Source: an uncultured Chloroflexia bacterium (GTDB lineage: Bacteria; Chloroflexota; Limnocylindria; Limnocylindrales; CSP1-4). Taken from it: a DNA stretch of 64,000 bases. Below, in pieces: positions 1 through 64,000 of this stretch (positions are counted from its first letter, which is position 1; each line of letters opens with the position of its first letter). A program made the translations under genes and the position numbers. Where the stretch lies: positions 1,162,871-1,226,870 of the forward strand of contig CAVZTK010000021.1 of NCBI GenBank assembly GCA_963778155.1. Direction: 5' to 3'. The notes beneath the pieces are model-generated. The model was given only the letters and a program-made list of their open reading frames with translations, had not been told where the DNA came from and searched no databases.

Positions 1-300
1 ATCGGCGAGAGCGGCCCGGCGCTCGAGCGCTCGTTCCGGGACGCGGGGCTCGCCCGCACGGAGCGCGCCGCCAGCCTCGAGGACGCCGTCGGCCGGGCCG
101 ACGCCATCGCCCGCGACATCCTCGCGACGGGGCGGACGACCGGCCAGCCGCCCGGCGGACAGGCAGGTCCGGCGACGGTCCTGCTCAGCCCGGCCGCCGC
201 CAGCTTCGACATGTTCGTGGACTACGCCGCCCGCGGCCGGGCGTTCAAGGCAGCTGTCGCGGCGCTCGCCGCGACTCGAGCGGGGAAGGGGGACCGATGA
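1..300 (+). CDS. murD: MurD (UDP-N-acetylmuramoylalanine--D-glutamate ligase), C-terminal fragment; 5' end outside window
   Basis: Frame 1 reads ...VLLSPAAASFDMFVDYAARGRAF..., the conserved MurD C-terminal motif. TGA 298-300 overlaps the ftsW ATG (ATGA). Expected position in a dcw cluster. Confidence 0.75.
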   Translation: MGESGPALERSFRDAGLARTERAASLEDAVGRADAIARDILATGRTTGQPPGGQAGPATVLLSPAAASFDMFVDYAARGRAFKAAVAALAATRAGKGDR

Positions 301-1610
301 ACCTGGCACCGCCGATCCCGCGGCTCGAGCGGCTCCGCCGCGACGGCGACCCGAAGACCGCCGATCCGCGCACCACGGCCAACCGGACACCGGTCAAGAG
401 CCGCGCCGGGGCGCTCCGCCGGGAGCGCCACCAGGCCGACTACGTGATCCTGGTGGTCGTCGTGGCTCTGACCGCGATCGGCATCCTGATGGTCTACTCG
501 TCGTCGGCGCTCAAGGGCTACCTGTCGCAGGACGCCGATACCTTCGCGACGGTCGGGCCCCAGATCCAGTGGGCCATCCTGGGCTTCGCCGCGATGCTCG
601 TGATGATGCGGGTGGACTACCGCTATCTCCGTCTCGCATCCGTGCCGCTGTACCTGATCGCCATCGCCCTGCTCATCCTCGTCTTCGTTCCCAGCCTGAA
701 CATCGTCGTCGGCGGCTCCGCTCGCTGGCTCAAGCTCGGTCCGCTGCCGGCCATCCACCCGGCCGAGTTCGCCAAGCTCGCCCTCGTCATCTACCTCGCC
801 CACTGGTTCGCCAAGCGGGGCGGCGGCATCCGCGGCTTCTGGGGCGGAACGGTCCCGTTCCTGATCATCGTTGCGCCGGTCATCGCCCTGGTCTTCAAGG
901 AGCCCGACCTGGGCACGACCGGGGTCATCACTCTGACCGCGTTCACGATGTTCTTCGTGGCCGGCGCGAACTTCTTCCACCTCGCGGTGATGGCCGCGGG
1001 CGGGCTGATGGCGATGTTGATGGTCGGCCTGCAGTCGTACCAGACGGACCGCATCCTGGTCTGGCAGAACCCCTGGCTCGATCCGCTCGGGAAGGGCTTC
1101 CACACCATCCAGGGGCTGCTCGCGTTGGGCGTCGGCGGCCTGGTCGGGACCGGCCTCGGCGCCAGCCGCGTGTCGGTGCCCAATGCCTTCAACGACTTCA
1201 TCTTCGCCGAGGTCGGCCAGGAGTTCGGGCTGATCGGCGGGATCGTCGTCATCACCCTGTTCCTGCTGCTGGCCTACTCCGGGGTGCGAGTCGCGCTCGC
1301 GGCGCCCGACACGTTCGGGGCGCTGCTCGCAGCCGGCATCACCGCCTGGCTGTGCCTCCAGGCGTTCATCAATATCGGGGTCGTCGTGGCCCTGCTGCCG
1401 ATCACCGGGATCACCCTGCCGTTCATCAGTGCCGGCGGGTCATCCCTCATCATCAGCTTCGCCGCGGTCGGGATCCTGTTGTCGATCTCGCGCGAGACCG
1501 TGGAGAAGGGGACGTGGAACGACGATGCGATTGCTGATCGCGGCGGGAGGGACGGGCGGACACATCTACCCGGCGCTCGCCGTCGCCCGCTCGCTCGGCA
1601 CGACGCCTGA
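297..1610 (+). CDS. ftsW: FtsW/RodA/SpoVE-family peptidoglycan glycosyltransferase (cell-division FtsW by context)
   Basis: 437-aa polytopic membrane ORF with SEDS-type motifs (NPWLDPLGKGFHTIQGL, LPITGITLPFISAGGSS). Lies between murD and murG. The last ~86 nt overlap murG. Confidence 0.9.
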   Translation: MNLAPPIPRLERLRRDGDPKTADPRTTANRTPVKSRAGALRRERHQADYVILVVVVALTAIGILMVYSSSALKGYLSQDADTFATVGPQIQWAILGFAAMLVMMRVDYRYLRLASVPLYLIAIALLILVFVPSLNIVVGGSARWLKLGPLPAIHPAEFAKLALVIYLAHWFAKRGGGIRGFWGGTVPFLIIVAPVIALVFKEPDLGTTGVITLTAFTMFFVAGANFFHLAVMAAGGLMAMLMVGLQSYQTDRILVWQNPWLDPLGKGFHTIQGLLALGVGGLVGTGLGASRVSVPNAFNDFIFAEVGQEFGLIGGIVVITLFLLLAYSGVRVALAAPDTFGALLAAGITAWLCLQAFINIGVVVALLPITGITLPFISAGGSSLIISFAAVGILLSISRETVEKGTWNDDAIADRGGRDGRTHLPGARRRPLARHDA

Positions 1611-2687
1611 GGCCCCGGAGCTGCGCTGGCTGGGCGGGCACCGCGGGCTCGAGGCGTCCATCGTCCCCGCAGCGCATATCCCCCTGCGCCGCCTGGCTGC
1701 TCGCTCGCTGCGAACCACCGAGGCCGACGTCCACGCGATCCTCGACCCGATCCGCCTCGGGCTGTCGGTCCCGCAGGCGACCGCCATCCTCGTCCGCGAG
1801 CGGCCGGCGGCCATCTTCACGACCGGCGGCTACGTCGCGCGTGCCCGTCCTCATGGCGGCTGCGCCGCTCGGCATCCCGGTCGTCCTGTGGGACGGCAAC
1901 GTGATCCCGGGCCGGGCGGTCCGCGCCACGGCCCGGCTGGCGGCCGCCCTGGCGGTGTCGTTCGATGCCACCTGCCGGGCGCTTGCCGGCGCCGGCGCGG
2001 GGCGCCCGTGCTACGTGACCGGCACGCCCATCCGTGAGATCGATGCGATCGACCGGGTCGCCGCGCGGCTGCGGATGGACATCGACGCGGGTGAGCGCGT
2101 CCTCCTCATCTTCGGTGGCTCGCAGGCGGTGCGGCGGTTCAACGCTGCCGTGGCCGAGGCGCTGCCCCGGCTGGTCGAGCGGGTGACCGTCCTGCACGTG
2201 ACCGGTGACGAGGGGTACGCCGCGGCCCTGACCGGCCGCGAGATCCTGCCCGAGTCCCTCCGCCGTCGCTACCGACCGTATCCGTTCCTGCGCGACGAGA
2301 TGCTGGCGGCCCTCGCGGCCGCGGACCTGGTGGTCGGCCGGGCGGGATCATCGACGCTCGCCGAGGTGACGGCGCTCGGACTGCCGATGGTCGTCGTTCC
2401 GTATCCGCACGCGGCAGGGCACCAGCGCGCCAACGCGGTGAGCCTCGTGGCGGCCGGCGCCGCCCGGCTGGTCGAGGACGACGCGTTCGATGCCGCGGCG
2501 CTGCTCGAGGCGGCGGCACTTCTCGACGACCCGGCGGCGCATGCCGCGATGTCGGCTGCGGCGCGTGGGCTGGGCAGGCCGGGTGCTGCCGACGCGGTCG
2601 CCGAGCTCGTCATGGCCGCAGCCGTGAGCGGTGCCGTTCCCGGACCCGGCCGAGGTCGAGCGGCGCTCCCGGGGTCGCGCCGCGTGA
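1525..2687 (+). pseudogene. murG: MurG (undecaprenyl-PP-MurNAc-pentapeptide GlcNAc transferase), frame break near 1836-1841; 3' end uncertain
   Basis: MRLLIAAGGTGGHIYPALAV... runs to ...TTGGYVA in frame 1, then PVLMAAAPLGIPVVLWDGNVIPGRAV... and GRAGSSTLAEV... continue in frame 2. As sequenced it runs on into murB without a stop. A GTGA at 2684-2687 suggests a second hidden break near 2630-2650. Confidence 0.8.
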
Positions 2688-3649
2688 TCGCCGGCTTCGA
2701 CGCGATCGCCACGGGGACCGACATCCAGCGCCGGATCGGGGTCAAGACCTCGCGCGACGAGCCGCTGGCGCGGTTCACCACGATGCGGGTCGGCGGACCG
2801 GCCGACCTGTTCGCGACGGTCCACAACGCGCACGAGCTGCGCGCCCTGGTCCGCTTCGCCCGGACCCGCGGCCTGCCGCATGTCGTGCTCGGGCGCGGCA
2901 GCGACCTGGTCATCGCAGACGCCGGGATCCGCGGGCTGGTGATCCAGGTCCGGGCGGAGGGATCGCGGACCGTCGGCGATCGCTACACCGCCGAGGCCGG
3001 CGTCCAGATGGCGCGGGCTGCGACCGAGACTCAGCATGCCGGCCTGACCGGGCTCGAGTTCGGGCTGGCCATCCCCGGCACGGTCGGCGGGGCCGTGTGG
3101 GCCAATGCGGGCGCCCACGACGCCGACATGGCAGGTGTCCTCGAGTCGGCGCGCGTCCTGCAGGCGGACGGGACCGAGGTCATCGTCCCGGCAAGCGAGC
3201 TGGGGCTGTCCTATCGCGACAGTCGGTTCAAGCGTGCCGGCCACGACGCCGTCGCCGATGCGCCGCGCGACGTGGTGGTCGACGCGACGTTCCGCCTCGA
3301 GGAGGCTGACCCGGACACGATCAAGGCGCGGCTCGACGACATCCGCCGCTGGCGGCAGGCCCACCAGCCGCTCGGGCTGCCATCGGCGGGCAGCGTCTTC
3401 CGCAACCCGGCCGGCGATTCGGCCGGCCGGCTGATCGAGGCGGCGGGCCTGAAAGGGCTGCGCATCGGGGGCGCCGTCGTGTCCGAGAAGCACGCGAACT
3501 TCATCGTCAACGACCAGAAGGGTCGGGCCGCCGACGTCCGCCGCCTGGCCGAGCGGGTACGCGCCGAGGTCCTCGCCCGGCACGACGTCGACCTCGCCTT
3601 CGAGATCGAGTTCGTCGGCGACTGGTCCGGCTGGGAGGCCGCCGCATGA
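2684..3649 (+). CDS. murB: MurB (UDP-N-acetylenolpyruvoylglucosamine reductase)
   Basis: ...SRDEPLARFTTMRVGGPADLF..., GRGSDLVIAD, SAGSVFRNP and KHANFIVN motifs. Candidate GTG start at 2684. Stop overlaps the ddl ATG (ATGA at 3646-3649). Confidence 0.85.
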   Translation: MIAGFDAIATGTDIQRRIGVKTSRDEPLARFTTMRVGGPADLFATVHNAHELRALVRFARTRGLPHVVLGRGSDLVIADAGIRGLVIQVRAEGSRTVGDRYTAEAGVQMARAATETQHAGLTGLEFGLAIPGTVGGAVWANAGAHDADMAGVLESARVLQADGTEVIVPASELGLSYRDSRFKRAGHDAVADAPRDVVVDATFRLEEADPDTIKARLDDIRRWRQAHQPLGLPSAGSVFRNPAGDSAGRLIEAAGLKGLRIGGAVVSEKHANFIVNDQKGRAADVRRLAERVRAEVLARHDVDLAFEIEFVGDWSGWEAAA

Positions 3650-4764
3650 GCGGGAGGCCGCCGGTCGTGGTGCTGCTCGGCGGCCCGTCGGCCGAGCACG
3701 ATGTCTCGGTCGTGTCCGGAACGGCCATCGCCGAAGCCCTGGCCGGCGAAGGCCACTCCGTCGAGCAGGTCCTCATCGATCTCGACGGGGGCTGGTGGTG
3801 GCTCCCCGCCGGGCACCGCCGCGATGGCCGACCCGCGAGCGCCTACGACGACCCGGCATCGCTCGGCGCGAGCGGCCCGGTCGCGGTCGGGGCCGCCGTC
3901 GATCGGCTCGCGGCGGCGCGACCCGCACCGGTCGTCGTCATCGCCCTCCACGGCCCGTTCGGCGAGGACGGCACGGTCCAGGCCCTGCTCGAGGCCGCGG
4001 ACGTGCCCTACACCGGGTCGGGCGTCGCGGCCTCCGCGATCGGCATGGACAAGGTCATCTTCAAGCGCCTGTGCCGTGGGATCGGGCTCCCGGTCGTGGA
4101 CTGGCGCGAGGTCCATGCCGCGCGCTGGACGAGCGACCCCGCGGCTGTGCGGACCGAGCTGCTCGCCTTCGCCGCTGCCGCATCCGACCCACGCCTGATG
4201 GTCAAGCCGGCACGCCTCGGGAGCTCGGTCGGGATGACCCTGGTCCACGAGCCGGCCGAGCTCGACGCGGCGCTCGACACCGCGTTCCGTCACGACACGC
4301 TGGCCCTCGCCGAGACGTACATCGCCGGCGCGCGCGACCTCGAGGTCTCGGTCATCGGCAACGGCCCGGCGGACCTCGAGCTGTACGGGCCGGGCGAGAT
4401 CGTGTCGGGCCACGAGTTCTACGACTACGAGGCCAAGTACACCGCGGGGCTGTCCGAGACCTCGACCCGGGCCGAGGTCACCGACCGCCAGCGGGCGACG
4501 ATCCTCAAGATCGCCCGCGACGCGTACCGGGCCATCGGCGCCGAAGGGTTCGCCCGGATCGACTTCCTGCTGGCCGGCGAGGCGATCGTGCTGTCCGAGA
4601 TCAACACGATCCCGGGGTTCACCCCGATCAGCCTGTTCCCGACGATGCCGGCCGAGGGCGGCTATACCTTCGCGGCCGTCTGCAGCAGGATCGTCGAGCT
4701 GGCACTCGAGCGTCACGCGGCCCGCGCCCGGCCCGCCCTGACGCCGGCGGACCTCCCCCGATGA
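3646..4764 (+). CDS. ddl: D-alanine--D-alanine ligase
   Basis: 372 aa with VVVLLGGPSAEHDVSVVSG at the N-terminus and an ATP-grasp core (ALHGPFGEDGTVQALLE, KPARLGSSVGM, EINTIPGFT). Confidence 0.93.
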   Translation: MSGRPPVVVLLGGPSAEHDVSVVSGTAIAEALAGEGHSVEQVLIDLDGGWWWLPAGHRRDGRPASAYDDPASLGASGPVAVGAAVDRLAAARPAPVVVIALHGPFGEDGTVQALLEAADVPYTGSGVAASAIGMDKVIFKRLCRGIGLPVVDWREVHAARWTSDPAAVRTELLAFAAAASDPRLMVKPARLGSSVGMTLVHEPAELDAALDTAFRHDTLALAETYIAGARDLEVSVIGNGPADLELYGPGEIVSGHEFYDYEAKYTAGLSETSTRAEVTDRQRATILKIARDAYRAIGAEGFARIDFLLAGEAIVLSEINTIPGFTPISLFPTMPAEGGYTFAAVCSRIVELALERHAARARPALTPADLPR

Positions 4765-5642
4765 ACGGTCGTCCGGTGGCCAGCCGGAGCCGCACGCCGC
4801 TCCCCGGACGCCGGTCGCGCCGCGTGCGGCGGGCGTCCGCAGGCCTGTCGCCGGTCCGTGCCGGGGCCGGCCTGGTCATGCTCGCCACCGCGGCCGCGAT
4901 CTACGGCGTCGGCGCGTCGTCCGCCTTCGACTACCGGTCGATCCAGGTGACCGGGGCAGAGCTCACCGACCCCGCGGTCATCGAATCGGCCCTCGCCGTC
5001 GCCCGTGGCCAGAACCTGTTCGCGCTGTCCACCCGGTCGCTGGTCGCCGCCCTCGACGGGCTCCCGACGGTGCGCTCGGCCCAGGTCGAGGTCCGCCTGC
5101 CCGGGACGCTCGCGGTCACCGTCGACGAGCGCGTCCCCGTCATGGTCTGGCAGGTCGGGCAACGCCGCTACCTGGCCGACGCCGACGGCACCCTGTTCGG
5201 GCTGATGCCGGCCCATCCCCCGGCGGATGCCGCGAACCTGCCGGTCATCGACGATCTGCGGATCTCGGCAGCCGATCTCGACGTCGGCAAGCGGCTCGAC
5301 CCGGTCGACCTCGATGCCGCGACGCGGCTCGCGTCGCTGGTCCCGGGCGACCTCGGCAGCTCGGCCGTGTCCCTCGCGGTCAGCGTCACCGACGAGAACG
5401 GGTTCGTCGTCGGCACGAGGCCGGGCTCGTGGTCGGCGGTCTTCGGCTTCTACACCCCGAGCCTGCGCACGACCGACATGATCCCCGGCCAGGTCCGGCT
5501 GCTGCGCAGCCTGCTGACCGGTCGCGAGCCGACGGTCCAGCGGGTGGTCCTCGCCTCGGACACCGACGGGACGTACGTGCCGCGGGCGGCCCCATCGCCG
5601 TCGTCGGGGAAGTCGTCGGCGAAACCGAGCAAGTCGCCATGA
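4761..5642 (+). CDS. ftsQ: Cell-division protein FtsQ/DivIB (POTRA domain)
   Basis: ATG at 4761 overlaps the ddl stop. Basic N-terminus, one TM segment (GLVMLATAAAIYGV), then a POTRA-like IQVTGAELTDPAVIESAL...VEVRLPGTLAVTVDERVPV. Confidence 0.8.
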   Translation: MNGRPVASRSRTPLPGRRSRRVRRASAGLSPVRAGAGLVMLATAAAIYGVGASSAFDYRSIQVTGAELTDPAVIESALAVARGQNLFALSTRSLVAALDGLPTVRSAQVEVRLPGTLAVTVDERVPVMVWQVGQRRYLADADGTLFGLMPAHPPADAANLPVIDDLRISAADLDVGKRLDPVDLDAATRLASLVPGDLGSSAVSLAVSVTDENGFVVGTRPGSWSAVFGFYTPSLRTTDMIPGQVRLLRSLLTGREPTVQRVVLASDTDGTYVPRAAPSPSSGKSSAKPSKSP

Positions 5643-5706
5643 CGTGGCGCATGGTCGCGCCGTCGGGTAGCCTTGCCCAAACCACTGGAGCGAGGACGAA
5701 CAACCC

Positions 5707-6030
5707 GTGCTGCTGCCCCTGCTCGGACTCCTCGTGGGCGTCCTCATGGGCCTCGTCCTCAACGTCAATGTCGGGTTCGAACTCAGTCGCTATTCGGCCG
5801 TGGCGATCCTCGCCGCGCTCGATTCGGTGCTCGGAGCGGTCCGGGCCGAGCTCGACGGGGTCTACGACAATCGCATCTTCATCAGCGGGTTCCTGGTCAA
5901 CGCCATCGTCGCGGTGCTCCTGACATTCATCGGCGACCGGCTCGGCCTGGATCTCTACCTGGTGGCCCTCATCACCTTCGGCCTGCGCATCTTCGATAAC
6001 GTGGCTCTCATCCGGCGCCACTTCCTGTAG
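5707..6030 (+). CDS. sbp: Small basic membrane protein, DUF1290/Sbp family
   Basis: 107 aa, GTG start, hydrophobic. Sits between ftsQ and ftsA as sbp does in Bacillus-type dcw clusters. Motif YDNRIFISGFLVNA. Confidence 0.7.
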   Translation: MLLPLLGLLVGVLMGLVLNVNVGFELSRYSAVAILAALDSVLGAVRAELDGVYDNRIFISGFLVNAIVAVLLTFIGDRLGLDLYLVALITFGLRIFDNVALIRRHFL

Positions 6031-6065
6031 ACGACCTACACCCGCAACGGGAGACGAACGAAACG

Positions 6066-7298
6066 GTGGAACGAGAAGCGGTCCTGGTCGGCATCGACGT
6101 CGGCACGAGCAAGGTCTGCGCCCTCATCGGCGAGGTGAGCCGCGATGGCCGGCTGACGATCATGGGCCACGGCACCGTGCCGGCGTCCGGGCTGAAGAAG
6201 GGCGTCGTCATCAACATCGACCAGACGGTCCGCTCGATCGCGGACGCGGTCGAGCGCGCCGAGCGGCTGTCGGGCTGGAAGATCGACCGGGCGTTCGTCG
6301 GGGTCGGCGGCCAGCACGTCGAGAGCCTCAACTCGCGCGGCCAGGTCGCGGTCACCGCCCATCATCGCGAGGTCACCCGCGAGGACGTCAACCGCGCCAT
6401 CGAGGTCGCCCGGGCGGTGTCGATCCCGTCCAACCGCGACGTCCTCCACGTCGAGCGGCGCGGCTTCACGGTCGACGGCCAGGAGGGCGTCAAGGACCCG
6501 CTCGGGATGAGCGCGCTGCGGCTCGAGGTCGAGACCCACATCGTCACGGCGTCCGCGACCGCGGTCCAGAACCTGACCAAGTGCGTGGCCGCGGCCGGGG
6601 TCAAGATCGACGAGCTGGTGGCCAACTCCCTGGCCGCCGCCGAGGCGGTGCTGACCGAGACCGAGAAGGAGCTCGGCGTGGCGGTCGCCGACATCGGCGC
6701 CGGGACGATCGACCTGGCGCTCTTCCAGGACGGCTCGCCGTTCCACACCCGCGTCCTGCCGGTCGGTGGCGCGAACGTCACCAATGACGTGGCGATCGGG
6801 CTCAAGACCAGCATCCAGGTCGCCGAGGAGCTCAAGATCAAGCACGGCACCTGCGACCTGCGCCAGATCGACGACGACGAGCAGATCAGCGTGTCGGTCC
6901 TCGGCGAGGACGCCGGCCGGACGGTGAGCCGGCTCGAGGTGTCCCAGATCATCGAGGCCCGGATGCGCGAGACGTTCGAGCTGCTGCGCAACGAGATCCG
7001 GGCCGCCGGGGTCGGCATGCTCCCGGCCGGGATCATCCTGACCGGCGGTGCCTCGCAGCTGGCCGGCGCGGCCGAGCTCGGCCGCGAGGTCCTCGAGATG
7101 CCGGTCCGGGTCGCCGCGCCGTCCGGCATCGGCGGGCTCGTGGACACGCTCCTCACGCCCGCCTACAGCACCAGCGTCGGCCTGCTCCAGTGGGGCGCCG
7201 CGGCGCTGTCCGCCGGCGAGCCGAACCGCTACGAGTCGGCGCCGGTCGGTGGCGGCATGGGCCGCTTGCGCGACGCGATCCGGAACATCTTCCCGTAG
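6066..7298 (+). CDS. ftsA: Cell-division protein FtsA (actin-like ATPase)
   Basis: 410 aa with VGIDVGTSKVCALIGE, DIGAGTIDLALF, ILTGGASQLAG, and a C-terminal amphipathic tail GRLRDAIRNIFP. Confidence 0.93.
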   Translation: MEREAVLVGIDVGTSKVCALIGEVSRDGRLTIMGHGTVPASGLKKGVVINIDQTVRSIADAVERAERLSGWKIDRAFVGVGGQHVESLNSRGQVAVTAHHREVTREDVNRAIEVARAVSIPSNRDVLHVERRGFTVDGQEGVKDPLGMSALRLEVETHIVTASATAVQNLTKCVAAAGVKIDELVANSLAAAEAVLTETEKELGVAVADIGAGTIDLALFQDGSPFHTRVLPVGGANVTNDVAIGLKTSIQVAEELKIKHGTCDLRQIDDDEQISVSVLGEDAGRTVSRLEVSQIIEARMRETFELLRNEIRAAGVGMLPAGIILTGGASQLAGAAELGREVLEMPVRVAAPSGIGGLVDTLLTPAYSTSVGLLQWGAAALSAGEPNRYESAPVGGGMGRLRDAIRNIFP

Positions 7299-7711
7299 AC
7301 ACGCGCGAGCTGACGGTCCGCACCGGCCGCGATCGCGGGCTCGTCGACCTGACCGGCCGGTGCGCCGGGTTCGTCGCGGAGGCGTCGGGCGGCGACGACG
7401 GCCTGCTGTCGATCTTCGTCCCGCACGCGACCGCCGGCCTCGTCGTGGTCGAGATCGGCGCGGGCTCCGACGAGGACCTGCTGGCGGCGCTCGACCGCCT
7501 GCTGCCGCGCGACGAGCGGCTGTACCGTCACCGCCACGGGTCGCCCGGTCACGGCGCCGATCACGTCCTGCCGCTGCTCGCGCCGCCGTCGCTCACCGTG
7601 CCCGTCGTGGGCGGCCGGCTGGCCCTCGGGACGTGGCAGTCGATCTGCCTTCTCGACCCCAACGCCGACAACGACGTCCGGACCGTCCGCCTGTCCTGGC
7701 TGGCTGCCTGA
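7190..7711 (+). CDS. YjbQ/UPF0047-family protein; start codon unresolved
   Basis: Family-like sequence starts near 7295 (TRELTVRTGRDRGLVDLT...VPHATAGLVVVE...GRLALGTWQSI). There is no ATG/GTG/TTG near that point. The only in-frame start is GTG 7190, which overlaps ftsA by 109 nt. Confidence 0.65.
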   Translation: MGRRGAVRRRAEPLRVGAGRWRHGPLARRDPEHLPVDTRELTVRTGRDRGLVDLTGRCAGFVAEASGGDDGLLSIFVPHATAGLVVVEIGAGSDEDLLAALDRLLPRDERLYRHRHGSPGHGADHVLPLLAPPSLTVPVVGGRLALGTWQSICLLDPNADNDVRTVRLSWLAA

Positions 7712-7804
7712 GCGGTGCGTCCGGGCACCACCCGGACGCTCGAAAACGGTCGGAAAGGGCCGCGATCGGCGATGTTCGGGCGTCCACCGCGACCTGTCCG
7801 GCGG

Positions 7805-7810
7805 TATACT
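7805..7810 (+). promoter_or_regulatory. Candidate -10 box TATACT upstream of ftsZ
   Basis: A rare AT-rich hexamer in a GC-rich intergenic gap, correctly oriented ~100 nt upstream of the ftsZ ATG. The same 12-mer tatactccggcc recurs upstream of purA. Confidence 0.4.
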
Positions 7811-7912
7811 CCGGCCAACCCAACGGACCCGCTCAGCACCGGGAAAGGCCACCCGGGTCCAGACGAGCCACCGTCGCGCAGAATCCCCACGTGGGTCGCT
7901 GAGGAGAGCCCG

Positions 7913-9151
7913 ATGCCGTTGCGTTCCGATTCCGAGAACTTCGCGCTGATCCGGGTCATCGGTGTCGGCGGCGGGGGAAGCAACGCCGTCAACCGGATGA
8001 TCCGCGCCGAGATGATGGGGGTCGAGTTCATCGCCCTCAACACCGACGCGCAGGCCCTCCTGCAGGCCGACGCGCCGCACAAGATCCGGATCGGCGACAA
8101 GATCACCCGCGGTCTCGGAGCCGGCGGTGACTCGACCATCGGCCAGCGCGCGGCGGAAGAGGACTCGGAGAAGATCAGCGCGGCGCTCGTCGATTCGGAC
8201 ATGGTGTTCATCACCGCGGGGCTCGGCGGCGGGACAGGCTCGGGCGCCGCTCCCGTGGTCGCCCAGATCGCCAAGGAGACCGGCGCGCTGACCATCGGCG
8301 TCGTGACCAAGCCGTTCACGTTCGAGGGCGCCAAGCGCAAGCTCGTCGCCGAGAAGGCCGCCGAGGAGCTCAAGGCGCAGGTCGACACCCTGATCACCAT
8401 CCCCAACGACCGGCTCAAGGACGTCGTCCAGAAGAACACCAGCATCCTCGACGCCTTCCGGGTCGTCGACGACGTCCTGCGCCAGGGCGTCCAGGGCATC
8501 AGCGACATCATCACCATGCCTGGACTCATCAATCTCGACTTCGCCGACGTGCGCGCGATCATGCGCGACGCAGGCTCCGCGCTGATGGGCATCGGTCGCG
8601 CGACCGGCGAGAACCGCGCGGTCGAGGCCGCCCGCCAGGCGATCGCCAGCCCGCTGCTCGAGGTCGACATCGCGGGCGCCCAGGGCATCCTGTTCAACAT
8701 CACCGGCTCGTCGACCCTCAGCCTGTATGAGGTCACCGAGGCCGCCGAGGAGATCCGCGCGGCCGCCGACCCGGAGGCCAACATCATCTTCGGGACGAGC
8801 TTCAACGAGCGGCTCGGCGACGAGGTGATGATCACCGTCATCGCGACCGGCTTCGACGGCGGCAAGAAGCGTCACGTCAACCGTCACGAGGCGACCGCCG
8901 TGATGGACGAGGGGGCGATCGCCCGACCATCCCGCGAGCGCGACTTCCTCGAGGAGCTCCAGCGCCAGCGCGACGAGGTCGCCGACGGCGGGTCGTACCC
9001 GGGCCAGGCGCCGTCGCACCTCGATGACCAGGCCGCGGCCGTGGCCGCGCCGCGCGTCGAGCGGACCGTCGGCGAGCCGGTCCCGGCCAAGCGCTCGACG
9101 ACGTACGACGCGGACGACCTGGAGATCCCGAGCTTCCTCCGCCGGAAGTGA
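7913..9151 (+). CDS. ftsZ: Cell-division GTPase FtsZ
   Basis: ATG 7913 is preceded by GAGGAG (7901-7906). Motifs: [28 protein letters not shown], and the C-terminal peptide [12 protein letters not shown]. Confidence 0.95.
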
Positions 9152-9179
9152 TCCGGGCCGGCTTGCCGGCGATCAGCGC

Positions 9180-9908
9180 ATGACCGACCCAGCGTCCCGC
9201 GTCGAGACCTATCGCACCGCGCGCGAACGCGTCCTCGCCCGCATCGAGGCGGCCTGCGCGCGCGCGGGTCGATCGTCGGCCGAGGTGTCACTCGTCGCCG
9301 TGTCCAAGACCGTCGCCTCGGATGCGTTGCGCGACGCGGTGTCGGCCGGCCTCGATCGGCTCGGGGAGAACCGCGTCCAGGAGGGCGTCGCCAAGGCGCC
9401 CGAGGTCCCCGGCGCTCGCTGGGAGCTCGTCGGCCCGCTCCAGTCGAACAAGGCGCGCCGGGCGCTCGAGGTCTTCGACAGCATCCAGACCGTGGACTCG
9501 GTCGACCTCGCGCGGCGACTCGACCGGCTCGTGCCGGAGCTTCGGCCGGGTGCCCCGTACCCGGTCCTCCTCCAGGTCAATGTCGACGACGACCCGGCCA
9601 AGGCGGGGTTCGCCGTGGCCGACCTGGACGCCGCCCTCGACGACCTGCTCGGGCTGCCACACCTGGTGATCAACGGCCTGATGACCGTCGGTCGTCTGAC
9701 ATCCGACCCAGCGGAAGCACGACCGACGTTCCGCGGCCTGCGGACGCTGTCGGAAGCGTCGCGTGCCCGCCGGCCGGAGCTCGGTGCGGACCTGTCGATG
9801 GGGATGACCGACGATTTCGAGCTGGCCGTCGAGGAGGGCGCGACCATCGTCCGGGTGGGCCGGGCGCTGTTCGGCGAGCGGCCCCATCCGGACGAGCCGC
9901 ACGGATGA
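9180..9908 (+). CDS. yggS: YggS-family pyridoxal-phosphate homeostasis protein
   Basis: VSLVAVSKTV (PLP lysine motif), GENRVQE, LQSNKAR, LSMGMTDDFELAVEEGATIVRVG. Follows ftsZ, as is common. Confidence 0.88.
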   Translation: MTDPASRVETYRTARERVLARIEAACARAGRSSAEVSLVAVSKTVASDALRDAVSAGLDRLGENRVQEGVAKAPEVPGARWELVGPLQSNKARRALEVFDSIQTVDSVDLARRLDRLVPELRPGAPYPVLLQVNVDDDPAKAGFAVADLDAALDDLLGLPHLVINGLMTVGRLTSDPAEARPTFRGLRTLSEASRARRPELGADLSMGMTDDFELAVEEGATIVRVGRALFGERPHPDEPHG

Positions 9909-10004
9909 CCCGAGGGCGCCGACAGGCCCCTCGCGGACACGGCTGGTAGACTCGGGATCGATGCCGTTCGTGCAAGACGCCCATATGGCGCGCCTTCCGA
10001 GGTC

Positions 10005-10286
10005 TTGACTCTCCCCACCGCCCGCTTCGCCGTCCGCATCACGCCGCGCTCGGCGGTCGAGCGCGTCGAGGAGGTGGCAGACGGCGTCCTCAAGGTGCGG
10101 GTGATGGCGCCTGCGGTCGAGGGCGCGGCCAATGCCGCGCTCATCCGGATCCTGGCCGACGAGCTCGGCGTCGCCCGACGCGATGTCCGCATCGTGGCCG
10201 GCGCGACCAGCCGCCAGAAGCTGGTCGTCATCGATGGCGTCGACCCGGAGACGATCGTTGCCCGGTGGCCGGGCCTGCGGGTATGA
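10005..10286 (+). CDS. DUF167 (YggU-like) protein
   Basis: 93 aa, TTG start. Shows the ...[46 protein letters not shown] pattern typical of DUF167. Confidence 0.75.
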   Translation: MTLPTARFAVRITPRSAVERVEEVADGVLKVRVMAPAVEGAANAALIRILADELGVARRDVRIVAGATSRQKLVVIDGVDPETIVARWPGLRV

Positions 10287-10287
10287 T
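10282..10287 (+). promoter_or_regulatory. Candidate -10 box TATGAT for tRNA-Val
   Basis: AT-rich hexamer 15 nt upstream of the mature tRNA 5' end. Confidence 0.35.
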
Positions 10288-10301
10288 CGTCGGGCATCCC
10301 C

Positions 10302-10378
10302 GGGCGATTGGCTCAGTCGGTTAGAGCGCGCGGTTCACATCCGCGAGGTCACTGGTTCGAATCCAGTATCGCCCACCA
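10302..10378 (+). tRNA. tRNA-Val (anticodon CAC), CCA encoded
   Basis: Folds by hand: acceptor GGGCGAT/ATCGCCC, D stem GCTC/GAGC, anticodon stem CGCGG/CCGCG with loop TTCACAT, T arm ACTGG-TTCGAAT-CCAGT, discriminator A + CCA. Confidence 0.93.
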
Positions 10379-10432
10379 CTCCCCTCGTCCCGTCCGGCTC
10401 GCGCGACGGCTCCGGTTCCGGCACGGAGCGCG

Positions 10433-10942
10433 AGCGACCGGTCGCGTCGGCGAAGTCCCAGGCGTCGATCGCGGGCGGCGTCACGCCGAGGCTCGTCAAC
10501 GCCGTGCAGATCTGGCTGCGGTGGTCCGTGCCGTGGTGGACGACCTGTGCCAGCCGGATGCCGGTCGGGGGGGCCCCCAGCCCGTGTCGCCGATCTCGAC
10601 GACGTCGGCGTCGGGGTCCAGCTCGCCGCCGACGAGCTCCAGCCAGAATGGCCCGTTGGCCGTCATCGCCGCGCGCAGCTCGGGCAGGCCCGCGTCGCCC
10701 TCCTCATCGATCCTACCGGCCCGTTCGCCGTCGTAGAAGGAGAGGTACCAGCCGTCGGCACCGACGAGGTGGCGAAGCGTGTCGATGATCGAGCCGTAGG
10801 TGCACGGGACCGGCTTCGCCAGCTGTTCGGTGGTGAGGACGCCGCAGGCTTCGATGAGGCGCTCGGTCGCCCAGATGTGATGGGCGAACACGTCGCCGAG
10901 GAGGGGGGTTGACATGGGTCTATCGTACGGTGACGCGGCCAT
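10433..10942 (-). pseudogene. DinB-fold (DinB_2-like) protein, frame break at a G7C5 homopolymer; 3' end unresolved
   Basis: The N-terminal 10496-10942 ORF reads ...VFAHHIWATERLI...IDTLRHLVGADGWY. The C-terminal motif PTGIRLAQVVHHGTDHRSQICTAL is in another minus-strand frame downstream of ggggggg/ccccc at 10567-10578. That frame stays open into the tRNA. Confidence 0.6.
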
Positions 10943-10994
10943 GACGGCGAGAGTGCCCGCCGGTCACAAGGGCGCGAAGAGGGAGGGCCCGACG

Positions 10995-11195
10995 ATGCCG
11001 GGTGACAAGGGGAAGGTCGACTCGTTGAGCAAGGCGGTCAAGGCGTGCAAGGGCAATGCCGTGTGCATCCAGGCGGCCGAGAACGAGTTCGTGGCCGGCG
11101 GGGGCACGATGGTCCCCGTCAACGAGACGGGGAAGGTCTTCACCGATCCGAACGGAGGAAAGGTCTTCGTGACTCCGTCGGGCAAGGTCTTCTAA
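10995..11195 (+). CDS. Small hypothetical protein (66 aa) with three GKVF repeats
   Basis: ATG 10995 is preceded by GGGAGGG 7 nt upstream. High third-position GC, TAA stop. Sequence: MPGDKGKVDSLSKAVKACKGNAVCIQ...ETGKVFTDPNGGKVFVTPSGKVF. Confidence 0.55.
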   Translation: MPGDKGKVDSLSKAVKACKGNAVCIQAAENEFVAGGGTMVPVNETGKVFTDPNGGKVFVTPSGKVF

Positions 11196-11199
11196 GGGC

Positions 11200-11490
11200 T
11201 CAGCGGCGCTCGAAGCGCAGGTAGGCGACGCCCCGCGCATCGACGTAGGTGGCCTCCGCCGTCTCGACGATGCGCAGGACGACGCCGCCACAGGACGGGC
11301 AGCGCAGGACGGTGCCCGGCGCCCGGACGTAGGCGCGCAGCTCACCGATCGCGTGCACGTTGCCACAATGGACGCAGCGACCGGGGATGGCGGTCATCTC
11401 GACGCCGAACACCCCGGCGAGAGCGCCCGCGGATGCATTCCCGTCGAGGACTGCGTCGTCGGTCGGGTCGGTGGCTTCGTCGTCGGTCAT
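11200..11490 (-). CDS. Small zinc-ribbon protein (CxxC...CxxC; resembles the DUF6510 type)
   Basis: 96 aa, acidic N-terminus, then CVHCGNVHAIGELRAYVRAPGTVLRCPSCGG. Last gene of a three-gene minus-strand unit. Confidence 0.7.
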   Translation of the reverse strand: MTDDEATDPTDDAVLDGNASAGALAGVFGVEMTAIPGRCVHCGNVHAIGELRAYVRAPGTVLRCPSCGGVVLRIVETAEATYVDARGVAYLRFERR

Positions 11491-11506
11491 CGACGGACTC
11501 CTTCGA

Positions 11507-12247
11507 TCATGTCCCGGTCGGTCCGAAGCGTTCCGTGCGGACGCGATCGGGTGGCAGACCCAGACGGACCAGGCCGTTGGCTGCCGTCTCGACGAGCGCC
11601 GTCGGGCCGCAGACGTAGGAGCGGGCCGAAACACCGAGCGGGTCGAGCACGTCGGCCAGCATCGCGGCGTCGATCCGGCGGACGTACCCCGACCAGCCGG
11701 TCGGTTGCGACCGGGTCAGGGTATGGACGACCTCGAACCCGTCGCGTCGCACGGCCAGCCGATCGAGCTCGTCGCGGTAGATGATCTCCTCGGGGTGGCG
11801 GGAGCTCAGCAGGAGACGGGTCGGGATGGTTGATCCGGACCGCGCCCGATGACGGAGCATCGCCATCAACGGCACGACACCCGACCCGCCGGCGACCAGG
11901 AACAGCGGGCCACCGAACGTCGTCTCCCAGACGAAGTAGCCGCCGATCGGCCCGCGGAGCTCGAGCCGGTCGCCGACGACCACCGTGTCGTGCAGGAACG
12001 CGGAAACCTCGCCATCCTCGATCCGCTCGACCGTGATGTCGATCTCGCCTGACCGCTCGGGCTCCGACGCGATGGAGTAGCTTCGCTCGACGCTGTAGCC
12101 ATCCGCCGCGGTCAACCGCAGGTCGATGTGCTGGCCGGGCCGGTGCCCCGTCCACGACGGCAGTCGCAGCGTGAACGACCGGACGGTCGGCGTCTCGGTC
12201 CGGATCGCGTCGACGGTCGCGAGCTGCCAGGCGATCGGGCTGGCCAT
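11507..12247 (-). CDS. Ferredoxin-reductase-type FAD/NAD(P)-binding oxidoreductase
   Basis: 246 aa with RSYSIAS (RxYS FAD motif), LFLVAGGSGVVP (NAD motif) and a C-terminal ...YVCGP.... Confidence 0.85.
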   Translation of the reverse strand: MASPIAWQLATVDAIRTETPTVRSFTLRLPSWTGHRPGQHIDLRLTAADGYSVERSYSIASEPERSGEIDITVERIEDGEVSAFLHDTVVVGDRLELRGPIGGYFVWETTFGGPLFLVAGGSGVVPLMAMLRHRARSGSTIPTRLLLSSRHPEEIIYRDELDRLAVRRDGFEVVHTLTRSQPTGWSGYVRRIDAAMLADVLDPLGVSARSYVCGPTALVETAANGLVRLGLPPDRVRTERFGPTGT

Positions 12248-12258
12248 CAGGGTCGTCC

Positions 12259-12891
12259 CTAGTCGCCGCTGTACCGTTCTTCGAGCCATTGGTCGCCGCG
12301 GGCGTGGTAGCCGAGCGACTCCCAGAAGCCGAGCTCGTCCTGGGCCTGAAGACGCAAGCCGCGGATCCACTTCGCACTCTTCCAGAAATACCGATCCGGG
12401 ACGACCAGCCGGGCGGGGCCGCCGTGCTCGGGCGCAAGCGGTCGGCCGTCGTACTCCCAGGCGACGAACGCGCGGCCGCCGAGGACGTCCTCGAGCGGCA
12501 GGTTCGTCGTGTATCCGCCATCGGACCGGGCGATCACGAATCCGGCTGCCGCGTCGAGATCGACGTGCTCGAGCAGCGTGTCGACGCTGACCCCATGCCA
12601 GCGCATGTCGAGCTTCGTCCACTTCGTGACGCAGCTGATGTCGACCGTCCAGGCGCGGCTCGGCAGCGCGACGAATGCGTCCCACGTCCAGCGGACGGGC
12701 TCGCCGACGAGACCCTCGATCGAAAACGACCAGGAATCGAGGGGAGTTCGCGGCGTGGGTCCGGCGGAAAGGACAGGGAAGTCGGTGGTCAGGTACTGGC
12801 CGGGTGGGGTCCGCGACGCGCTGTCGGCGGCCCCCTCACCGGGAATGCCGCGACGCCCGACGAACCCGCGGGTGACGAATTGGTCGGTCAT
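12259..12891 (-). CDS. Molybdopterin-dependent (sulfite-oxidase-like/YedY-like) oxidoreductase
   Basis: 210 aa (alternative start 12921) with ISCVTKWTKLDMRWHGV, GGYTTNLPLED, PEHGGPARLVVPDRYFWKSAKWIRGL. Confidence 0.85.
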   Translation of the reverse strand: MTDQFVTRGFVGRRGIPGEGAADSASRTPPGQYLTTDFPVLSAGPTPRTPLDSWSFSIEGLVGEPVRWTWDAFVALPSRAWTVDISCVTKWTKLDMRWHGVSVDTLLEHVDLDAAAGFVIARSDGGYTTNLPLEDVLGGRAFVAWEYDGRPLAPEHGGPARLVVPDRYFWKSAKWIRGLRLQAQDELGFWESLGYHARGDQWLEERYSGD

Positions 12892-12978
12892 GGCGACGAG
12901 CAAAACGTGCGGCGAGGCCATTGTCAATGGGCTCGACGGCCTCGGTCGCGGGAAATGCAGTCTGGCATCCTCAGCGGT

Positions 12979-14481
12979 ATGCATCAGAGCGGCACGGGTG
13001 ACTACGGGGTCGGGTCGTGGATCGAGCGTCGGGCGCGGTCGAGGCCCGACCACCCGGCGCTGATCCACGGCGACCGGACGCTGACATACGCCGAGCTCGC
13101 CGCACGGATCCGGCGCCTGGCGAACGGTCTGCGTGGACTCGGCGTGCAGAGAGGCGACCGCATCGCCTGGCTCGGTCCGAATCATCCGGCATTCCTGGAG
13201 GCCTTCTTCGCGGTGGGGCAGCTGGGCGCCGCGCTGGCGCCTGTGAACCACCGGTTGACGCCGGATGAGCGGGCCACGGTCCTCGCCCAGACGGAGCCCG
13301 TCGCCATCGTCGGATCCGGCGGCACGGCGGCGACCATCGACATCGAGGCGCTCATTGCCGCTTTCCCAGACCATCCGATCGCCGAGACGATCGGAGCCGA
13401 CGACCTGCTCTTCCTGCCGCATACGTCGGGCACGACGGGAACGCCGAAGGCGGTGATGCTGACCCACGGCAACGTCACCTGGAACGCCGTCAACTGCCTG
13501 TCGGCGTCCGACTTCCGGCCCGACGACGTGACCGCGGCGATCGCCCCATTCTTCCGCGTCGGTGGAACGGGCGTGAACGTCCTGCCGGTCCTGTTCCTCG
13601 GCGGAACGGTCGTCGTCCCGGACGACCCGAGCCCTGACGGGCTCCTCCGGCTGATGGAGCGGCATCATGTGACAGTCGGCTTCGGCAACCCGGACCTGCT
13701 CGACGCGATCGCGCACGCCGACGCCTGGCCATCGGCGGACCTGTCGAGCATCCGATTCATCCTGACCGGCGGGGCGCCCGTGCCGGAGCGGCTGATCCGC
13801 GCCTATCTCGATCGTGGCGTGACATTGGTCCAGGGCTACGGCCAATCCGAGGCCTCGCCGCTCGTCCTGCTCCTCGATGCCGCGAGGGCCCTCGACAAGA
13901 TCGGCGCAGCAGGCCGGCCGCCTCTGTTCGTGGACATCCGGATCGCCGATCCGCCCGACGTTGACGTCGCCCCGGGGCAGACCGGCGAGCTGCTGGTCCG
14001 CGGCCCGAACGTGATGGCCGGCTACTGGCGGCGGCCGGCCGAAACGCGCGAGACGATCCTCGAGGGCGGCTGGCTGCGGACCGGCGACGCCGCCCGGATC
14101 GACGCCGATGGCGATGTCTGGATCGTGGACCGGTTCGACGCCCGGTTCGAGTCGGCGGGCGGCGTCGTCTACCCGGGCGACGTCGAGCGCGCGCTTCTGG
14201 CTCATCCGGCGGTGGCCGATGCCGGGGTCGTCGGCGTGCCCGCGGCCGTTGGGTCGATGGTCGGTGCCGCGTTCGTGGTCCTGGCGCCGGGAGCGACCCG
14301 CGTGACCGAGGACGCGCTCCTTGCGCACTGCCGGGAACGTCTGGCCGAGCACCAGGTCCCGGGCTCGATCGCGTTCGTCGAGGACCTCCCGCGAAATGCC
14401 GTCGGCAAGCTCGTCCGCCACGATCTTGCGCGACTGGCCGCCGACGGGGAGCGGAACGCGCCTACCATCCCCGGACGATGA
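12979..14481 (+). CDS. AMP-dependent acyl-CoA synthetase/ligase
   Basis: 500 aa with LPHTSGTTGTPKAV (AMP-binding motif), QGYGQSE, GWLRTGD, PRNAVGKL. Confidence 0.9.
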   Translation: MHQSGTGDYGVGSWIERRARSRPDHPALIHGDRTLTYAELAARIRRLANGLRGLGVQRGDRIAWLGPNHPAFLEAFFAVGQLGAALAPVNHRLTPDERATVLAQTEPVAIVGSGGTAATIDIEALIAAFPDHPIAETIGADDLLFLPHTSGTTGTPKAVMLTHGNVTWNAVNCLSASDFRPDDVTAAIAPFFRVGGTGVNVLPVLFLGGTVVVPDDPSPDGLLRLMERHHVTVGFGNPDLLDAIAHADAWPSADLSSIRFILTGGAPVPERLIRAYLDRGVTLVQGYGQSEASPLVLLLDAARALDKIGAAGRPPLFVDIRIADPPDVDVAPGQTGELLVRGPNVMAGYWRRPAETRETILEGGWLRTGDAARIDADGDVWIVDRFDARFESAGGVVYPGDVERALLAHPAVADAGVVGVPAAVGSMVGAAFVVLAPGATRVTEDALLAHCRERLAEHQVPGSIAFVEDLPRNAVGKLVRHDLARLAADGERNAPTIPGR

Positions 14482-15191
14482 TGACGATCCGTCAGCCGGG
14501 GGAATCGCGCCGATCGGCGGTGCGCGCGATGCTCGCACGCGAGGACGACTTCGGGGTCGCCCTGGTCCTGATCCTGCTGACCGTGCTGGTGTTCGCGGCC
14601 GCGGAGGGCCCGATCGGTCAGCTGGTCAGCGTCGCGCTCAGCGGCGGCACGCTGCTGTTCGTCATCCACACTGCCGGCGGGCACCGCCGGACGTTCCGGG
14701 TGTCTGCGATCGTTGTCGTGATCGCGGTGCTCAGCACGGCCGTTGCGACTGTCGCGGGCGGAGACGCCGCGACCGCTACGGCGGGACTGGTCGGGCTCCT
14801 GCTCGCGGTCATCGCCCCGATCGTCATCCTGCGGCGGATCGTCCTCAGCCCGACCATCACGATCCGGCTGGTGCTCGGTGCCCTGGCCATCTACCTGTTG
14901 CTCGGACTCGCATACGCCTATCTGTTCCCGCTGGTGGCGACGCTGACCCACGCACCGTTCTTCGTCCAGACGGCCACGCCCGATGCCTCGGACTTCGTGT
15001 ATTTCAGCTATACGACGCTGGCAACGGTCGGCTTCGGCGACTTCACCGCGGCCACCAGTGTCGGCCGGATGGCGGCCGTCTCCGAGGCACTCGTCGGCCA
15101 GCTCTACCTCGTGTCGGCCGTGGCCCTGTTGGTCGGCAACGTCGGCCGGACCCTGCGCCGCAACGATCCCGGCAGCCGGCCCGAAGAATGA
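14478..15191 (+). CDS. Potassium-channel-family membrane protein
   Basis: 237 aa, several TM segments and a pore signature YFSYTTLATVGFGDF. ATG overlaps the upstream stop (ATGA). Confidence 0.85.
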   Translation: MMTIRQPGESRRSAVRAMLAREDDFGVALVLILLTVLVFAAAEGPIGQLVSVALSGGTLLFVIHTAGGHRRTFRVSAIVVVIAVLSTAVATVAGGDAATATAGLVGLLLAVIAPIVILRRIVLSPTITIRLVLGALAIYLLLGLAYAYLFPLVATLTHAPFFVQTATPDASDFVYFSYTTLATVGFGDFTAATSVGRMAAVSEALVGQLYLVSAVALLVGNVGRTLRRNDPGSRPEE

Positions 15192-15262
15192 CCCGCCACG
15201 GCCGTCACGCTCGCTGGAGGTCGCTCGTCAGAACGGGCGACACCAGCCTGCTCCTCCGCGCA

Positions 15263-15292
15263 GAAGCCCTCGGTTCCTCCCCCGAGGGCTTC
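15263..15292. terminator. Hairpin between convergent genes (K+ channel / acnA)
   Basis: gaagccctcgg-ttcctccc-ccgagggcttc: an 11-bp perfect stem in the 150-nt convergent gap. Confidence 0.55.
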
Positions 15293-15342
15293 TTCGTGTC
15301 CGAAGGACGGACGCGATCGGCGGCCCCGGGCCCCGCCCAGAC

Positions 15343-18093
15343 CTAGCTCTCTCGCGCGAGCCGCCGCAGGACGGCGGGGAGGATCCCGCCGGCCAGGAAG
15401 TACTCGACGTCGATCGGGCCGTCGAGCCGGGCGATCGCCGAGAAGCGCCGCTCGCTGCCGTCGTCCGCGCGGGCCACGATGGTCACGTCCTGGCGCGGGG
15501 TCGGCCCGCCGGCCAGGCCGCTCACCGACAATGTCTCGCGGCCGGTCAGGCCGAGCGACGCCGCGGTCTCGCCGACCCGGAACTGGAGGGGCAGGATGCC
15601 CATCCCTACGAGGTTCGAGCGATGGATCCGCTCGAAGCTCTCGGCGATCACGACGCGGACGCCGAGGAGGGCCGGGCCCTTGGCCGCCCAGTCGCGCGAC
15701 GAGCCCGACCCGTACTCGCGCCCGGCGATGATCGCCAGCGGCACGCGTTCGGTCGCGTAGCGCATCGCGACGTCGTAGATGAACCCCTCGTCGCCGTCGG
15801 GGAGGTGGACCGTGTACGGCCCTTCCTTGCCTTCGACGAGCCGGTTGCGCAGCCTGATGTTGCCGAACGTGCCGCGCATCATCACCTCGTGGTGGCCCCG
15901 CCGGGCGCCGTACGAGTTGAACTCGAGCGGCCCGACGCCGTGGGCCTGGAGCCACTGGCCGGCGGGCGACCACTGCGCGATCGAGCCTGCCGGCGAGATG
16001 TGGTCAGTGGTCACCGAGTCGCCGAGGACGGCCAGGACGCGCAGCCCGTCGATGTCGCCGACCGGGTCGGGCGTCAGCCCGAGGCCGTCGAAGAACGGCG
16101 GCTTCGCGATGTAGGTCGAGTCGTCCTCCCAGGCATACCGGTCGCCGGACGGGATCGGCAGCGCGCGCCACCGGTCGTCGCCTTCGAACACGGTCGCGTA
16201 GGTCCGCCGGAACAGCTCCGGGTCGATGCTGTCGGCGATGACCGCGCGGATCTCGTCGGGCTCGGGCCAGATGTCGGCCAGGAAGACCGGGCGCCCGTCC
16301 GAGTCCGTGCCGAGCGGCTCGCCGGTCAGGTCGATGTCAACCCGGCCGGCCAGGGCGAACGCCACGACCAGCGGCGGGGAGGCGAGATAGCTCGCTCGCG
16401 CGAGCGGGTGGATCCGACCCTCGAAATTGCGATTGCCCGACAGGACCGCGGCCACGACCAGGTCGTTCTTCTCGATGGCGGCGGCGACGGCGTCGTCGAG
16501 CGGGCCCGAGTTACCGATGCAGGTCGTGCAGCCGTAGCCCGCCAGCGCGAAGCCGAGCGTCTCGAGCGGGTCCATCAGCCCGGCCGCCTCGAGGTAGCCG
16601 GTCACGGCTCGCGAGCCCGGTGCCAGCGAGGTCTTGACCGTCGGCCCGACGCGCAGGCCGCGGGCGACGGCATTGCGGGCCAGCAGGCCGGCCCCGACCA
16701 TGACCGTCGGGTTGGACGTGTTCGTGCACGAGGTGATCGCCGCGATCGCGACCGAGCCGTGACGGACGATCGCATGCTGGCCGCCGATCTCGATGGCCAC
16801 GCTGCCGTTGTCGGTGGCGCCGGTCGTGCCGCCCTCGTCGGTCAGCCGCCCGAGGTCCTCGCGGGTCGCCGCCGTCGGGCCGGTCGCGGGGAAGGCCGCC
16901 TCGAAGTTGGCCGGCAGGCCGGGCAGCTCGACCCGGTCCTGTGGGCGGCGCGGTCCGGCCACCGACGGCTCGACGCTCGCCAGGTCGAGCTCGAGCAGCT
17001 CGTCGAAGGTCGGGCCGTCGCCGGGTAGCCGCCACAGTCCCTGTTCCCGGGCGTAGCGCTCGACGAGCTCGACCCGCTCGGCCGATCGCCCGGTCAGGCG
17101 CAGGTAGGCGATGGTCTCGTCGTCGATCGGGAAGAGGGTCGCGGTCGCCCCGAACTCCGGGCTCATGTTGCTGATCGTCGTCCGGTCGGCCAGCGCGAGC
17201 GTCGCCAGGCCGTCACCCGCGAACTCGACGAACGAGCCGACCACGCCGTGCGCCCGCAGCATCTCGGTCACCACCAGGACGAGGTCGGTGGCGGTCGAGC
17301 CTCGGGGCAGTGCCCCGTGGAGCCGGACGCCGACGACGTGCGGCATGGGCTGGTAGAGCGGCTGCCCGAGGAGGACGGCCTCCGCCTCGATCCCGCCGAC
17401 GCCGTAGCCGAGGACGCCGAGGCCGTTGACCATCGTCGTGTGCGAATCGGTGCCGACGAGCGTGTCGGGGAAGGCGACCCGGCCGCCTTGGCCGTCGTCG
17501 CGGTCGGTGACGACGGTGGCCAGGAACTCGAGGTTGACCTGGTGGATGATGCCGGTCCCGGGCGGCACCACGCGCAGGTCGCGGAAGGCGGTCTGGGCCC
17601 AGCGCAGGAGCTGGTAGCGCTCCCCGTTGCGGTCGTACTCGCGCTCCACGTTGAAGGCGAACGCGCCGGGCGTCCCGAACTGGTCGATCTGCACCGAGTG
17701 GTCGATGACGAGGTCGGCCGGCACGAGCGGGTTGACCTTGCCGGGGTCGCCGCCGAGGTCGGCCATCGCATCGCGCATCACCGCGAGGTCCACGACCGCC
17801 GGGACGCCGGTGAAGTCCTGGAGGAGGACCCGGGCCGGCATGAACGGGATCTCGGCCTCGGCCGCGACGCCCGGCCGCCAGGCCAGCAGCGTCTCGACGT
17901 CCTCGGCACGGACGGTGCCGTCGCCGGCGTGGCGCAGCAGGTTCTCGAGCAGGATCTTGATCGTCACCGGCAGACCGGCGAGGTCGGTCCGGTCGGCCAG
18001 CACCGCGAGCCGGTGGAACGTGTAGCCGGTGCTGCCGATGCGCAGGGTGCCGCGCGCGGCGAACGGATCGGGGATCGAGGACCGGGCTGTCAT
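15343..18093 (-). CDS. acnA: Aconitate hydratase A
   Basis: 916-aa uninterrupted ORF with long aconitase motifs (VVIDHSVQID, GTDSHTTM, ITSCTNTSNP, GCTTCIGNSGPL, AGREYGSGSSRDWAAKG). Confidence 0.96.
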   Translation of the reverse strand: MTARSSIPDPFAARGTLRIGSTGYTFHRLAVLADRTDLAGLPVTIKILLENLLRHAGDGTVRAEDVETLLAWRPGVAAEAEIPFMPARVLLQDFTGVPAVVDLAVMRDAMADLGGDPGKVNPLVPADLVIDHSVQIDQFGTPGAFAFNVEREYDRNGERYQLLRWAQTAFRDLRVVPPGTGIIHQVNLEFLATVVTDRDDGQGGRVAFPDTLVGTDSHTTMVNGLGVLGYGVGGIEAEAVLLGQPLYQPMPHVVGVRLHGALPRGSTATDLVLVVTEMLRAHGVVGSFVEFAGDGLATLALADRTTISNMSPEFGATATLFPIDDETIAYLRLTGRSAERVELVERYAREQGLWRLPGDGPTFDELLELDLASVEPSVAGPRRPQDRVELPGLPANFEAAFPATGPTAATREDLGRLTDEGGTTGATDNGSVAIEIGGQHAIVRHGSVAIAAITSCTNTSNPTVMVGAGLLARNAVARGLRVGPTVKTSLAPGSRAVTGYLEAAGLMDPLETLGFALAGYGCTTCIGNSGPLDDAVAAAIEKNDLVVAAVLSGNRNFEGRIHPLARASYLASPPLVVAFALAGRVDIDLTGEPLGTDSDGRPVFLADIWPEPDEIRAVIADSIDPELFRRTYATVFEGDDRWRALPIPSGDRYAWEDDSTYIAKPPFFDGLGLTPDPVGDIDGLRVLAVLGDSVTTDHISPAGSIAQWSPAGQWLQAHGVGPLEFNSYGARRGHHEVMMRGTFGNIRLRNRLVEGKEGPYTVHLPDGDEGFIYDVAMRYATERVPLAIIAGREYGSGSSRDWAAKGPALLGVRVVIAESFERIHRSNLVGMGILPLQFRVGETAASLGLTGRETLSVSGLAGGPTPRQDVTIVARADDGSERRFSAIARLDGPIDVEYFLAGGILPAVLRRLARES

Positions 18094-18178
18094 GACGCGC
18101 CTCCTTCATCGTCCGCGCATGTGCGCGGGGTCAGTCGGCGCCGGGCGGGTGCGCCCGCCCCGGGTCGAATCGGCCTCC

Positions 18179-18184
18179 AGTATA
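18179..18184 (-). promoter_or_regulatory. Candidate -10 box TATACT (minus strand) for acnA
   Basis: agtata on the plus strand is TATACT on the minus strand, ~85 nt upstream of the acnA start. A GGCGGG-tgcg-CCCGCC hairpin (18143-18160) lies in the putative leader. Confidence 0.35.
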
Positions 18185-18272
18185 GGACGGCCCGGACGCG
18201 ACCGCGCCGACGCGGTCGCTACACTCGAGACGTGCGACACCGATCATCCACGCCGGGCTCGAGACGATTCCG

Positions 18273-19373
18273 ATGAAGCCCTGGGGCGACCTGCCCGGCG
18301 ACGATCCGGCGGTCGACGGGGCCGGTCACGCGGCGGCCCACGCAGTCGAGCACGCCGAGACGGCCGCCGCCATCGCGGCCGCGGGCATCGACCTCGATCC
18401 GCCGCCGCCCGGCTCGCATCATCACGACGAGGCGCAACCCGCGCGACCACTCCCACCCGCACGTCCACTCGGGCCCCGGCGAGCCGCCGGTCATCGGCAT
18501 CGTCGGCGCCGGAGCGGTCGGGACGGCACTCGGCGTGGCGCTGAGCCGCGGCGGCTGGCCGATCCAGGCGGTCGCCAGCCGGGATGCCGCCCGGCGTGCG
18601 CGGTTCCGGTCGCTGGTGGACGTCACCCGCGTCTTCGCCGACCCCGAACCGATCCTCGACGAGGTCGAGCTGATCATCCTGGCCGTCCCGGACGACGCGA
18701 TCGCCGGGCTGGCCGGCATCGCTCCGGATGTACGGCGGCCAGGCGATGGTCCACACCAGCGGCGCGCTCGGGGCCGAGGTCCTGGCGCCGGCCATGGCCG
18801 CCGGGACCCAGATCGGCGCGTTCCATCCGCTGGTCGCCGTTCGCGGACACCGAGCGGGCGGTCGCGGCGCTCCACGGCGCCACGGTCGCGATCGAGGGCG
18901 ACGACCAGCTGGCAGCGATGCTCGCCGACATGGCGGAGGCGATCGGCGCGACGGCCGTCCGCCTGGCACCGGGCTCCAAGGCCGCCTATCACGCGGCCGC
19001 CGTCCTGGCTGCCGGCGGGTTCGTCGCCCTTCTCGACGCGATCGCGGAGCTCGGGCGGGTGGCCGGCCTCGATGAGGCCGGCTCGCTGGCGATCTATGGC
19101 CCGCTCATCGAGGGCACCCTCGGGAACGCTCGTGCGCTCGGGATCCGCGCCGCATTGACCGGCCCGATGACCCGTGGCGACATCGGCACGCTGGTCGCCC
19201 ATCTGGCCACGTTGCGCGCGCACGCACCAGGCGTCGTGGATCTGTACGTGGCCGCGGCGCGGCGCGAGATCGATCTGGCGCTGGAGCGTGGCGCGCTGGC
19301 ACCGGCGATGGCGACCGACATGCGGAATGCGCTCGCGTCGGCCTTGCAAGCCCCGGCCGAACCGGTACCATAG
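18273..19373 (+). pseudogene. Rossmann-fold/DUF2520-type putative oxidoreductase, about 3 frame breaks
   Basis: PPVIGIVGAGAVGTALGVAL...ILAVPDDAI (frame 1), YGGQAMVHTSGALGAEVL...FHPLV (frame 2), FADTERAVAALHGATVAIEGDD...TGPMTRGD (frame 0). Breaks near 18475, 18727 and 18839. Confidence 0.65.
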
Positions 19374-19687
19374 CCTCCCATGGATCACAGCATCGCGGCC
19401 AAGTACGCGGCCCGGCCGGCGGCCCATTTCGTGCGTCCCTCGACGCGGGTCAGGGAGCGCCGGCTCGGCCTCCGACCGTCGAGCTCGTTCAACGCACCGG
19501 CCGCGCACGCGACGGTCGTCCGCGGTCCCGAGGTCGCGCCGCTGACTCGCATCCGCGCCGGGTGGCGCGCCATCCAGCCGGCCGTGCCGAGGCGACGCGG
19601 CGGCGGTCGACCGGGTCCGGCCGTGATCATGCAGTGGGCCCGATCCGGGCGCGCCGGCACGCCTCGACCGGGCGCCTCGTCGGCGCC

Positions 19688-20182
19688 GTGGCAAGGCTGA
19701 GGACCTCGACCGCCACTTCCGCCGGCGGGATCGTCGTTCGGTTCGAATCGGGCCAGCCGTGGCTGGTCGTCGGGAGCCGCCGGCGCGAGCGCGATGGCCG
19801 GACGTGGACCCTTCCGAAGGGCACGCCGAACCCGGGCGAGACACGCGAGCAGACCGCGCTCCGTGAGGTCCGCGAGGAGACCGGGCTCGAGGTCCGGATC
19901 ACCGGCCCGCTCGATTCGATCGAGTACTGGTTCGTCCAGTCGGGGACGCGCATCCACAAGACCGTCCACTACTTCCTGATGGAGCCGGTCGGTGGCGACC
20001 TGGCGGCCCACGACCACGAGTTCGACGAGGTCCGCTGGATCACCTTCGAGAGCGCGGGGTCGCTGCTCACGTTCGAGACCGAGCGAGCGCTCGTCGCGCG
20101 GGCCGGCGAGATCCTGGCCACACGATCGGCGCCCGATGACACGGCGCCGACGGCGACGAAGCGCGCCGAGGCCGCCTCGTGA
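19688..20182 (+). CDS. NUDIX hydrolase
   Basis: Nudix box GTPNPGETREQTALREVREETGLEV. GTG 19688 chosen as start (ORF open from 19562). Stop overlaps the gcvT GTG (GTGA). Confidence 0.85.
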   Translation: MARLRTSTATSAGGIVVRFESGQPWLVVGSRRRERDGRTWTLPKGTPNPGETREQTALREVREETGLEVRITGPLDSIEYWFVQSGTRIHKTVHYFLMEPVGGDLAAHDHEFDEVRWITFESAGSLLTFETERALVARAGEILATRSAPDDTAPTATKRAEAAS

Positions 20183-21296
20183 CGGACACCGCCGACGCGA
20201 CCATCCATCTCACGCCGCTGGCCGACGCACATCGCGCCCTCGGCGCCCGCCTGATCGAGTTCAGCGGCTGGCTGATGCCGGTCCAGTACGGCTCGATCCT
20301 CGAGGAGCACCGGACGGTGCGCGAGCGGGTCGGGCTGTTCGACCTGTCGCACATGGGCGAGCTCTACGTGGAGGGGCCCGAATCCGGTCACGCCCTCGCC
20401 GCGGCACTCGTGTCGGACCCGCCGAGCCTCGCGATCGGACGCGCCCAGTACTCGATGATGTGCATGGACGACGGCGGGATCGTCGACGACCTGATCGTCT
20501 ACCGCCTCGGCGAGACCCGCTACCTGGTGGTCGCCAACGCGGGCAACGCGCCGATCGTGTCGGACGCTCTGGCGACGCGGCTGGCCGGGTTCGCGGCCGT
20601 GCTCGACGATCGCTCGCTGGCGACCGGCCTGCTGGCGGTCCAGGGGCCGCGCGCGGTCGGAGACGCTCGCGCCGCTGACCGACGTGGACCTGGGCGCCCT
20701 GCGCTACTACGCGGCCGCCGAGGGCAAGGTGGCCGGTATCGATGCCCTCGTCGCCCGGACGGGCTACACCGGCGAGGACGGGTTCGAGGTGTTCGTCGAC
20801 ACCGCGCGGACCGTCGAGCTGTGGGACGTCCTGCTCGAGGCGGTGCGGGCCCATGACGGGCTGCCGATCGGCCTCGGGGCGCGGGACACGCTGCGGCTCG
20901 AGGCAGGCATGCCGCTGTACGGCAACGAGCTCGACCTCGACACGAACCCGTACGAGGCTGGTCTCGGGCGGGTCGTCAAGCTCGACCAAGCCGGGCGACT
21001 TCGTCGGTCGGGCCGCGCTCGAGAAGGTCGATCGCGACGGACCGGCTCGCCGCCTCGTCGGCCTCATCGTCGAGGGGCGCGGGATCGCCCGCCACGGCTA
21101 CGCGGTCTTCGCCGGGGATCGGCGGACCGGGGTCGTCACCAGCGGGACACAGTCGCCGACGCTGGGCGTCCCGATCGCCATGGCCTACGTCGCGCCGGGC
21201 GACGCCGAGCCGGGTACCGTTGTCGATGTCGAGATCCGCGATGCCCGCGTCCCGGCGCGGGTGGTCGCTCTGCCGTTCTACAAGAGGGGTGCCTGA
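20179..21296 (+). pseudogene. gcvT: Glycine cleavage T protein (aminomethyltransferase), 2 frame breaks (~20659, ~20987)
   Basis: LIEFSGWLMPVQY...LFDLSHMGE...[10 protein letters not shown] | [17 protein letters not shown]...[12 protein letters not shown]...LGRVVKLD | [11 protein letters not shown]...ALPFYKRG, read across three frames. Confidence 0.9.
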
Positions 21297-21300
21297 GCCC

Positions 21301-21685
21301 ATGGTCCCGAGCGATCTGCGCTATACGAAGGACCACGAGTGGGTCCGCATCGACGGGCGACGAGGCGACCATCGGGATCACGGCCTACGCGGCCGACCAG
21401 CTGGGCGACATCGTGTTCGTCGAGCTGCCCGAAGCCGGCCGGACGCTCGACCAGTTCGCGACGTTCGGCGTGGTCGAGTCGGTCAAGGCCGTCAGCGACC
21501 TGTTCGCCCCGCTCAGCGGCGAGGTCGACGCGCGACGAACGCCGACCTCGGCGCCAAGCCCCGAGCTGGTCAACAGCGACCCGTTCGGTGGCGGCTGGAT
21601 GATCCGGCTCCGCGTGTCCGACGCGGGCCAGGTCGACGCCCTGCTCGACGCCGACGCCTACGACGCCCTGATCGCCGCCGGCTGA
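21301..21685 (+). pseudogene. gcvH: Glycine cleavage H protein, about 3 frame breaks (~21357, ~21535, ~21562)
   Basis: [19 protein letters not shown] | [24 protein letters not shown]...[18 protein letters not shown] | ..TNADLGAKP | [16 protein letters not shown]. Lipoyl-lysine motif ESVKA is present. Confidence 0.88.
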
Positions 21686-21692
21686 GCCGTCG

Positions 21693-23092
21693 ATGCCGTA
21701 CGGTCCCCATACCGCCGACGACCGGGCGAGGATGCTCGAGGCGCTCGGACTGACGTCGGTCGACCAGCTGTTCGAGGACATCCCGGTCGAGCTCCGGGCC
21801 TCGCCCCTCGACCTGCCCGAGCCGGAGCCCGAGCTCGAGCTGGCGGCGCGGCTGACCGGGCTGGCCGCCCGCAACCGGACGGATCTGGCCTCGTTCCTCG
21901 GCGCCGGGGTGTATCGCCACTGGTGCCCGCCGGCGGTCGACCAGCTGCTCCTGCGCGGCGAGTGGTACACGGCCTACACGCCGTACCAGCCGGAGATCAG
22001 CCAGGGCACGCTCCAGAGCATCTACGAGTACGAGTCGCTGCTGGCCGAGCTGGTCGACCTCGACGTCGTCTCGGCATCGCACTACGACGGCGCGGCGGCC
22101 ACCGCCGAGGCGGCGCTGATGACCTGTCGCGCCACGCGCCGCGAGCGGGTCCTCGATCTCGCGCGGCGTGCATCCGCACTACCGGGCGACGACGCGGACG
22201 TACTTCGAGGGCGGGCTCGAGCTCGAGGAGATCCCGCTGGTCGACCGATGGCGACGCCGCCGGCACGACCGACCTGGCCGCGCTCGAGCGGATGCTGGCC
22301 GATCCCGGCCGCCCGGTGGCCGGCGTGATCGCCGCCCAGCCCGACTTCCTCGGCCTGCTCGAGCCGATGCCCGAGATCGGGCGGCTGGCGCACGCGGCCG
22401 GCGCCCTGTTCGTCGCCGTCGTCGAGCCGGTCAGCCTGGCGGTCCTCGCCCCGCCCGGCGCCTACGGCGCGGACATCGCCGCCGGCGAGGGCCAGCCGCT
22501 CGGCATCGCGCCCGCAGTACGGCGGCCCGTACCTCGGCATCCTCGCCTCGACCGACGCCCTCGTCCGCCAGATCCCGGGCCGGCTCGTCGGGATGACGAC
22601 CGACCTCGACGGCCGGCGGGCGTTCGTGATGACCATGCGCGCGCGCGAGCAGGACATCCGGCGCGACAAGGCGGCCAGCAACATCTGCACCAACCAGGCG
22701 CTCCTGGCGCTGGCCGCCTCGATCTATCTCGCCACGCTCGGGTCCGCACGGTCTGCGTGACGTCGCCGCGCTCGGCGCGGCGCGGGCCGCCGAGCTCGAG
22801 GCGGCGCTGGCAGCGGTCGGCGTCCCGCGCCTCCACGCGGGTCCGTACCTCAACGAGTTCGTCATCCGCGTGCCCGACGCGCGGACCGTCCACCGGCGGC
22901 TGCTCGACGGCGGGCGTCCTGGCCGGCCTCGTCCTCGCCGACGCCGAGCCGGACGACCCGGACCTCGCCGACGGCCTGCTCGTGTGCGCCACCGAGGTCA
23001 CGACGCCGGCCGAGATCGCGACCTTCGCCGGCGCGCTGTCGGCCGTCCTTGCCGATTTCGACATCCCGGCCGTCGCGGAGCCCGTCCGATGA
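21693..23092 (+). pseudogene. gcvPA: Glycine dehydrogenase (decarboxylating) subunit 1, about 5 frame breaks
   Basis: [19 protein letters not shown]...[14 protein letters not shown] (frame 0), [14 protein letters not shown] (1), [14 protein letters not shown]...[10 protein letters not shown] (2), [12 protein letters not shown]...[10 protein letters not shown] (0), [10 protein letters not shown]...NEFVIRVP (1), VLAGLVLAD...CATEVTT (2). Breaks near 22155, 22246, 22514, 22743 and 22915. Confidence 0.9.
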
Positions 23093-23117
23093 GCCCGCCC
23101 GCGGGCGGGGGCGTGGC

Positions 23118-24621
23118 ATGAGCGTCACCGGCGAGCGCCTCCAGCCGACGCTCTTCGAGCGCAGCCGGCCGGGGCGCGGTGGCGGCAAGATCCCGCACCC
23201 GCCCAAGGACGCGCTCGAGCGGATCCCTGCGGCTGCCCGGCGGGTGACCGGCCCGGCGCTGCCCGAGATGAACGAGCCCGACGTCGTGCGCCACTACGTC
23301 AACCTGTCACAGCTCAACTACGCGGTCGACACCGGGTTCTACCCGCTCGGCTCGTGCACGATGAAGTTCAACCCCAAGCTCAACGAGTGGGCGGCCCGGC
23401 TGCCCGGCTTCGCGGGCCTCCATCCGATGGCGCCGGACGAGGTCGCGCAGGGGACGCTGCAGCTGCTGTGGGAGCTGGAGCGGGCGCTGGCCGAGATCTC
23501 CGGCATGCGCGCGGTCACCCTCCAGCCGGCCGCCGGCGCCCAGGGCGAGCTGACCGGGATCCTGATGATCCGTGCCTACCACCGTTCTCGCGGCGACGCC
23601 CGAGCGCGACCGAGGTCCTCGTCCCGGACTCCAGCCACGGGACGAACCCGGCGACCGCGTCGATGGCCGGCTACCAGACGATCACCGTCCCGTCGGCCGC
23701 GGACGGCGGTGTCGACCTCGACGCGTTCCGCGCGGCGCTCGGGCCGCGGACCGCCGCGGTGATGATCACCAACCCGTCCACGCTGGGCCTGTTCGAGGCG
23801 CGGATCGGCGAGCTGCTCGACGCCGTCCACGAGGCGGGCGCGCTGGCCTACATGGACGGCGCGAACCTGAACGCGATCCTCGGCCGGTTCAAGCCGGGCG
23901 AGGCCGGCTTCGACGTCATGCACTTCAACGTCCACAAGACGTTCTCGACGCCGCACGGCGGCGGCGGTCCGGGCGCCGGACCGGTCGGGGTGGGGGAGAC
24001 CCTGCTCCCGTACCTGCCCGCGCCCGCGCGTCCTGCGCGAGGACGACGGGACGTTCCGCCTCGAGCGGCCCGGGGAGCGGCCGACCTCGATCGGCCGGCT
24101 GCGCAGCTTCGTCGGCAACACGGGCGTCCTCGTGCGGGCGTACGCCTACATCCGTGCGCATGGCGCGTCCGGCCTGCGCGAGGTCAGCGACGACGCGGTC
24201 CTCGCCGCCAACTACCTCAAGCATCGGCTGGCGGGCACGTACGACATCCCGTACGACCGGCGCCTGCAAGCACGAGTTCGTCGCGTCGGCCGCGACCATC
24301 AAGAAGGAGACCGGCGTCCGGACCCTCGACATCGCCAAGCGCCTCATCGACTACGGCTACCACCCGCCGACGATCTACTTCCCGCTGATCGTCGAGGAGG
24401 GGATGCTGATCGAGCCGACCGAGACCGAGTCGGTCGAGACGCTCGACGCGTTCGCCGACGCGCTGATCGCGATCGCCGGCGAGGCCGAGACGTCCCCGGA
24501 CCTCGTCACGAGCGCGCCGCACAGTGCCCCGGTCCGCCGCCTGGACGAGGCGACGGCCGCCCGTCATCCCAACCTGCGCTGGCGCGGGATGACCGGTGCG
24601 GAGACGCCGTGCCCCGATTGA
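23118..24621 (+). pseudogene. gcvPB: Glycine dehydrogenase (decarboxylating) subunit 2, about 4 frame breaks
   Basis: [11 protein letters not shown]...[10 protein letters not shown]...RAYHRSRGD (0), [16 protein letters not shown]...[18 protein letters not shown] (2), [19 protein letters not shown]...ANYLKHRL (0), CKHEFVASA...[23 protein letters not shown] (1). Breaks near 23600-23612 (two), 24027 and 24264. Confidence 0.9.
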
Positions 24622-24665
24622 CGGAGCCCCCGGACCAGCCGACCGAACGTTTGTTAGGTCACGAG

Positions 24666-24694
24666 TTGACAGTCCGCGAATTGCTGTGGATAGT
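24666..24694 (+). promoter_or_regulatory. Candidate sigma-70-type promoter for ABC operon 1
   Basis: TTGACA (24666-24671), 17 nt, GATAGT (24689-24694), ~170 nt upstream of the binding-protein ATG. Both hexamers are unusual in this GC-rich background. Confidence 0.4.
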
Positions 24695-24862
24695 ACCGGC
24701 AGCGCACCGACCTGATCCGTGCTGGCGCCGCTGCTCGCCCATCGGCCGAAACGAGCGGGAGGCTCGATGAGGACCGAGCGAGCAACTTGAATCGGCGTTG
24801 AGATGTGCGGCGGGCCGCGGTAGCGAGTCATCTCGGGTAGCAACCCGTTCGGAGGAGAACCC

Positions 24863-26644
24863 ATGCAGAAACGTCTACTTGGCATCGTAGCCAGCATCGC
24901 CGTCATCTCGGCGGCATGCGGCGGTGCCGCCACCTCGTCGGCGCCCGCGGCGTCGCAGCCGGCGGCTTCCGCGCCGGCAGCGTCCTCGGGCACGCCCGCG
25001 GGCTCGGCCGCGCCCTCGAGCTCGGCCGCGGCCGCGTCGGGTGGGCCTCTTGCCGCCGACCAGGTCCTTCACGTGTCCCTCGGCGCCGAGGATCCGGACT
25101 CGCTCGATCCGAGCCTGGCTTCGACCAGCACGGACATCGGTGTCCTCCACGCCCTCGACCGGGGCCTGATCTACTTCGACAAGGACCTCAACCCGGTCCC
25201 GTCGCTGGCCACCGCGCTGCCGACCATCTCGGCCGACGGCCTGACCTACACGTTCACCCTGCGCGACGGCGCGAAGTACAGCAACGGCGACCCGATCGTC
25301 GCCGGTGACCTCGTGTACGCCTGGAAGCGGATCATCGATCCGCGGACCGCGTCGACCTACCAGGCCTTCTACGCCGACGTCAAGGGCGGCGCCGAGATCC
25401 TGGCCCTGACCGGCAAGAAGCCGGCCGCCACGGACGCCGAGATCGACGCCGCGCTCGCCAACTACGGCGTGTCGGCTCCCGACGACAAGACGTTCGTCAT
25501 CACCCTCGCCCATCCGGCCGGCTACTTCCTCGACATCGTCGGGTTGTGGGGCGCCGGGCCGATCGAGAAGAAGTGGGTCGAGACCCCCAACTTCACCGAG
25601 GCCGCCAACTACGTCAGCTCAGGGCCCTTCATGATGAAGGACTGGACCCACCAGGCGTCCATCACCCTGGTCCCGAACCCGAACTGGTACGGCCAGAAGC
25701 CGACCCTCACCGAGATCGACTTCAAGATCGGTGGCGATCCGACCGCTGACCAGGCGACCTTCGAAGCCGGCCAGCTCGACATGCTCGCGGCGAGCCCGCC
25801 CGACGTGCCGCGCATCAAGGCCGACGCGACGCTTGGCCCGATGGTCCAGACCCAGCCGGTCCTCGTGACCGACTACTGGGGCTTCAACACCGCCAGTGGC
25901 CCGACCGCCAATGTCCACCTCCGCCGTGCCCTGTCGATGGCCATCGACAAGGACACCATGCTGACCACCGTCTACGGTGGCCAGGGTGAAGTCGCCGATA
26001 GCCTGATCCCGCCGGGCATGCCCGGACACCAGGATGGCATCGGCCTCAAGTACGACGTCGCCGGTGCGCAGACAGAGCTCGCTCAGGCGCTCACGGAGCT
26101 CGGCACCACCGACACCAACAAGGACGGCAAGGTCAGCGCCGCCGACCTCCCGCCGCTGACGTTCGGGTTCAACACCAACGCCGGCCACGAGCTTCCGTCG
26201 GCCTACATGCAGAACCAGTGGCGGACCAACCTGGGCGTCCAGAGCACCCTCGTCGGCGAGACCTTCGACCAGTTCCTGGTCGATCGCCCGGCCGGCAAGT
26301 TCTCGATCGCCCGGAACGCCTGGGGCGCGGACTATCCGCACCCGGACAACTGGCTTCGCGCGCTGTTCCAGAGCCAGAGCGGCAACAACGACTCGCTGTA
26401 CAAGAACCCGCAGTACGACGCCCTTGTCGCGCAGGCCGGCGCCGAGCCTGACCTGACCAAGTCGATCGCGCTGTACAACCAGGCCCAGGAACTCCTGGTC
26501 CAGGATGCTCCCGCGGTGTTCACCCGCTGGCGCGTCAGCAACTACGAAGTCGAGCCGTATGTCCAGGGTGTCCAGGGCACAGCCCAGGATTCCGTCGTCA
26601 TCGGCGACTACTTCTACGAGAACATCTCGATCGCGCAGCACTAG
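24863..26644 (+). CDS. ABC transporter substrate-binding lipoprotein, family 5 (peptide/nickel type)
   Basis: 593 aa. GGAGGAG RBS, lipobox AVISAAC, Ala/Ser/Pro linker, then family-5 SBP-like sequence (PSLATALP...YTFTLRDGAKYSNGDP). Confidence 0.9.
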   Translation: MQKRLLGIVASIAVISAACGGAATSSAPAASQPAASAPAASSGTPAGSAAPSSSAAAASGGPLAADQVLHVSLGAEDPDSLDPSLASTSTDIGVLHALDRGLIYFDKDLNPVPSLATALPTISADGLTYTFTLRDGAKYSNGDPIVAGDLVYAWKRIIDPRTASTYQAFYADVKGGAEILALTGKKPAATDAEIDAALANYGVSAPDDKTFVITLAHPAGYFLDIVGLWGAGPIEKKWVETPNFTEAANYVSSGPFMMKDWTHQASITLVPNPNWYGQKPTLTEIDFKIGGDPTADQATFEAGQLDMLAASPPDVPRIKADATLGPMVQTQPVLVTDYWGFNTASGPTANVHLRRALSMAIDKDTMLTTVYGGQGEVADSLIPPGMPGHQDGIGLKYDVAGAQTELAQALTELGTTDTNKDGKVSAADLPPLTFGFNTNAGHELPSAYMQNQWRTNLGVQSTLVGETFDQFLVDRPAGKFSIARNAWGADYPHPDNWLRALFQSQSGNNDSLYKNPQYDALVAQAGAEPDLTKSIALYNQAQELLVQDAPAVFTRWRVSNYEVEPYVQGVQGTAQDSVVIGDYFYENISIAQH

Positions 26645-26665
26645 ACGACACGGTCGTCACCAGAA

Positions 26666-26693
26666 GCGGGAGTCGGCCTCGCCCGGCTCCCGC
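26666..26693 (+). promoter_or_regulatory. Intercistronic hairpin after the binding-protein gene
   Basis: gcgggag-14 nt-ctcccgc, 22 nt after the stop and inside a 138-nt gap before the permease gene. Confidence 0.35.
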
Positions 26694-26782
26694 CAAGACC
26701 CCGGGCCGTGGGCGCGTACGATCGCTCTCGCGGACCGGGGACTTCTCGCATATCGGTTAGGGACTGACCCAAGAGGGATCGG

Positions 26783-27700
26783 ATGATCAGGTATATCGCA
26801 CGTCGTGTCTTGTGGATCATCCCGGTGCTCTTCGTGGTCTCCCTGATCACCTTCTCGCTCATGCACGCCGTGCCAGGTGGGCCGTGGGCCCGCGAGAAGG
26901 CCGTTCCCGCGGCCATGGTCGCCCGCCTCAACGAGAAGTACGGACTCGACCAGCCGGTCCCCGTCCAGTACATCACCTGGGTCGGGAACCTCCTGCAGGG
27001 GAACCTCGGGCCCTCCTACAAGTTCCAGGACCGGACCGTCAACGACATCGTCGGTGGCGGGATCTGGACCACCGTCCAGCTCGGCCTGATGGCATTCTTC
27101 CTGTCGGTCGCGGTCGGCATCCCGCTGGGGGTGATCGCCGCGCTCGGCCACAACCGGTGGCCCGACTACGCCGCGACCGGGATCTCGGTCCTTGGCATCG
27201 CCACGCCCAGCTTCGTGCTGGCCATCCTGCTGATCCTCTTATTCGGGGTGACGCTGAAGATGTTGCCCACGGGTGGCTGGAAGGGTCCTGAGACCTGGAT
27301 CCTGCCGACCATCGCCCTGGCCAGCTTCCCGATCGCGATCATCACCCGTTACACGCGGGCGTCGATGCTCGAGGTCACCCGCAAGGACTACGTCCGGACT
27401 GCCCAGAGCAAGGGCGTCGCCGACCGCGCGGTGGTCACCCGGCACATGATCCGGAACGCCCTCATCCCGGTGATCACGATCCTCGGCCCGACGCTGGCGT
27501 TCCTCGTGACGGGCTCGTTCATCATCGAGTCGATCTTCGGCATCCCGGGCATCGGGCGCTACTACATCACCTCGATCGGCCAGCACGACTACGGCGTCCT
27601 GATGGCGATGACCGTCCTGTACGCGTTCGTCGTCGCCTTCCTCAACGTCATCGTCGATGTGCTCTACGCCTTCATCGACCCGCGTATCCGGTTCAGCTAG
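26783..27700 (+). CDS. ABC transporter permease (DppB/OppB type)
   Basis: 305 aa. N-terminal MIRYIARRVLWIIPVLFVVSLITF and an EAA-type loop (YVRTAQSKGVADRAVVTRHMIRNAL). Confidence 0.92.
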   Translation: MIRYIARRVLWIIPVLFVVSLITFSLMHAVPGGPWAREKAVPAAMVARLNEKYGLDQPVPVQYITWVGNLLQGNLGPSYKFQDRTVNDIVGGGIWTTVQLGLMAFFLSVAVGIPLGVIAALGHNRWPDYAATGISVLGIATPSFVLAILLILLFGVTLKMLPTGGWKGPETWILPTIALASFPIAIITRYTRASMLEVTRKDYVRTAQSKGVADRAVVTRHMIRNALIPVITILGPTLAFLVTGSFIIESIFGIPGIGRYYITSIGQHDYGVLMAMTVLYAFVVAFLNVIVDVLYAFIDPRIRFS

Positions 27701-27712
27701 GAGTCCTGCTCG

Positions 27713-28651
27713 ATGGCCACCGAAACCCTCCGTGGCGGCATCGCCAAGCCCCAGCCGTCGGCCAGCCTCTGGCGCGACGCGTTCGGGCGGCTCCGGAAGA
27801 ACAAGCTGGCGATGGTCGGGCTGATCCTGGTCGGCTTCGTGACGTTCATCGCCATCTTCGGCTCGATCCTGGCCCCCTACAACTACCAGGACCAGGACCT
27901 CGCGGCGGTCGTCGCCAACAAGGGCCAGCCGCTCCCGCCGCTGAGCGGCGGCCACATCCTCGGCACCGACCAGATCGGGCGTGACCTCCTCAGCAGGCTG
28001 ATGGACGGGGCCAGGATCAGCATGTCGGTGGCGATCGTCGTCCAGATCGTGGTCATCTGCATCGGCGTGCCGATCGGCGCCATGGCCGGCTGGTTCGGCG
28101 GCCGGACCGACAACCTGCTGATGCGCTTCACCGACGTCATGTACGCCTTCCCGGACCTCCTGTTCATCATCCTGCTGACGGTGGTGTTCAAGCAGACGCC
28201 GTTCGGCCAGGCGATGGACGGGCTGCTGCTCGTGTTCGTGGCGATCGGGCTCACCACCTGGGTGACCGTCGGCCGGCTCGTCCGCGGCCAGATGCTGGCG
28301 CTCAAGGAGACCGAGTTCGTCGAGGCCGCCAAGGCGATCGGCGTGTCCGACCGCAAGATCGTGACCAAGCACCTGCTCCCGAACGGCATCGGGCCGATCA
28401 TCGTGGCGATCACGCTGGGCATCCCGGCGGCGATCCTGGCCGAGGCGACGCTCGCCTACATCGGGATCGGTGTCCAGGCACCGCGTGCGTCGTGGGGCAG
28501 CCTCATCAACGACGGGCAGGCGGTCATCCGGTCGAGTCCGTGGCTGACGTTCTTCCCGGCGGTCTGCATCGCCGTCGCGCTGATCAGCTTCACGTTCGTG
28601 GGCGACGGTCTCCGTGACGCCCTCGATCCGAAGCTGAAGGGGAAGCAATAG
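27713..28651 (+). CDS. ABC transporter permease (DppC/OppC type)
   Basis: 312 aa with ILGTDQIGRDLLSRL and FVEAAKAIGVSDRKIVTKHLLPN. Confidence 0.92.
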   Translation: MATETLRGGIAKPQPSASLWRDAFGRLRKNKLAMVGLILVGFVTFIAIFGSILAPYNYQDQDLAAVVANKGQPLPPLSGGHILGTDQIGRDLLSRLMDGARISMSVAIVVQIVVICIGVPIGAMAGWFGGRTDNLLMRFTDVMYAFPDLLFIILLTVVFKQTPFGQAMDGLLLVFVAIGLTTWVTVGRLVRGQMLALKETEFVEAAKAIGVSDRKIVTKHLLPNGIGPIIVAITLGIPAAILAEATLAYIGIGVQAPRASWGSLINDGQAVIRSSPWLTFFPAVCIAVALISFTFVGDGLRDALDPKLKGKQ

Positions 28652-29761
28652 GTGGTCAGCGCCGAGGAGGACATGTCCGCCGCCGACGCACCGACCATCG
28701 TCGAACTGTCCGCTGACGATGTTCTCCGTGCTCGCACGGAGGCGGTCGCCAAGGCCGGGGTCGGGCGCAAGGCCGATCATCTGCTGGAGGTCCGCGGGCT
28801 GTCGACCCACTTCTTCACGCCCGACGGCGTCGTCCAGGCGGTCGACGACGTCAGCTTCGACGTCGGCTACGGCGAGACGCTCGGCCTGGTCGGCGAATCG
28901 GGCTGCGGCAAGAGCGTCACGGCCCTGTCGATCGCCCGCCTCGTCCCGGATCCGCCGGGCAAGATCGTCAAGGGCTCGATCCTGTTCGACGGCATCGACG
29001 TCCTCAAGCTCAGCCCGGACGACATGCGCAAGCTGCGCGGCAAGGAGATCGGGTTCATCTTCCAGGACCCGCTGACCAGCCTCAACCCGACGCTGACCAT
29101 CGGCTACCAGATCGGCGAGGCCATCCGCGAGCACATGGGGCTGTCCGACAAGGCGACCCAGGAGCGGACCATCGAGCTCCTCTCGAAGGTCGGGATCCCG
29201 CGGGCCAAGGAACGGCTCAAGGACTACCCGTTCCAGTTCTCGGGTGGGATGCGCCAGCGCGTGATGATCGCCATCGCCCTGTCGTGCGATCCGAAGCTCA
29301 TCCTGGCCGACGAGCCGACGACCGCGCTCGACGTGACCATCCAGGCCCAGATCCTCGAGCTGATCCAGACCCTGTCGAGCGAGTTCGGGACGGCCGTCCT
29401 GATGATCACCCACGACCTCGGCATCGCGGCCGGGATGTGCGACCGGGTCAACGTGATGTACGCCGGGCGGATCGTCGAGACCGGCACGGTCGACGAGCTG
29501 TTCGAGGAGCCGAGGATGCCGTACTCCTGGGGTCTGCTCGATTCGCTGCCCCGCATCGATGACGTCCGGGGCGACCGCCTGCGCACCATCGAGGGCCTGC
29601 CGCCCGTTCTCATCCGGCCGGCCGACGCCTGCCGCTTCAACCCCCGCTGCCGGTACGCGCGGGATGTCTGTCGCGAGAAGGAGCCCGAGCTGACCCGCCG
29701 CGGCGCGACCGACCACATGGCGCGCTGCTGGGCGACCGAGCCCGAAGGCTGGATCGCGTGA
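28652..29761 (+). CDS. ABC transporter ATP-binding protein (DppD/OppD type)
   Basis: Walker A GESGCGKS, signature FSGGMRQR, Walker [13 protein letters not shown], and a C-terminal oligopeptide-type extension (CRFNPRC). Confidence 0.92.
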
Positions 29762-31060
29762 CGGCGACGGCGCCGCCAGCGACTCCCGCTCTCCGCCCCC
29801 ACGACCCCGCGAACCTCGTCGAGGTCGACGACGTCAAGGTCCATTTCCCGATCCGGGCCGGCATCTTCCAGACGACGAAGGCGACCGTCAAGGCCGTCGA
29901 CGGGGTGACCTTCGACGTCCGGCGCGGCGAGACGCTCGGGCTGGTCGGCGAGTCGGGCTGCGGCAAGAGCACCATCGGCCGGGCGATGATCCGGCTGCGC
30001 GAGGCGACGAGCGGGACCGTCCGCTTCGACGGCGTGGACCTCGGCAAGCTGTCGAACAACGACCTGCGACGGACGCGCCGGCGGATGCAGATCATCTTCC
30101 AGGATCCGTACGGCTCGCTCGACCCGCGGATGACGGTCGGCTCGATCATCGCCGAGCCGATCGAGACCCACGACCTCGCCGAGGGCGACGCCAAGCGGGA
30201 GCGCATCGCCGACCTGCTTCGCCTGGTCGGGCTCGACCCCCAGTACGTCAAGCGCTATCCGCACGAGTTCTCGGGCGGCCAGCGACAGCGCATCGGCGTC
30301 GCCCGGGCGCTGGCGGTCGAGCCCGAGTTCATCGTCTGCGACGAGCCCATCTCGGCGCTCGACGTGTCGATCCAGGCCCAGGTCCTCAACCTGCTGACCG
30401 ACCTCAAGCGGCGCCTCGGGCTGACCTACCTGTTCGTCGCTCACGACCTGTCGGTCGTCAAGCACATCAGCGACCGGGTGGCGGTGATGTACCTCGGCAA
30501 GATCGTCGAGATCGGCCCGCCTGACGAGCTGTACTCGGCACCCGGCCACCCGTACACCCGGGCCCTCCTGTCGGCGGTGCCGGTGCCCGATCCGGTCGCC
30601 GAGCGGAAGCGCCGCCGGGTCATCCTCAAGGGCGACGTCCCGAGCCCGGTCAATCCGCCGCCCGGCTGCCGCTTCCATACGCGCTGCTGGCTGTACGAAC
30701 GGCTGGGCCAGCCGGAGGAGTGCCGGACGATCGATCCGCCGCTGACGACCGTCGCGGAGCTGCCCGACCACCAGGCCGCCTGCCACTTCTCGTCCGAGGC
30801 GCTCAAGACCGACGTCGGGATCGCCCACATCGGCGACGTCCTCGTGCGGCGCGGCACGCCGGCCTCCGCCATCGCGTCGCTCGAATCGGGCGTCAACGAT
30901 GGGCCCGACGGAGGAGCAGATCGCGGCGTTCGCGGCACCGGCGTTCGCCGACCTCGGCGCGGAGTCGACCGAGGTGGAGACGAGCGAAGGGCTGTCGAAG
31001 GAGGATCCCGTGTCCTTCGAGTCGCCGTCGAAGCGGAATGACGAGGACCGCGGCCTCTAG
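29758..31060 (+). CDS. ABC transporter ATP-binding protein (DppF/OppF type) with unusual long C-terminal tail; 3' end ambiguous (31041 as sequenced, 31060 if the frame switches near 30898)
   Basis: [36 protein letters not shown]. After ~30898 third-position GC is high in the +1 frame ([14 protein letters not shown]...NDEDRGL*), not in the annotated frame. Confidence 0.85.
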
Positions 31061-31069
31061 CCGCGGACT

Positions 31070-32095
31070 CTAGGAGACCACCGCCGCCGGTTGCCGGAAG
31101 TGGCAGGCGCTCAGATGGTCGCCGCCGACGTCGATGAGCGGCGGGATCGCCTCTGCGCAGATGGCCGGCTTGCCGAGCTCCTCTCGAAGCGGGCACCGAG
31201 GGTGGAAGCGGCAGCCCGTCGGCGGGTTGACCGGGCTCGGGACGTCGCCCTTGAGGATGACCCGGGTCCGGCGGATGGTGGGGTCGGGAACAGGGATGGC
31301 CGACATGAGGGCCAGCGTGTACGGGTGTTCCTGCTTCCTGAACAGGGCGCGCCGCTCCGCCAGCTCGACCACCCGCCCGAGATACATGACCGCCACCCGG
31401 TCGCTGATGTGCTCCACCACGCCCATGTTGTGGGCGACGAACAGGTAGGTCAGCCCGAGCTCCCGCTGGAGCTGCTTGAGCAGGTTCAGCACCTGGGCCT
31501 GGATGGACACGTCGAGGGCCGAGACCGGCTCGTCACAGATGACCAGGTCGGGCTCCAGGACGAGCGCCCGGGCGATGCCGATGCGCTGGCGCTGGCCGCC
31601 GGAGAACTCGTGCGGATAGCGGCTGGCGTGCCATGGCGCCAGGCCGACGAGGTCCATCATCCGCTTGACCTTCTCCTCCCGCTCGGCCGGGGTCCCGATC
31701 CCGTGGATCCGCAGGCCCTCGCCGATGCTGTCGGAGATCGGCGTTCGCGGGTCGAGGCTCGAGTAGGGGTCCTGGAAGATGACCTGCATCCGGCGCCGGT
31801 AAGGCTTGAGGGCGGCGCCCTTGAGCGCGGTGAGCTCGGTCCCGTCGAACCGGATCGAGCCGGCCGTGGGTTCGATCAGGCGCAGCAGCAGGCGCCCGAC
31901 GGTCGTCTTGCCGCAGCCCGACTCGCCGACCAGGCCGAGGGTCTCGCCCTTGCGGATGTCGAGATCCACCCCGTCGACCGCCTGCACCATCCCGATCGTC
32001 CGCTGGAGGACGCCGCCCCGGATCGTGAAGTGCTTGACCAGGCCACGGATCCGGACGAGTGGCTTCGGCGTCCGCGCCGGCGAGGGTCGGGGCAT
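31070..32095 (-). CDS. ABC transporter ATP-binding protein (DppF/OppF type), operon 2
   Basis: 341 aa with [36 protein letters not shown]. Confidence 0.92.
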
Positions 32096-32110
32096 CGGGC
32101 GACATCGCGG

Positions 32111-33233
32111 TCATGCCGTGACCTGCGACCGGTCGATCGCCTTGCCGTCCTGATCGTGGTAGAGCCAGCACCGGACGGCGTGGCCGGCGGTGACCGACAG
32201 GAGCTCCGGATGGGCCTCGGTCGCGAGGATCACGTCCTCGTCGATCCGGGTCTGGCAGCGCGGGGCGAACCGGCAGCCGACCGGCAGGTCGATGAGGTTC
32301 GGGACGTTGCCGGGGATGACCGCCAGCGAAATCCTTCACGTCGCCGACGACCGGGATCGAGGCGATGAGGCCCTGGGTGTACGGGTGGAGCGGCGCCCGG
32401 AAGAGCGATCCGACATCGGTCTGCTCGACGATCTCGCCGGCGTACATGACCGCCACCCGGTCGCACATCTCGGCGACCACGCCCAGGTCGTGGGTGATCA
32501 GGATGATCGATGTCCCGAACTCGTCCCGGAGGTTGCGCATCAGGTCGAGGATCTGGGCCTGGATGGTGACGTCGAGAGCGGTCGTGGGCTCGTCGGCGAT
32601 GAGCAGGTCGGGTTCGCAGGCGAGCGCCATCGCGATCATGACCCGCTGGGCCATGCCGCCCGACAGCTCGTGCGGGAACGACTTGAGTCGCCGTTCCGGA
32701 TCCGGGATGCCGACCATCCGCAGCAGCTCGAGGGCCCGGCCGTGGGCTGCGTCGGTGGCCATCTTGCGATGCAGCTCCAGGACCTCGCTGATCTGCCAGT
32801 CGACGTCCCGGACCGGGTTGAGCGATGAGGTCGGCTGCTGGAAGATCATCGAGATCCGGTCGCCCCGGATCTGGCGCATGGCGTCGCTCGACAGCCCCAT
32901 CAGGTCGGTGCCGTCGAACAGGATCTGGCCGGAGTCGATCTTGCCCGGCGAGGCGACCAGACGCATGATCGACAGGCTGGTCACGCTCTTGCCGCAACCG
33001 GATTCGCCGACGAGACCCATGATCTCGCCGCGACCGACCGTGAAGTCGATCCCGTCAACGGCCTTGACCAGGCCTTCGCGGGTCCTGAACGACGTTCGCA
33101 GGCCCTTGACCTCGAGGAGCGGCTTGCCATCCTGCGGTCGGGGCGGCTTGCGTGCCGACGCCGGCACGATCTCCTCGATGGTCGTCTCGTCAAGAGGCGG
33201 TCCGATGACCTCGATCGACGATGCCTCGGTCAT
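32111..33233 (-). pseudogene. ABC transporter ATP-binding protein (DppD/OppD type), operon 2, one frame break near 32328
   Basis: [28 protein letters not shown] ...IPVVGDVKD, then [25 protein letters not shown]...AVRCWLYH... continues in the next frame to TGA at 32111-32113. Confidence 0.88.
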
Positions 33234-34186
33234 CGATTGAGCCGCGGATCGAGGGCATCGCGCAGGCCGTCGCCGAGCAGGTTGAAGGCGAAGACGGTCA
33301 GGGTGAGGGCGATGCCCGGGAACAGGATCAGGTGCGGGGCCGTGAACAGCTTGTCGCTGTTCTGGCCGATCATCGAGCCCCATTCCGCCATCGGCGGCTG
33401 GGCGCCGAGGCCAAGGAACGACAGGGCCGCAACGTCGAGGACGGCGCCCGCGATGCCGAGCGTCCCGGCCACGATCAGCGGGGTGATCGAGTTCGGCAGG
33501 ATCCGCCGGAAGAGGAGCCCACGGGCGCTCTCGCCCATCGCCCTCGAGGCCGTGACGAAGTCACCCTCCTTGGTCGACAGCACGGCGGCGCGCATGATCC
33601 TGGCGTAGATGGGGATGGCGACGATGACGATCGCCAGCTGGGCCGTCAGCAGGCCCTGGCCGATGGCGGTGACGATGCCGATGGCCAGGAGCAGCGCGGG
33701 GAAGACCAGCAGGACGTCCATGACGCGCATCAGCAGGTTGTCGGTCCAGCCGCCGGCGTAGCCGGCCACCAGGCCGATCATCGCCCCGATCCCGATCGCA
33801 AACCCGACGGTCACGAAGCCGACGAAGAGCGACACGCGAGCGCCATGGACGACCCGGCTGAAGACGTCCCGGACGTTCGGGTCGGTGCCCATCAGGAACT
33901 GGGGCTGGTCGGCCGGGCAGCCGAGCAGGTGGATGCACGGCGGGGACGACTTCTTGGCCCCGTCGACGACGCCAAGGAGGACCTGGTCGGGCGGATACGA
34001 GGCGAGCTGGTCGGCGAACAGCGCGCACAGGCCCAGGAAGACCAGGATGGTGATGCCGACCAGCGCATTGCGCTGATGGAGGATGTTCCGGCCCGTGCCA
34101 CGCCAGACGCCGACGCGCCGGACTTCCTGGTCGATCGCGGTGTCCAGCCCGCCGTGGAGGTTGCCCTGGAAGGTGGGTGTCCTCAT
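33230..34186 (-). CDS. ABC transporter permease (DppC/OppC type), operon 2
   Basis: 318 aa with [15 protein letters not shown] and [23 protein letters not shown]. Stop overlaps the downstream ATG (ATGA). Confidence 0.92.
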
Positions 34187-34196
34187 CGTCCGGTCC

Positions 34197-35273
34197 TCAC
34201 TGGAGCCGGACCCGCGGATCGAGCCAGGCGTACGAGATGTCGACGATCAAGTTGGCGATGAGGTAGCCGACGGCGATGACCAGCACGAACCCCTCGACCA
34301 CGGCATAGTCGCGGCTCTGGATCCCTTCGGTGACCGCCCGGCCGACACCGGCCAGGCCGAAGACGGTCTCCGTCAGGACCGCGCCGGCGAGCAGGCCGCC
34401 GAGCTGGATACCGATGATGGTGATGACGGGCAGCATCGAGTTAGGGAGGCCGTGCTTGCGCACGACCGCCCGGTCGCTCAGGCCCTTCGCCTGGGCCGTG
34501 CGGATGTAGTCGAGGCCCATCACGTCGAGCAGGCTCGACCGGGTGATCCGGGCGATGATCGCCAACGGGACGGTCGCCAGGACCAGGGCAGGCAGGATCA
34601 TGTGCCGGAAGGCATCGAAGAAGATGTCCCAGCGCAGGGTCAGGATCCCGTTCAGGGTGTAGATGTTCGAGATGAAGTCGACGATCCCGCGCGGCGGTCC
34701 GGCCAGGTTCTGGAGACCCCAGGCGGTCGCCAGCGGCGTCGGATCGAGACCTGGCGTGAGCCGGCCTCCCGGCGGCAGGGCGAGCGGACTGCCCTTCAAC
34801 AGGATCGCGAAGATGAAGATCATGATCGGGCCGAGGACGAAGATCGGGATCGACACGCCGAGGTTGGCGCCGGCCATGGTCCCGACGTCGATGCTCGAGT
34901 TGCGCCGGCGAGCCGAGATGATCCCCAGCAGGACGCCGACCGGGATGGCGATCAGGAGGGCGTAGAAGGCCAGCTCGATGGTCGTCGGCAGGCGCGAGAT
35001 GAGCATGTCGGTGACCGGCTGCGATGCCTTGATCGACGTGCCGAGATCGCCCCGGAGCAGGCCGGCCACGAAGTCGACGTACTGCACGGGGAGCGGCCGG
35101 TCGAAGCCGTGGGCGTGGTCATAGGCGGCGCACGCTTCGGGTGAGGTGTGCTCGCCGAGGATCGCCGCACATTGTGAGCCGGGCAGCAGGTGCCCCATCA
35201 CGAAGACGAGGGTCACGACCCCGATGAGGACCGGGATCGTGAGCAGGATGCGGCGGACGATGTAGCGAGTCAT
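34197..35273 (-). CDS. ABC transporter permease (DppB/OppB type), operon 2
   Basis: 358 aa with MTRYIVRRILLTIPVLIGVVTLVF and YIRTAQAKGLSDRAVVRKHGLPN. Confidence 0.92.
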   Translation of the reverse strand: MTRYIVRRILLTIPVLIGVVTLVFVMGHLLPGSQCAAILGEHTSPEACAAYDHAHGFDRPLPVQYVDFVAGLLRGDLGTSIKASQPVTDMLISRLPTTIELAFYALLIAIPVGVLLGIISARRRNSSIDVGTMAGANLGVSIPIFVLGPIMIFIFAILLKGSPLALPPGGRLTPGLDPTPLATAWGLQNLAGPPRGIVDFISNIYTLNGILTLRWDIFFDAFRHMILPALVLATVPLAIIARITRSSLLDVMGLDYIRTAQAKGLSDRAVVRKHGLPNSMLPVITIIGIQLGGLLAGAVLTETVFGLAGVGRAVTEGIQSRDYAVVEGFVLVIAVGYLIANLIVDISYAWLDPRVRLQ

Positions 35274-35302
35274 CCGGTCCTTCGAGGTTCCGGGTGGTCA
35301 AA

Positions 35303-35329
35303 GGGGGCGTCGCGGGTCGCGACGCCCCC
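35303..35329 (-). promoter_or_regulatory. Intercistronic hairpin between binding-protein and permease genes (operon 2)
   Basis: gggggcgtcgcg-ggt-cgcgacgccccc: a 12-bp perfect stem in the 82-nt gap. Confidence 0.45.
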
Positions 35330-35355
35330 TCCGGTTCACGATGCGGGGGTGGGGA

Positions 35356-37104
35356 TCACGACTTGGGCAGGAACCCGCCCCACAGGGCGCCCCAGTAATC
35401 GAACGTGCCGCCATTGCCGACGTGCAGCGGGCTGTTGGGATCCCACTGCGCGCTGAGCGAGGCAACGACGTCGTTGGCGTCCAGGGCCGATCCATCCGCG
35501 AACTTCACGTTGTCCTGCAGCTTGCAGGTCCAGACCGTGCCGGCCGTGTTGGGATCGCAGCTGGTCGCCAGGCTCGGGACCGTGTCGGTCCCGCCGATCT
35601 TGTACGCGTACAGCGTGTCATAGACCTGCTCGCAGTTGCGGAGCGAGTCGCCGTCACTCTCGTCGCCGCAGTACAGCCCGGACGTCTCGGCGTTCTGGTC
35701 GAAGACGAGCTGCTGACGGCCGCCCGGATCGACGACCGAGAAGATGTCGACGCCCAACGGGGACGCCTGGGCGCCCTTGACGTCCGCCTTGTACGCAGCC
35801 GCGGACGCGGCGTGGTTGAGCGGGATCATCGGGACGTGCTGCTTGATGAGGTTGTTGGCGGTGGCGTAGTCGGCAAGCCGGCCGGCCGGATCGAGCTCGG
35901 AGGCCGCCTTGGTCAGGACATCGGTGATGTCCTTGAACTTGGTCCCGAACGCGTCATTGCCGCCGATCCCGAAGTGGTAATCGACCCAGTCGGTCATGTC
36001 CGGATAGTCACCGCCCCAGCCGAGGAGGAACAGCGAGTACTGGCCCTTGCTCGAGTTGGTGAGGTAGGTGGTGTTGTCCTCGGTATGGATCTTGAGGTTG
36101 ATCCCGAGATCCTTGAACTGCGCCTGGATCTCGGTCGCGGTGTCCGGCGGGTTCGGGAAGTAGCTGCGCACCTTCGGGCGGAAGTACAGGTCGTACGTCT
36201 TGCTGAAGTCGAAGTTGGCCGCCTTCAGGGCCGCGATCGCCGCGTCCTTGTTGTAGGCGTACCAGGCGTCGCCCTCGCAACCGCCGGCCACGCTGCACGG
36301 GGCGAAGTAGTCGGCCACGGTCGAGCCCGGGGCGTTGAACAGGTCGAGGATCCGCTTGCGGTCGATGCCCTGGGCGATCGCCTGGCGGACGGCCTCGTTG
36401 TTCCACGGGGCGTCGTCGACGTTGAAGCCGAGGTACAGCGTGCTGAACGCATCACGCTTGAGAAGCTGCAGGGTGGTGTCGTTGGTGACGGTGTCGAAGT
36501 CGTCGGGAGCGACGTTGTCCATGCCGTCGACGGTGCCGGCCTGGAGGTCCTGGAGGCGCTTCTCGGCCGTGTCGGCCCACTTGAAGATCAGGGTCGGAGC
36601 GATCGGCTTGTTGGGGCCGGTGTAGTTCGGGTTGGCCACCATCGTGATGTGGTCACCCGAGACCCATTCCTTGACCATGTACGGGCCGGTGCCGTTGGTG
36701 GTCTTGACATACGACTTGTCCGCGGCGTGGGCGGCCAACCAGTCGCTGTCGAGGATCCCGTTCGTGGCGAACGCGATCTTGCTCAGGAACGCGACGTCCG
36801 GGGCGCACATGTCGAACTCGACGGTGAGCCGGTCGACGGCCTTGATCTGGCTGAACTCGCCGGTGTAGCCGGTCGGGGGCTTCGTGCAGTCGATGGCGGT
36901 CGCCGGGACTGCCATCCCGTCATACGCCGCGGCACTCGCGCTCGCGCTCGGGGCCGTGCTTGCGGGGGCCTGGCTGACCGGTGCGGTCGACGGCGCGGTT
37001 GACGGTGCGGTCGACGTCGTCGAACCGGAACATGCGGCCAATACGATCGCGAAGGACGCGGCCAGGACCGAGTACTTCAGCAACCACCTAGGGGATCGCG
37101 ACAT
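35356..37104 (-). CDS. ABC transporter substrate-binding lipoprotein, family 5 (operon 2, proximal copy)
   Basis: 582 aa. Lipobox AIVLAAC, Ser/Thr/Ala/Pro linker, family-5 SBP-like body. Confidence 0.9.
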   Translation of the reverse strand: MSRSPRWLLKYSVLAASFAIVLAACSGSTTSTAPSTAPSTAPVSQAPASTAPSASASAAAYDGMAVPATAIDCTKPPTGYTGEFSQIKAVDRLTVEFDMCAPDVAFLSKIAFATNGILDSDWLAAHAADKSYVKTTNGTGPYMVKEWVSGDHITMVANPNYTGPNKPIAPTLIFKWADTAEKRLQDLQAGTVDGMDNVAPDDFDTVTNDTTLQLLKRDAFSTLYLGFNVDDAPWNNEAVRQAIAQGIDRKRILDLFNAPGSTVADYFAPCSVAGGCEGDAWYAYNKDAAIAALKAANFDFSKTYDLYFRPKVRSYFPNPPDTATEIQAQFKDLGINLKIHTEDNTTYLTNSSKGQYSLFLLGWGGDYPDMTDWVDYHFGIGGNDAFGTKFKDITDVLTKAASELDPAGRLADYATANNLIKQHVPMIPLNHAASAAAYKADVKGAQASPLGVDIFSVVDPGGRQQLVFDQNAETSGLYCGDESDGDSLRNCEQVYDTLYAYKIGGTDTVPSLATSCDPNTAGTVWTCKLQDNVKFADGSALDANDVVASLSAQWDPNSPLHVGNGGTFDYWGALWGGFLPKS

Positions 37105-37209
37105 CCTTGTGACTCCTCCTCTGTACCCCGTTTCCCGGGCCGTTGATCCTCCCTTGGCCGGGTCATGAGGGCGCGCGTCCGCGGGCCCGAAGGCACGCGG
37201 GTGCCGGGA

Positions 37210-37218
37210 AGACTAGCA
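37210..37218 (-). promoter_or_regulatory. Candidate extended -10 (TGCTAGTCT) upstream of the proximal binding-protein gene
   Basis: Minus strand reads gatgctagtcttcccg. A near-identical 16-mer recurs upstream of the distal binding-protein gene. Confidence 0.35.
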
Positions 37219-37280
37219 TCCCGTGGGGCGGCCGTCATCTGGTCGCGCGAGGTCGATTTCGACAGGTGCGCGGGCAGGGC

Positions 37281-39136
37281 TCAGCCGCTGGGCTTGGGGC
37301 TGGCCGACGAGTGCGGGCCGGACGGGGCCGGCGACTGCCCGGGCGACGTCGATGGGGCCGGTGGGGCCGGTGGCGCCGGCGGGTGGAGGAAGCCACCGAA
37401 CCACGACGCGAAGGTGGCGAAGGCGCCGGTCCGCCCGCGATGGAGCGGGTTCTCGGCATCCCACTGGGCGGCGAAGCTGAGCACGACGTCGTTGGCATCG
37501 AGCCGGGAGCCATCGTCGAACAGGACGTTGCGCCGCAGGTGGCACGTCCAGACCGTCAGGGCCGCGTTCGGGTCGCAGCTCGTGGCCAGGGCCGGGACCG
37601 GCGCCGCGCTGCCCGGCGGGAACGCGTACAGCCCGTCCATCAGCTGGGCGCAGACGAGCCCGGCGATCGGGTCCGTCTCGTCGGCGCAGTACAGTCCGGG
37701 CGGCTCGGCCGTGGTGAGCCAGACGAGCTGGCGGCGATCGCCGGGGGTCATCGCGGCGAAATGCTCGAGGCCGACCGGTGACGCCGTCGCGCCATCGACG
37801 TCCGCCCGGTAGGCGGTCGGCTGGGTCGCCCGGCCGATCGGGATCATCGGGACGTGCTGGCGGATGAGGTCGTTGGCCTTGGCATAGGCTGCTTCGCGCT
37901 TGTCGGGGTTGGCGGATGCCCGACCGGCCGCCAGCGCCTTGTCGATGTCCGGGAACGGAGTGCCGAACTCGGGTCCGGCGCCGGCGCTGAACCGAGGGTC
38001 GAGGTAGGCCGACGGATCGGGATAGGCCCCGCCCCGATCGAGCAGGTGCAGGCCGTCGAGGGTCCCGGCGTCGACCTCGCGATGGAACTCGGCGTCGGGC
38101 ATCAGCACGAGCTTGGCCTGGATGCCGAGGTTGGTCAGGAGCTCGGTCTGGATCTCTGCCGCGACCCGGCCCGGATCCGGCATCGACGCCGTCGGCGTCG
38201 CGCTGTAGTACATGGTCGTCGTGAAGCCGCTGGGCAGGCCGGCGGCGGCCAGCACCTCGCGCGCCTGGGCCGGGTCGTACGGGGGCCAGTCCCCGCCGGC
38301 GCAGCCGTGGGGGACCTCGCACGGCGTGTAGTGGGTCGCCACCTCCGCGCCCGGCGGGAAGTCGTCGGCGACGATCGTCGCGCGGTCGAGGCCGCCCGCG
38401 ATCGCCTGCCTGACCTTCTCGTTGCTGAATGACGGGTCGGCGGTGGCGAACCCGAGGTAGACGACGTCGCGTCCAGCCCGTGGCTGCGCCTGCAGGGTCA
38501 CGTCGGCCTGGACGGTGGCCACGCCGGCCGGATCGATGCCGTCGATGCCGTCCACGGTCCCGTTCTGCAGCTCGGACACGCGCTCGGACGCGTCCCCGCC
38601 CCAGCGGACGATCAGCCTCTCGTTCTTGGCCGGCTTGTCCCAGTACGCGTCGTTGCGGGCGAGGCTGATCTCCGTCCCGCGATCCCACGATTCGAGCCGG
38701 TACGGCCCGGTCCCGTTGACCTGGCTGACGATCGGCTGGACGCCGCCGCCGGTCGCGGACACGTGCGCGCGCAGCCAGCCCGAATCGTTGATCCCGAACG
38801 CGGGCGCGGCGATCTTGGTCAGGAACGCGACATCGGGCGCGCACAGGTCGAACACCACGGTCGAGGCGTCCTTGGCGACGATGCGCTTGAGGTTGCCGCG
38901 ATAGGCGGCGTGCGCCGCGTCGGGTGGCGCGGCCTCGCCGCACGGGGCGTCGCCCGACGGCGGGTAGCTGGTCGGCGCGAACGCACCATCGCTCGGCTTC
39001 GGCGTCTCGCGCGGTGGGCTGGCCGTCGGTGGCGAGGTCGGGATCGGGGGGATCGTGGGGCCGCAGGCGGCGAGCAGGATCGTGAGGGCGAGCGCGCTGG
39101 CGGCGGATCCCGCCGTCCGGCGGCGTGGTGGTGACA
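37281..39136 (-). CDS. ABC transporter substrate-binding lipoprotein, family 5 (operon 2, distal copy) with Pro-rich C-terminal tail
   Basis: GTG 39136 (AGGAG 11 nt upstream) gives a signal peptide MSPPRRRTAGSAASALALTILLAAC. The track ORF extends to 39200, but that extension overlaps the promoter-like motif. Confidence 0.85.
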
Positions 39137-39190
39137 CGGTCCCGGCTGCTCCTGGTGCTGCGGCCCCGGACGGCGGCGTGGGCGTCGGGA

Positions 39191-39199
39191 AGCCTAGCA
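39191..39199 (-). promoter_or_regulatory. Candidate extended -10 (TGCTAGGCT) upstream of the distal binding-protein gene
   Basis: Minus strand reads gatgctaggcttcccg, ~55 nt upstream of GTG 39136. Confidence 0.35.
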
Positions 39200-39259
39200 T
39201 CGGCCGCCGGCACGCGTCGCCGGGACGAACGTCACCGCTCGCGCGCCGGACCTTCGCGT

Positions 39260-40269
39260 ATGCTCCGGAGCGTGCAGACGCTCACCATCGCGCTCGCCCA
39301 GATCGCGCCGCGGCTCGGGGCGCTCGACGTCAATCTGGCGACGCACCACGCTCTGCTCGACGACGCTCGGGCGAAGGGCGCCGGGCCTGGTCGTGTTCCC
39401 CGAGCTCGGGCTGACCGGCTACCAGCTCCAGGATCTCGCGTCGGAGGTCGCGATGCGGCTCGACGACCCGCGGCTCGCCGAGCTGGCCGATGCGACCCGC
39501 GGGCTGTCGGCGATCGTCTCGTTCGTGGAGGAATCGGCCGATCACCGGCTGTTCATCGCGGCGGCCCTGCTCGAGGACGGTGTGCTCCGCCACGTCCATC
39601 GCAAGCTGTTCCTGCCGACCTACGGCCTGTTCGACGAGCGCCGCTTCTTTGCCCCGGGCGACATGCTGCGGGCCGTCCCGTCGCGGCTCGGGGTCGGACT
39701 TGGGATCGCCGTGTGCGAGGACTTCTGGCACCTGCGCGGTGCCCCAGATCCTCGCCCTCGACGGGGCGCAGATCCTGGTCAACATCTCCTCGTCCCCGGG
39801 GCGTGACCTGGCTGCCACCAACGAGGTCGGGCTCGGGACGGCGACGTCGTGGCGGACGCTGATGCGGACGTACGCCCAGCTGACGACCTCGTTCGTCGTC
39901 TTCTGCAACCGGGTCGGGGTCGACGAATCGATCTCGTTCTGGGGCGGCTCGGAGGTCATCGCGCCGACCGGCCGGGCGGTGTTCAGCGCGCCGCTCTACG
40001 ACGAGGGGCTGTACACGGTCGACGTGTCGCTGGCCGACATCCGCCGCGAGCGCATCGCGCTGCCCCTGCTGCGCGACGAACGGCTCGACCTCCAGGTCCG
40101 CGAGCTCCGCCGGCTGGTCGCCGAGCGGGCCGGGCTGGCGGACGACATGACCGCCGAACGCGGTGCCGAGCCCGGCTTCGACCTGGTGGCCGCCGAGCCG
40201 CCGTCCGAGCCGATCGGGTTCGGGGTGGCCGGCGAGCAGCGACCGCGGCGCGTGGATCGCGGCGCGTGA
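39260..40269 (+). pseudogene. Carbon-nitrogen hydrolase (likely glutaminase partner of NAD synthetase), 2 frame breaks (~39385, ~39733)
   Basis: LTIALAQIAP...LDDARAKGA | LVVFPELGLTGYQLQDL...HRKLFLPTYGLFDERRFF...GIAVCEDFWHL | AVPQILALDGAQILVNISSSPG...FCNRVGVDESISFWGGSEV. Catalytic Glu, Lys and Cys contexts are present. Confidence 0.85.
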
Positions 40270-40299
40270 CCGCGACTCGAGCCGGTCCCGGGTCCCGGC

Positions 40300-41179
40300 G
40301 TGCCGTTCGAGCTGCCCGAGGAGCTGGCGATCGACACCGCTGTCGCCCGACGGGTCATCGCCGAGTTCATCCGCGGTCAGCTCGAGCAGGCCGGCTTCGA
40401 GCGGGCGGTGCTGGGGCTGTCGGGTGGGATCGATTCGGCGCTCGTGGCCTACCTCGTCGCCGAGGCGATCGGGGCGGAGCGACTGCTCGCGGTGATGCTG
40501 CCGTACCGGACGTCGTCGCCGGCCTCGCTGGCGGACGCGGAGATCGGTCGTGGCGGCGCTCGGCTGTCGAAGCGACGTCGTGGACATCACCGCCATGGTC
40601 GATGGCTACTTCGGGACCGGCACGACACCCGGCGCGGAGGGACCCGACAGCACGGTCGCGGGGCCGCTGCGACGGGGCAACTTCGCGGCCCGGATGCGGA
40701 TGGCCGTGCTGTACGACCGCTCGGTGACGTGGGGCGGGCTGGTCGTCGGGACCGGCAACAAGACCGAATCGCTGATCGGCTACACGACCGTGTTCGGCGA
40801 CGCGGCCTGCGCGTTCAACCCGATCGGCGACCTGTACAAGAGCCAGGTCCGGCAGCTCGCCGTCGCGCTCGGTGTCCCCGATGCGATCGTCCGCAAGGCG
40901 CCGTCGGCCGACCTGTGGCCGGGCCAGACCGACGAGCATGAAGGCGGCTTCAGCTACCCGGTCCTCGACCGGCTGCTGTTCTGGCGGGTCGACAAGCGGC
41001 GCTCGGTCGAGGAGATGGTCGCGCTCGGGTTCGATGCGGCGATGGTCGAACGGGTCGACCGGATGGTCGCTGGCGCCGAGTTCAAGCGACAGGTCCCGCC
41101 GATCGCCAAGCTCGGGCCGCGGACGGCCGGCGTCGACTACCTCTACCCGCGGCGCCGGCCGGGATCGTCGCGCGGGTGA
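40300..41179 (+). pseudogene. nadE: NAD+ synthetase, 1 frame break (~40546)
   Basis: GLSGGIDSALVAYL (PP-loop) ...SLADAEI | VAALGCRSDVVDI...[18 protein letters not shown]...[11 protein letters not shown]. Confidence 0.9.
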
Positions 41180-42091
41180 CGGCCGCGGGTCCGACAGCGG
41201 CGGGGTCCTGTACGTCGTGGCGACGCCGATCGGGAACCTGGCCGACATCACGCTGCGGGCGCTCGAGGTCCTGCGCGACGTGCCGCTCATCGCCGCCGAG
41301 GACACGCGCCACACGCGCCGACTGCTCGACCACCACGCCATCGCGACCCGGATGACCAGCTACCACGCGCAGAGCGACGCGGGGCGGACGGCCGCGCTGC
41401 TCGAGCACCTGCGCGGCGGCGCGGACCTCGCGCTCGTCACCGACGCCGGGACGCCGTCGGTCAGCGACCCGGGAGGCGAGCTCGTGGCCGCATGGGCCGA
41501 CGAAGGCGGCACGGTCGTGCCGGTGCCCGGGGCGTCGGCCGTCCTCGCTGCGGTCGCCGGGTCGCGGGGTCGCCGGGCCACGCTGGGCGTTCGAGGGGTT
41601 CCTGCCACGGTCCGGACGCGAGCGACGCGAGCGACTGGCACGGATCGCCGCCGACGACCGCGGCACGATCCTGTACGAGGCGCCGGCGCGCGTCGCCGCC
41701 ACGCTGCGCGACCTGTCCGAGGCGTGCGGGCCGGATCGGCCCGGCGCTGTCTGTCGCGAGCTGCACCAAGCTCCACGAGTCGATCGAGCGCGGGCCGCTG
41801 GGCGAGCTGGCGGCAGCTGCCGCCGAGGGCGGCCGCATACCTGCCCGGGGCGAGTTCGCCATCGTGGTCGGTGACTGGCGTGGCGACCGACCGGCCGACA
41901 CGGCCGACCAGGAGTCTGCGCTGGCGGCCGCCCGGGCAGAGGTCGAGGCGCTCGTGGCCGCGGGAGTCGCACGTGGGGACGCCGCTCGACGGGTGGCGGC
42001 CGCCACGGGCCTGCCGCGGCGGAGCCTCTACGGTCTCGAGCCGGCCTTGTCGGATGACCGAGGGACCGCCCGGACCGAACGACGACCATGA
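41176..42091 (+). pseudogene. rsmI: 16S rRNA (cytidine1402-2'-O)-methyltransferase RsmI, 2-3 frame breaks (~41204?, ~41564, ~41764)
   Basis: [23 protein letters not shown]...[10 protein letters not shown]...[13 protein letters not shown]...[13 protein letters not shown] | [17 protein letters not shown]...ILYEAPARV | [15 protein letters not shown]. The candidate GTG 41176 overlaps the nadE stop but is out of frame with the VLYVV segment. Confidence 0.85.
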
Positions 42092-43191
42092 GCACGCTGG
42101 CCTCGTTGCCGTCCATCCTCGGCCGGACCGCCATGGTCGTCTTCGGGGTCGCGGCTGTGACGACGGCTCTCGCGTTCGGCCTCAACGCTCTCGGCGCCAG
42201 CCAGACGGTCGTGTTCGTGGTCAGCGCGGTCGCCCTGGCGGCCCTCGCGACGCTGATCGGCCAGGGGACCGACGAGCTCGGCGAGCGGTTCGGGCCGGCC
42301 ACCACGGGCATCCTCCAGTCGGCCCTGGGCAACCTCCCCGAGCTGTTCATCTCGATCTTCGCGCTGCAGGCAGGCCTGGTCGTCGTCGTCCAGACCGCGC
42401 TCATCGGGTCGATCCTGGCCAACACGCTGCTCGTGCTCGGTCTCGCGTTCCTCATCGGCGGACTGCGCCACGGGACGCAGACGTTCCATGCGCCGGCGGT
42501 GCGAACGCTGGCGACGTTGCTGCTGCTCGCCGTCGCGGCACTCGCGATCCCGACGCTCGCCACGATGCCCGGCGAACCCGACGCCGGCCACGACGTGGAC
42601 CTGAGCGCCATCGTCTCGGTCGTGCTGCTGGTGGTGTTCGTGGCCTCGATCCCGTTCTCACTCGGTGGCGGCCGCGGCGCCAGCCGCGAGCTTCGCGATC
42701 CGTCGGACGGGAAGCCCTGGCCGCTGCCGCTCGCTCTCGGCCTCCTCGTCGTCGGGGCTGCGGGTGCCGCTCTGACCTCGGACCTGTTCGTCGAGGCGCT
42801 CAAGCCGACGATGGCCAGCCTTGGCCTGTCCGAGGCGTTCGTCGGCCTCGTCGTCGTCGCCATCGCGGGGAACGCGGTCGAGAACATCGTCGGCGTCCAG
42901 GCGGCCGCGGCCGACAAGACCGATCTGGCGACCAGCCTGATCCTCAACAGCAGCCTGCAGGTCGCCATCGCGCTGACCCCGGCACTCGTGCTGATCTCGC
43001 TGATCCTCGGGACCGGCGCGCTGACCCTCGTCCTGACGCCGCTCCTCGTCGGGGCGGTCGTCCTCGCGGCCCTGCTGGCGGCAGTGATCGTGTTCGATGG
43101 TGAGAGCACATGGCTGGAGGGCCTGGCGTTGCTCGGCCTCTACGTGATCATCGCGGCAAGCGTCTGGTACGGGCCGCCGATCCATCCCTGA
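42088..43191 (+). CDS. Ca2+/H+ antiporter (CaCA/ChaA-Cax family)
   Basis: 367 aa, about 10 TM segments, two alpha-repeat motifs GNLPELF and [12 protein letters not shown] overlaps the rsmI stop (ATGA). Confidence 0.88.
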
Positions 43192-43211
43192 CGCGTCGCT
43201 CGCGCCCGGAC

Positions 43212-43232
43212 GCCGTCGGATGCGGCGACGGC
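43212..43232. terminator. Hairpin between convergent antiporter and ssb genes
   Basis: gccgtcg-gatgcgg-cgacggc in the 83-nt convergent gap. Confidence 0.35.
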
Positions 43233-43274
43233 GCGGAGGGGGTCGCGCCGCCGCCGTGGGCAGATGCAGCGGGG

Positions 43275-43766
43275 TCAGGCGGCGACCTCGGCTCCGGTCT
43301 CGGACCCGACCGCTTCGTCGGCGTCGTCGTCCTCGTCGGTCGACCCAGGGTCGAACGGCGGTTCGACGATCGGTTCGGTCGCCTGCTCGTCACCGAGGGC
43401 CGCCGCCTGGGCAGCGAGCGAATCGGCGGCCTGTTGGGCCTCGTAGTCCTTCTTCTTGCGCCCGGACAGCATCTCGACGTGCGAGGCCACGATCTCGGTC
43501 TTCCAGTGGCGGGCACCCTTGTCGTCGTCCCACGAGCGGGTCTGGAGCCGGCCCTCGATGGCGACCTGCTGGCCCTTGCCCAGGTAGCGGCCGGCGATCT
43601 CGGCCAGCCGATCCCAGGCGACCACCGGATGATATTCGGACTTCTCCTTACCGCCGCCGATGAACTCGTTGCTGGCCACGGTGAACGTCGTGACGTTCTT
43701 TCCGCTGGCGAGGCTGCGCATCTCCGGGTCGCGCGTGAGGCGCCCCGTGAGCAGGACCTTGTTCAC
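43275..43766 (-). CDS. ssb: Single-stranded DNA-binding protein
   Basis: 163 aa with an OB fold (MNKVLLTGRLTRDPEMR...VAWDRLAEIAGRYLGKGQQVAIEGRLQTRSW) and an acidic C-terminal region. Not in an rpsF-ssb-rpsR context. Confidence 0.92.
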   Translation of the reverse strand: MNKVLLTGRLTRDPEMRSLASGKNVTTFTVASNEFIGGGKEKSEYHPVVAWDRLAEIAGRYLGKGQQVAIEGRLQTRSWDDDKGARHWKTEIVASHVEMLSGRKKKDYEAQQAADSLAAQAAALGDEQATEPIVEPPFDPGSTDEDDDADEAVGSETGAEVAA

Positions 43767-44012
43767 GGTCCGATCTCCTTCCCGGTCGGCCGGCTGCGCC
43801 GATCACGACCCTGCGTCTCCGGCGGGATGACACCGGTACCCTAGCGAGCGACGATGCATCGCCACGTATCGCGCGCTTACCGCGCGCTGCACGCCGGGCG
43901 ACGACGACCGACACGGGGGAGGCCACCGCGATGACGAACAGGCACACGTCCACGCAGCGGGCCACCCTGTCCACCGACAGCTGATCGTCGACACAGCAAC
44001 GAGGCGATCGGA

Positions 44013-44903
44013 TTGGACTTCTTGCGGCGGTTCTTGGGAGGGACTGGACCGGATCCGGATCCCGCGGTCGAGATGACCGTCCCGACGCCCGCGTCGCCCG
44101 AGGCCGGCGCCAGCGTGGCACCGCTCGAACGCCTGCCCGCCTGCCCGTCCTGCGGCTACATCCTCGACCCGCCACCGGAGCGCAGCCGCCGCTGCCCGAG
44201 CTGTCGCCAGCAGATCGTGGTCCGGCATGCCGACGGACGTCCCGTCTACCTGGTCGAGAGTGCCGTGCCGATCTTCGACCGCGAACGGAAACGGGTGCTC
44301 GACCTGGCGACCTGGACGTTCGAGAGGGAGCGCTGGCTGGCGCTCGCCGATGGGGTCCATGCGCCCGCGGCGGCGCGCGAACGCCTCGCCACAGCCGAGC
44401 TGTCGAGCGAGGTGGTGGAGGCCTCCCGCTCCCTCTACCTGTCGAACGTCGAGACCGCGGTCCGCGCCGCTCGCCGCGGCAGGCGCTGGACGGAGGTCGC
44501 TCGCCAGCGCCGGCTGCAGGCCGCGACGCTGTTCGCCGAGGCCGGTTCGCCCGTCCCCGCCCCGGACGCGATCGTCGAGCTCCAGCGTGACGGGATGCTG
44601 GCCGAGCTGCGGAACCTCCAGCCCGATTACACCGACGCCGAGCTGGTGAGCGTCGGGTGCTGTCGCACGTGCCGGGCCGACGACGGCAAGGTGTTCAAGA
44701 TCGTCGCGGAGCTGCGCGAACCGAGGTTGCCGCACGTGGACTGCCCGAAGGGGCTGTGCGGCTGCGAGTGGTGGGTGGCGATGCCATCGCCCAGGAAGCG
44801 ACGCAGGACCGTTCGCCGGCGCGTCGCCGCGGAGACCTCGGCGCCCGTCGCGAGCTCGGGCGTCAGCGGCGGCACGGAGGATTTCGAGCCCGCCGAGGGT
44901 TGA
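44013..44903 (+). CDS. Hypothetical protein, N-terminal 4-Cys zinc ribbon + C-terminal CCxxC...PHxxCPxGLCxC module (paralogue 1)
   Basis: 296 aa, TTG start, high third-position GC. Clear paralogue of the 3' two-thirds of the next gene. Confidence 0.7.
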   Translation: MDFLRRFLGGTGPDPDPAVEMTVPTPASPEAGASVAPLERLPACPSCGYILDPPPERSRRCPSCRQQIVVRHADGRPVYLVESAVPIFDRERKRVLDLATWTFERERWLALADGVHAPAAARERLATAELSSEVVEASRSLYLSNVETAVRAARRGRRWTEVARQRRLQAATLFAEAGSPVPAPDAIVELQRDGMLAELRNLQPDYTDAELVSVGCCRTCRADDGKVFKIVAELREPRLPHVDCPKGLCGCEWWVAMPSPRKRRRTVRRRVAAETSAPVASSGVSGGTEDFEPAEG

Positions 44904-44931
44904 TCGGCGGCATGCCGGCTCGCCCGACCCG

Positions 44932-44962
44932 TTGACGACAGGTACCCGCCGGATGCATAAAG
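44932..44962 (+). promoter_or_regulatory. Candidate promoter for paralogue 2
   Basis: TTGACG (44932-44937), 18 nt ending in TG, then CATAAA (44956-44961). An AT-rich box in the GC-rich 156-nt gap. Confidence 0.35.
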
Positions 44963-45059
44963 GGTCCCCACCGGGGCAGGGGAAGACGGAGTCACGTCCC
45001 GCTCGTCCCGGTCTGGCGCAGCGGCGTGACTGGCACGCAGCGGACTCGGCGAGGTTCGG

Positions 45060-46596
45060 GTGATGGCGAACCAGCAGATCAAGCGATTGTGGCGGCGTCG
45101 GCCGGAGGTCGAGGAGGCCGAGTTCGAGCTTCTCCAGTCGCGCGTCCGAGCCCGGCTCCTGGGGACCGATGGCACGACTGACGAGACGCCGGCGGCCGAC
45201 GGTCAGGCGGACGACGGTGACGCCGAGGACGCCGCGGCAGCCGATGCCGACCGAGCGTCGGACGACGCGGCCGGCGGATCGGATGCGGGTGCGCGGGTCG
45301 TCCCTGTCGAGGTGACCACCTACGAGCTGCCCGATGTCGTCGTGGGGGTCATGGCGGCGCCCGGTGATCCGCTGTGGGATGTCCCGGCCAGCGTCCTGTG
45401 GCCCGAGCCGGGCGTCGAGCCAGCAGAAGCCATCGAGCCCGCAGTGGCAATCGAGCCAGCAGAAGCCATCGAGCCCGCAGCGGTGATCGAGCCCGCGGCG
45501 GCGATCCTTGCCGACACCGAGGTCGAACCCGCCGCGATCCCCGAGCCGGAAGCCGCCAGGCCGCGACGGACACGTGCCACGTCCAGGCGCGCGAAGGTCA
45601 AGGCGGTCGCGAAACCGACGGCCCGCTCCCGCTCCGCCGCGACGGCCAGCTCCCGCCGCCGCGATGGTCCCCGCGGAGGCGATTCTCGCGCCACCGGCCA
45701 CGCCGACGGTCGACGCGACGGCAGCGGTGGCCGATGCGCCGATCGACGTGACCGAACCAGCTTCTGCGCCCTCTCTACCCGACCCGGTGCCCGCTCGCCC
45801 GCGCCGGTCTGGGTCGCCACGACGGTCGGGCGTCGGGACTGCCAGCCGTCCGCACGTCGCCGCGTCGACTCCCTATTGTCCGTACTGCGCTCTCCTGCTC
45901 GACCCGGCGCCCGAGTCCAGTCGCCGCTGCCCACGCTGTCGCGAGCGGATCGTCGTCAAGCGGGTCGATGGGCGCGCGATCTACCTGACCGAGGGGGCCG
46001 TGCTGATCTTCGAGGCCGAACGGCGTCGGATGGCGAACGCCGGCCGCTGGAGTCGGGAGCGGGCGCGGTGGCTGAAGGTCGCCACTGCCGTCGACGCGCC
46101 ACCCGAGCGCGTCGCCAGGCTTGCCGGTGCGCCCCTGTCGGAGCAGGTCGTCGCCGCGTCACGGGCGCTGTACATGACCACGGTCGACCGGTCGTTCCGG
46201 ACCGCCAAGCGGGAGCGCCGCTGGGTCGACGCCTCGCGGATCAAGCGTGAGCAGGCTCTGGTCCTGTCCAGGATGGCCGGATCGCCGAACCCGCCGCCCG
46301 AGGACGCGGTCCTGGCCCACCGCGAAGCTGCAGCCGCGTCTCTCCACGGCGTCGCCGAGATGAGCCGCGACGCCGAGCTCGTCAGCCGGCGCTGCTGCGA
46401 GGTCTGCGACGCGGACGATGGCCAGACGTTCCGGATCGCGTCCGAGCTCAGGACGCCGCGACTCCCGCACGCCGGCTGCCCGAGGGGCCTGTGCCGGTGC
46501 GACTGGTTCCTGGCCGTCCGCGACCAGTCGATCGTCCGTCGCAACCTCCGCCGCCGAGCCCGGGCCGAGGTCTCGGCTTCGGGTCAGGGGACCTAG
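45060..46596 (+). pseudogene. Hypothetical protein, paralogue 2: long acidic/Pro-Ala repeat N-terminal region + zinc ribbon + Cys/His module; frame break near 45661 (or two genes)
   Basis: Coding signal (third-position GC) follows frame 0 from 45060 to ~45660, then frame 1 from ATG 45664 to 46596. The conserved core is 45850-46560. Confidence 0.6.
45411..45500 (+). repeat. In-frame 18-nt tandem repeat (about 5 units) encoding (A/V)IEPAx
   Basis: gcc atc gag ccc gca gtg / gca atc gag cca gca gaa / gcc atc gag ccc gca gcg / gtg atc gag ccc gcg gcg. A 28-nt string, gagccagcagaagccatcgagcccgcag, occurs twice. Confidence 0.8.
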
Positions 46597-46603
46597 TCCC
46601 GGG

Positions 46604-47035
46604 ATGGCGTCCGAGGCCGTGCCGCGCGACGGGCTCGATGCGGCGCCCCTGGTCGAAGCTCTCGACTTCCTCTATACGCCGAGCCGGGATGTCGCCGCGG
46701 ACACGGCAGAGGTGACAGCAGCTCTCGGTGGTCGGGTGGTGTTCGCCATCGAGGACGGCGGCGTCAGGGTCGCGATGATCGACGTCGCGGGCGCGCCACG
46801 CCTGCTCCTGACCGACCATCTCGACGGCGATCGACCCGTCCTCGTCTATCGGGTCGCGGACCTGCGGGCAGCGACGGCCGATCTCGCGCGACGGGGCTGG
46901 ACGCCCGAGCGGTCGCTCGAGATCCCGCAGGGCCCATGCAGCTCGTACCGATCGGGCGGTGGCCACCGGATCGCGCTGTACGAGTCGAGCCGGCCGCAGG
47001 TCCTGGACCACTTCGAAGGTCGGCGCGACTTCTGA
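46604..47035 (+). CDS. Hypothetical protein, possibly glyoxalase/VOC-fold
   Basis: 143 aa from ATG 46604. Pattern ...VVFAIEDGGVRVAMIDV...LLLTDHLDGDRPVLVYRV...GHRIALYE suggests paired beta-alpha-beta modules. Weak assignment. Confidence 0.4.
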   Translation: MASEAVPRDGLDAAPLVEALDFLYTPSRDVAADTAEVTAALGGRVVFAIEDGGVRVAMIDVAGAPRLLLTDHLDGDRPVLVYRVADLRAATADLARRGWTPERSLEIPQGPCSSYRSGGGHRIALYESSRPQVLDHFEGRRDF

Positions 47036-47251
47036 TCCAGCGCCCCGGACGTCATCCGTCTGGGCGCCGGCCCCGGCGGTCCGGGCCCTGGCGGGTCGGC
47101 GGGTCGGCGGGGCCGGCAGGTGCCTGGCGGGCATCGCGACGCTAGCAGACGGTCCTGCACTGCCGATCGATCGGGGATGCACGGGCGCTCGACCGCGGAT
47201 GCACCGCCGATCATCCGGGGCGTCACGCAGCCGAGCCGTGCGCCCGAGGGG

Positions 47252-48937
47252 TCAGCCGGTCGCGATCCCGCGCTTCTCCGGTGGCGTGCCCGGGCCGTCG
47301 CTCCGCCGGCCGCCTGCCGACGGGCCATCCGCACTCGTCCGTCCCAGGTCGACGAGCCCGTGTGCGTCGGACGCCAGCGTCTCCGTCGAGGCGGACTCGA
47401 TCCGGCTGCGGCGGGAGCGACGCTGCGTCTCGACGTGTGGCTCGGTCATGGCGAGGACCGTCTGGTCGGGCGTCGGTGCCTCGTTCGTATAGAGGTCGCA
47501 GAACAGCGTCACCAGCTCCGGGTCGAACTGCGTGCCGGCGTTCGCCTTGAGCTCGACGATGGCCGCTTCGTGGGAGATCGCCGGCTTGTACGGGCGATCG
47601 TGGGTCATCGCGTCGTAGGCGTCGGCGATGGCGACGATCCGAGCGCCGAGCGGGATCTCGTTCGCCCGCAGGCCGTACGGGTAGCCATGTCCGGCGTAGC
47701 GCTCGTGATGGTGGAGGATGATCGGGACCGCCTCCTTGAGCGCCGCCGCGTATTCGAGGATGACCTGGCCGATCCGCGGGTGCTGGACGACGGTGCGCCA
47801 CTCGGCCGAGGTCAACGGCGCCGGCTTGTCGAGGATCTCATCGGGCACGGCGACCTTGCCGACGTCGTGGAGCAGGGCGGCGATCTTGATGCGATCGACC
47901 TCGGCGTCGGGTAGCTGGAGCTGGCGTGCCATGTCGACCACGATCGCGGCGATCAGGGCGGACGGCTGGCCACGATAGTGGGGGAGCGGCGCGATGAACG
48001 AGGTCAGCGTGTCCGTGGCGGCGTCGCGGGCGCGCAGGCCGAGCTCCATCGCCCGGGCGCGACCGCTGTCCGAGATCGGTGCCCGCGGGACGCGCGCGTC
48101 CTCGTCGGGCTCCTCGAAGATGTAGGTCTGGTTCCGCCCGAGCGATTTCGCCGAGTACATCGCGGCGTCGGCATCGCGCACCAGGTTCTCCATGCGGAGC
48201 TGCTGGCCGGACCCGCCGACGATCCCGATCGAGATCGTGACCGACAGGTTCGCGTTGCCGTCGACGATGAAGCGGCAGCGCTCGACGAGCTTGCGCAGCT
48301 TCTCGCTCAGCGCTGCGCCCTCCTCGACGTTCGTCTCGGTCAGGATCAGCATGAATTCCTCGCCGCCATACCGGCCGATGAGGTCGCTGGCACGCAGGTT
48401 CTCGGCGAGGGTCTGCGCGACGCCGCGCAGCACGACATCGCCGCTGGCGTGGCCGTAGGTGTCGTTGACCGCCTTGAAGTGGTCGATGTCGACGAAGGCG
48501 ACGCACAGCGGCCGTTCGTAGCGGGATGCGCGCTCGACCTCGGCGAACAGGGCGGCCGTCAGGGCCTGGCGGTTGACGACGCCGGTGAGACGGTCGACGG
48601 TCGCCCGGTCGTGGGTGTCGGCCAGTGCGGTCGAGATGCCGTTGATGGCCGCCGCCAGGCGCGCCTCGAGACCGCCGCCATCGCTCGGCACGGACACCGT
48701 GTAGTCGCCGCCTGCGATGCGCTCCGCGGCCCTGACCAGGCGCCCGAACCGGATGCGGACGATGATCCACGACAGGGTCGCGGTGAGGCCGATGCCGATC
48801 AGCACCGCGGTCGCCGCGGCGGCCTCGGCACGGTCTCCGCCGTCGACCCACGACGAGGTGAGTCCGGGGTTCGTCAGGATGAGGAGGGCGACAGCGACCG
48901 GGGCCGCGATCGCCAATACCCCCAGCAGGCGCATCAC
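47252..48937 (-). CDS. Membrane-anchored HAMP-GGDEF-HD-GYP protein (c-di-GMP synthase/phosphodiesterase)
   Basis: 561 aa, two N-terminal TM segments, HAMP-like linker, GGDEF domain with RYGGEEFML plus an RxxD-like I-site context, then HD-GYP (LLHDVGKV, HHHERYAGHGYPYGL). Confidence 0.9.
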   Translation of the reverse strand: MMRLLGVLAIAAPVAVALLILTNPGLTSSWVDGGDRAEAAAATAVLIGIGLTATLSWIIVRIRFGRLVRAAERIAGGDYTVSVPSDGGGLEARLAAAINGISTALADTHDRATVDRLTGVVNRQALTAALFAEVERASRYERPLCVAFVDIDHFKAVNDTYGHASGDVVLRGVAQTLAENLRASDLIGRYGGEEFMLILTETNVEEGAALSEKLRKLVERCRFIVDGNANLSVTISIGIVGGSGQQLRMENLVRDADAAMYSAKSLGRNQTYIFEEPDEDARVPRAPISDSGRARAMELGLRARDAATDTLTSFIAPLPHYRGQPSALIAAIVVDMARQLQLPDAEVDRIKIAALLHDVGKVAVPDEILDKPAPLTSAEWRTVVQHPRIGQVILEYAAALKEAVPIILHHHERYAGHGYPYGLRANEIPLGARIVAIADAYDAMTHDRPYKPAISHEAAIVELKANAGTQFDPELVTLFCDLYTNEAPTPDQTVLAMTEPHVETQRRSRRSRIESASTETLASDAHGLVDLGRTSADGPSAGGRRSDGPGTPPEKRGIATG

Positions 48938-49087
48938 ACCCGAAGGCTACGTTCCGCGGGGAGGTCCGCCGGACCGACCGGACGTACCGACACGCGTGGT
49001 CCGGAAGTACGCGGAACGCGGTGCGCGGGCGCCCCAGGGCGACAGGCCGGGCACCCGCCGTCGGTCGGTCCGAGGGAGACCGCCTGC

Positions 49088-49093
49088 TATACT
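49088..49093 (+). promoter_or_regulatory. Candidate -10 box TATACT upstream of purA
   Basis: tatactccggcc is identical to the 12-mer upstream of ftsZ. It lies ~310 nt upstream of the purA ATG. Confidence 0.35.
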
Positions 49094-49223
49094 CCGGCCG
49101 GTCCCGACACGAGCGGTGTCCCCGCGAACCAGGAGGTCAGCGATCGCGCTTTCGTGGCGCATCGGCCGTCCCGTGAGGCGTCCGAGCGACCGGCCCACCG
49201 CACAGCGGGAGCAGTCTATCCCA

Positions 49224-49246
49224 GCCCAGACCCGTCAGGTCTGGGC
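49224..49246 (+). other. Stem-loop in the long purA upstream region
   Basis: gcccagacc-cgtca-ggtctgggc (9-bp stem) followed by attcccattcttat. Could be a terminator/attenuator or the 3' end of a small RNA. Confidence 0.3.
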
Positions 49247-49404
49247 ATTCCCATTCTTATGGCGGCGCACTGGACGATCGATGCGCGCGTTGGTCGGCTC
49301 CGCCGGTCGCTCACGCACCTTGGGGTGCGCTCGCTCCCTTGCTCACCGCCCGCCTTCGCCTCGACCGCCCAGCGCGCCGATTCGCAGTTCAGGAGAACGG
49401 CCTG

Positions 49405-50712
49405 ATGCCGGCCACTGTCATCGTCGGGCTGCAGTGGGGCGACGAGGGCAAGGGCAAGACGACGGACTTCCTGGCCGAGCAGGTCGCGATGGTCGTCCGC
49501 TACCAGGGCGGCGACAACGCCGGTCACACGGTCGTCAGCGGCGACGAGGTGTTCAAGCTGCGCCTGACGCCGTCGGGCGTGCTCTACCCGCACATCACCT
49601 CGGTCATCGGCAACGGGGTCGTGGTCAACCCCGTCACCCTGATCGGCGAGCTCGACATGCTCGCCTCGCGTGGCATCGACGTGTCGCGCGTCCGGGTCAG
49701 CCGCAGCGCGCACGTGATCATGCCGTACCACCTCGCGCTCGACGCGGGCAACGAGTCCCGACTCGGCGAGGCCAAGGTGGGCACGACCGGGCGCGGGATC
49801 GGCCCGACCTATGGCGATCGGGCGTGGCGGCTCGGCCTGCGGATGGAGGACCTGCTCGACGAGGTCGTCCTGCGCGAGCGGATCGAGCGCGCGCTCCCCG
49901 ACAAGAACCTCGTCCTGTCGGCGATGGGTCGCCCGACCTTCGAGGTCGAGGCGCTGCTCGACGACGCGCTCGGCTGGGGCGCCCGGCTGCGCGACCACCT
50001 CGACGACACGACCTGGCTCGTCCAGGCGGCGCTCGCCCGCGGCGAGCACGTCCTGCTCGAGGGCGCCCAGGGCACGCTGCTCGACCTCGACCACGGCAGC
50101 TATCCGTACGTGACCTCGTCGAACCCGGTCGCCGGCGGTGCCTGCACCGGCGGCGGGATCGGCCCGCTCCAGGTGGACGAGGTCATCGGGGTCATGAAGG
50201 CGTACTCGACGCGGGTCGGCGCCGGGCCGTATCCGACCGAGCTGCTCGACGGCATCGGTGCCGGGATCGCCGAGCGCGGGCACGAGTTCGGGACCGTCAC
50301 CGGGCGACCGCGCCGGGTCGGCTGGTTCGACGCCGTCCCGCTGCGCTATGCGGTGGCCGTGAACAGCGTCAGCAGCATCATGCTCAACAAGCTCGACATC
50401 CTGTCGGGGATCGAGACCATCGGCGTGTGCGTCGCGTACGAGATCGACGGCCGGCGCGTCGAGGTCTGGCCGTCGAGCGGGGCGGCGCTCTCTCGCGCGA
50501 CGCCGATCTACGAATCGTTCGCCGGCTGGCAGCAGCCGATCCACGACATCCGCTCGCTGGCCGACCTGCCGGAGAACGCCCGCCGCTACGTGTCCGCCAT
50601 CGAGGCGCACGCGGGGGTGCCGATCGTCCTCGTGTCGGTCGGACCCGAGCGCACGCAGACGATCGAGCGCGCGTGGCGGCCGATGCGCAATCGCCCGGGA
50701 TTGTCCGCGTGA
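49405..50712 (+). CDS. purA: Adenylosuccinate synthetase
   Basis: [35 protein letters not shown], and an uninterrupted 435 aa. Confidence 0.95.
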
Positions 50713-50720
50713 GCCTCGTC

Positions 50721-52073
50721 ATGCCGACCCGGATCCTCGTCGTCGGGGGCGGCGCCCGCGAGCATGCGCTCGCCTGGAAGCTGGCCGGCCGAGCCGGGCG
50801 TCAACGAGGTCATCGTCGCGCCGGGGAGTGCCGCCATCGCGGCCGAGCCGCGCGTCCGCCGGGCGCCCGGCGTCGACCCGCTCGACCCGGCGGCGGTCGT
50901 CGCGGTCGCCCGGCGCGAGGCCGCCGAGCTGGTCGTCATCGGGCCGGAGGCGCCGCTGGCGGCCGGCGTCGCCGACGCGCTTCGCGATGCAGGCTTCGCC
51001 GTCTTCGGGCCGTCGCAGGCGGCCGCCCGGATCGAGTCGAGCAAGGCGTTCTGTCACGACGTCGCGCGTGCGGCCGGCGTCCGGATGGCGCGCGCGTGCC
51101 GCCTTCGATGACGCGTCCGCGGCGATCGCCTTCGCGACCGAGCTGGCCGGCGGCGGGCGCGGCGTCGTGATCAAGGCGGACGGCCTGGCGGCAGGCAAGG
51201 GCGTGGTCGTCTGCGATACGCCGGCGGAGGCCGAACGCGCCATCGAGCGATTGGCGACGACCGCCGGTCTGGAGCGATCGGCGGAAAGCGGTGCCTGGGT
51301 CGTCGTCGAGGAGCGCCTGCACGGCCGGGAGGCGAGCGTCATCGCGTTGTGCGACGGCCGGGACGCGGTGGCACTCCCGCTCGCGCGCGACCACAAGCGG
51401 CTGCTCGATGGTGACGTCGGTCCGAACACCGGCGGGATGGGCGCCTCCAGCCCGCTGCCCGACCTCCCGGATGCCGGCGCCGAGGAGCTGCTCGCCGCCT
51501 TCCACCGACCGATCCTCGCCGAGCTGGCCCGTCGCGGCATCCCGTTCCGTCGGCGCCCTCTTCGCGGGGCTGATGCTGACCGATGACGGTCCGGTCCTGC
51601 TCGAGTGCAACGCGCGCTTCGGCGATCCCGAGACGCAGGCGATCCTGCCGCGTCTCGCGGTCGCGCTCGGACCGATCCTGCTGGCGTGTGCGCGCGGCGA
51701 CCTGGGGCCGGCGCTTCGCGGCGCGGCCGGAGACGGCGCGGCGCTCCTGCCGACCCTGCCAGGGGCCGCGGTCGCGATCGTCCTGGCCGCAGCCGGCTAC
51801 CCGGACGCGCCACGCGCGGGCGACCCCATCGCGGGCCTTGCCGAGGCGGCCGCGACCGGCGCCCTCGTCTTCCACGCCGGGACGACGCGCGACCCGGATG
51901 GCACGGTCCGGACCGCCGGCGGCCGGGTCCTGACCGTCGTCGGTCGCGGCCCGGATATCGCCGCCGCCCGCTTCGCGGCTGCCGCGGCCGTGGACCTGAT
52001 CCATGCCCCGGGCCTTCAGCATCGGACCGACATCGGGGCCGACGTGGCCGAAGCGACGGCGGGGATCCGGTGA
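50721..52073 (+). pseudogene. purD: Phosphoribosylamine--glycine ligase, 3 frame breaks (~50788, ~51097, ~51551)
   Basis: [22 protein letters not shown] | [17 protein letters not shown]...[16 protein letters not shown] | AAFDD...VVIKADGLAAGKGVVV...GPNTGGMGA | ALFAGLMLTDDGPVLLECNARFGDPETQ...GGRVLTVVG. Confidence 0.9.
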
Positions 52074-53428
52074 TCCCGCGCTACACGCTCCCCGAGATGG
52101 GCGCGATCTGGTCGGACGCCGCTCGATTCGAGGCCATGCTCCGCGTCGAGCTCGCGGTCGCCCGGGCTCAGGCGGCCCGCGGGCAGATCCCGCCCGAGGC
52201 GCTGACCGCGCTCGAGACGAAGTCGCGCGTGGACGTCGACCGGATCGCCGAGATCGAGCGCACGACCGACCACGACATCATCGCCTTCGTCAGCCAGGTC
52301 GCCGAGACCGTCGGGCCGGACGGCCGCTACCTGCACCTCGGCCTGACCAGCAGCGACGTCGTCGACACCGGCCTCGCGCTCCAGCTCCGGGCGGCGGGGG
52401 AGCGCCTGCTGCTCGACGTCGACCGGCTGCTGGCCGTTCTCGTGACCCGGGCGCGCGCCGAGGCGACGACGGTGATGATGGGCCGCACCCACTCGGTCCA
52501 CGCCGAGCCGACGACGTTCGGGCTCAAGCTCGCCGGCTGGGCGTTCGAGGTCGAGCGCGGGCGGGTGCGCCTGGCCGCGGCCGTCGACGAGATCGGGACC
52601 GGCAAGATCTCGGGGCCGGTCGGGACCTACAGCCATCTCGAGCCGGACATCGAGGCCGAGGTCCTGGGCGCGCTCGGCCTCCATGTCGACCCGGTCAGCA
52701 CCCAGATCGTCCAGCGCGACCGACACGCCGCCCTGCTGACCGCCATCGCCATCGTCGGCGGCTCGCTGGAGCGCTTCGCGACCGAGATCCGGAACCTCCA
52801 GCACACGGAGATCGGCGAGGTCCAGGAGCCGTTCAAGGCCGGCCAGAAGGGCTCGTCGGCGATGCCCCACAAGCGGAACCCGATCCTGTCCGAGCGGATC
52901 GCCGGGCTGGCCCGCCTCCTCCGCGGCTACGCCCACACCGCGCTCGAGGACCAGCCGCTCTGGCACGAGCGCGACATCAGCCACTCGAGCGCGGAGCGGG
53001 TGATCCTGCCCGATGCCACGATCCTGCTCGATTACATGCTCGTCCGGATGACCGGCCTGGTCGAGGGCCTCCTCGTCCGCTCCGAGCGGATGCGCGAGAA
53101 CATCGCCCGCGGCCTCGGGCTCCACGCGTCGTCGCGCGTCCTGCTCGCGCTCGTCGACGACGCCTCGATGAGCCGCGAGGATGCCTACGCGATCGTCCAG
53201 CGCGCGTCGCTGCGCGCCGCCGACGAGGGCGCCTCGCTGCGCGACCTGCTCGCGGTGGACCCGGTCGTCGCCCAGCGATTGTCGCTGTCCCGTCTCGACG
53301 CGTGCTTCGACGACGCGCTGTTCCTGCAGCACGTGCCCGACGTCATCGCGCGGCTCGACCGGCTCGACCGGGTCGCGATCCAACCGCCACCCACACAGAC
53401 GGAGGTCCACGATGGTGCTGGCCGCTGA
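52070..53428 (+). CDS. purB: Adenylosuccinate lyase
   Basis: Uninterrupted 452 aa with [52 protein letters not shown] overlaps the purD stop (GTGA). Confidence 0.95.
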
Positions 53429-54302
53429 ATCCTTCCTGCGCTCGGGCAAGGTGCGCGACCTGTACGCGCTCCCGGACGGACGGCTCGCGCTCGTGGCCTC
53501 GGACCGGATCTCGGCCTTCGACGTCGTCCTGCCGACGGCGATCCCGGACAAGGGCAAGGTCCTGACCGGGCTGTCGCGGTACTGGTTCGGCGTGACGGGC
53601 GGCGATCGTCCCGAACCACCTCCTCGCGACGGACGCGTCGTTCGATGACGAGCTCCGCGGCCGGGTCATGGTCTGCCGGCCGACCGACGTCGTGCCCATC
53701 GAGGCGGTCGTCCGCGGCTACCTCGCCGGCTCCGGCTGGAAGGAGTACCGGGCGAGCGGCACGGTCTGCGGCATCGCGCTCCCGTCCGGTCTCCGCGAGA
53801 GCGACCGCCTGCCCGAGCCGATCTTCACGCCGGCGACCAAGGCCGAGCAGGGCGAGCACGACGAGAACATCGACTTCGAGACGATGGCCCGCCTCGTCGG
53901 CGCGCGAGCTCGCCGCTCGGGTGCGGGCGCACGCGATCGCGCTGTACGAGTTCGCGGCGGCCAGGACCGCAGCGGCCGGGATCCTGCTGGCCGACACGAA
54001 GTTCGAGTTCGGGATCGACCGCACGACCGGAGCAGCTCCTGCTCATCGACGAGGCGCTGACGCCCGACTCGTCGCGCTTCTGGGACGCCTCGACCTACGA
54101 GGCCGGCCGGGCTCAGGCCAGCTTCGACAAGCAGTTCGTGCGCGACTGGCTCGAGACCCAGCCGTGGGACAAGACCGCGCCGGGGCCGGAGCTGCCGGCC
54201 GACGTCGTCGACGGCACGCGGGCGCGCTACGTCGAGGCGTACGAGCGGATCACCGGCGCGAGCTTCGCGCGCTACCTCGAGGAGGACGTCATCGCCCCAT
54301 GA
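53412..54302 (+). pseudogene. purC: SAICAR synthetase, 3 frame breaks (~53600, ~53904, ~54031)
   Basis: [30 protein letters not shown] | [10 protein letters not shown]...[12 protein letters not shown]...[15 protein letters not shown] | [16 protein letters not shown]...[10 protein letters not shown] | [18 protein letters not shown]. Confidence 0.9.
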
Positions 54303-54592
54303 GCAGCTTCCGGTTCGCGGTCAACGTCACGCCAAAGCCCGGGATCCTCGATCCGGCCGGGCCGCGCGGTCGAGGGCAGCGCTCGGCCACCTCGGGATCG
54401 ACGGGATCCACGACGTCCGCGTCGGGCGGCGGGTCGAGCTGACGGTCGAGGCCGGGGATGAGGCGGAGCGCCCGGCCGATGGTCGAACGGCTCGCCACCG
54501 AGCTGCTGTCGAACCCGCTCATCGAGGTGTTCGCGATCGAGCCGCTCGGCGCGGCATCGTCCGCCGTCGCGGCCGGGGCAGGGGAGGGCTGA
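54299..54592 (+). pseudogene. purS: FGAM synthase PurS subunit, 3 frame breaks (~54362, ~54377, ~54468)
   Basis: [21 protein letters not shown] | RAVEG | [30 protein letters not shown] | [26 protein letters not shown]. Confidence 0.8.
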
Positions 54593-54594
54593 GC

Positions 54595-55337
54595 GTGCCG
54601 GTCCGCATCGGCGTCGTCGTCTTCCCGGGCAGCAACTGCGACCGCGACACGGTCCACGCGCTCGAGCTGGCCGGCGCGGAGCCGGTCGTCCTGTGGCACG
54701 AGCAGGCATCGCTCGAGGGCGTCGCGGCGGTCGTGCTGCCCGGCGGGTTCGCCTACGGCGACTACATCCGGGCCGGCGTGATCGCCCGGTTCAGCCCGGT
54801 GATGCGGTCGGTGGCGGCGTTCGCCGCCGAGGGCGGCCTGGTGCTCGGCATCTGCAACGGCTTCCAGGTCCTCGCCGAGGCCGGGCTCGTGCCCGGGGCG
54901 CTGCTGCGGAACGACACGTTGCGGTTCGCCGGCCACGACGTCCGGATCGCGGCCGAGCGACTCGACACGCCGTTCACGCACGCGCTCGACGCGCGCCGGC
55001 CGCTGCGGATGCCCGTCGCCCACGGGGAGGGGCTGTACTACGCGGACGACGCCACGCTCGATGCGCTCGAACGCGACGGTCAGGTGCTGTTCCGCTACGT
55101 CGACACAGCCGGGACCGAGGCGACGCCCCGGCGACCCGGCCAACCCGAACGGATCGCTGCGGGCCATCGCCGGGGTGCAGCAACGCGGCCGGCAACGTGG
55201 CCGGCCTGATGCCGCACCCGGAACGGGCGTCCGAGACGGTCCTCGGCTCCGACGACGGCTTCGGGATCGTCCGGTCGCTGGTCCTGAGCGCGGCGCGCGC
55301 CATCAACGAGCCGGCCGTCGCGGCGGGGTCCCGATGA
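54595..55337 (+). pseudogene. purQ: FGAM synthase glutaminase subunit PurQ, 2 frame breaks (~55128, ~55178)
   Basis: [16 protein letters not shown]...[10 protein letters not shown]...GICNGFQVL...FRYVD | [13 protein letters not shown] | [16 protein letters not shown]. Confidence 0.9.
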
Positions 55338-57730
55338 CCGTGGCCGAGCGACCGGTCGAGCCGCTCCATCGCCGGCTGGGCGTCACCGACGACGAGCTCG
55401 ACGCCATCCGCGAGCGGCTCGGCGGTCGCGATCCGAACGACCTCGAGCTCGCGATGTTCAGCGTGATGTGGAGCGAGCACTGCTCGTACAAGAGCTCGAA
55501 GCCGCTGCTCCGGACGCTCCCGACCGCCGGCGAGGGGGTCGTCGCCGGACCCGGCGAGAACGCCGGGGTCATCTCGATCGGCGACGGCCTGGCCGTCGCG
55601 TTCAAGATCGAGTCGCACAACCACCCGTCGGCCGTCGAGCCGTACCAGGGCGCGGCGACCGGTGTCGGCGGCATCCTGCGCGACATCTTCACGATGGGCG
55701 CCCGCCCGATCGCGGTGCTCGACGCGCTCCGCTTCGGGGAGCCGGGCTCCGCCCGGACGCGACATCCTCGTCGACGGCGTCGTCCGGGGCGTCGGCGGCT
55801 ACGGCAACTGCGTCGGTGTCCCGACGGTCGGCGGCGAGCTCGTGTTCGATCCGAGCTACGGCGGCAACCCGCTGGTCAACGTGATGGCCATCGGTCTGCT
55901 CGAGGAACGGCTGCTGACGCTGGCGGCGGCGCCCGGGCCCGGCAACCTCGTGGTGCTGTTCGGGTCGGCGACCGGCCGCGACGGGATCGGCGGGGCGTCC
56001 GTCCTCGCCAGCGCGACCTTCACGGACGACGAGACCTCGGGCGATGGCTCGCGGAGCGTCGCCTCGGACCTCGGTGGGTGATCCGCAGGCGCAGGTGCAG
56101 TCCAAGCGCCCGTCGGTCCAGGTCGGCGACCCGTTCGCCGAGAAGCTGCTCATCGAGGCGAGCCTCGAGCTCATCGAGCGCGACCTGGTCGAGGGCCTCC
56201 AGGACCTCGGCGCCGGCGGCATCACCTGCGCCACGTCCGAGACGGCCGACCGGGCCGGGACCGGGATCGCGGTCGACCTCGACGCCATCCCGCGCCGCGA
56301 ACCGGGTCTCGAGCCGTTCGAGGTGATGATCTCCGAGTCGCAGGAGCGGATGTGTGCCGCCGTCCTGCCCGACAAATGGGATGCGGTCCGTGACGTGTGC
56401 GAGCGCTGGGGCCTTCCGGTGGCGATCATCGGCCGGGTCACCGCCGACGGCGACATCACGGTCGTGACCGGTGGCCTCGAGCCGGACGGCCGCCTGGCGC
56501 GGGGCGCCCGGGTCCTGGCCCGGATCCCGGCCCGCGCGCTGACCAGCGACGCGATCGTCCACCAGCGCGTCGCCGCCGCCCCGACCCACAGCCGCGGCGC
56601 CCCGGCGCCGGGTGCGCCGGCGGCGGTCAGCGACCGGCTTCCCGAGCGCGGGATGGATCCGGGCGCGGTCCTCGTGGCGCTCCTCGGGTCGGCCAACCTC
56701 GCCTCGCGTCACGCCGTCTTCGAGCAGTACGACTCGACGGTCGGCGCGGACACGGTCGCCGGCCCGGGTCGCGGCGCCGCCGTCCTGCGCGTGCGGGGCA
56801 CGAGCAAGGCCCTGGTCGCGACGACGGATGGCAACCAGGCGATCGGCGCGGTCGATCCCTGGCTCGGCGCGGCGTGGTCGGTCGCCGAGGCGACCCGCAA
56901 CGTGTCGATCACCGGCGCCCGGCCGCTGGGCGTGACGAACTGCCTCAACTACGGCGACCCGACCCGACCGACGGCGTTCTGGCAGCTGTCGGAGGCCGTG
57001 CGCGGGGTCGGCGACGCGTGCCGCGCGCTGGGGCTCCCGGTGACCGGCGGCAACGTGTCGCTCTACAACGAGTCGCCGGCCGGGGCCATCGCCCCGACCG
57101 CGGAGATCGGCGTGGTCGGACTGCTCGACGACGTCGACACCCTCGTCGGCCCTGCGTTCGACCGCGTCCACGACGCCGTCGTGCTCGTCGGCGAGGTGGT
57201 CCCGGGCCTGGTCGGGTCCGCCTACACGGCGCTGGCGGGTGGCGCGAGCGAGGACGACCCGCCGGCCCTCGATCTCGGTCGCGAGGCGGCGACTCCAGGC
57301 GTTCGTCCGCGAGGCGATCGCCCGCGGCCTGGTCGCGTCGGCGCAGGACGTGTCGGGCGGCGGCCTCGCCGTCGCGCTCGCCGAGTGCGCGATGTGGGGC
57401 GGCCTCGGTGCGACGGTCCGCATCGCGGTCGAACACTCGCCGGCGGTCGACCTGTTCGGCGAGAGCCCGTCGCGGCTGGTCCTGTCGTGCCGCCCACGCT
57501 ATGCCGCCGCGCTCGAGCTGCTGGCACGCCAGCACGGCCTGCCGGTCGCGACCGTCGGCACGGTCGGCGGCGACCGCCTCGTGGTCGAGCTGTCGATGGC
57601 CGGCGCGACCGGCAACGTCGAAGACCGCGGCGGCGGCGTGGCCGATGCGCTCGAGGTCCCGCTGCGCGACCTCCGCCATGCCTGGGACCACGGCCTCGCC
57701 CGCGCTCTCGGCTGGGAGGGCCACTCCTGA
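55334..57730 (+). pseudogene. purL: FGAM synthase subunit PurL, 3 frame breaks (~55760, ~56079, ~57291)
   Basis: [18 protein letters not shown]...[24 protein letters not shown] | [14 protein letters not shown] | [14 protein letters not shown]...ISESQERM...GVTNCLNYGDP...GGNVSLYNE | LQAFVREAI...AQDVSGGGLAVALAE. Confidence 0.92.
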
Positions 57731-59183
57731 TGTGCGGCGTGTTCGGGGTCGTGCTGCCAGGTGGCGAGCCCAACGAGGCCGCCTCGATCGCCGCGCTCGG
57801 GCTGTTCGCGCTCCAGCACCGCGGCCAGGAATCGGCCGGTCTGGCGGTCAGCGACGGCGAGCAGCTGATGCTCTACAAGGACCTCGGCATGATCAGCTCG
57901 GTCCTCGACGAGCGGCGGCTGCCGAGCCTGCGCGGCCAGCTGGCCATCGCCCATTGCCGCTACTCGACGACCGGCTCGACGATCTGGGAGAACGCCCAGC
58001 CGACCTATCGGCTCGGGCCGCGGCGCGCTCTCGCGATCGGCCACAACGGCAACCTCGTCAACACGCGCGAGCTGCTCGACCAGCTCACGGGCGGCCGCGC
58101 CCGGCTGCCGGCGTCGACGGACACGGAGCTCCTGACCGCGCTCCTGGCCGACGAGCCGGCGGCCGACACGGTCGAGGCGCTCATGCGCGTCCTGCCGCGC
58201 GTCCGCGGCGCCTACAGCCTGGTCATCCTCGACGAACGTCGGGTCATCGGGGTCCGCGACCCGTTCGGCTTCCGGCCGCTCGTCCTCGGCCGGCTGCCGC
58301 GGGCCAGCGCGAACGGCGATGACGACGGGCTGTGGCAGGCGACGACGCGGACGCCGGCTGGTGCCTGTCGTCCGAGACGGCCGCGCTCGACATCGTCGGC
58401 GCCGAGTACGTCCGCGACGTCGAGCCCGGCGAGATGGTCATCCTCGAGCGCGGCCAGGCGCCGCGGTCGGTCCGCTTCGCGCCGGCGACGCCCGCCCTGT
58501 GCGTCTTCGAGCTGATCTACTTCGCCCGCCCCGACTCGTACATGGAGGGCCGCAACCTGTACGAGGCGCGACGCCGGATGGGCATCCAGCTCGCCCTCGA
58601 GCATCCGGCCGACGCCGACCTCGTGATGCCGGTCCCGGACACCGGCGCCCCGGCCGCGGCCGGCTACGCCGAGGCGTCCGGGCTGCCGTACCGCGAGGGG
58701 ATGTACCGCAATCGCTACACCGGCCGGACGTTCATCCAGCCGTCGGCGGCGCTGCGCCACCGGGGCGTGACCATCAAGCTCAACCCGCTGCGCGAGGTGG
58801 TCAACGGCAAGCGGCTGGTGGTCGTCGACGACTCGATCGTGCGCGGGACCACGACGAAGCAGATCGTCGCGCTGCTGCGCAAGGCCGGCGCGACCGAGGT
58901 CCACGTCCGCATCAGCGCGCCGCCGATCTACCACCCGTGCTTCTACGGCATCGACACGCAGATCGAGACCGAGCTGATCGCGGCGACCCACACGGAACCC
59001 GAGATCCGCGAGTTCATCGGCGCCGATTCGCTCGGCTACCTGTCGATCCGCGGCGTGCTCGCCGCCCTCGACCTGCCGTACGAGCGGTTCTGCTTCGCCT
59101 GCTTCGACGGCCACTACCCGGAGCCCGTGCCGTACGACGCCGCGAGCCGCAAGTTCATGCTCGAGGAGGCGGTGACCCGCTGA
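57730..59183 (+). pseudogene. purF: Amidophosphoribosyltransferase, frame change near 58325-58335
   Basis: MCGVFGVVLP...LQHRGQESAG...AIAHCRYSTTG...IGHNGNLVN | GWCLSSETAALDIVGAEYVRDVEPGE...VVDDSIVRGTT...CFYGIDT. Confidence 0.92.
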
Positions 59184-60341
59184 TGGCCGGGGCGAAGGGC
59201 GTCTCCGACCGCACCGCCTACCTGACGTCCGGCGTCGACGTCGCGGCCGGCGAGCGGGCCGTCGACCTGATGCGGGACCACGTCGAGTCGACCCGCCGGC
59301 CCGAGGTCGTCGGCGGGCTCGGCGGGTTCGGCGGCGCGATCGTCGATCCCGGCGGGCTATCGCGAGCCGCTGCTCGTCTCCTCGACCGACGGGGTCGGGA
59401 CGAAGACGGCGATCGCCCCGGCGCTGGACCGCTACGACACGATCGGCATCGACCTCGTCGCGATGTGCGCCGACGACGTCGTCTGCTGCGGCGCCGAGCC
59501 GCTGGCCTTCCTCGACTACGTCGCCGTCGGGCAGCGTCGTGCCCGAAGGGGTCGCCGAGCTGGTCGGATCGGTCGCCGCCGGCTGTCGCGAGGCCGGCTG
59601 CGCGCTCGTCGGCGGCGAGACGGCCGAGCATCCGGGGCTGATGGACGACGACGCGTTCGACCTGGCGGGCTGCTGCCTCGGCGTCGTCGAGCGCGACGAC
59701 GTCATCGACGGCTCCGCGGTCCGCGCCGGCGACGCGATCCTCGGCCTGGCGGCGTCCGGGCTGCACGCGAACGGCTTCTCGCTCGTCCGCGCGCTCGTCG
59801 CGCAGTGGGACCTCGATCTGATCGGCCGTACCAGGTGCAGCTGCGGCGGACGCTCGGCGACGCCGGGCGCGACGCGGCCATCGCGGCCGAGCCCGAACGA
59901 GGCGCTGGCGACCCTCGGCGACGTGCTGCTGACCCCGACCCGGATCTACGCGCGGGCGGTCCTCGCCGCCCGGGCCGCCTCCGGGCCGCCGGCGCGGACG
60001 TCCACGGCCTGGCCCACATCACCGGCGGCGGCCTGCCCGGGCAACGTCCCGCGGGCGCTGCCCGACGGCCTCGGCGGCCCGCGTCGACCCGGGTCGCTGG
60101 CCGATGCCGTCGGTCATGCGCGCTGTTCGGGGCGCTCGGCGGCCTCGACGACGAGGAGCTCCGGGCGACGTTCAACGGCGGGCTCGGGATGGTCGTCGTC
60201 CTGCCGCGAGCGGCCGTGCCCGCGGCGACGGCCGCCATCGAAGGGTTCGGGATCCCGTCGCGGTCGTCGGCGAGGTCGTGGACTCGGCGACGGTCGATGG
60301 CCGGCGCTACGCTCGAGGCGACCCTCGAGGGTCTGGCGTGA
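59183..60341 (+). pseudogene. purM: AIR synthetase, about 10 frame changes
   Basis: [37 protein letters not shown]...[22 protein letters not shown]...[63 protein letters not shown] and VAVVGEVV are each found in alternating frames. Confidence 0.88.
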
Positions 60342-60362
60342 CCGCGCGTCGGGCCGCCGGAC

Positions 60363-60948
60363 GTGGCCGGGCGGGTCGCGGTCGGCGTCTCGGGCGGCGG
60401 CTCGAACCTGCGCGCGCTGGTCGCCGCGGCCGATCGGGGCGAGCTCGGCGGCGACATCGCGCTCGTCTTCGCCGACCGGGCCTGCCCGGCGCTCGACTGG
60501 GCGGCGGAGCAGGGGATCGAGACGGCCCTGGTCCCGGGCGGTGACGACGCGACGCTGGCCGCCACGCTCGAGCGCCGTCGGCGCCGACGTCGTCGTCCTC
60601 GCCGGCTACATGCGCATCGTCGGGCCGGCGGTGCTCGGCGCGTTCGCCGGTCGGATCCTCAACACCCACCCGTCGCTCCTGCCGGCGTTCCCGGGCGCGC
60701 ACGCGGTCGGCGACGCGCTCGCCCACGGCGTGCCCGTGACCGGCTGCACGGTCCATCTCGTCGACGAGACCCTCGACGGCGGCCCGATCGTCGCCCAGGA
60801 GCCCGTGCGCGGTCCTGCCCGGCGACGACGAGGCGACGCTCCACGACCGGATCCGGGCGGTCGAGCACCGGCTCCTGCCGCGGGCGGTCGCCCTCGCTGC
60901 TCGCCGAGGCGCTCGCCGTCGACGGGCGCCACGTGACGCTGGACCTGA
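60363..60948 (+). pseudogene. purN: GAR formyltransferase, at least 3 frame breaks; 3' boundary unresolved
   Basis: [16 protein letters not shown]... | [17 protein letters not shown]...[14 protein letters not shown]...[17 protein letters not shown] | [22 protein letters not shown] | [13 protein letters not shown]. Confidence 0.78.
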
Positions 60949-62584
60949 CCGCGCGGACGCGCGCGTCCCCGTCCCTCGCCGCGCGCTGCTGTCCGTCTAC
61001 GACAAGACCGGCCTCGTCGAGCTCGGTCGCGGCCTCGTCGCCCACGGCTTCGAGCTCGTCTCGACCGGGGCGCACCGCGCGGGCCCTGCGCGACGCCGGC
61101 TTGCCGGTCACCGACGTCGCCGCCGTGACCGGCTTCCCGGAGATGCTCGACGGGCGGGTCAAGACGCTCCATCCGCGGATCCACGCCGGGCTCCTCGCCG
61201 ACCGCCGTCGGGCCGACCACCGGCGCCAGCTGATCGCCGCGGCGATCGCGCCGTTCGAGCTCGTCGTCGGCAACCTGTACCCGTTCGCGGAGGCGCTGGA
61301 GCGACCGGGGATCACGTTCGACGAGCTGGTCGAGGAGATCGACATCGGCGGGCCGTCGATGGTCCGCGCGGCCGCCAAGAACCACGCGAACGTCGCGATC
61401 GTGACGTCGCCGGCGCGGTACGACGACGGTCCTCGCCGCGCTCGACAGCGAGGGCGGCCTCGACGAGCGGCGCCGCGCGCACGCTGGCGATCGAGGCGTT
61501 CCGCCACACCGCCGCGTACGACGCCCGGATCGCCTCGGAGCTGCCTGCCCGGATGGTCGCGGCCGGCCTCCTCGACGGCGCCGCGACGGACCCGTATCCG
61601 GCGTCGCTGACGATCGGGCTCGAGAAGGTCGAGACGCTGCGCTACGGGGAGAACCCGCACCAGCCGGCAGCCCGCTATCGCCGGCCCGGGGCGACATTGG
61701 TGGATGGTCCGTTCGCGTCGCGCGCCGCCGCTCCAGGGCAAGGCGCTGTCGTACAACAACGTCCTCGACGCTGCCGCAGCCTCGGCGCTCGGGCGGGCCC
61801 TGCGCGGGCCGGGCGTCGTCATCGTCAAGCACACGAATCCGTGCGGCGCCGCCGAACGGACGACGCTCGCTCGATGCGTGGGATGCGGCGCTCGCGGCCG
61901 ACCCCGTCAGCGCCTTCGGCGGGGTCGTGGCACTGACCCGGCCGGTGGATGGCCCCGTCGCCCAGCCGGCTCGTCTCGATCTTCCTCGAGGTCGTCGTCG
62001 CGCCGGCGTTCGATCCTGACGCGCTCGAGGTCCTCGCCACCAAGCCGAACCTGCGGGTCGTGCTCGACGAGGCGCTCGCGGACGACGCCCCGCCGGCGGC
62101 GGCCCCAGACGCGACCGGCTCGATCCGGACAGCCGGCGGCGCGGTCCTCGTGACGGCCCCCGACGTCGCCGCAGACGACCCGGCGACGTGGGTCTGTGCG
62201 AGCCACCGCCCGCCGAACGACGCGGAACGGCTCGACCTCGACCTCGCCTGGCGGCTCGTCCGCGGCGTGACCTCGAACGCGATCGTCCTCGTCCGCGATC
62301 GCCGGCTGGTCGGCTTGGGCAGCGGCCAGACCTCGCGTGTCGACGCGGCCCGCCAGGCGGTCGCCAAGGCGCACGCGATGCTCGGCGCCGGCGCGACGAC
62401 GGGCGCCTCCTGTGGCTCGGACGCGTTCTTCCCGTTCCCTGACGCGGTCGAGGTCTGCCTGGCCGCCGGCGTCACCGCGTTCGCACAGCCCGGCGGCTCG
62501 GTGCACGACGCCGACGCGATCGCGGCCGTCGATGCCGCCGGCGCCACGATGGTCATGACCGGCACGCGCCACTTCCGCCACTGA
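60933..62584 (+). pseudogene. purH: Bifunctional AICAR formyltransferase/IMP cyclohydrolase, about 6 frame breaks; 5' boundary unresolved
   Basis: [16 protein letters not shown]... | [13 protein letters not shown]...[14 protein letters not shown]-like...[16 protein letters not shown] | ...AFRHTAAYD... | GENPHQ | [10 protein letters not shown]...[11 protein letters not shown] | ...SAFGGVVAL | FLEVVVAP...SNAIVLV...GLGSGQTSRVD...MVMTGTRHFRH. Confidence 0.88.
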
Positions 62585-62675
62585 CCGCCCGCGAGTGGCC
62601 GGCGCCGGAACCGGTTCGGCCCGGCCGCGTATCGTATGGGCGATGACAGACACGACGGCGGAGAGGAGGGCGATC

Positions 62676-63155
62676 ATGTCGGATTTCCTGGCGGTCACGT
62701 TCGACGGGGCCGATGACGCGGATGCGGCGCTCCGCTCGATCCGCGGACTCGAGCACGCGGACAAGGTCGGGCTCGAGGACACCGCGGTCGTCCGCAAGGA
62801 CGCGGCCGGCACGGTGACCATCCACAACGAGATGTCGAGCGGGACCGAGACGGGCGCGGTCGTCGGGGCGGTCCTTGGCGGGCTGGTGCTGGCGGTCTTC
62901 CCGCCGGTCGGCATCGCCGCGGGGGCGGCTGTCGGTGGGCTCGTCGGGCGCGCCTGGAAGGGCGGGATCGACGGGAACTTCGTCAAGGAGGTCGGCGGCG
63001 ACCTGCCGCCCGGCGGATCCGCACTCTTCCTCCAGCTCAAGCCCCAGACCGACACCGGATTGCTTGTGGGCGCGCTCGGACAGTTCCATGGGCGGGTCAA
63101 GCAGACATCGCTCGACGACGAGATCGAGAAGGCCCTCGACGACTCGATGCGCTGA
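62676..63155 (+). CDS. DUF1269-family membrane protein
   Basis: ATG 62676 is preceded by GAGAGGAGGG. MSDFLAVTFDGADDADAALRSIRGLEH...LEDTAVVRKDAAGTV, followed by a Gly-rich TM hairpin and GIDGNFVKEVGGDLPPGGSALFL. Confidence 0.75.
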   Translation: MSDFLAVTFDGADDADAALRSIRGLEHADKVGLEDTAVVRKDAAGTVTIHNEMSSGTETGAVVGAVLGGLVLAVFPPVGIAAGAAVGGLVGRAWKGGIDGNFVKEVGGDLPPGGSALFLQLKPQTDTGLLVGALGQFHGRVKQTSLDDEIEKALDDSMR

Positions 63156-63237
63156 CCGACGGCGCCACCCGCGTGGCGATCGTCGTGCGACGCGGGCAAC
63201 GCGGCGTTAAACACGGCTGGGCTACCATCGCGCACTG

Positions 63238-64000
63238 ATGGCTGACCGATCGTTCGACGCCGCGCCGACGATCGAGTCGGACGCCCCGCGACTCAGCATG
63301 CTCATCCCGTGCTGGAACGCGGCTGCCACGATCGAACGCGCTCTCGCATCCGTTCTCGACGAGCACGCGCTCCCGTTCGAGTGCGTCGTCATCGACGACG
63401 GGTCGACCGACGGGACCGCGGACATCGTGCAGGCCGTCGCCGATCGCGACCCGCGCCTCGTCCTGATCCGGCTCCCGACGAACGTCGGCGTGTCGGCCGC
63501 GCGCAATCACGGTCTTGCGGCCACGCGCGCGGACTGGGTCGCCTTCCACGACGCCGATGACGTGATGCTGCCGGGCTGGCTCACGGCCCTGATGGCGCCG
63601 ACCAGGGATCCGACCGTGCGAGCGGTCATCGGCCAGCGGATCTGGAGCGACGGGGAGCGGACCTGGCTGTCGTCGCGCTATGACATCCCCGATATCCGCG
63701 AGCCGGGCCGCAAGTCGATCGCGACCAATCCCGGGCTCCTCAACTACGCCTCGGCGACCGGCAAGGCATTCCACCGCTCACTGCTCGACGGGTTGCGGTT
63801 CGAGGGCCGGGTCATGGGCGACCAGGCGTGGACGATCCGGGCTCTTCTCCGCGCCGGCCCGAACATCGAGGTCGTGGCGGACACCGTCTTCGAGTGGTCG
63901 CGCCCAGCTCGCGGCGCATCCGTCGAGACGATCACCACCCGGGCGCGCGGGTCCGCGGCCGGCGCCGTGGCGATGGCCGCCATCGCCCGGACCGCCTTCC
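63238..64000 (+). CDS. Family-2 glycosyltransferase; 3' end outside window
   Basis: LSMLIPCWNAAATIERALASVL...VVIDDGSTDGT...NVGVSAARNHGL...FHDADD. The ORF runs off the window, so it is absent from the ORF track. Confidence 0.85.
   Translation, partial: MADRSFDAAPTIESDAPRLSMLIPCWNAAATIERALASVLDEHALPFECVVIDDGSTDGTADIVQAVADRDPRLVLIRLPTNVGVSAARNHGLAATRADWVAFHDADDVMLPGWLTALMAPTRDPTVRAVIGQRIWSDGERTWLSSRYDIPDIREPGRKSIATNPGLLNYASATGKAFHRSLLDGLRFEGRVMGDQAWTIRALLRAGPNIEVVADTVFEWSRPARGASVETITTRARGSAAGAVAMAAIARTAF

Follow-up and report, generated by a model that had tools for sequence, protein, structure and literature searches.

Mass pseudogenisation is known from host-restricted bacteria such as Mycobacterium leprae, and the decay of bacterial pseudogenes is deletion-biased. 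Interrupted genes are also described from Nanopore-only assemblies, where frameshift indels are treated in connection with the IDEEL test, proovframe and short-read polishing and where the errors of the consensus are mostly reported as indels in homopolymers (PMC9262707). The MFD-LR pipeline consists of Flye --meta --nano-hq followed by one Medaka round, on Nanopore data only and without short-read polishing, and its authors reported Nanopore-associated errors in MAGs of lower coverage (PMC12313526); short-read polishing was found by the same group to be needed for R10.4 bins below ~40-fold (PMC9262707). The locus described here shares with Nanopore-only assemblies the single-base indels that fragment conserved genes, their confinement to long-read assemblies and absence from short-read relatives, the lack of accompanying substitutions, and one classic under-called homopolymer (G7C5 at 10567-10578). 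It differs in a ~7:1 excess of insertions over deletions, in the mostly non-homopolymer position of the events and in their uneven distribution over kb-scale patches; the error type is unlike the textbook Nanopore homopolymer form.

The DNA analysed (64,000 nucleotides, the window in what follows) comes from a 72% GC Chloroflexota (Limnocylindria) MAG. Proteins of the window were found on one contig of 1,436,730 bp (NCBI and ENA), and a soil Chloroflexota contig as large as this implies long reads. The closest loci lie in ENA assemblies with Flye-style contig names (ERZ25039534 contig_6013 and ERZ25039543 contig_557), many related loci belong to MFD...bin MAGs, and the closest Flye-named relatives come from the Microflora Danica project (PMC12313526). 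Judging by these nearest database neighbours, the window most probably has the same Nanopore/metaFlye/Medaka origin, and it may be part of the Microflora Danica long-read catalogue.

A purpose-written frameshift-aware protein-to-DNA aligner, with ORFs of relatives as references (including orthologues from short-read assemblies), placed 61 frame breaks in the window, 53 insertion and 8 deletion events, with essentially every spanning reference in agreement. Fifty-seven of them fall within five blocks that sum to 15.5 kb (3.7 per kb) and four in the other 48.5 kb (index of dispersion 2.9, p 1e-13), and GC3 periodicity shows repeated plus-strand frame changes at 18-24.5, 39-41.5, 50.7-51.6 and 53.4-62 kb. 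Insertions outnumber deletions by 53 to 7 (binomial p 8e-10) in a tally that left the event at 10570 unclassified; this event was classed afterwards as a one-base deletion, which brings the tally to 53 versus 8. The blocks begin and end regardless of where genes and pathways do: purF is broken once and the adjacent purM nine times, and purB, flanked by purD and purC, is unbroken. These breaks are very probably errors in the consensus of a metagenome assembly built from long reads only, the real genes of the organism being intact. The breaks and the intact stretches used as controls are as follows:

1838 to 1840, plus strand: murG, +1 break, with the Pfam N-domain divided between two frames
10567 to 10578, minus strand: DinB-like gene, break acting as one missing base, within G7C5
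18441 to 18839, plus strand: block 1, DUF2520/Rossmann-like gene, 3 breaks (18441, 18719 T, 18839 G)
20659 to 24262, plus strand: block 2, 14 insertion events in gcvT, gcvH, gcvPA and gcvPB
20659 and 20986, plus strand: block 2, gcvT insertions
21355, 21528-21529 (AC) and 21558, plus strand: block 2, gcvH insertions
22155, 22244, 22511, 22740 and 22912, plus strand: block 2, gcvPA insertions
23599, 23610, 24023 and 24262, plus strand: block 2, gcvPB insertions
24300 to 39300: control, two oligopeptide ABC operons and their neighbours, clean except at 30901 and 32330
30901, plus strand: OppF-like ABC ATPase, probable +1 break in the non-conserved C-terminal tail (weak)
32330, minus strand: OppD-like ABC ATPase (373 aa in relatives), +1 break against five cluster relatives
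39383 to 41764, plus strand: block 3, 6 single-base insertions
39383 and 39736, plus strand: block 3, CN-hydrolase gene insertions
40276 and 40543, plus strand: block 3, NAD synthase gene insertions
41565 and 41764, plus strand: block 3, rsmI insertions
49200 to 50720, plus strand: control, purA, intact
50787 to 51550, plus strand: block 4, purD, 3 single-base insertions (50787 G, 51097 T, 51550 T)
51990 to 53370, plus strand: control, purB, intact, flanked by the broken purD and purC
53603 to 61966, plus strand: block 5, 31 breaks in purC, purS/purQ, purL, purF, purM and purN-purH
53603, 53903, 54033, 54355, 54381, 54469, 55178, 55765, ~56034-56100 and 57291, plus strand: block 5, insertions, first part
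59343, 59534, 59892, 60039, 60075, 60122, 60571, 60807 and 60895, plus strand: block 5, insertions, second part
61071, 61428, 61476, 61869 and 61966, plus strand: block 5, insertions, third part
58336, 59824, 59978, 60261 and 60946, plus strand: block 5, one-base deletions
55124 and 61719, plus strand: block 5, two-base deletions, acting as +1

In block 1 the breaks are supported by 9/9 (18441), 10/10 (18719) and 11/11 (18839) spanning references, and the inserted bases are missing from 15 relatives. Each break of block 2 is supported by all of the references that span it (9-23, from short-read metagenomes), and in DNA alignments every inserted base is found in the window only. Block 3 rests on alignments with L001, L002, L163 and L164 and on DNA alignments with 2-5 relatives, and block 4 on 9/10 (50787), 9/9 (51097) and 10/10 (51550) references as well as on DNA alignments. 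Nearly all breaks of block 5 are supported by at least 85% of 8-22 spanning references, most of them by 100%, with lower values at 54385 (6/8) and at ~56034 (16/22).

The first-pass annotation, made by following motifs from frame to frame, had reported about 60 frame changes, clustered in blocks and biased to extra bases, all of which is borne out; the frameshift-aware alignment that it proposed as a check finds the genes not to be contiguous and yields an exact indel list. Its counts for 18.47-18.84, 20.66-24.27 and 50.79-51.55 kb (3, about 14 and 3) are reproduced by the alignment (3, 14 and 3). At 39.38-41.77 kb six of about seven breaks were recovered, the seventh (~41204, at the nadE/rsmI gene junction) being unconfirmed, and at 53.60-61.95 kb 31 breaks were placed where about 33 had been counted. 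The missing base suggested near 21535 in gcvH is actually a two-base insertion (AC, 21528-21529) followed by a one-base insertion at 21558, and the break given at 56079 exists, its site being placeable only within 56034-56100. The regions described as clean are clean wherever references exist, namely ftsA-ftsZ-yggS, aconitase, both ABC operons, the antiporter, purA and purB.

The isolated breaks are documented in several ways. Positions 2-100 of the Glyco_transf_28 profile (the MurG N-domain) match in the frame of ORF 1429-2037 and the remainder of MurG (Glyco_tran_28_C) in the frame of ORF 1841-3649, so that the break seen earlier near 1838 holds; the three-frame translation reads ...FTTGGYVA and then VPVLMAAAPLGIPVV... 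in the new frame. The two DinB fragments match PF05163 at positions 1-62 and 127-161 and, when joined, at 1-161 with 41 bits, in agreement with the break noted near 10570; the G7C5 tract there (10567-10578) holds the sole 7-base run of the window and the sole event at a long homopolymer. The break proposed at ~32328 is placed at 32330 by a +1 event against five of five cluster relatives, at residue 302 in the four of 373 aa and at residue 352 in P0046 (417 aa). A break suggested at ~30898 is weakly supported at 30901, past the oligo_HPY domain, by a GC3 phase change at ~30.9 kb and by a +1 event against the L002 orthologue, a single reference that is error-prone itself. For 45661, neither an orthologue nor a family match was found to align against.

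Nine purine genes were compared in 11 short-read loci and 13 long-read "contig_N" loci: the short-read loci carry 0-2 consensus breaks each (7 in total) and the long-read loci 1-33 each, among them 33 in L019, 29 in L082 (from another project, its technology being taken from the contig name alone), 10 in L007 and 8 in L030. The breaks lie at non-homologous places in the long-read assemblies, with essentially none in the short-read relatives. In L019, 27 of the 33 breaks fall in purA to purL, and purF, purM and purN-purH are clean; purA and purB are broken in L019 and intact in the window, and L002 has breaks in the ABC operons, which are intact in the window. Events of +1 type dominate in 12 MFD loci (~61 versus 12), and 20 of 61 pinned insertions in the sister loci copy a neighbour (33%, the window's fraction). 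Within the Microflora Danica catalogue, L019, L007, L011, L030 and L028 carry +1-biased breaks like those of the window, and those of L019 are clustered.

Under a consensus-error origin, the contig would contain stretches with a poorly supported consensus, the likely causes being a read depth that is low or mixed between strains in places, or remnants of draft quality; spurious single bases would be kept there at ~4 per kb and substitutions corrected, and outside these stretches the consensus would be essentially perfect. The block edges may be set by coverage or strain mixing.

The inserted bases themselves show little pattern. Only 16 of the 49 pinned insertions copy a neighbour (33%), which is rarer than the 52% expected by chance, and two thirds of the inserted bases are unlike both neighbours. 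The composition of the inserted bases is that of the genome, 60 of the 61 events lie outside long homopolymers, and the longest run near any event in the blocks at 50.8-62 kb is 2-4 bases. No positional base preference, enriched k-mer or common motif was found at the insertion sites. Collapsed strain variation, in which both alleles of a site are written side by side and leave an extra base unlike its neighbour, would account for this neighbour-copy deficit as well as for the insertion bias and the patchiness, and soil populations are microdiverse. Strain differences in coding DNA, however, concentrate at third codon positions, and the inserted bases have no codon-position preference: of the 26 unambiguous insertions, 5, 11 and 10 fall in the three slots of the codon, and the slots beside position 3 are not preferred. 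We therefore regard this explanation as unlikely.

Under real and recent pseudogenisation, accumulated frameshifts would have cost the organism, or its dominant strain, glycine cleavage, NAD synthesis and RsmI as well as the greater part of de novo purine synthesis. The sequence as deposited does contain the breaks, they affect whole pathways, and adjoining genes are hit in blocks, as might occur in an operon that has become dispensable; as in M. leprae, many housekeeping genes are interrupted and gene order is retained. Unlike in M. leprae-type decay, the window shows neither a deletion bias (53 insertions versus 8 deletions) nor nonsense mutations, excess replacements or large deletions, the patches run across genes, and this is a soil bacterium with adjoining genes intact. 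At columns conserved to 90% or more, unique amino-acid replacements number 17/1454 in the broken blocks, despite up to 11 frameshifts in one gene pair, and 23/1537 in the clean parts, and the overall rate of the window (1.7%) is not above that of control genomes (1.8-3.0%). The broken genes contain no internal stop codons, in-frame stops being found near gene boundaries only. The proteins of the broken genes are still constrained, with no relaxation detected. Neutral decay is disfavoured because substitutions would be expected to exceed indels several-fold after so many indels.

The distribution of breaks also speaks against gene loss: none of the breaks recurs in the relatives compared (up to 15), purF is broken only once, and purA (upstream of purD) and purB are intact. 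There is no supported break in purA among 20 spanning references (unique replacements 3/284 conserved columns) nor in the reference alignments of purB. Between 24300 and 39300, no break besides 30901 and 32330 is consistent on the window side against L002; seven of the proteins predicted there are present at full length in the protein collection, five of them having the length of their cluster relatives or differing by a few residues. Additionally, sister long-read MAGs show the same condition in other genes and short-read MAGs are essentially without breaks. Pseudogenisation is thus highly improbable, and the patchy low-quality consensus preferred in the first-pass annotation is supported by the relatives, the technology contrast and the protein constraint.

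None of the pinned indels recurs in the 2-15 relatives aligned, which by itself is compatible with very recent events, the nearest relatives being only ~80-87% identical in DNA. There is a very slight chance that at least the dominant strain truly has the extra bases in its DNA and that they reflect a very recent, insertion-only burst in kb-scale patches, arising for example from error-prone repair or replication on high-GC tracts; purine, glycine-cleavage and NAD-synthesis genes would then have just been inactivated, before any substitutions accumulated. Recoding, by which programmed ribosomal frameshifting or transcriptional slippage would restore the frames and keep the genes functional, fits the mostly +1 events and the otherwise well-conserved proteins, but with up to 9-11 events per gene, scattered over unrelated genes and missing from adjoining ones, it is effectively refuted because the sites have no common motif and no event is conserved in relatives.

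As consensus errors, the breaks are of little import as biology, the genes most probably being intact; the finding is an artefact of consensus and hence a data-quality warning of modest weight. About a quarter of the window carries ~4 spurious indels per kb, and gene callers would report its purine, glycine-cleavage and NAD genes as fragmented or missing. Such MAGs would mislead metabolic reconstructions and pseudogene counts, and several genomes that serve as species representatives in a large public long-read catalogue (L019, L007, L011, L030; also L082) bear the same signature. Unlike the homopolymer errors that are usually screened for, it is insertion-biased and non-homopolymeric, and in the window and L019 it is also patchy; with errors of this kind, frameshift-aware annotation or short-read polishing is needed before gene loss is deduced. 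Low coding density has been tied to genomes of low GC in which long homopolymers abound (PMC12313526), whereas the window is 72% GC and has almost no long homopolymers. Within the window, the error signature tracks G+C content.

The frame breaks of the window very probably arose as consensus errors in a MAG assembled from long reads only. The first-pass annotation had preferred low-quality consensus to pseudogenisation, and this reading is now backed by three independent tests, namely protein-level constraint, the contrast between sequencing technologies and a common insertion signature. The window has a G+C content of 66–76% (2-kb steps), is densely coding as judged by third-codon-position G+C, and carries the following genes:

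cell-wall and division group: ftsW, murG, murB, ddl, ftsQ, ftsA, ftsZ, yggS
next in the window: tRNA-Val, DinB-like gene, AMP-binding enzyme, aconitase
10302–10378 (+): the tRNA-Val (CAC), directly downstream of the broken DinB-like gene (next to its 3' end), which lies on the opposite strand
DUF2520 gene, NUDIX gene, gcvT-H-PA-PB
two oligopeptide ABC operons
CN-hydrolase gene, NAD synthase gene, rsmI, Ca/H antiporter, ssb
purA, purD, purB, purC, purS/purQ, purL, purF, purM, purN-purH

Exact-sequence matches to a public protein collection were found for 8 of 10 predicted proteins from the clean stretches. All eight map to a single 1,436,730-bp contig in NCBI and ENA, and their cluster relatives bear names of MAG proteins from Chloroflexota, Limnocylindrales or Thermomicrobiales. 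Two related contigs with Flye-style names, contig_6013 of ENA assembly ERZ25039534 (L001) and the 1.21-Mb contig_557 of ERZ25039543 (L002), align to the window at 83–87% DNA identity. When species-representative genomes were scanned with part of purF, 80 syntenic loci were returned; roughly half belong to 'MFD....bin' MAGs, whose contigs are named contig_N, and roughly half to short-read MAGs (MEGAHIT/SPAdes names). A gcvPA-fragment scan of JGI metagenomes returned 80 short-read contigs covering 15–25 kb at 79–87% identity.

Breaks were located with a purpose-written local protein-to-DNA aligner permitting shifts of +1, +2, -1 and -2, which was validated with artificial indels put into a clean gene before the ORFs of relatives were aligned to the window. 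At 48–64 kb the references were 22 short-read loci. Breaks backed by essentially all of those spanning the site number 3 for purD and 31 for the stretch purC–purH; against the same loci, purA and purB showed no supported break. With 25 short-read metagenome contigs as references for 15–26 kb, 3 breaks were placed in the DUF2520 gene and 14 across gcvT to gcvPB, and none in aconitase or the NUDIX gene. At 39–42 kb, six +1 events were found against L001, L002 and two further relatives, L163 and the short-read L164; a possible additional event in rsmI near 41204 was unconfirmed, that position being the nadE/rsmI junction. Isolated breaks had been proposed near 1838, 10570, 30898 and 32328. The first divides a Pfam domain of murG between two frames, the second lies inside a G7C5 tract of the DinB-like gene that holds the window's sole G7 run, and the last was placed at 32330 in an OppD-like gene; that near 30898, placed at 30901, is a weaker case.

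In total, 61 frame breaks were obtained, 53 insertion and 8 deletion events. The earlier counts, block limits and sign calls proved correct to within one or two events. Insertions outnumber deletions 53 to 7 when the 10570 event is left unclassified (p = 8e-10) and 53 to 8 when it is read as a one-base deletion. The patchiness was also borne out: 57 of the 61 breaks fall in five blocks (18.4–18.9, 20.6–24.3, 39.4–41.8, 50.8–51.6 and 53.6–62.0 kb; 15.5 kb in total) and 4 in the remaining 48.5 kb, with an index of dispersion of 2.9 in 1-kb bins (p = 1e-13). The number of breaks in each kb is correlated with its G+C content (Spearman 0.53, p = 7e-6).

When 90-nt segments were aligned at the DNA level to as many as 15 relatives, a single window base stood opposite a gap in every aligned relative at 49 sites, and 8 bases were missing at six sites. 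The inserted bases (G 20, C 20, T 5, A 4) follow the genome's own composition, and 16 of the 49 lie within runs of at least 2, the chance of a neighbour match for a random base being 52%. The possibility that both alleles of a strain SNP had been written side by side is weakened by the codon slots of the 26 unambiguous insertions (5, 11 and 10), which show no enrichment adjoining third positions.

At conserved columns, defined by at least 90% agreement among at least 8 references, the window deviates at 17 of 1454 positions in broken blocks and 23 of 1537 in clean genes; its overall rate of 1.7% does not exceed that of control genomes treated alike (L004 2.7%, L007 1.8%, L008 3.0%). In-frame stops are confined to the vicinity of gene boundaries. 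Unpolished raw-read sequence is an unlikely source, as it predicts substitutions about as frequent as indels and no excess was found; the patches are probably stretches in which the consensus cleared mismatches while retaining insertions.

Nine purine genes were then compared across loci with the same references, an event needing at least 70% of spanning references; this rule superseded a lenient frameshift penalty with stop-to-stop ORFs, which gave noisy counts (0–8 apparent events in short-read loci). Each of the 11 short-read loci carries 0–2 events, with a sum of 7 over about 56,000 codons, against 2, 10, 2, 2, 6, 5, 33, 1, 8, 5, 2, 3 and 29 in the 13 contig_N loci, where +1 events predominate also. 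The highest loads are those of the long-read L019 (33) and of L082 (29), a contig_N locus from a different project whose long-read technology is judged from its contig name. Of the 33 events of L019, 27 lie in the genes from purA through purL, whereas purF, purM and purN-purH are free of them; purA and purB, intact in the window, are broken there; likewise, ABC-transporter genes are fragmented in L002 and intact in the window. Neighbour-copying insertions make up 20 of 61 pinned insertions (33%) in seven sister long-read loci, the same fraction as in the window. The error mode belongs to the data set, not to this window. Microflora Danica long-read MAGs were produced with Flye (--meta --nano-hq) and one Medaka round, with no short-read polishing; the authors checked for Nanopore-associated errors, and lower-coverage MAGs had low coding density (PMC12313526). 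The same group reported that R10.4 bins below ~40-fold coverage still require short-read polishing and that residual indels lead to frameshifted gene calls (PMC9262707).

Other public long-read MAG contigs of the clade with break loads of their own are L019, L082, L007, L011, L030 and L002, several of them species representatives. Broken or fragmented regions include:

L019, 1600–7400 and 15700–16900
L002, 7500–16400

Real pseudogenisation, in which the breaks would be genuine lesions, is contradicted by the insertion bias, by the absence of a substitution and nonsense load, by the restriction of every lesion to the window and by the technology-specific recurrence. A truly drifting gene pair with 11 frameshifts would be expected to hold far more substitutions than indels, and the pair carrying that number has 0 excess substitutions. 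Additionally, the blocks disregard gene borders and affect unrelated housekeeping pathways, and purB is spared between a broken purD and a broken purC, which fits errors and not biology.

Homopolymers were rejected as the cause of 60 of the 61 events, the longest run near the 34 breaks of 50.8–62 kb being 2–4 bases. A methylation or sequence-motif explanation was also rejected: neither a flanking motif nor a positional base bias was found around the insertions, and the only notable 4-mer, GCGC (12 against 3 expected, in GC-rich context), was unconvincing. Long homopolymers are themselves strongly depleted, with one 7-base and two 6-base runs in 64 kb; 1 G7 or C7 run was observed against 25 expected from dinucleotide shuffles.

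Part of murG and the whole of murB share one open frame, which reflects a MurG-MurB fusion or else an additional, undetected error deleting the murG stop:

1841–3649 (+): stop-free open frame
its residues 87–243: murG C-terminal part (Glyco_tran_28_C)
its residues 322–592: complete murB (FAD_binding_4 and MurB_C)

A 2.7-kb segment is lacking in L163 and L164:

43900–46600: segment
43935–44900 and 45487–46593: a pair of paralogous proteins whose CxxC...CxxC motifs resemble zinc ribbons and which have no confident family match

The second protein is preceded by a low-complexity Ala/Pro/Glu-rich region of short tandem peptide repeats (AIEPAEAIEPA...). The surroundings of position 45661, where another isolated break had been proposed, are low-complexity, lacking in L163 and L164, and gave no family match.

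A single fused glutamine-dependent NAD synthetase is usual in many bacteria. In this clade, the enzyme is encoded by two adjacent, slightly overlapping genes, CN-hydrolase followed by NAD synthase:

window, 39160–41180
L001, 7054–9074
L164, 2–1158

This split is not an error, because the short-read contig L164 has it too.

Follow-up and report, generated by a model that had tools for sequence, protein, structure and literature searches.

We found that the 64,000-nt stretch of DNA analysed here (the window), from an uncultured soil bacterium (Chloroflexota, Limnocylindria), carries two adjacent genes of a protein family that appears, judging from structural models, to be an offshoot of the MuF fold that is cellular and not phage-borne. 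Our overall explanation, to which we give a probability of roughly one in two, is that the genes encode an accessory duo of zinc proteins with a MuF-like fold that would bind DNA, RNA or a partner. Neighbouring genes in the window include nadE, rsmI, an antiporter gene (chaA), ssb, a gene encoding a GGDEF-HD-GYP protein and purA.

Paralogue 1, the short form (296 aa; 44013..44903, plus strand), begins at a TTG start codon that is backed by the family consensus MxFLRRLFG, and paralogue 2, the long form, consists of an N-terminal part (45063..45637, plus strand, from ATG 45063) and a core (45638..46596, plus strand) delimited by paralogy and codon-position GC. The two proteins share 47% identity over 247 aa (BLASTP, E 8e-73), slightly above the 40–45% estimated by eye in a sequence-only reading of this DNA, which had correctly described them as paralogues with a common core. 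Members of the family begin with a short conserved peptide, after which come an acidic linker, disordered and about 45 aa long in short forms and 150–450 aa in long forms, a four-Cys zinc ribbon, a helical bundle that is basic and rich in Arg and Trp, a helix with a Cys/His module towards the C-terminus and a Lys/Arg-rich tail. Accordingly, paralogue 1 has the N-terminal peptide MDFLRRFLG, an acidic Pro-rich linker and a KR-rich C-terminal end, and the N-terminal part of paralogue 2 has the conserved MANQQIKRLWRRRPEVEEAEFELLQSRV peptide and an acidic linker, rich in Ala, Pro and Glu, that contains repeats of 18 nt, or 6 aa (45411-45506, plus strand), its core ending in the RRNLRRR tail typical of long forms. 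Net charge is +9 to +12 for the core (pI 9.3–9.6) and −3 to −16 for the linkers, with the value of −16 belonging to the N-terminal part of paralogue 2. An AlphaFold2 model of paralogue 1 had a mean pLDDT of 87, with residues 40–255 above 94.

Both zinc ribbons (44142..44204 in paralogue 1 and about 45877-45939 in paralogue 2, plus strand) and the CCxxC...PRLPHxxCPxGLCxCxW module were found as they had been quoted from the sequence. The same reading had staked its case partly on conservation of the Cys and His positions, and all 11 are conserved at ≥99% among 165 full-length relatives: the ribbon residues C44, C47, C61 and C64 of paralogue 1, and C216, C217, C220, H241, C244, C249 and C251, are each kept in 163–165 of them. 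Such conservation puts the motifs far from chance.

The extension of paralogue 2 (ATG 45063 to about 45637) reads in frame 0, its core in frame 1; the switch is visible in codon-position GC and falls within an imperfect 24+22-nt tandem duplicate (45616..45664, plus strand). Since relatives carry the extension and the core in one ORF, with the N-terminus MANQQIKRL.RRRPE..EAEFELLQSRV (L004, 544 aa; P0066, 490 aa), the ~200-residue acidic repeat extension ascribed to paralogue 2 is genuine for the family, although in the window it lies in another frame than the core. An assembly error in long-read data, rather than gene decay, is most likely the origin of the break. The rsmI gene of the window is likewise frame-broken, and a relative (L003) that is without the 22 nt at the duplicate and keeps the frame there has a different break further on in the same gene; both observations favour an assembly error. 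The position of the break speaks against one, as it falls in a 22-nt duplicate whereas such errors usually arise in homopolymers, and it may be a real mutation. Programmed frameshifting was considered and rejected, as the L004 ORF is intact with a different local sequence and L003 is in frame at the site.

Searches of Pfam, NCBIfam, PADLOC and PHROGs returned nothing above threshold for both paralogues and long forms of up to 761 aa, and the PDB searched by sequence profile gave no match, bearing out the earlier view that the family is uncharacterised. The 143-aa ORF that follows paralogue 2 (46604..47035, plus strand) had no match in Pfam, PADLOC or PHROGs, and in PADLOC-DB 2.0 no model matched this ORF, the short or long form or the DUF6812 partner described below at E ≤ 1. 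The literature searched contained no account of zinc-ribbon paralogues in Limnocylindria that are accompanied by a DUF6812 (PF20660) protein. An Rfam scan of 42900-47400 gave no match, and scanning for promoters and terminators gave no useful result.

The last module had brought to mind the Mu-F/SPP1 gp7 proteins in the sequence-only reading, and this likeness holds at the level of the fold, with weak profile–profile support. The MuF-like module spans about residues 185–258 of paralogue 1 (44565..44786, plus strand; Foldseek and hhalign) and about 46300-46521 (plus strand) in paralogue 2, and in paralogue 1 it consists of a helix, a strand, CCxxC, DG..F, PRLPH..C....C.C and a further strand. 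When an AlphaFold fragment model of residues 128–262 (pLDDT 93) was compared with BFVD using Foldseek, all named matches among the top 50 were MuF-type minor capsid or head-morphogenesis proteins except two, named "Portal protein" and ADP-ribosyltransferase, with probabilities of up to 1.00 over 72–80 columns and an rmsd of 2–3.3 Å. The best E-value was weak (0.012) because the shared module comprises only about 75 residues. Searches with the full-length model returned nothing below E 0.07 in the PDB and BFVD; MuF-type proteins appeared weakly in BFVD, and the top PDB matches, the SET-domain methyltransferases AKMT and SMYD, were rejected at an rmsd of about 15 Å. Alignment of profiles against 15 PF04233 domains using hhalign scored 34.6 (P 4.4e-4, probability only 33%), compared with 11.8 ± 2 for column shuffles and 15.5 for the reversed alignment, and paired residues 185–236 with the PF04233 region bearing the RTE helix, CxxC and DG. 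Of the PF04233 motif series, the family has CxxC, DG and P.H..C, together with an altered RTE and with C....C.C in place of CRC. Given the weak Foldseek E-values and the 33% hhalign probability, the likeness may reflect convergence on a helix and zinc-knuckle motif instead of common descent with MuF.

Clustered at 50% identity, the family has 163 clusters at E ≤ 1e-30 and 1206 at the looser E ≤ 1e-3. In the collections covered, all but one of the records for 114 genomic loci are titled as Chloroflexota and come from MAGs; most bear the title "uncultured Chloroflexia bacterium" or name Limnocylindria or Limnocylindrales, some have names of Anaerolinea type, and those with a more precise name are for the most part Limnocylindria. 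Among 61 genomes of the same GTDB family, 12 were found to carry it, in a search with a single-protein query and scoring of all candidates that was a lossy first look, so that absence is to be read as "not found". Comparison of loci shows the pair to be an accessory insert that is patchy among close relatives and evolves fast. Its neighbours are conserved and it comes and goes between them like an indel, being missing from two genomes of the same genus (G269 and G308), and together with the 143-aa ORF it fills a ~3.5-kb interval from the GGDEF gene to ssb that is short in same-genus genomes without them. The 143-aa ORF lies beside the pair in three relatives (L003, L006 and L007) and, like the pair, is missing from those same-genus genomes. 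Paralogue 1 is 53–56% identical in L005–L007, where nadE, ssb and purA are 81–98% identical, and chaA and the GGDEF gene diverge more than these three. The short/long duo itself appears to be old, with only five changes between short and long states on a tree of 162 tips; two copies lie within 7 kb of each other in 29 of 78 loci.

The usual neighbour of the family elsewhere is a gene encoding a double-DUF6812 protein (N1), which adjoins it on the same strand in 35 of 79 loci; the order there is typically N1, then the long form, then the short form. No such gene adjoins the pair in the window; the homologue in the same genome lies about 1 Mb away on the same contig (G000:C21:171555-172064). Across the 61 genomes, both the family and N1 were found in 10, only the family in two, only N1 in eight and neither in 41, counts that ignore kinship. 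In-frame fusions of N1 to the long form were detected in P0103 and P0100 only; long "N1" ORFs at other loci were rejected as fusions, being the product of over-extended starts.

Our best guess as to function, made by analogy, is that the pair would act as a basic duo binding nucleic acids or a partner. SPP1 gp7 has been described as a portal-bound DNA-binding protein (PMC6316719), while the function of MuF is otherwise unknown (PMC6316719, PMC5576092); roughly one tailed phage in three has the domain, and many toxins delivered by phages are carried by it (PMC5576092). Putative nucleic-acid binding rests on the charge of the proteins, their zinc modules and the analogy with gp7. Under the proposed mechanism, two or three zinc ions would be held by the ribbon and by the MuF-like module with its seven conserved ligands; these sites would rigidify a positively charged surface that could bind DNA or RNA without strong sequence preference, as reported for gp7, or an oligomeric partner. 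Short and long forms would make up a hetero-pair, and the acidic linker and N-terminal peptide might recruit a partner, possibly the double barrel of DUF6812, or keep the basic core masked until the partner is there.

Two other explanations are made very improbable by genomic context. That the pair might be a remnant of prophage head-morphogenesis genes, that is, ordinary MuF genes, is suggested by the fold of the C-terminal module, but neither paralogue matched the PF04233 HMM at E ≤ 1 and the window's own genome had no PF04233 match at E ≤ 1e-5, although 13 other Chloroflexota genomes do match. No portal, terminase or capsid family was among the 25 most frequent of the 117 Pfam families matched in 128 flanking genes, IMG/VR held no copy of the family, and many genomes have kept the zinc-ribbon architecture and the short/long duo, both under clear constraint; we consequently rejected a prophage origin of this kind. 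Hardly more credible is the idea, raised by the sequence-only reading, that the pair and the neighbouring ssb serve together in DNA metabolism. The ssb gene (43275..43766, minus strand; PF00436, E 1.5e-33) is indeed divergent from paralogue 1, and this adjacency recurs in L003–L007. However, these five of 79 loci are the closest syntenic relatives and represent one syntenic block; no adjacent ssb was found in the 74 other loci, one of which (L017) has a distant, 46%-identical SSB match about 4 kb away. In the same-genus genomes G269 and G308, ssb is retained and adjoins the GGDEF gene with no pair between. Nor is the gene an "orphan" in the sense implied, given that two ssb genes occur in all five genomes checked, whether these are without the family (as is G346) or carry it elsewhere. 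The linkage on which that idea had been made to depend thus fails in gene-neighbourhood comparison, and since it fails, an ssb-coupled nucleic-acid system is not supported and was rejected. The position of ssb next to the pair is coincidental, and adjacency in a single genome was misleading here.

Two further explanations concern what the duo and its DUF6812 partner might do together. They could constitute a conflict or anti-phage module, with a host-captured MuF-like domain binding phage portals or incoming or packaged DNA and thereby disturbing head assembly or genome delivery, which we regard as unlikely. The MuF-like fold (MuF proteins bind portals; PMC6316719), the patchy distribution (12 of the 61 genomes), the indel-like behaviour between neighbours that are conserved, divergence much faster than that of most flanking genes and the frequency of tandem paralogues are all consistent with such a module. 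Yet the proteins have neither a PADLOC match nor a nuclease, ATPase or other effector domain, and PIN (two of 128 flanking genes) is the sole defence- or mobile-type family among the 25 most frequent in the flanks. Somewhat doubtful too, and rather improbable in our estimation, is a role of the duo in signalling, where it would be the output of a second-messenger or two-component pathway or an adaptor within it; the DUF6812 double barrel would sense, for example, c-di-GMP and pass the signal to the basic zinc proteins, whose target would be DNA or something else. Most flanking genes serve signalling or metabolism, with eight histidine kinases, five response regulators, five cyclases and three GGDEF genes among the 128, and in the window the GGDEF-HD-GYP gene lies 220 bp downstream. 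Signalling genes are, however, common in these genomes anyway, and the GGDEF gene holds its position in same-genus genomes without the pair, so that its adjacency is coincidental. We also know of no ligand-binding motif in DUF6812, which counts against such a pathway.

For the favoured explanation of an accessory, MuF-fold zinc duo, the broader meaning lies in the MuF core. A cellular family under strong constraint that keeps the MuF-like zinc module and swaps the rest would mark the conserved functional core of MuF, and would offer a phage-free system for testing what that core binds. A more specific proposal, which we consider speculative and fairly improbable, is that the MuF fold has been co-opted into a chromosomal three-gene module (double-DUF6812, long, short) as a cellular use of its affinity for portals or DNA ends, likeliest as an anti-phage decoy or sensor that would intercept head assembly or genome delivery. 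If true, this would be a kind of defence not seen before, and it would give a first functional grip on the MuF domain itself. Limnocylindria are an abundant uncultured class of soil and freshwater, and the family adds a conserved, unstudied gene set with a DUF6812 partner to the scant knowledge of them.

The pair can be compared with three known kinds of protein or gene cluster. Stand-alone zinc-ribbon proteins (DUF1610, RNA polymerase subunit P-type) are similar in their N-terminal CPxC-x13-CPxC ribbon followed by a beta-hairpin, and one source labels a homologue DUF1610; nonetheless, the ribbon makes up only about 10% of the pair's proteins, and their Pfam and NCBIfam Zn-ribbon matches are sub-threshold (E 0.0015–0.04, against cut-offs above 60 bits). 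DUF6812-partnered zinc-protein clusters of Limnocylindria belong to the same family, with the same confinement to Limnocylindria, the same short/long duo, the conserved Zn ribbon and CCxxC...PH..C....C.C, and a fusion with the DUF6812 protein in one sub-lineage, whereas the window has the order short then long, between ssb and the GGDEF gene, and no adjacent DUF6812 gene. Compared with MuF/SPP1 gp7 (PF04233), the family differs in context, MuF genes being located next to the portal gene in phages and prophages (PMC5576092) and the family forming a chromosomal short/long duo with no portal neighbour seen. Its N-terminal part is also unlike that of MuF, comprising a zinc ribbon, another helical bundle and acidic linkers; the RTE helix motif of MuF has become (H)RE, and an extra Cys (CC) and a four-residue PKGL insert before CxC give H..C....C.C. 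The last ~75 residues are nevertheless alike in fold, with a helix, a strand, a CxxC knuckle, DG..F/V and P.H..C..C before the final strand, in the same motif order in the profile alignment, and the pair and gp7, which is described as DNA-binding (PMC6316719), are both basic proteins.

The sequence-only reading described two tandem genes as paralogues with a shared core, and both observations hold: paralogue 1 (the short form, P0001, a 296-aa ORF at 44013..44903 on the plus strand) and paralogue 2 (the long form, whose core occupies frame 1 of an ORF ending at 46596 on the same strand) aligned by BLASTP at 47% identity over 247 residues (E 8e-73), and the zinc ribbons and CCxxC...PRLPHxxCPxGLCxCxW modules were found as quoted in both. 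The MAG carrying the pair comprises 3.55 Mb at 65.6% completeness, and the contig piece has 72% GC. Among 86 homologues recovered by a word-indexed search, none carried a Pfam domain, and an HMM search of 1.84 billion representatives returned 1206 matches at E <= 1e-3, 163 of them reaching E <= 1e-30. Across 185,579 species genomes, scanning by pattern located 114 loci; except for one, their titles named Chloroflexota, most often as 'uncultured Chloroflexia bacterium' or as Limnocylindria/Limnocylindrales. Among 79 loci, the sole non-Chloroflexota title belonged to a tandem pair (L012, DASPUH010000141.1) labelled Candidatus Sulfotelmatobacter (Acidobacteriota), probably a binning error. Conservation of the Cys/His residues in relatives, on which the sequence-only reading had depended, was borne out, with each of 11 such positions retained in 163-165 of 165 full-length members, as were W108, P240, L239, W159, and W253. 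The original observation is partly confirmed and its interpretation partly supported, and the family to which the pair belongs is real, conserved, and uncharacterised.

Family members occur in two forms. Short forms (~300 aa) begin MxFLRRLFG, continue with a ~45-aa acidic linker, and end in WW.A....KKRRR, while long forms (400-760 aa) open with M..(L/M)..LLR.(K/R)P..DEAE(W/F).L.Q.R...RL, carry 150-450 aa of acidic low-complexity linker, and end in W(D/Y)LA.RD....RRYLRRR; no known domains were found in the eight long forms scanned (490-761 aa). The short/long state changed only five times on a 162-tip tree, indicating that the duplication is old. The 208-aa core is basic (net charge +9 in the short and +12 in the long form, pI 9.3-9.6) and the linkers are acidic, that of the window's long form having a net charge of -16.

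The ~200-residue acidic extension attributed to paralogue 2 is genuine, although in the window it does not share one frame with the core: the extension (ATG at 45063) lies in frame 0 and the core in frame 1, with codon-position GC placing the coding signal in frame 0 as far as ~45600 and in frame 1 beyond ~45850. Because single ORFs in relatives (544 aa in L004, 490 aa in P0066) open with the same peptide, MANQQIKRLFRRRPEIDEAEFELLQSRV, the extension is a true part of the protein, and the copy in the window is a broken one. The switch of frame falls within an imperfect 24+22-nt tandem duplicate (45616-45664), where L003, the closest relative, is 22 nt shorter and keeps its frame, with a separate break further on. 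Since the L003 break differs and rsmI of the window has lost its frame too, we consider an assembly error likelier than decay. In that rsmI (41200-42000), ~124 well-conserved residues precede the loss of frame, and the gene is likewise in two pieces in L003, which is consistent with indel errors of long-read assembly.

An AlphaFold2 model of paralogue 1, built with 84 sequences (pLDDT 87, and >94 at residues 40-255), places in order a ribbon, a beta-hairpin, five helices, and a small strand/helix/strand module bearing Cys/His residues. Foldseek searches of PDB and BFVD with the full-length model gave nothing below E 0.07, the best BFVD match being a 'minor capsid protein'. When residues 128-262 were folded separately with 109 sequences (pLDDT 93), the named matches among the BFVD top 50 were all of the MuF type (minor capsid protein, 'phage head morphogenesis domain', GpF-like, or MuF-like) but two, one 'Portal protein' and one ADP-ribosyltransferase. 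Probabilities reached 1.00 over 72-80 columns at 2-3.3 A, with weak E-values (0.012-1) because the module is so small. In an independent comparison by hhalign, the family profile aligned through residues 185-236 with the 'RTE helix - strand - CxxC - DG..F' stretch of MuF, represented by 15 PF04233 domains from Chloroflexota genomes (score 34.6, P 4.4e-4, probability 33%), compared with 11.8 +/- 2.0 (maximum 16.5) for 40 column shuffles and 15.5 for the reversed alignment. The resemblance of the last module to Mu-F/SPP1-gp7 proteins, suggested in the sequence-only reading, finds support at the level of fold; in our reading of the models, the C-terminal module would adopt the MuF fold, and it is probably a remote MuF homologue. 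The PF04233 HMM itself gave no match, and the family is not part of PF04233.

As described from the sequence, an ssb gene (43275..43766, minus strand; PF00436, E 1.5e-33) is divergent from paralogue 1, but the linkage suggested between them did not withstand comparison across genomes. Adjacency was limited to L003-L007, the five closest relatives, which share the block nadE-rsmI-antiporter-ssb-pair-ORF143-GGDEF/HD-GYP-purA, except that L004 keeps only the ssb-to-purA part, with ssb ~2 kb from the pair. Two further species of the genus have an interval of ~0.3-1.1 kb between ssb and the GGDEF gene that contains neither the pair nor ORF143. Two ssb genes were present in all five genomes checked, among them G346, which lacks the family, and G350, where the family lies ~220 kb from the nearer ssb. 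Given that adjacency is confined to close relatives, that ssb remains where the pair is missing, and that two ssb genes occur regardless, the linkage is coincidental. The genomes checked in this taxonomic family each carry two ssb genes, the other copy in the window's own genome lying at G000:C21:1345889-1346188, and the window's copy is the second-best PF00436 match in each genome checked. In L108, a locus of the same genus (G239:C3:1278800-1287800), the ssb orthologue is in two pieces (1959-2099 and 6921-7184) ~4.8 kb apart, as if by insertion into the gene.

Of 61 genomes in the same GTDB family, for which every candidate was scored, 12 were found to contain the protein family; it was found in none of four other families of the class among the part of candidates scored. 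Across the shared block, paralogue 1 is only 53-56% identical, versus 81-98% for nadE, ssb, and purA, and the pair therefore behaves as a fast-evolving accessory insert. ORF143 (46604-47035, 143 aa), whose presence or absence tracks the pair in close relatives, looks by eye like a single glyoxalase/VOC-type beta-alpha-beta module and had no match in Pfam, PADLOC, or PHROG. The GGDEF-HD-GYP fusion gene (47252-48937, minus strand), 220 bp past the insert, holds its position beside ssb in pair-less genomes.

Clustering of flanking ORFs at 79 loci identified one recurrent neighbour, N1, a ~210-aa protein with two DUF6812 (PF20660) repeats that was present at 35 loci, usually in the same-strand order N1, long, short. 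In 61 genomes, both were present in 10, the family only in 2, N1 only in 8, and neither in 41 (raw counts, ignoring kinship); in the window's genome, the N1 homologue is on the same contig at a distance of ~1 Mb. In two representative proteins (P0103, P0100), N1 is continuous in frame with the long form, whose usual start Met is replaced (..PEIRGLL..); these could be true fusions or merged gene calls. At L082, a 207-aa open frame (68-691) beside the DUF6812 gene of the window's own genome consists nearly entirely of PVAPVA/PVGPVG repeats and may be repeat-driven. The remaining flanking genes are signalling or metabolic (histidine kinases, response regulators, cyclases, trpE, serS).

From charge, fold, and gene linkage, we infer a putative zinc-stabilised duo that would bind nucleic acid or a partner and work together with the DUF6812 double barrel. 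A role in conflict or defence may be considered from the patchy distribution and fast evolution of the pair, but PADLOC gave no match and defence-type families were nearly absent among those listed for flanking genes. The pair may also serve a putative signalling output through DUF6812.

In the literature, the MuF domain has no known function; SPP1 gp7 binds DNA, is bound to the portal, is present in few copies in the capsid, and supports the start of infection, and portal genes adjoin muf genes (PMC5576092, PMC5512222, PMC6316719). The 25 families listed as most frequent for 128 flanking genes included no portal or terminase, and no family copy was found in IMG/VR. The family departs from MuF proteins of PF04233 in its N-terminal half, its ligand pattern, and its genomic setting; it retains the zinc module, but within a basic protein that bears acidic tethers and is remote from phage, and it represents an architecturally and ecologically new variant of the MuF fold.

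Follow-up and report, generated by a model that had tools for sequence, protein, structure and literature searches.

The 64,000-nt stretch of Limnocylindria (Chloroflexota) DNA analysed here, which we call the window, carries a purine biosynthesis cluster in which, of eleven activities, purA and purB alone are encoded without a frameshift. This pattern raises the question of whether the organism is losing de novo purine synthesis or whether the breaks were introduced during assembly. Some salvage-dependent bacteria retain purA and purB although they lack de novo synthesis, and the locus resembles such auxotrophy in that its IMP-to-AMP branch is intact while its de novo branch is apparently broken. 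The evidence set out below argues strongly that the frame breaks are patchy base-calling or consensus errors of a long-read metagenome assembly, not mutations.

Private single-nucleotide indels break the purine genes

Once reading frames were corrected, the products of purA, D, B, C, S, Q, L, F, M, N and H all scored above their NCBIfam cut-offs over the full profile (Table 1). A GC3 frame plot and a frame HMM reveal repeated frame switches between 50.7 and 62.0 kb. Indels were placed by alignment to three relatives, L001 (94% nucleotide identity), L002 (88%) and L005 (84%). Every one of the 38 frame-changing indels within the pur genes is private to the window, being absent from all three relatives, which agree among themselves. 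All but one (37/38) are exactly 1 nt long, insertions outnumber deletions by 28 to 9, and the sequence contexts lie mostly outside homopolymers. The indels in which the relatives themselves vary in these genes are mostly multiples of three nucleotides (3, 6, 9, 12, 18).

These measurements agree with much of what a first-pass annotation had read from the letters. purA and purB are indeed uninterrupted, and the 38 indels fall in purD, C, S, Q, L, F, M and the purN-purH frame, at a density close to the roughly one break per 250 nt estimated there. The breaks per reading frame number from one (purF) to 12 (the fused purN-purH frame). The breaks do run from purD to purH, but not throughout the cluster: the noisy block begins only at 50789, which excludes purA, and after a final event at 61961 the terminal 620 nt of purH are clean. 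Within this block the events are densest at 59.3-62.0 kb, where GC content reaches 0.78.

Table 1. Features of the window discussed in the text, with indels and best profile matches
Feature	Coordinates	Strand	Content and frame-changing events	NCBIfam match
Noisy block A	18717..24262	+	Rossmann-fold gene, NUDIX hydrolase, gcvT, gcvH, gcvPA, gcvPB (NCBIfam names, frame HMM)	
Noisy block B	39381..41764	+	NAD+ synthase (nadE), rsmI (NCBIfam names, frame HMM)	
purA	49405..50712	+	Adenylosuccinate synthase; continuous ORF upstream of the noisy block, 0 window-specific indels	NF002223, 573.9 bits (cut-off 402)
purD	50721..52073	+	Three 1-nt insertions: 50789, 51097, 51547	TIGR00877, 408 bits, corrected protein end to end
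Noisy block C	50789..61961	.	38 frame-changing indels in genes, ~1 per 294 nt	
Indel-free stretch, 2055 nt	51548..53602	.	Within block C, bounded by events at 51547 and 53603	
purB	52070..53428	+	Adenylosuccinate lyase; continuous ORF, 0 window-specific indels	TIGR00928, 468.1 bits (cut-off 326.2)
purC	53412..54302	+	Three 1-nt insertions: 53603, 53904, 54033	NF010568, 413.7 bits after frame correction
purS	54299..54592	+	Three 1-nt insertions: 54357, 54378, ~54469 (in all three pairwise lists)	NF004630, 84.8 bits
purQ	54595..55337	+	Two 1-nt insertions: 55122, 55181	NF002957, 299.2 bits
purL	55334..57724	+	1-nt insertions ~55766, 57293; 1-nt deletions ~56042, ~56053 in loop insert	NF002290, 895.7 bits
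purL extra segment, 64 nt	56040..56103	+	Natural 66-nt (22-codon) loop insert, here two bases short	
purF	57730..59183	+	Single 1-nt deletion: 58337	TIGR01134, 486.6 bits
purM	59183..60341	+	Ten 1-nt indels (7 insertions, 3 deletions)	TIGR00878, 363.5 bits
purN-purH fused frame	60338..62584	+	12 indels: 8 insertions and four deletions (three of 1 nt, one of 2 nt)	Corrected protein: TIGR00639 (residues 12-191) and NF002049 (residues 213-744)

The coding sequences beneath the indels have not decayed

A purine auxotroph living by salvage, in which only purA and purB remained under selection and the de novo genes had recently begun to gain frameshifts, would produce the division between intact and broken genes seen here. 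Bacterial pseudogenes, however, are biased towards deletions of varied size, and the events in this cluster are 1-nt and insertion-biased. The underlying sequence speaks against such decay as well. The frame-corrected proteins of the nine broken genes are full-length and 90.2-98.3% identical in amino acids to those of L001; about 3,480 corrected codons contain no internal stop; and every fragment keeps a GC3 of 0.93-1.0, without loss. A nonsense substitution in purQ that appeared in a per-site count was ruled out by codon-level translation, which gave no internal stop.

The comparison of synonymous and nonsynonymous change with relatives, proposed in the first-pass annotation as a check, yields no sign of relaxed selection. 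The substitutions specific to the window in the broken genes are mostly synonymous (167, against 107 nonsynonymous), with 169 of 274 (62%) at third positions, and neither nonsense codons nor a change in GC3 was found. The window-specific N/S ratio in the broken genes does lie above that of L001 (0.64 versus 0.26). A similar excess is present in the intact purA and purB (0.35 versus 0.08), and that of the broken genes is no greater. Substitution errors or misalignment near the indels could account for it, and brief relaxed selection would look alike.

A quiet stretch spares purB and ignores gene borders

One argument in favor of selection is the intactness of purB itself, and the simulated placement of indels initially bears it out. 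At a uniform rate, purB is spared in just 1% of simulations, matching the earlier estimate of well under 2%, and the gap that contains it has a probability of 0.01-0.02. The rate is not uniform, however. The mean spacing of indels is about 500 nt in 50.8-59.3 kb but about 120 nt in 59.3-62.0 kb, and simulations that follow these local rates give a gap of 2055 nt or more in 25% of cases. Because the rate is non-uniform, the purB gap is thus less surprising than it first seems. Rather than following purB, the indel-free stretch begins about 526 nt before the end of purD, spans purB entirely and ends about 190 nt into purC, crossing two gene borders. The first-pass annotation had placed this stretch at ~51560 to ~53590 and seen that it ignores gene borders; the measured limits agree closely. 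We discounted the complete lack of purB frame switches among 80 relatives as evidence, since those loci were picked by their purB match.

Unrelated genes of the window are broken in the same way

Breaks of the same type turn up in two further regions of the window that are unrelated to the purine cluster, so that the apparent decay is not limited to it. Block A contains 17 insertions, 16 of one nucleotide and one of two, and lacks 1-nt deletions; alignment showed these events to be absent from 3-5 short-read metagenome contigs. In block B, comparison with L002 gave six 1-nt insertions and a single 1-nt deletion. The affected non-purine genes number at least eight, among them gcvT/H/PA/PB, the NUDIX hydrolase gene, nadE and rsmI, and the breaks are independent of gene function. 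Pathway-specific loss of purine synthesis offers no account of these genes, and genuine salvage auxotrophies differ from this locus: they are confined to the pathway, and their genes are missing or have decayed, with deletions and stop codons and under relaxed selection, whereas here 1-nt insertions without decay extend to unrelated genes. Nor were the salvage genes hpt and apt seen in the 64-kb window when translations were read by eye. The caution in the first-pass annotation that the quiet purB stretch might be a block of better consensus proved sound, given the breaks in unrelated genes and the gene borders that the stretch crosses; its alternative of pathway-specific decay did not, in view of the same non-purine breaks and the lack of relaxed selection. 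We regard such decay as highly improbable.

Several unrelated gene sets being broken would be expected if the frameshifts were real without being pathway-specific, accumulating in many genes, pur genes included, of the genome or of a hypermutator or relic-DNA population. Yet the breaks are limited to blocks, with stretches of 7-18 kb nearly free of them: 25-39 kb holds at most three candidates and 1-18 kb only 1-3. Real events of this kind would inactivate essential genes (nadE, rsmI and probably murG). Mismatch-repair defects cause indels mainly in homopolymer runs, and the events here lie mostly outside them. They also come without nonsense changes, their N/S excess does not surpass that of the intact purA and purB, and the same +1 bias recurs in 28 long-read MAGs that are independent of one another and represent different species. 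Genuine frameshifting across the genome therefore has very little to recommend it as an explanation.

Across the three blocks insertions outnumber deletions by 50 to 10, which is not the natural indel spectrum of varied sizes and deletion bias. The number of indels in each kb rises with GC content (Spearman 0.53, p = 7e-6). GC content was rejected as the whole cause, with 2-4 kb being clean at a GC of 0.75; it is a contributing factor that explains part of the pattern. Homopolymer errors, which we had expected, were likewise rejected on account of the mostly non-homopolymer indel contexts.

The signature recurs in other long-read assemblies

We compared the cluster with the corresponding loci of 80 relatives, selected by purB match. 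Frame switches counted by tblastn, which leaves short fragments unreported and undercounts (10 versus 38 in the window) and was thus used for comparison between loci only, were present in 28 of 43 'MFD' long-read (Nanopore-only) MAG loci versus 2 of 37 short-read-style contigs (Mann-Whitney p = 4e-8). The MFD loci contain 96 switches, 88 of them +1. At the nucleotide level, private 1-nt insertions exceed deletions in three long-read loci (21 versus 1 in L063, 9 versus 3 in L080, 14 versus 0 in L031), and no private 1-nt indels were found in the short-read loci L002 and L015. The error signature thus recurs in independent long-read assemblies and is not typical of short-read ones.

Among 38 events any single one may be genuine, and a reading in which nearly all indels are errors and one or a few are real, such as the purF deletion at 58337 or the 2-nt deletion at 60357, deserves separate consideration. 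The latter lies near the purN start, where the N-terminal region is variable and differs in length among relatives. Against this stand the intact genes of the short-read relatives, in which frame switches are confined to the two contigs mentioned above, and the fact that neither event can be distinguished from the surrounding noise. We consider a genuine event among the 38 unlikely, if less so than wholesale mutation.

The MFD-LR MAGs were assembled with Flye from Nanopore reads only and went through a single Medaka round; their authors acknowledge Nanopore-associated errors in lower-coverage MAGs (PMC12313526). Gene-fragmenting indels are a described problem of long-read assemblies, one that Kastor and similar tools deal with (PMC12007338). 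The window resembles the 'pseudo-pseudogenes' of such assemblies in that private 1-nt indels, without counterpart in short-read relatives, split conserved ORFs, and in that the breaks follow assembly technology and not gene function. It differs in the kind of error: the usual Nanopore error is the miscalling of homopolymer length, whereas here mostly non-homopolymer insertions gather in kb-scale blocks. By contrast to this clade, with its GC content of 72%, the MFD-LR paper discusses such problems mainly for low-GC MAGs with many long homopolymers (PMC12313526).

Architecture of the cluster

The cluster resembles a Bacillus-type pur operon in its gene set, its split FGAM synthase (purS, purQ, purL) and the order purC-S-Q-L-F-M-N-H, which is that of B. 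subtilis. By contrast, purA and purD here precede purB, purE and purK are missing from the cluster, and purN and purH are fused in this clade. The two had been annotated as separate genes at first; they form one reading frame, and the fusion is found in 37 of 45 relatives, across Limnocylindria.

We considered whether the extra segment in purL disrupts the gene as an insertion or marks an assembly junction, and rejected both upon finding nucleotide-level homology to a loop insert, variable in presence, in PurL of L029, L035, L057 and L059. Neither the window nor the first 80 loci contained a second copy of it. A hairpin-forming mobile mini-element was also rejected, as four copies gave folding z-scores of -2.3, +1.1, -1.6 and -0.5 and no consistent structure. 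Rfam and tRNA scans found no riboswitch upstream of the cluster; the only hit was a tRNA-Val at 10302.

Discussion

The events that break the purine genes are window-specific, of one size and insertion-biased; they are blind to pathway and gene borders, leave the coding sequence without decay and carry a signature common to other long-read MAGs. Because purA and purB sit in cleaner stretches and the errors lie elsewhere, the apparent gene breakage points to an artefact rather than to decay. We propose that the window comes from a long-read assembly of a high-GC (72%) Limnocylindria genome, in which poorly polished, low-coverage segments would have retained errors; read from the error signature alone, the technology was most likely Nanopore-only. 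These errors, almost all single extra bases, are grouped in blocks of ~2.5-11 kb between nearly error-free stretches of 7-18 kb and tend towards the most GC-rich parts. The purD-to-purH stretch happens to fall in one such block, with purA just upstream of it, while purB sits inside the block in a quiet 2-kb stretch shared with portions of purD and purC.

Were the frameshifts real after all, a free-living soil lineage of the Limnocylindria would only just have begun to lose de novo purine synthesis, along with NAD synthase and the glycine cleavage system linked to folate, by an unusual, insertion-biased mutational process, with purA and purB kept for salvage, a scenario to which we give hardly any credence. 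Under consensus error, by comparison with its relatives, the organism most likely has the complete and functional purA-purD-purB-purC-purS-purQ-purL-purF-purM-purNH cluster that all of them have.

The purine pathway is almost certainly intact, and the breaks therefore have no biological import; their value is as a warning. Metabolic reconstructions and pseudogene counts on such high-GC long-read MAGs, many of which are species representatives in the genome collection searched, would yield false auxotrophies for purines and NAD and a false loss of glycine cleavage. The signature is recognizable, namely private +1 insertions that cluster in blocks and are enriched in the most GC-rich segments, and it could be screened for or corrected.

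Frame breaks in the purine cluster

The first-pass annotation described purA and purB as intact and the remaining pur genes as broken, and an alignment of 49.3-62.7 kb to three related loci (L001, L002 and L005) bears this out: 38 frame-changing events lie inside pur genes, including two missing bases of a purL loop insert, and purA and purB carry none (see table). Frame switches are numerous at 50.7-62.0 kb, both in a GC3 frame plot and in a seven-state frame HMM. At every frame-changing indel site of the window, the three references agree among themselves. The events are nearly uniform in size: 37/38 are exactly 1 nt (28 insertions and nine deletions), and the remaining one is a 2-nt deletion. 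When private indels were taken out by reference to the alignment, the purA, D, B, C, S, Q, L, F and M products reached NCBIfam equivalog cut-offs over full profiles, as did PurN (residues 12-191) and PurH (213-744), which form one frame-corrected protein.

The window has a GC content of 72% and a GC3 of 0.9-1.0 in coding frames. A scan with the purB product (one genome per species) returned only Limnocylindria/Limnocylindrales (Chloroflexota) MAGs, from soil and sediment. The nearest relative, L001, shares 98% amino-acid identity at PurB and 94% nucleotide identity across 20 kb; L002, the second-nearest, shares 88% nucleotide identity. A 2.7-kb segment common to the window and L001 is absent from L002, which has about 65 nt at that site, and it carries two paralogous cysteine-rich ORFs, both with N-terminal CPSC...CPSC and C-terminal CCxxCxxDDG...LPHxxCPxGLCxCxW patterns; an NCBIfam scan gave no match for the first ORF.

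Features of the window and frame-changing events per pur gene
Feature	Position (window)	Events	Content
dcw/fts cluster, complete-looking	1-10300		murD 3' end, ftsW, murG, murB, ddl, ftsQ, ftsA, ftsZ, yggS (names read by eye from translations)
tRNA-Val(CAC)	10302-10378		follows dcw/fts cluster; sole Rfam or tRNA match in window
Noisy region	18.7-24.3 kb (within 18417-24550)		Rossmann-fold protein, NUDIX hydrolase, gcvT, gcvH, gcvPA, gcvPB
Noisy region	39381-41764		glutamine-dependent NAD+ synthase (nadE), rsmI
2.7-kb segment	43893-46650		two cysteine-rich ORFs
First cysteine-rich ORF	43935-44903
Second cysteine-rich ORF	45487-46596
purA	49405-50712	0	unbroken frame
Noisy region	50789-61961		pur genes
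purD		3
Indel-free stretch	51548-53602		purB and adjoining parts of purD and purC
purB	52070-53428	0	unbroken frame
purC		3
purS		3
purQ		2
purL		4
purL loop insert	56040-56103		extra 64-nt segment
purF		1
purM		10
purN-purH	60338-62584	12	fused frame, ~745 aa

State of the broken genes

Once frame-corrected, the proteins share 90.2-98.3% identity with their L001 counterparts, their roughly 3,480 codons contain no internal stops, and each pur fragment still has a GC3 of 0.93-1.0. With substitutions assigned to lineages by use of L001 and L002, the broken genes hold 167 synonymous and 107 nonsynonymous window-specific changes; 169/274 are at third codon positions, where unconstrained sequence would be expected to show about one third at each position. 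Indels among the relatives themselves within pur genes are mostly multiples of three, whereas the window-specific ones never are. Bacterial pseudogenes show a deletion bias, and the nearly all-1-nt, 3:1 insertion-rich spectrum seen here is the opposite.

The ratio of nonsynonymous to synonymous changes (N/S) in the broken genes is higher for the window (0.64) than for L001 (0.26). The intact purA and purB show the same excess (0.35 against 0.08), which is greatest at the highest indel density, and relaxed selection accounts for it no better than do substitution errors together with local misalignment. The data speak against decay, and real decay of a non-specific kind is highly improbable.

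Distribution along the window

Two more regions of dense frame switching were found by the frame HMM beyond the pur block, at 18.7-24.3 kb and 39.4-41.8 kb, and the breaks are therefore not specific to the purine pathway. In the first, comparison with three to five short-read metagenome contigs gave 16 private 1-nt insertions and a single 2-nt insertion, with 1-nt deletions absent; these gcv-region breaks very probably have the artefactual origin of those in the pur genes. In nadE/rsmI, six 1-nt insertions and one deletion were counted relative to L002, with polarity taken from this single reference and frame analysis. Summed over the three blocks, 1-nt insertions stand against 1-nt deletions at 50 to 10. 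Elsewhere, one to three candidate shifts occur in 1-18 kb (dcw cluster, aconitase), at most three in 25-39 kb (two peptide ABC transporter operons) and none inside genes in 44-50.7 kb. Lone candidates from the frame HMM are at ~1836 (in murG, ~310 nt into the gene), ~10585, ~30899 and ~32328, the last three being in a molybdopterin oxidoreductase gene and two ABC transporter genes.

Loss directed at the purine pathway, the reading suggested by the spared purA and purB, is highly implausible: those of its defining features that were tested were not found, given the absence of internal stops, the retained GC3, the third-position-rich substitutions, the insertion bias and the damage to non-purine genes. 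As the first-pass annotation had also remarked, the clean stretch around purB ignores gene borders. The third noisy block begins downstream of purA. Of simulations that spread 38 events at a uniform rate across 11.2 kb, 2.4% gave a gap of 2055 nt or more and 1% spared purB; the event rate is strongly uneven (~1 per 500 nt as far as 59.3 kb, ~1 per 120 nt past it), and simulation at the local rate produced such a gap in 25%. purF holds a single event. Indels per kilobase correlate with GC (Spearman 0.53, p = 7e-6), and the purB kilobases have a GC of 0.72-0.73 against 0.76 in their neighbours. GC is an incomplete explanation, because 2-4 kb is clean at a GC of 0.75.

Long-read and short-read relatives

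MAGs of the MFD long-read catalogue were assembled with Flye from Nanopore reads alone and polished once with Medaka, and the catalogue's authors describe Nanopore-associated errors in MAGs of lower coverage (PMC12313526); gene-fragmenting indels are a recognised problem of long-read assemblies (PMC12007338). When ten reference proteins of the short-read assembly L002 were searched against the loci of all 80 relatives, pur frame switches appeared in 28/43 MFD loci (96 switches altogether) and in 2/37 loci whose contig names point to a short-read assembler (Mann-Whitney p = 4e-8); of these two, one has its switch at a contig end and the other at a run of N. Most switches in MFD loci (88/96) go in the +1 direction, matching the window. 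Private 1-nt insertions (deletions) number 21 (1) in L063, 9 (3) in L080 and 14 (0) in L031, in GC-rich, non-homopolymer contexts like those of the window; no private 1-nt insertions occur in L002 and L015, which are short-read loci. Affected MFD loci include L006, L012, L017, L021, L031, L044, L061, L063, L067, L076 and L080, with purN-purH the most affected region. L001, itself a long-read MAG, carries a private 1-nt insertion that splits purD at the match to window position 51361.

The purN-purH fusion and the PurL loop insert

The fused purN-purH frame is present in 37/45 scorable Limnocylindria relatives and in the frame-corrected window. The eight exceptions are mostly MFD long-read loci with motif spacing off by 1-2 nt, and one has a run of N. 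Through the fusion, a single polypeptide would carry both of the pathway's folate-dependent transformylases.

The extra purL segment is a natural 22-codon loop insert (range 20-22 codons; ETSGRWLAGASPR...SKRPSVQ) that lies between two conserved motifs, one of them TFTDD. The window shares it with four more distant relatives (L029, L035, L057 and L059); the closest relatives lack it, as do 63/68 motif matches across the relatives' loci. Its core is well conserved at the nucleotide level, L035 carries an additional local duplication, and no consistent hairpin was found in it.

Origin of the breaks

The events are private, uniform-sized and insertion-biased; they respect neither pathway nor gene borders, come without signs of decay and are tied to sequencing technology. 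On these grounds the earlier caveat of an artefact or a block of better consensus is upheld. The pur frame breaks are very probably consensus errors of long-read assembly and not a true feature of the organism's biology; a mixture of noise with a few genuine events, or a single one, is unlikely. Errors would cluster in poorly corrected segments, one of which would take in the purine operon, perhaps through low or mixed-strain coverage of these segments and trouble with the most GC-rich sequence. The window is a case of the well-known long-read artefact of apparent pseudogenes, but departs from the way it is commonly described: the errors are mostly insertions, lie mostly outside homopolymers and occur in a high-GC clade. 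It resembles purine auxotrophs that retain purA and purB only superficially. Many MFD MAGs of this clade serve as species representatives in the genome collection. Automated metabolic inference on such Nanopore-only MAGs would be misled.
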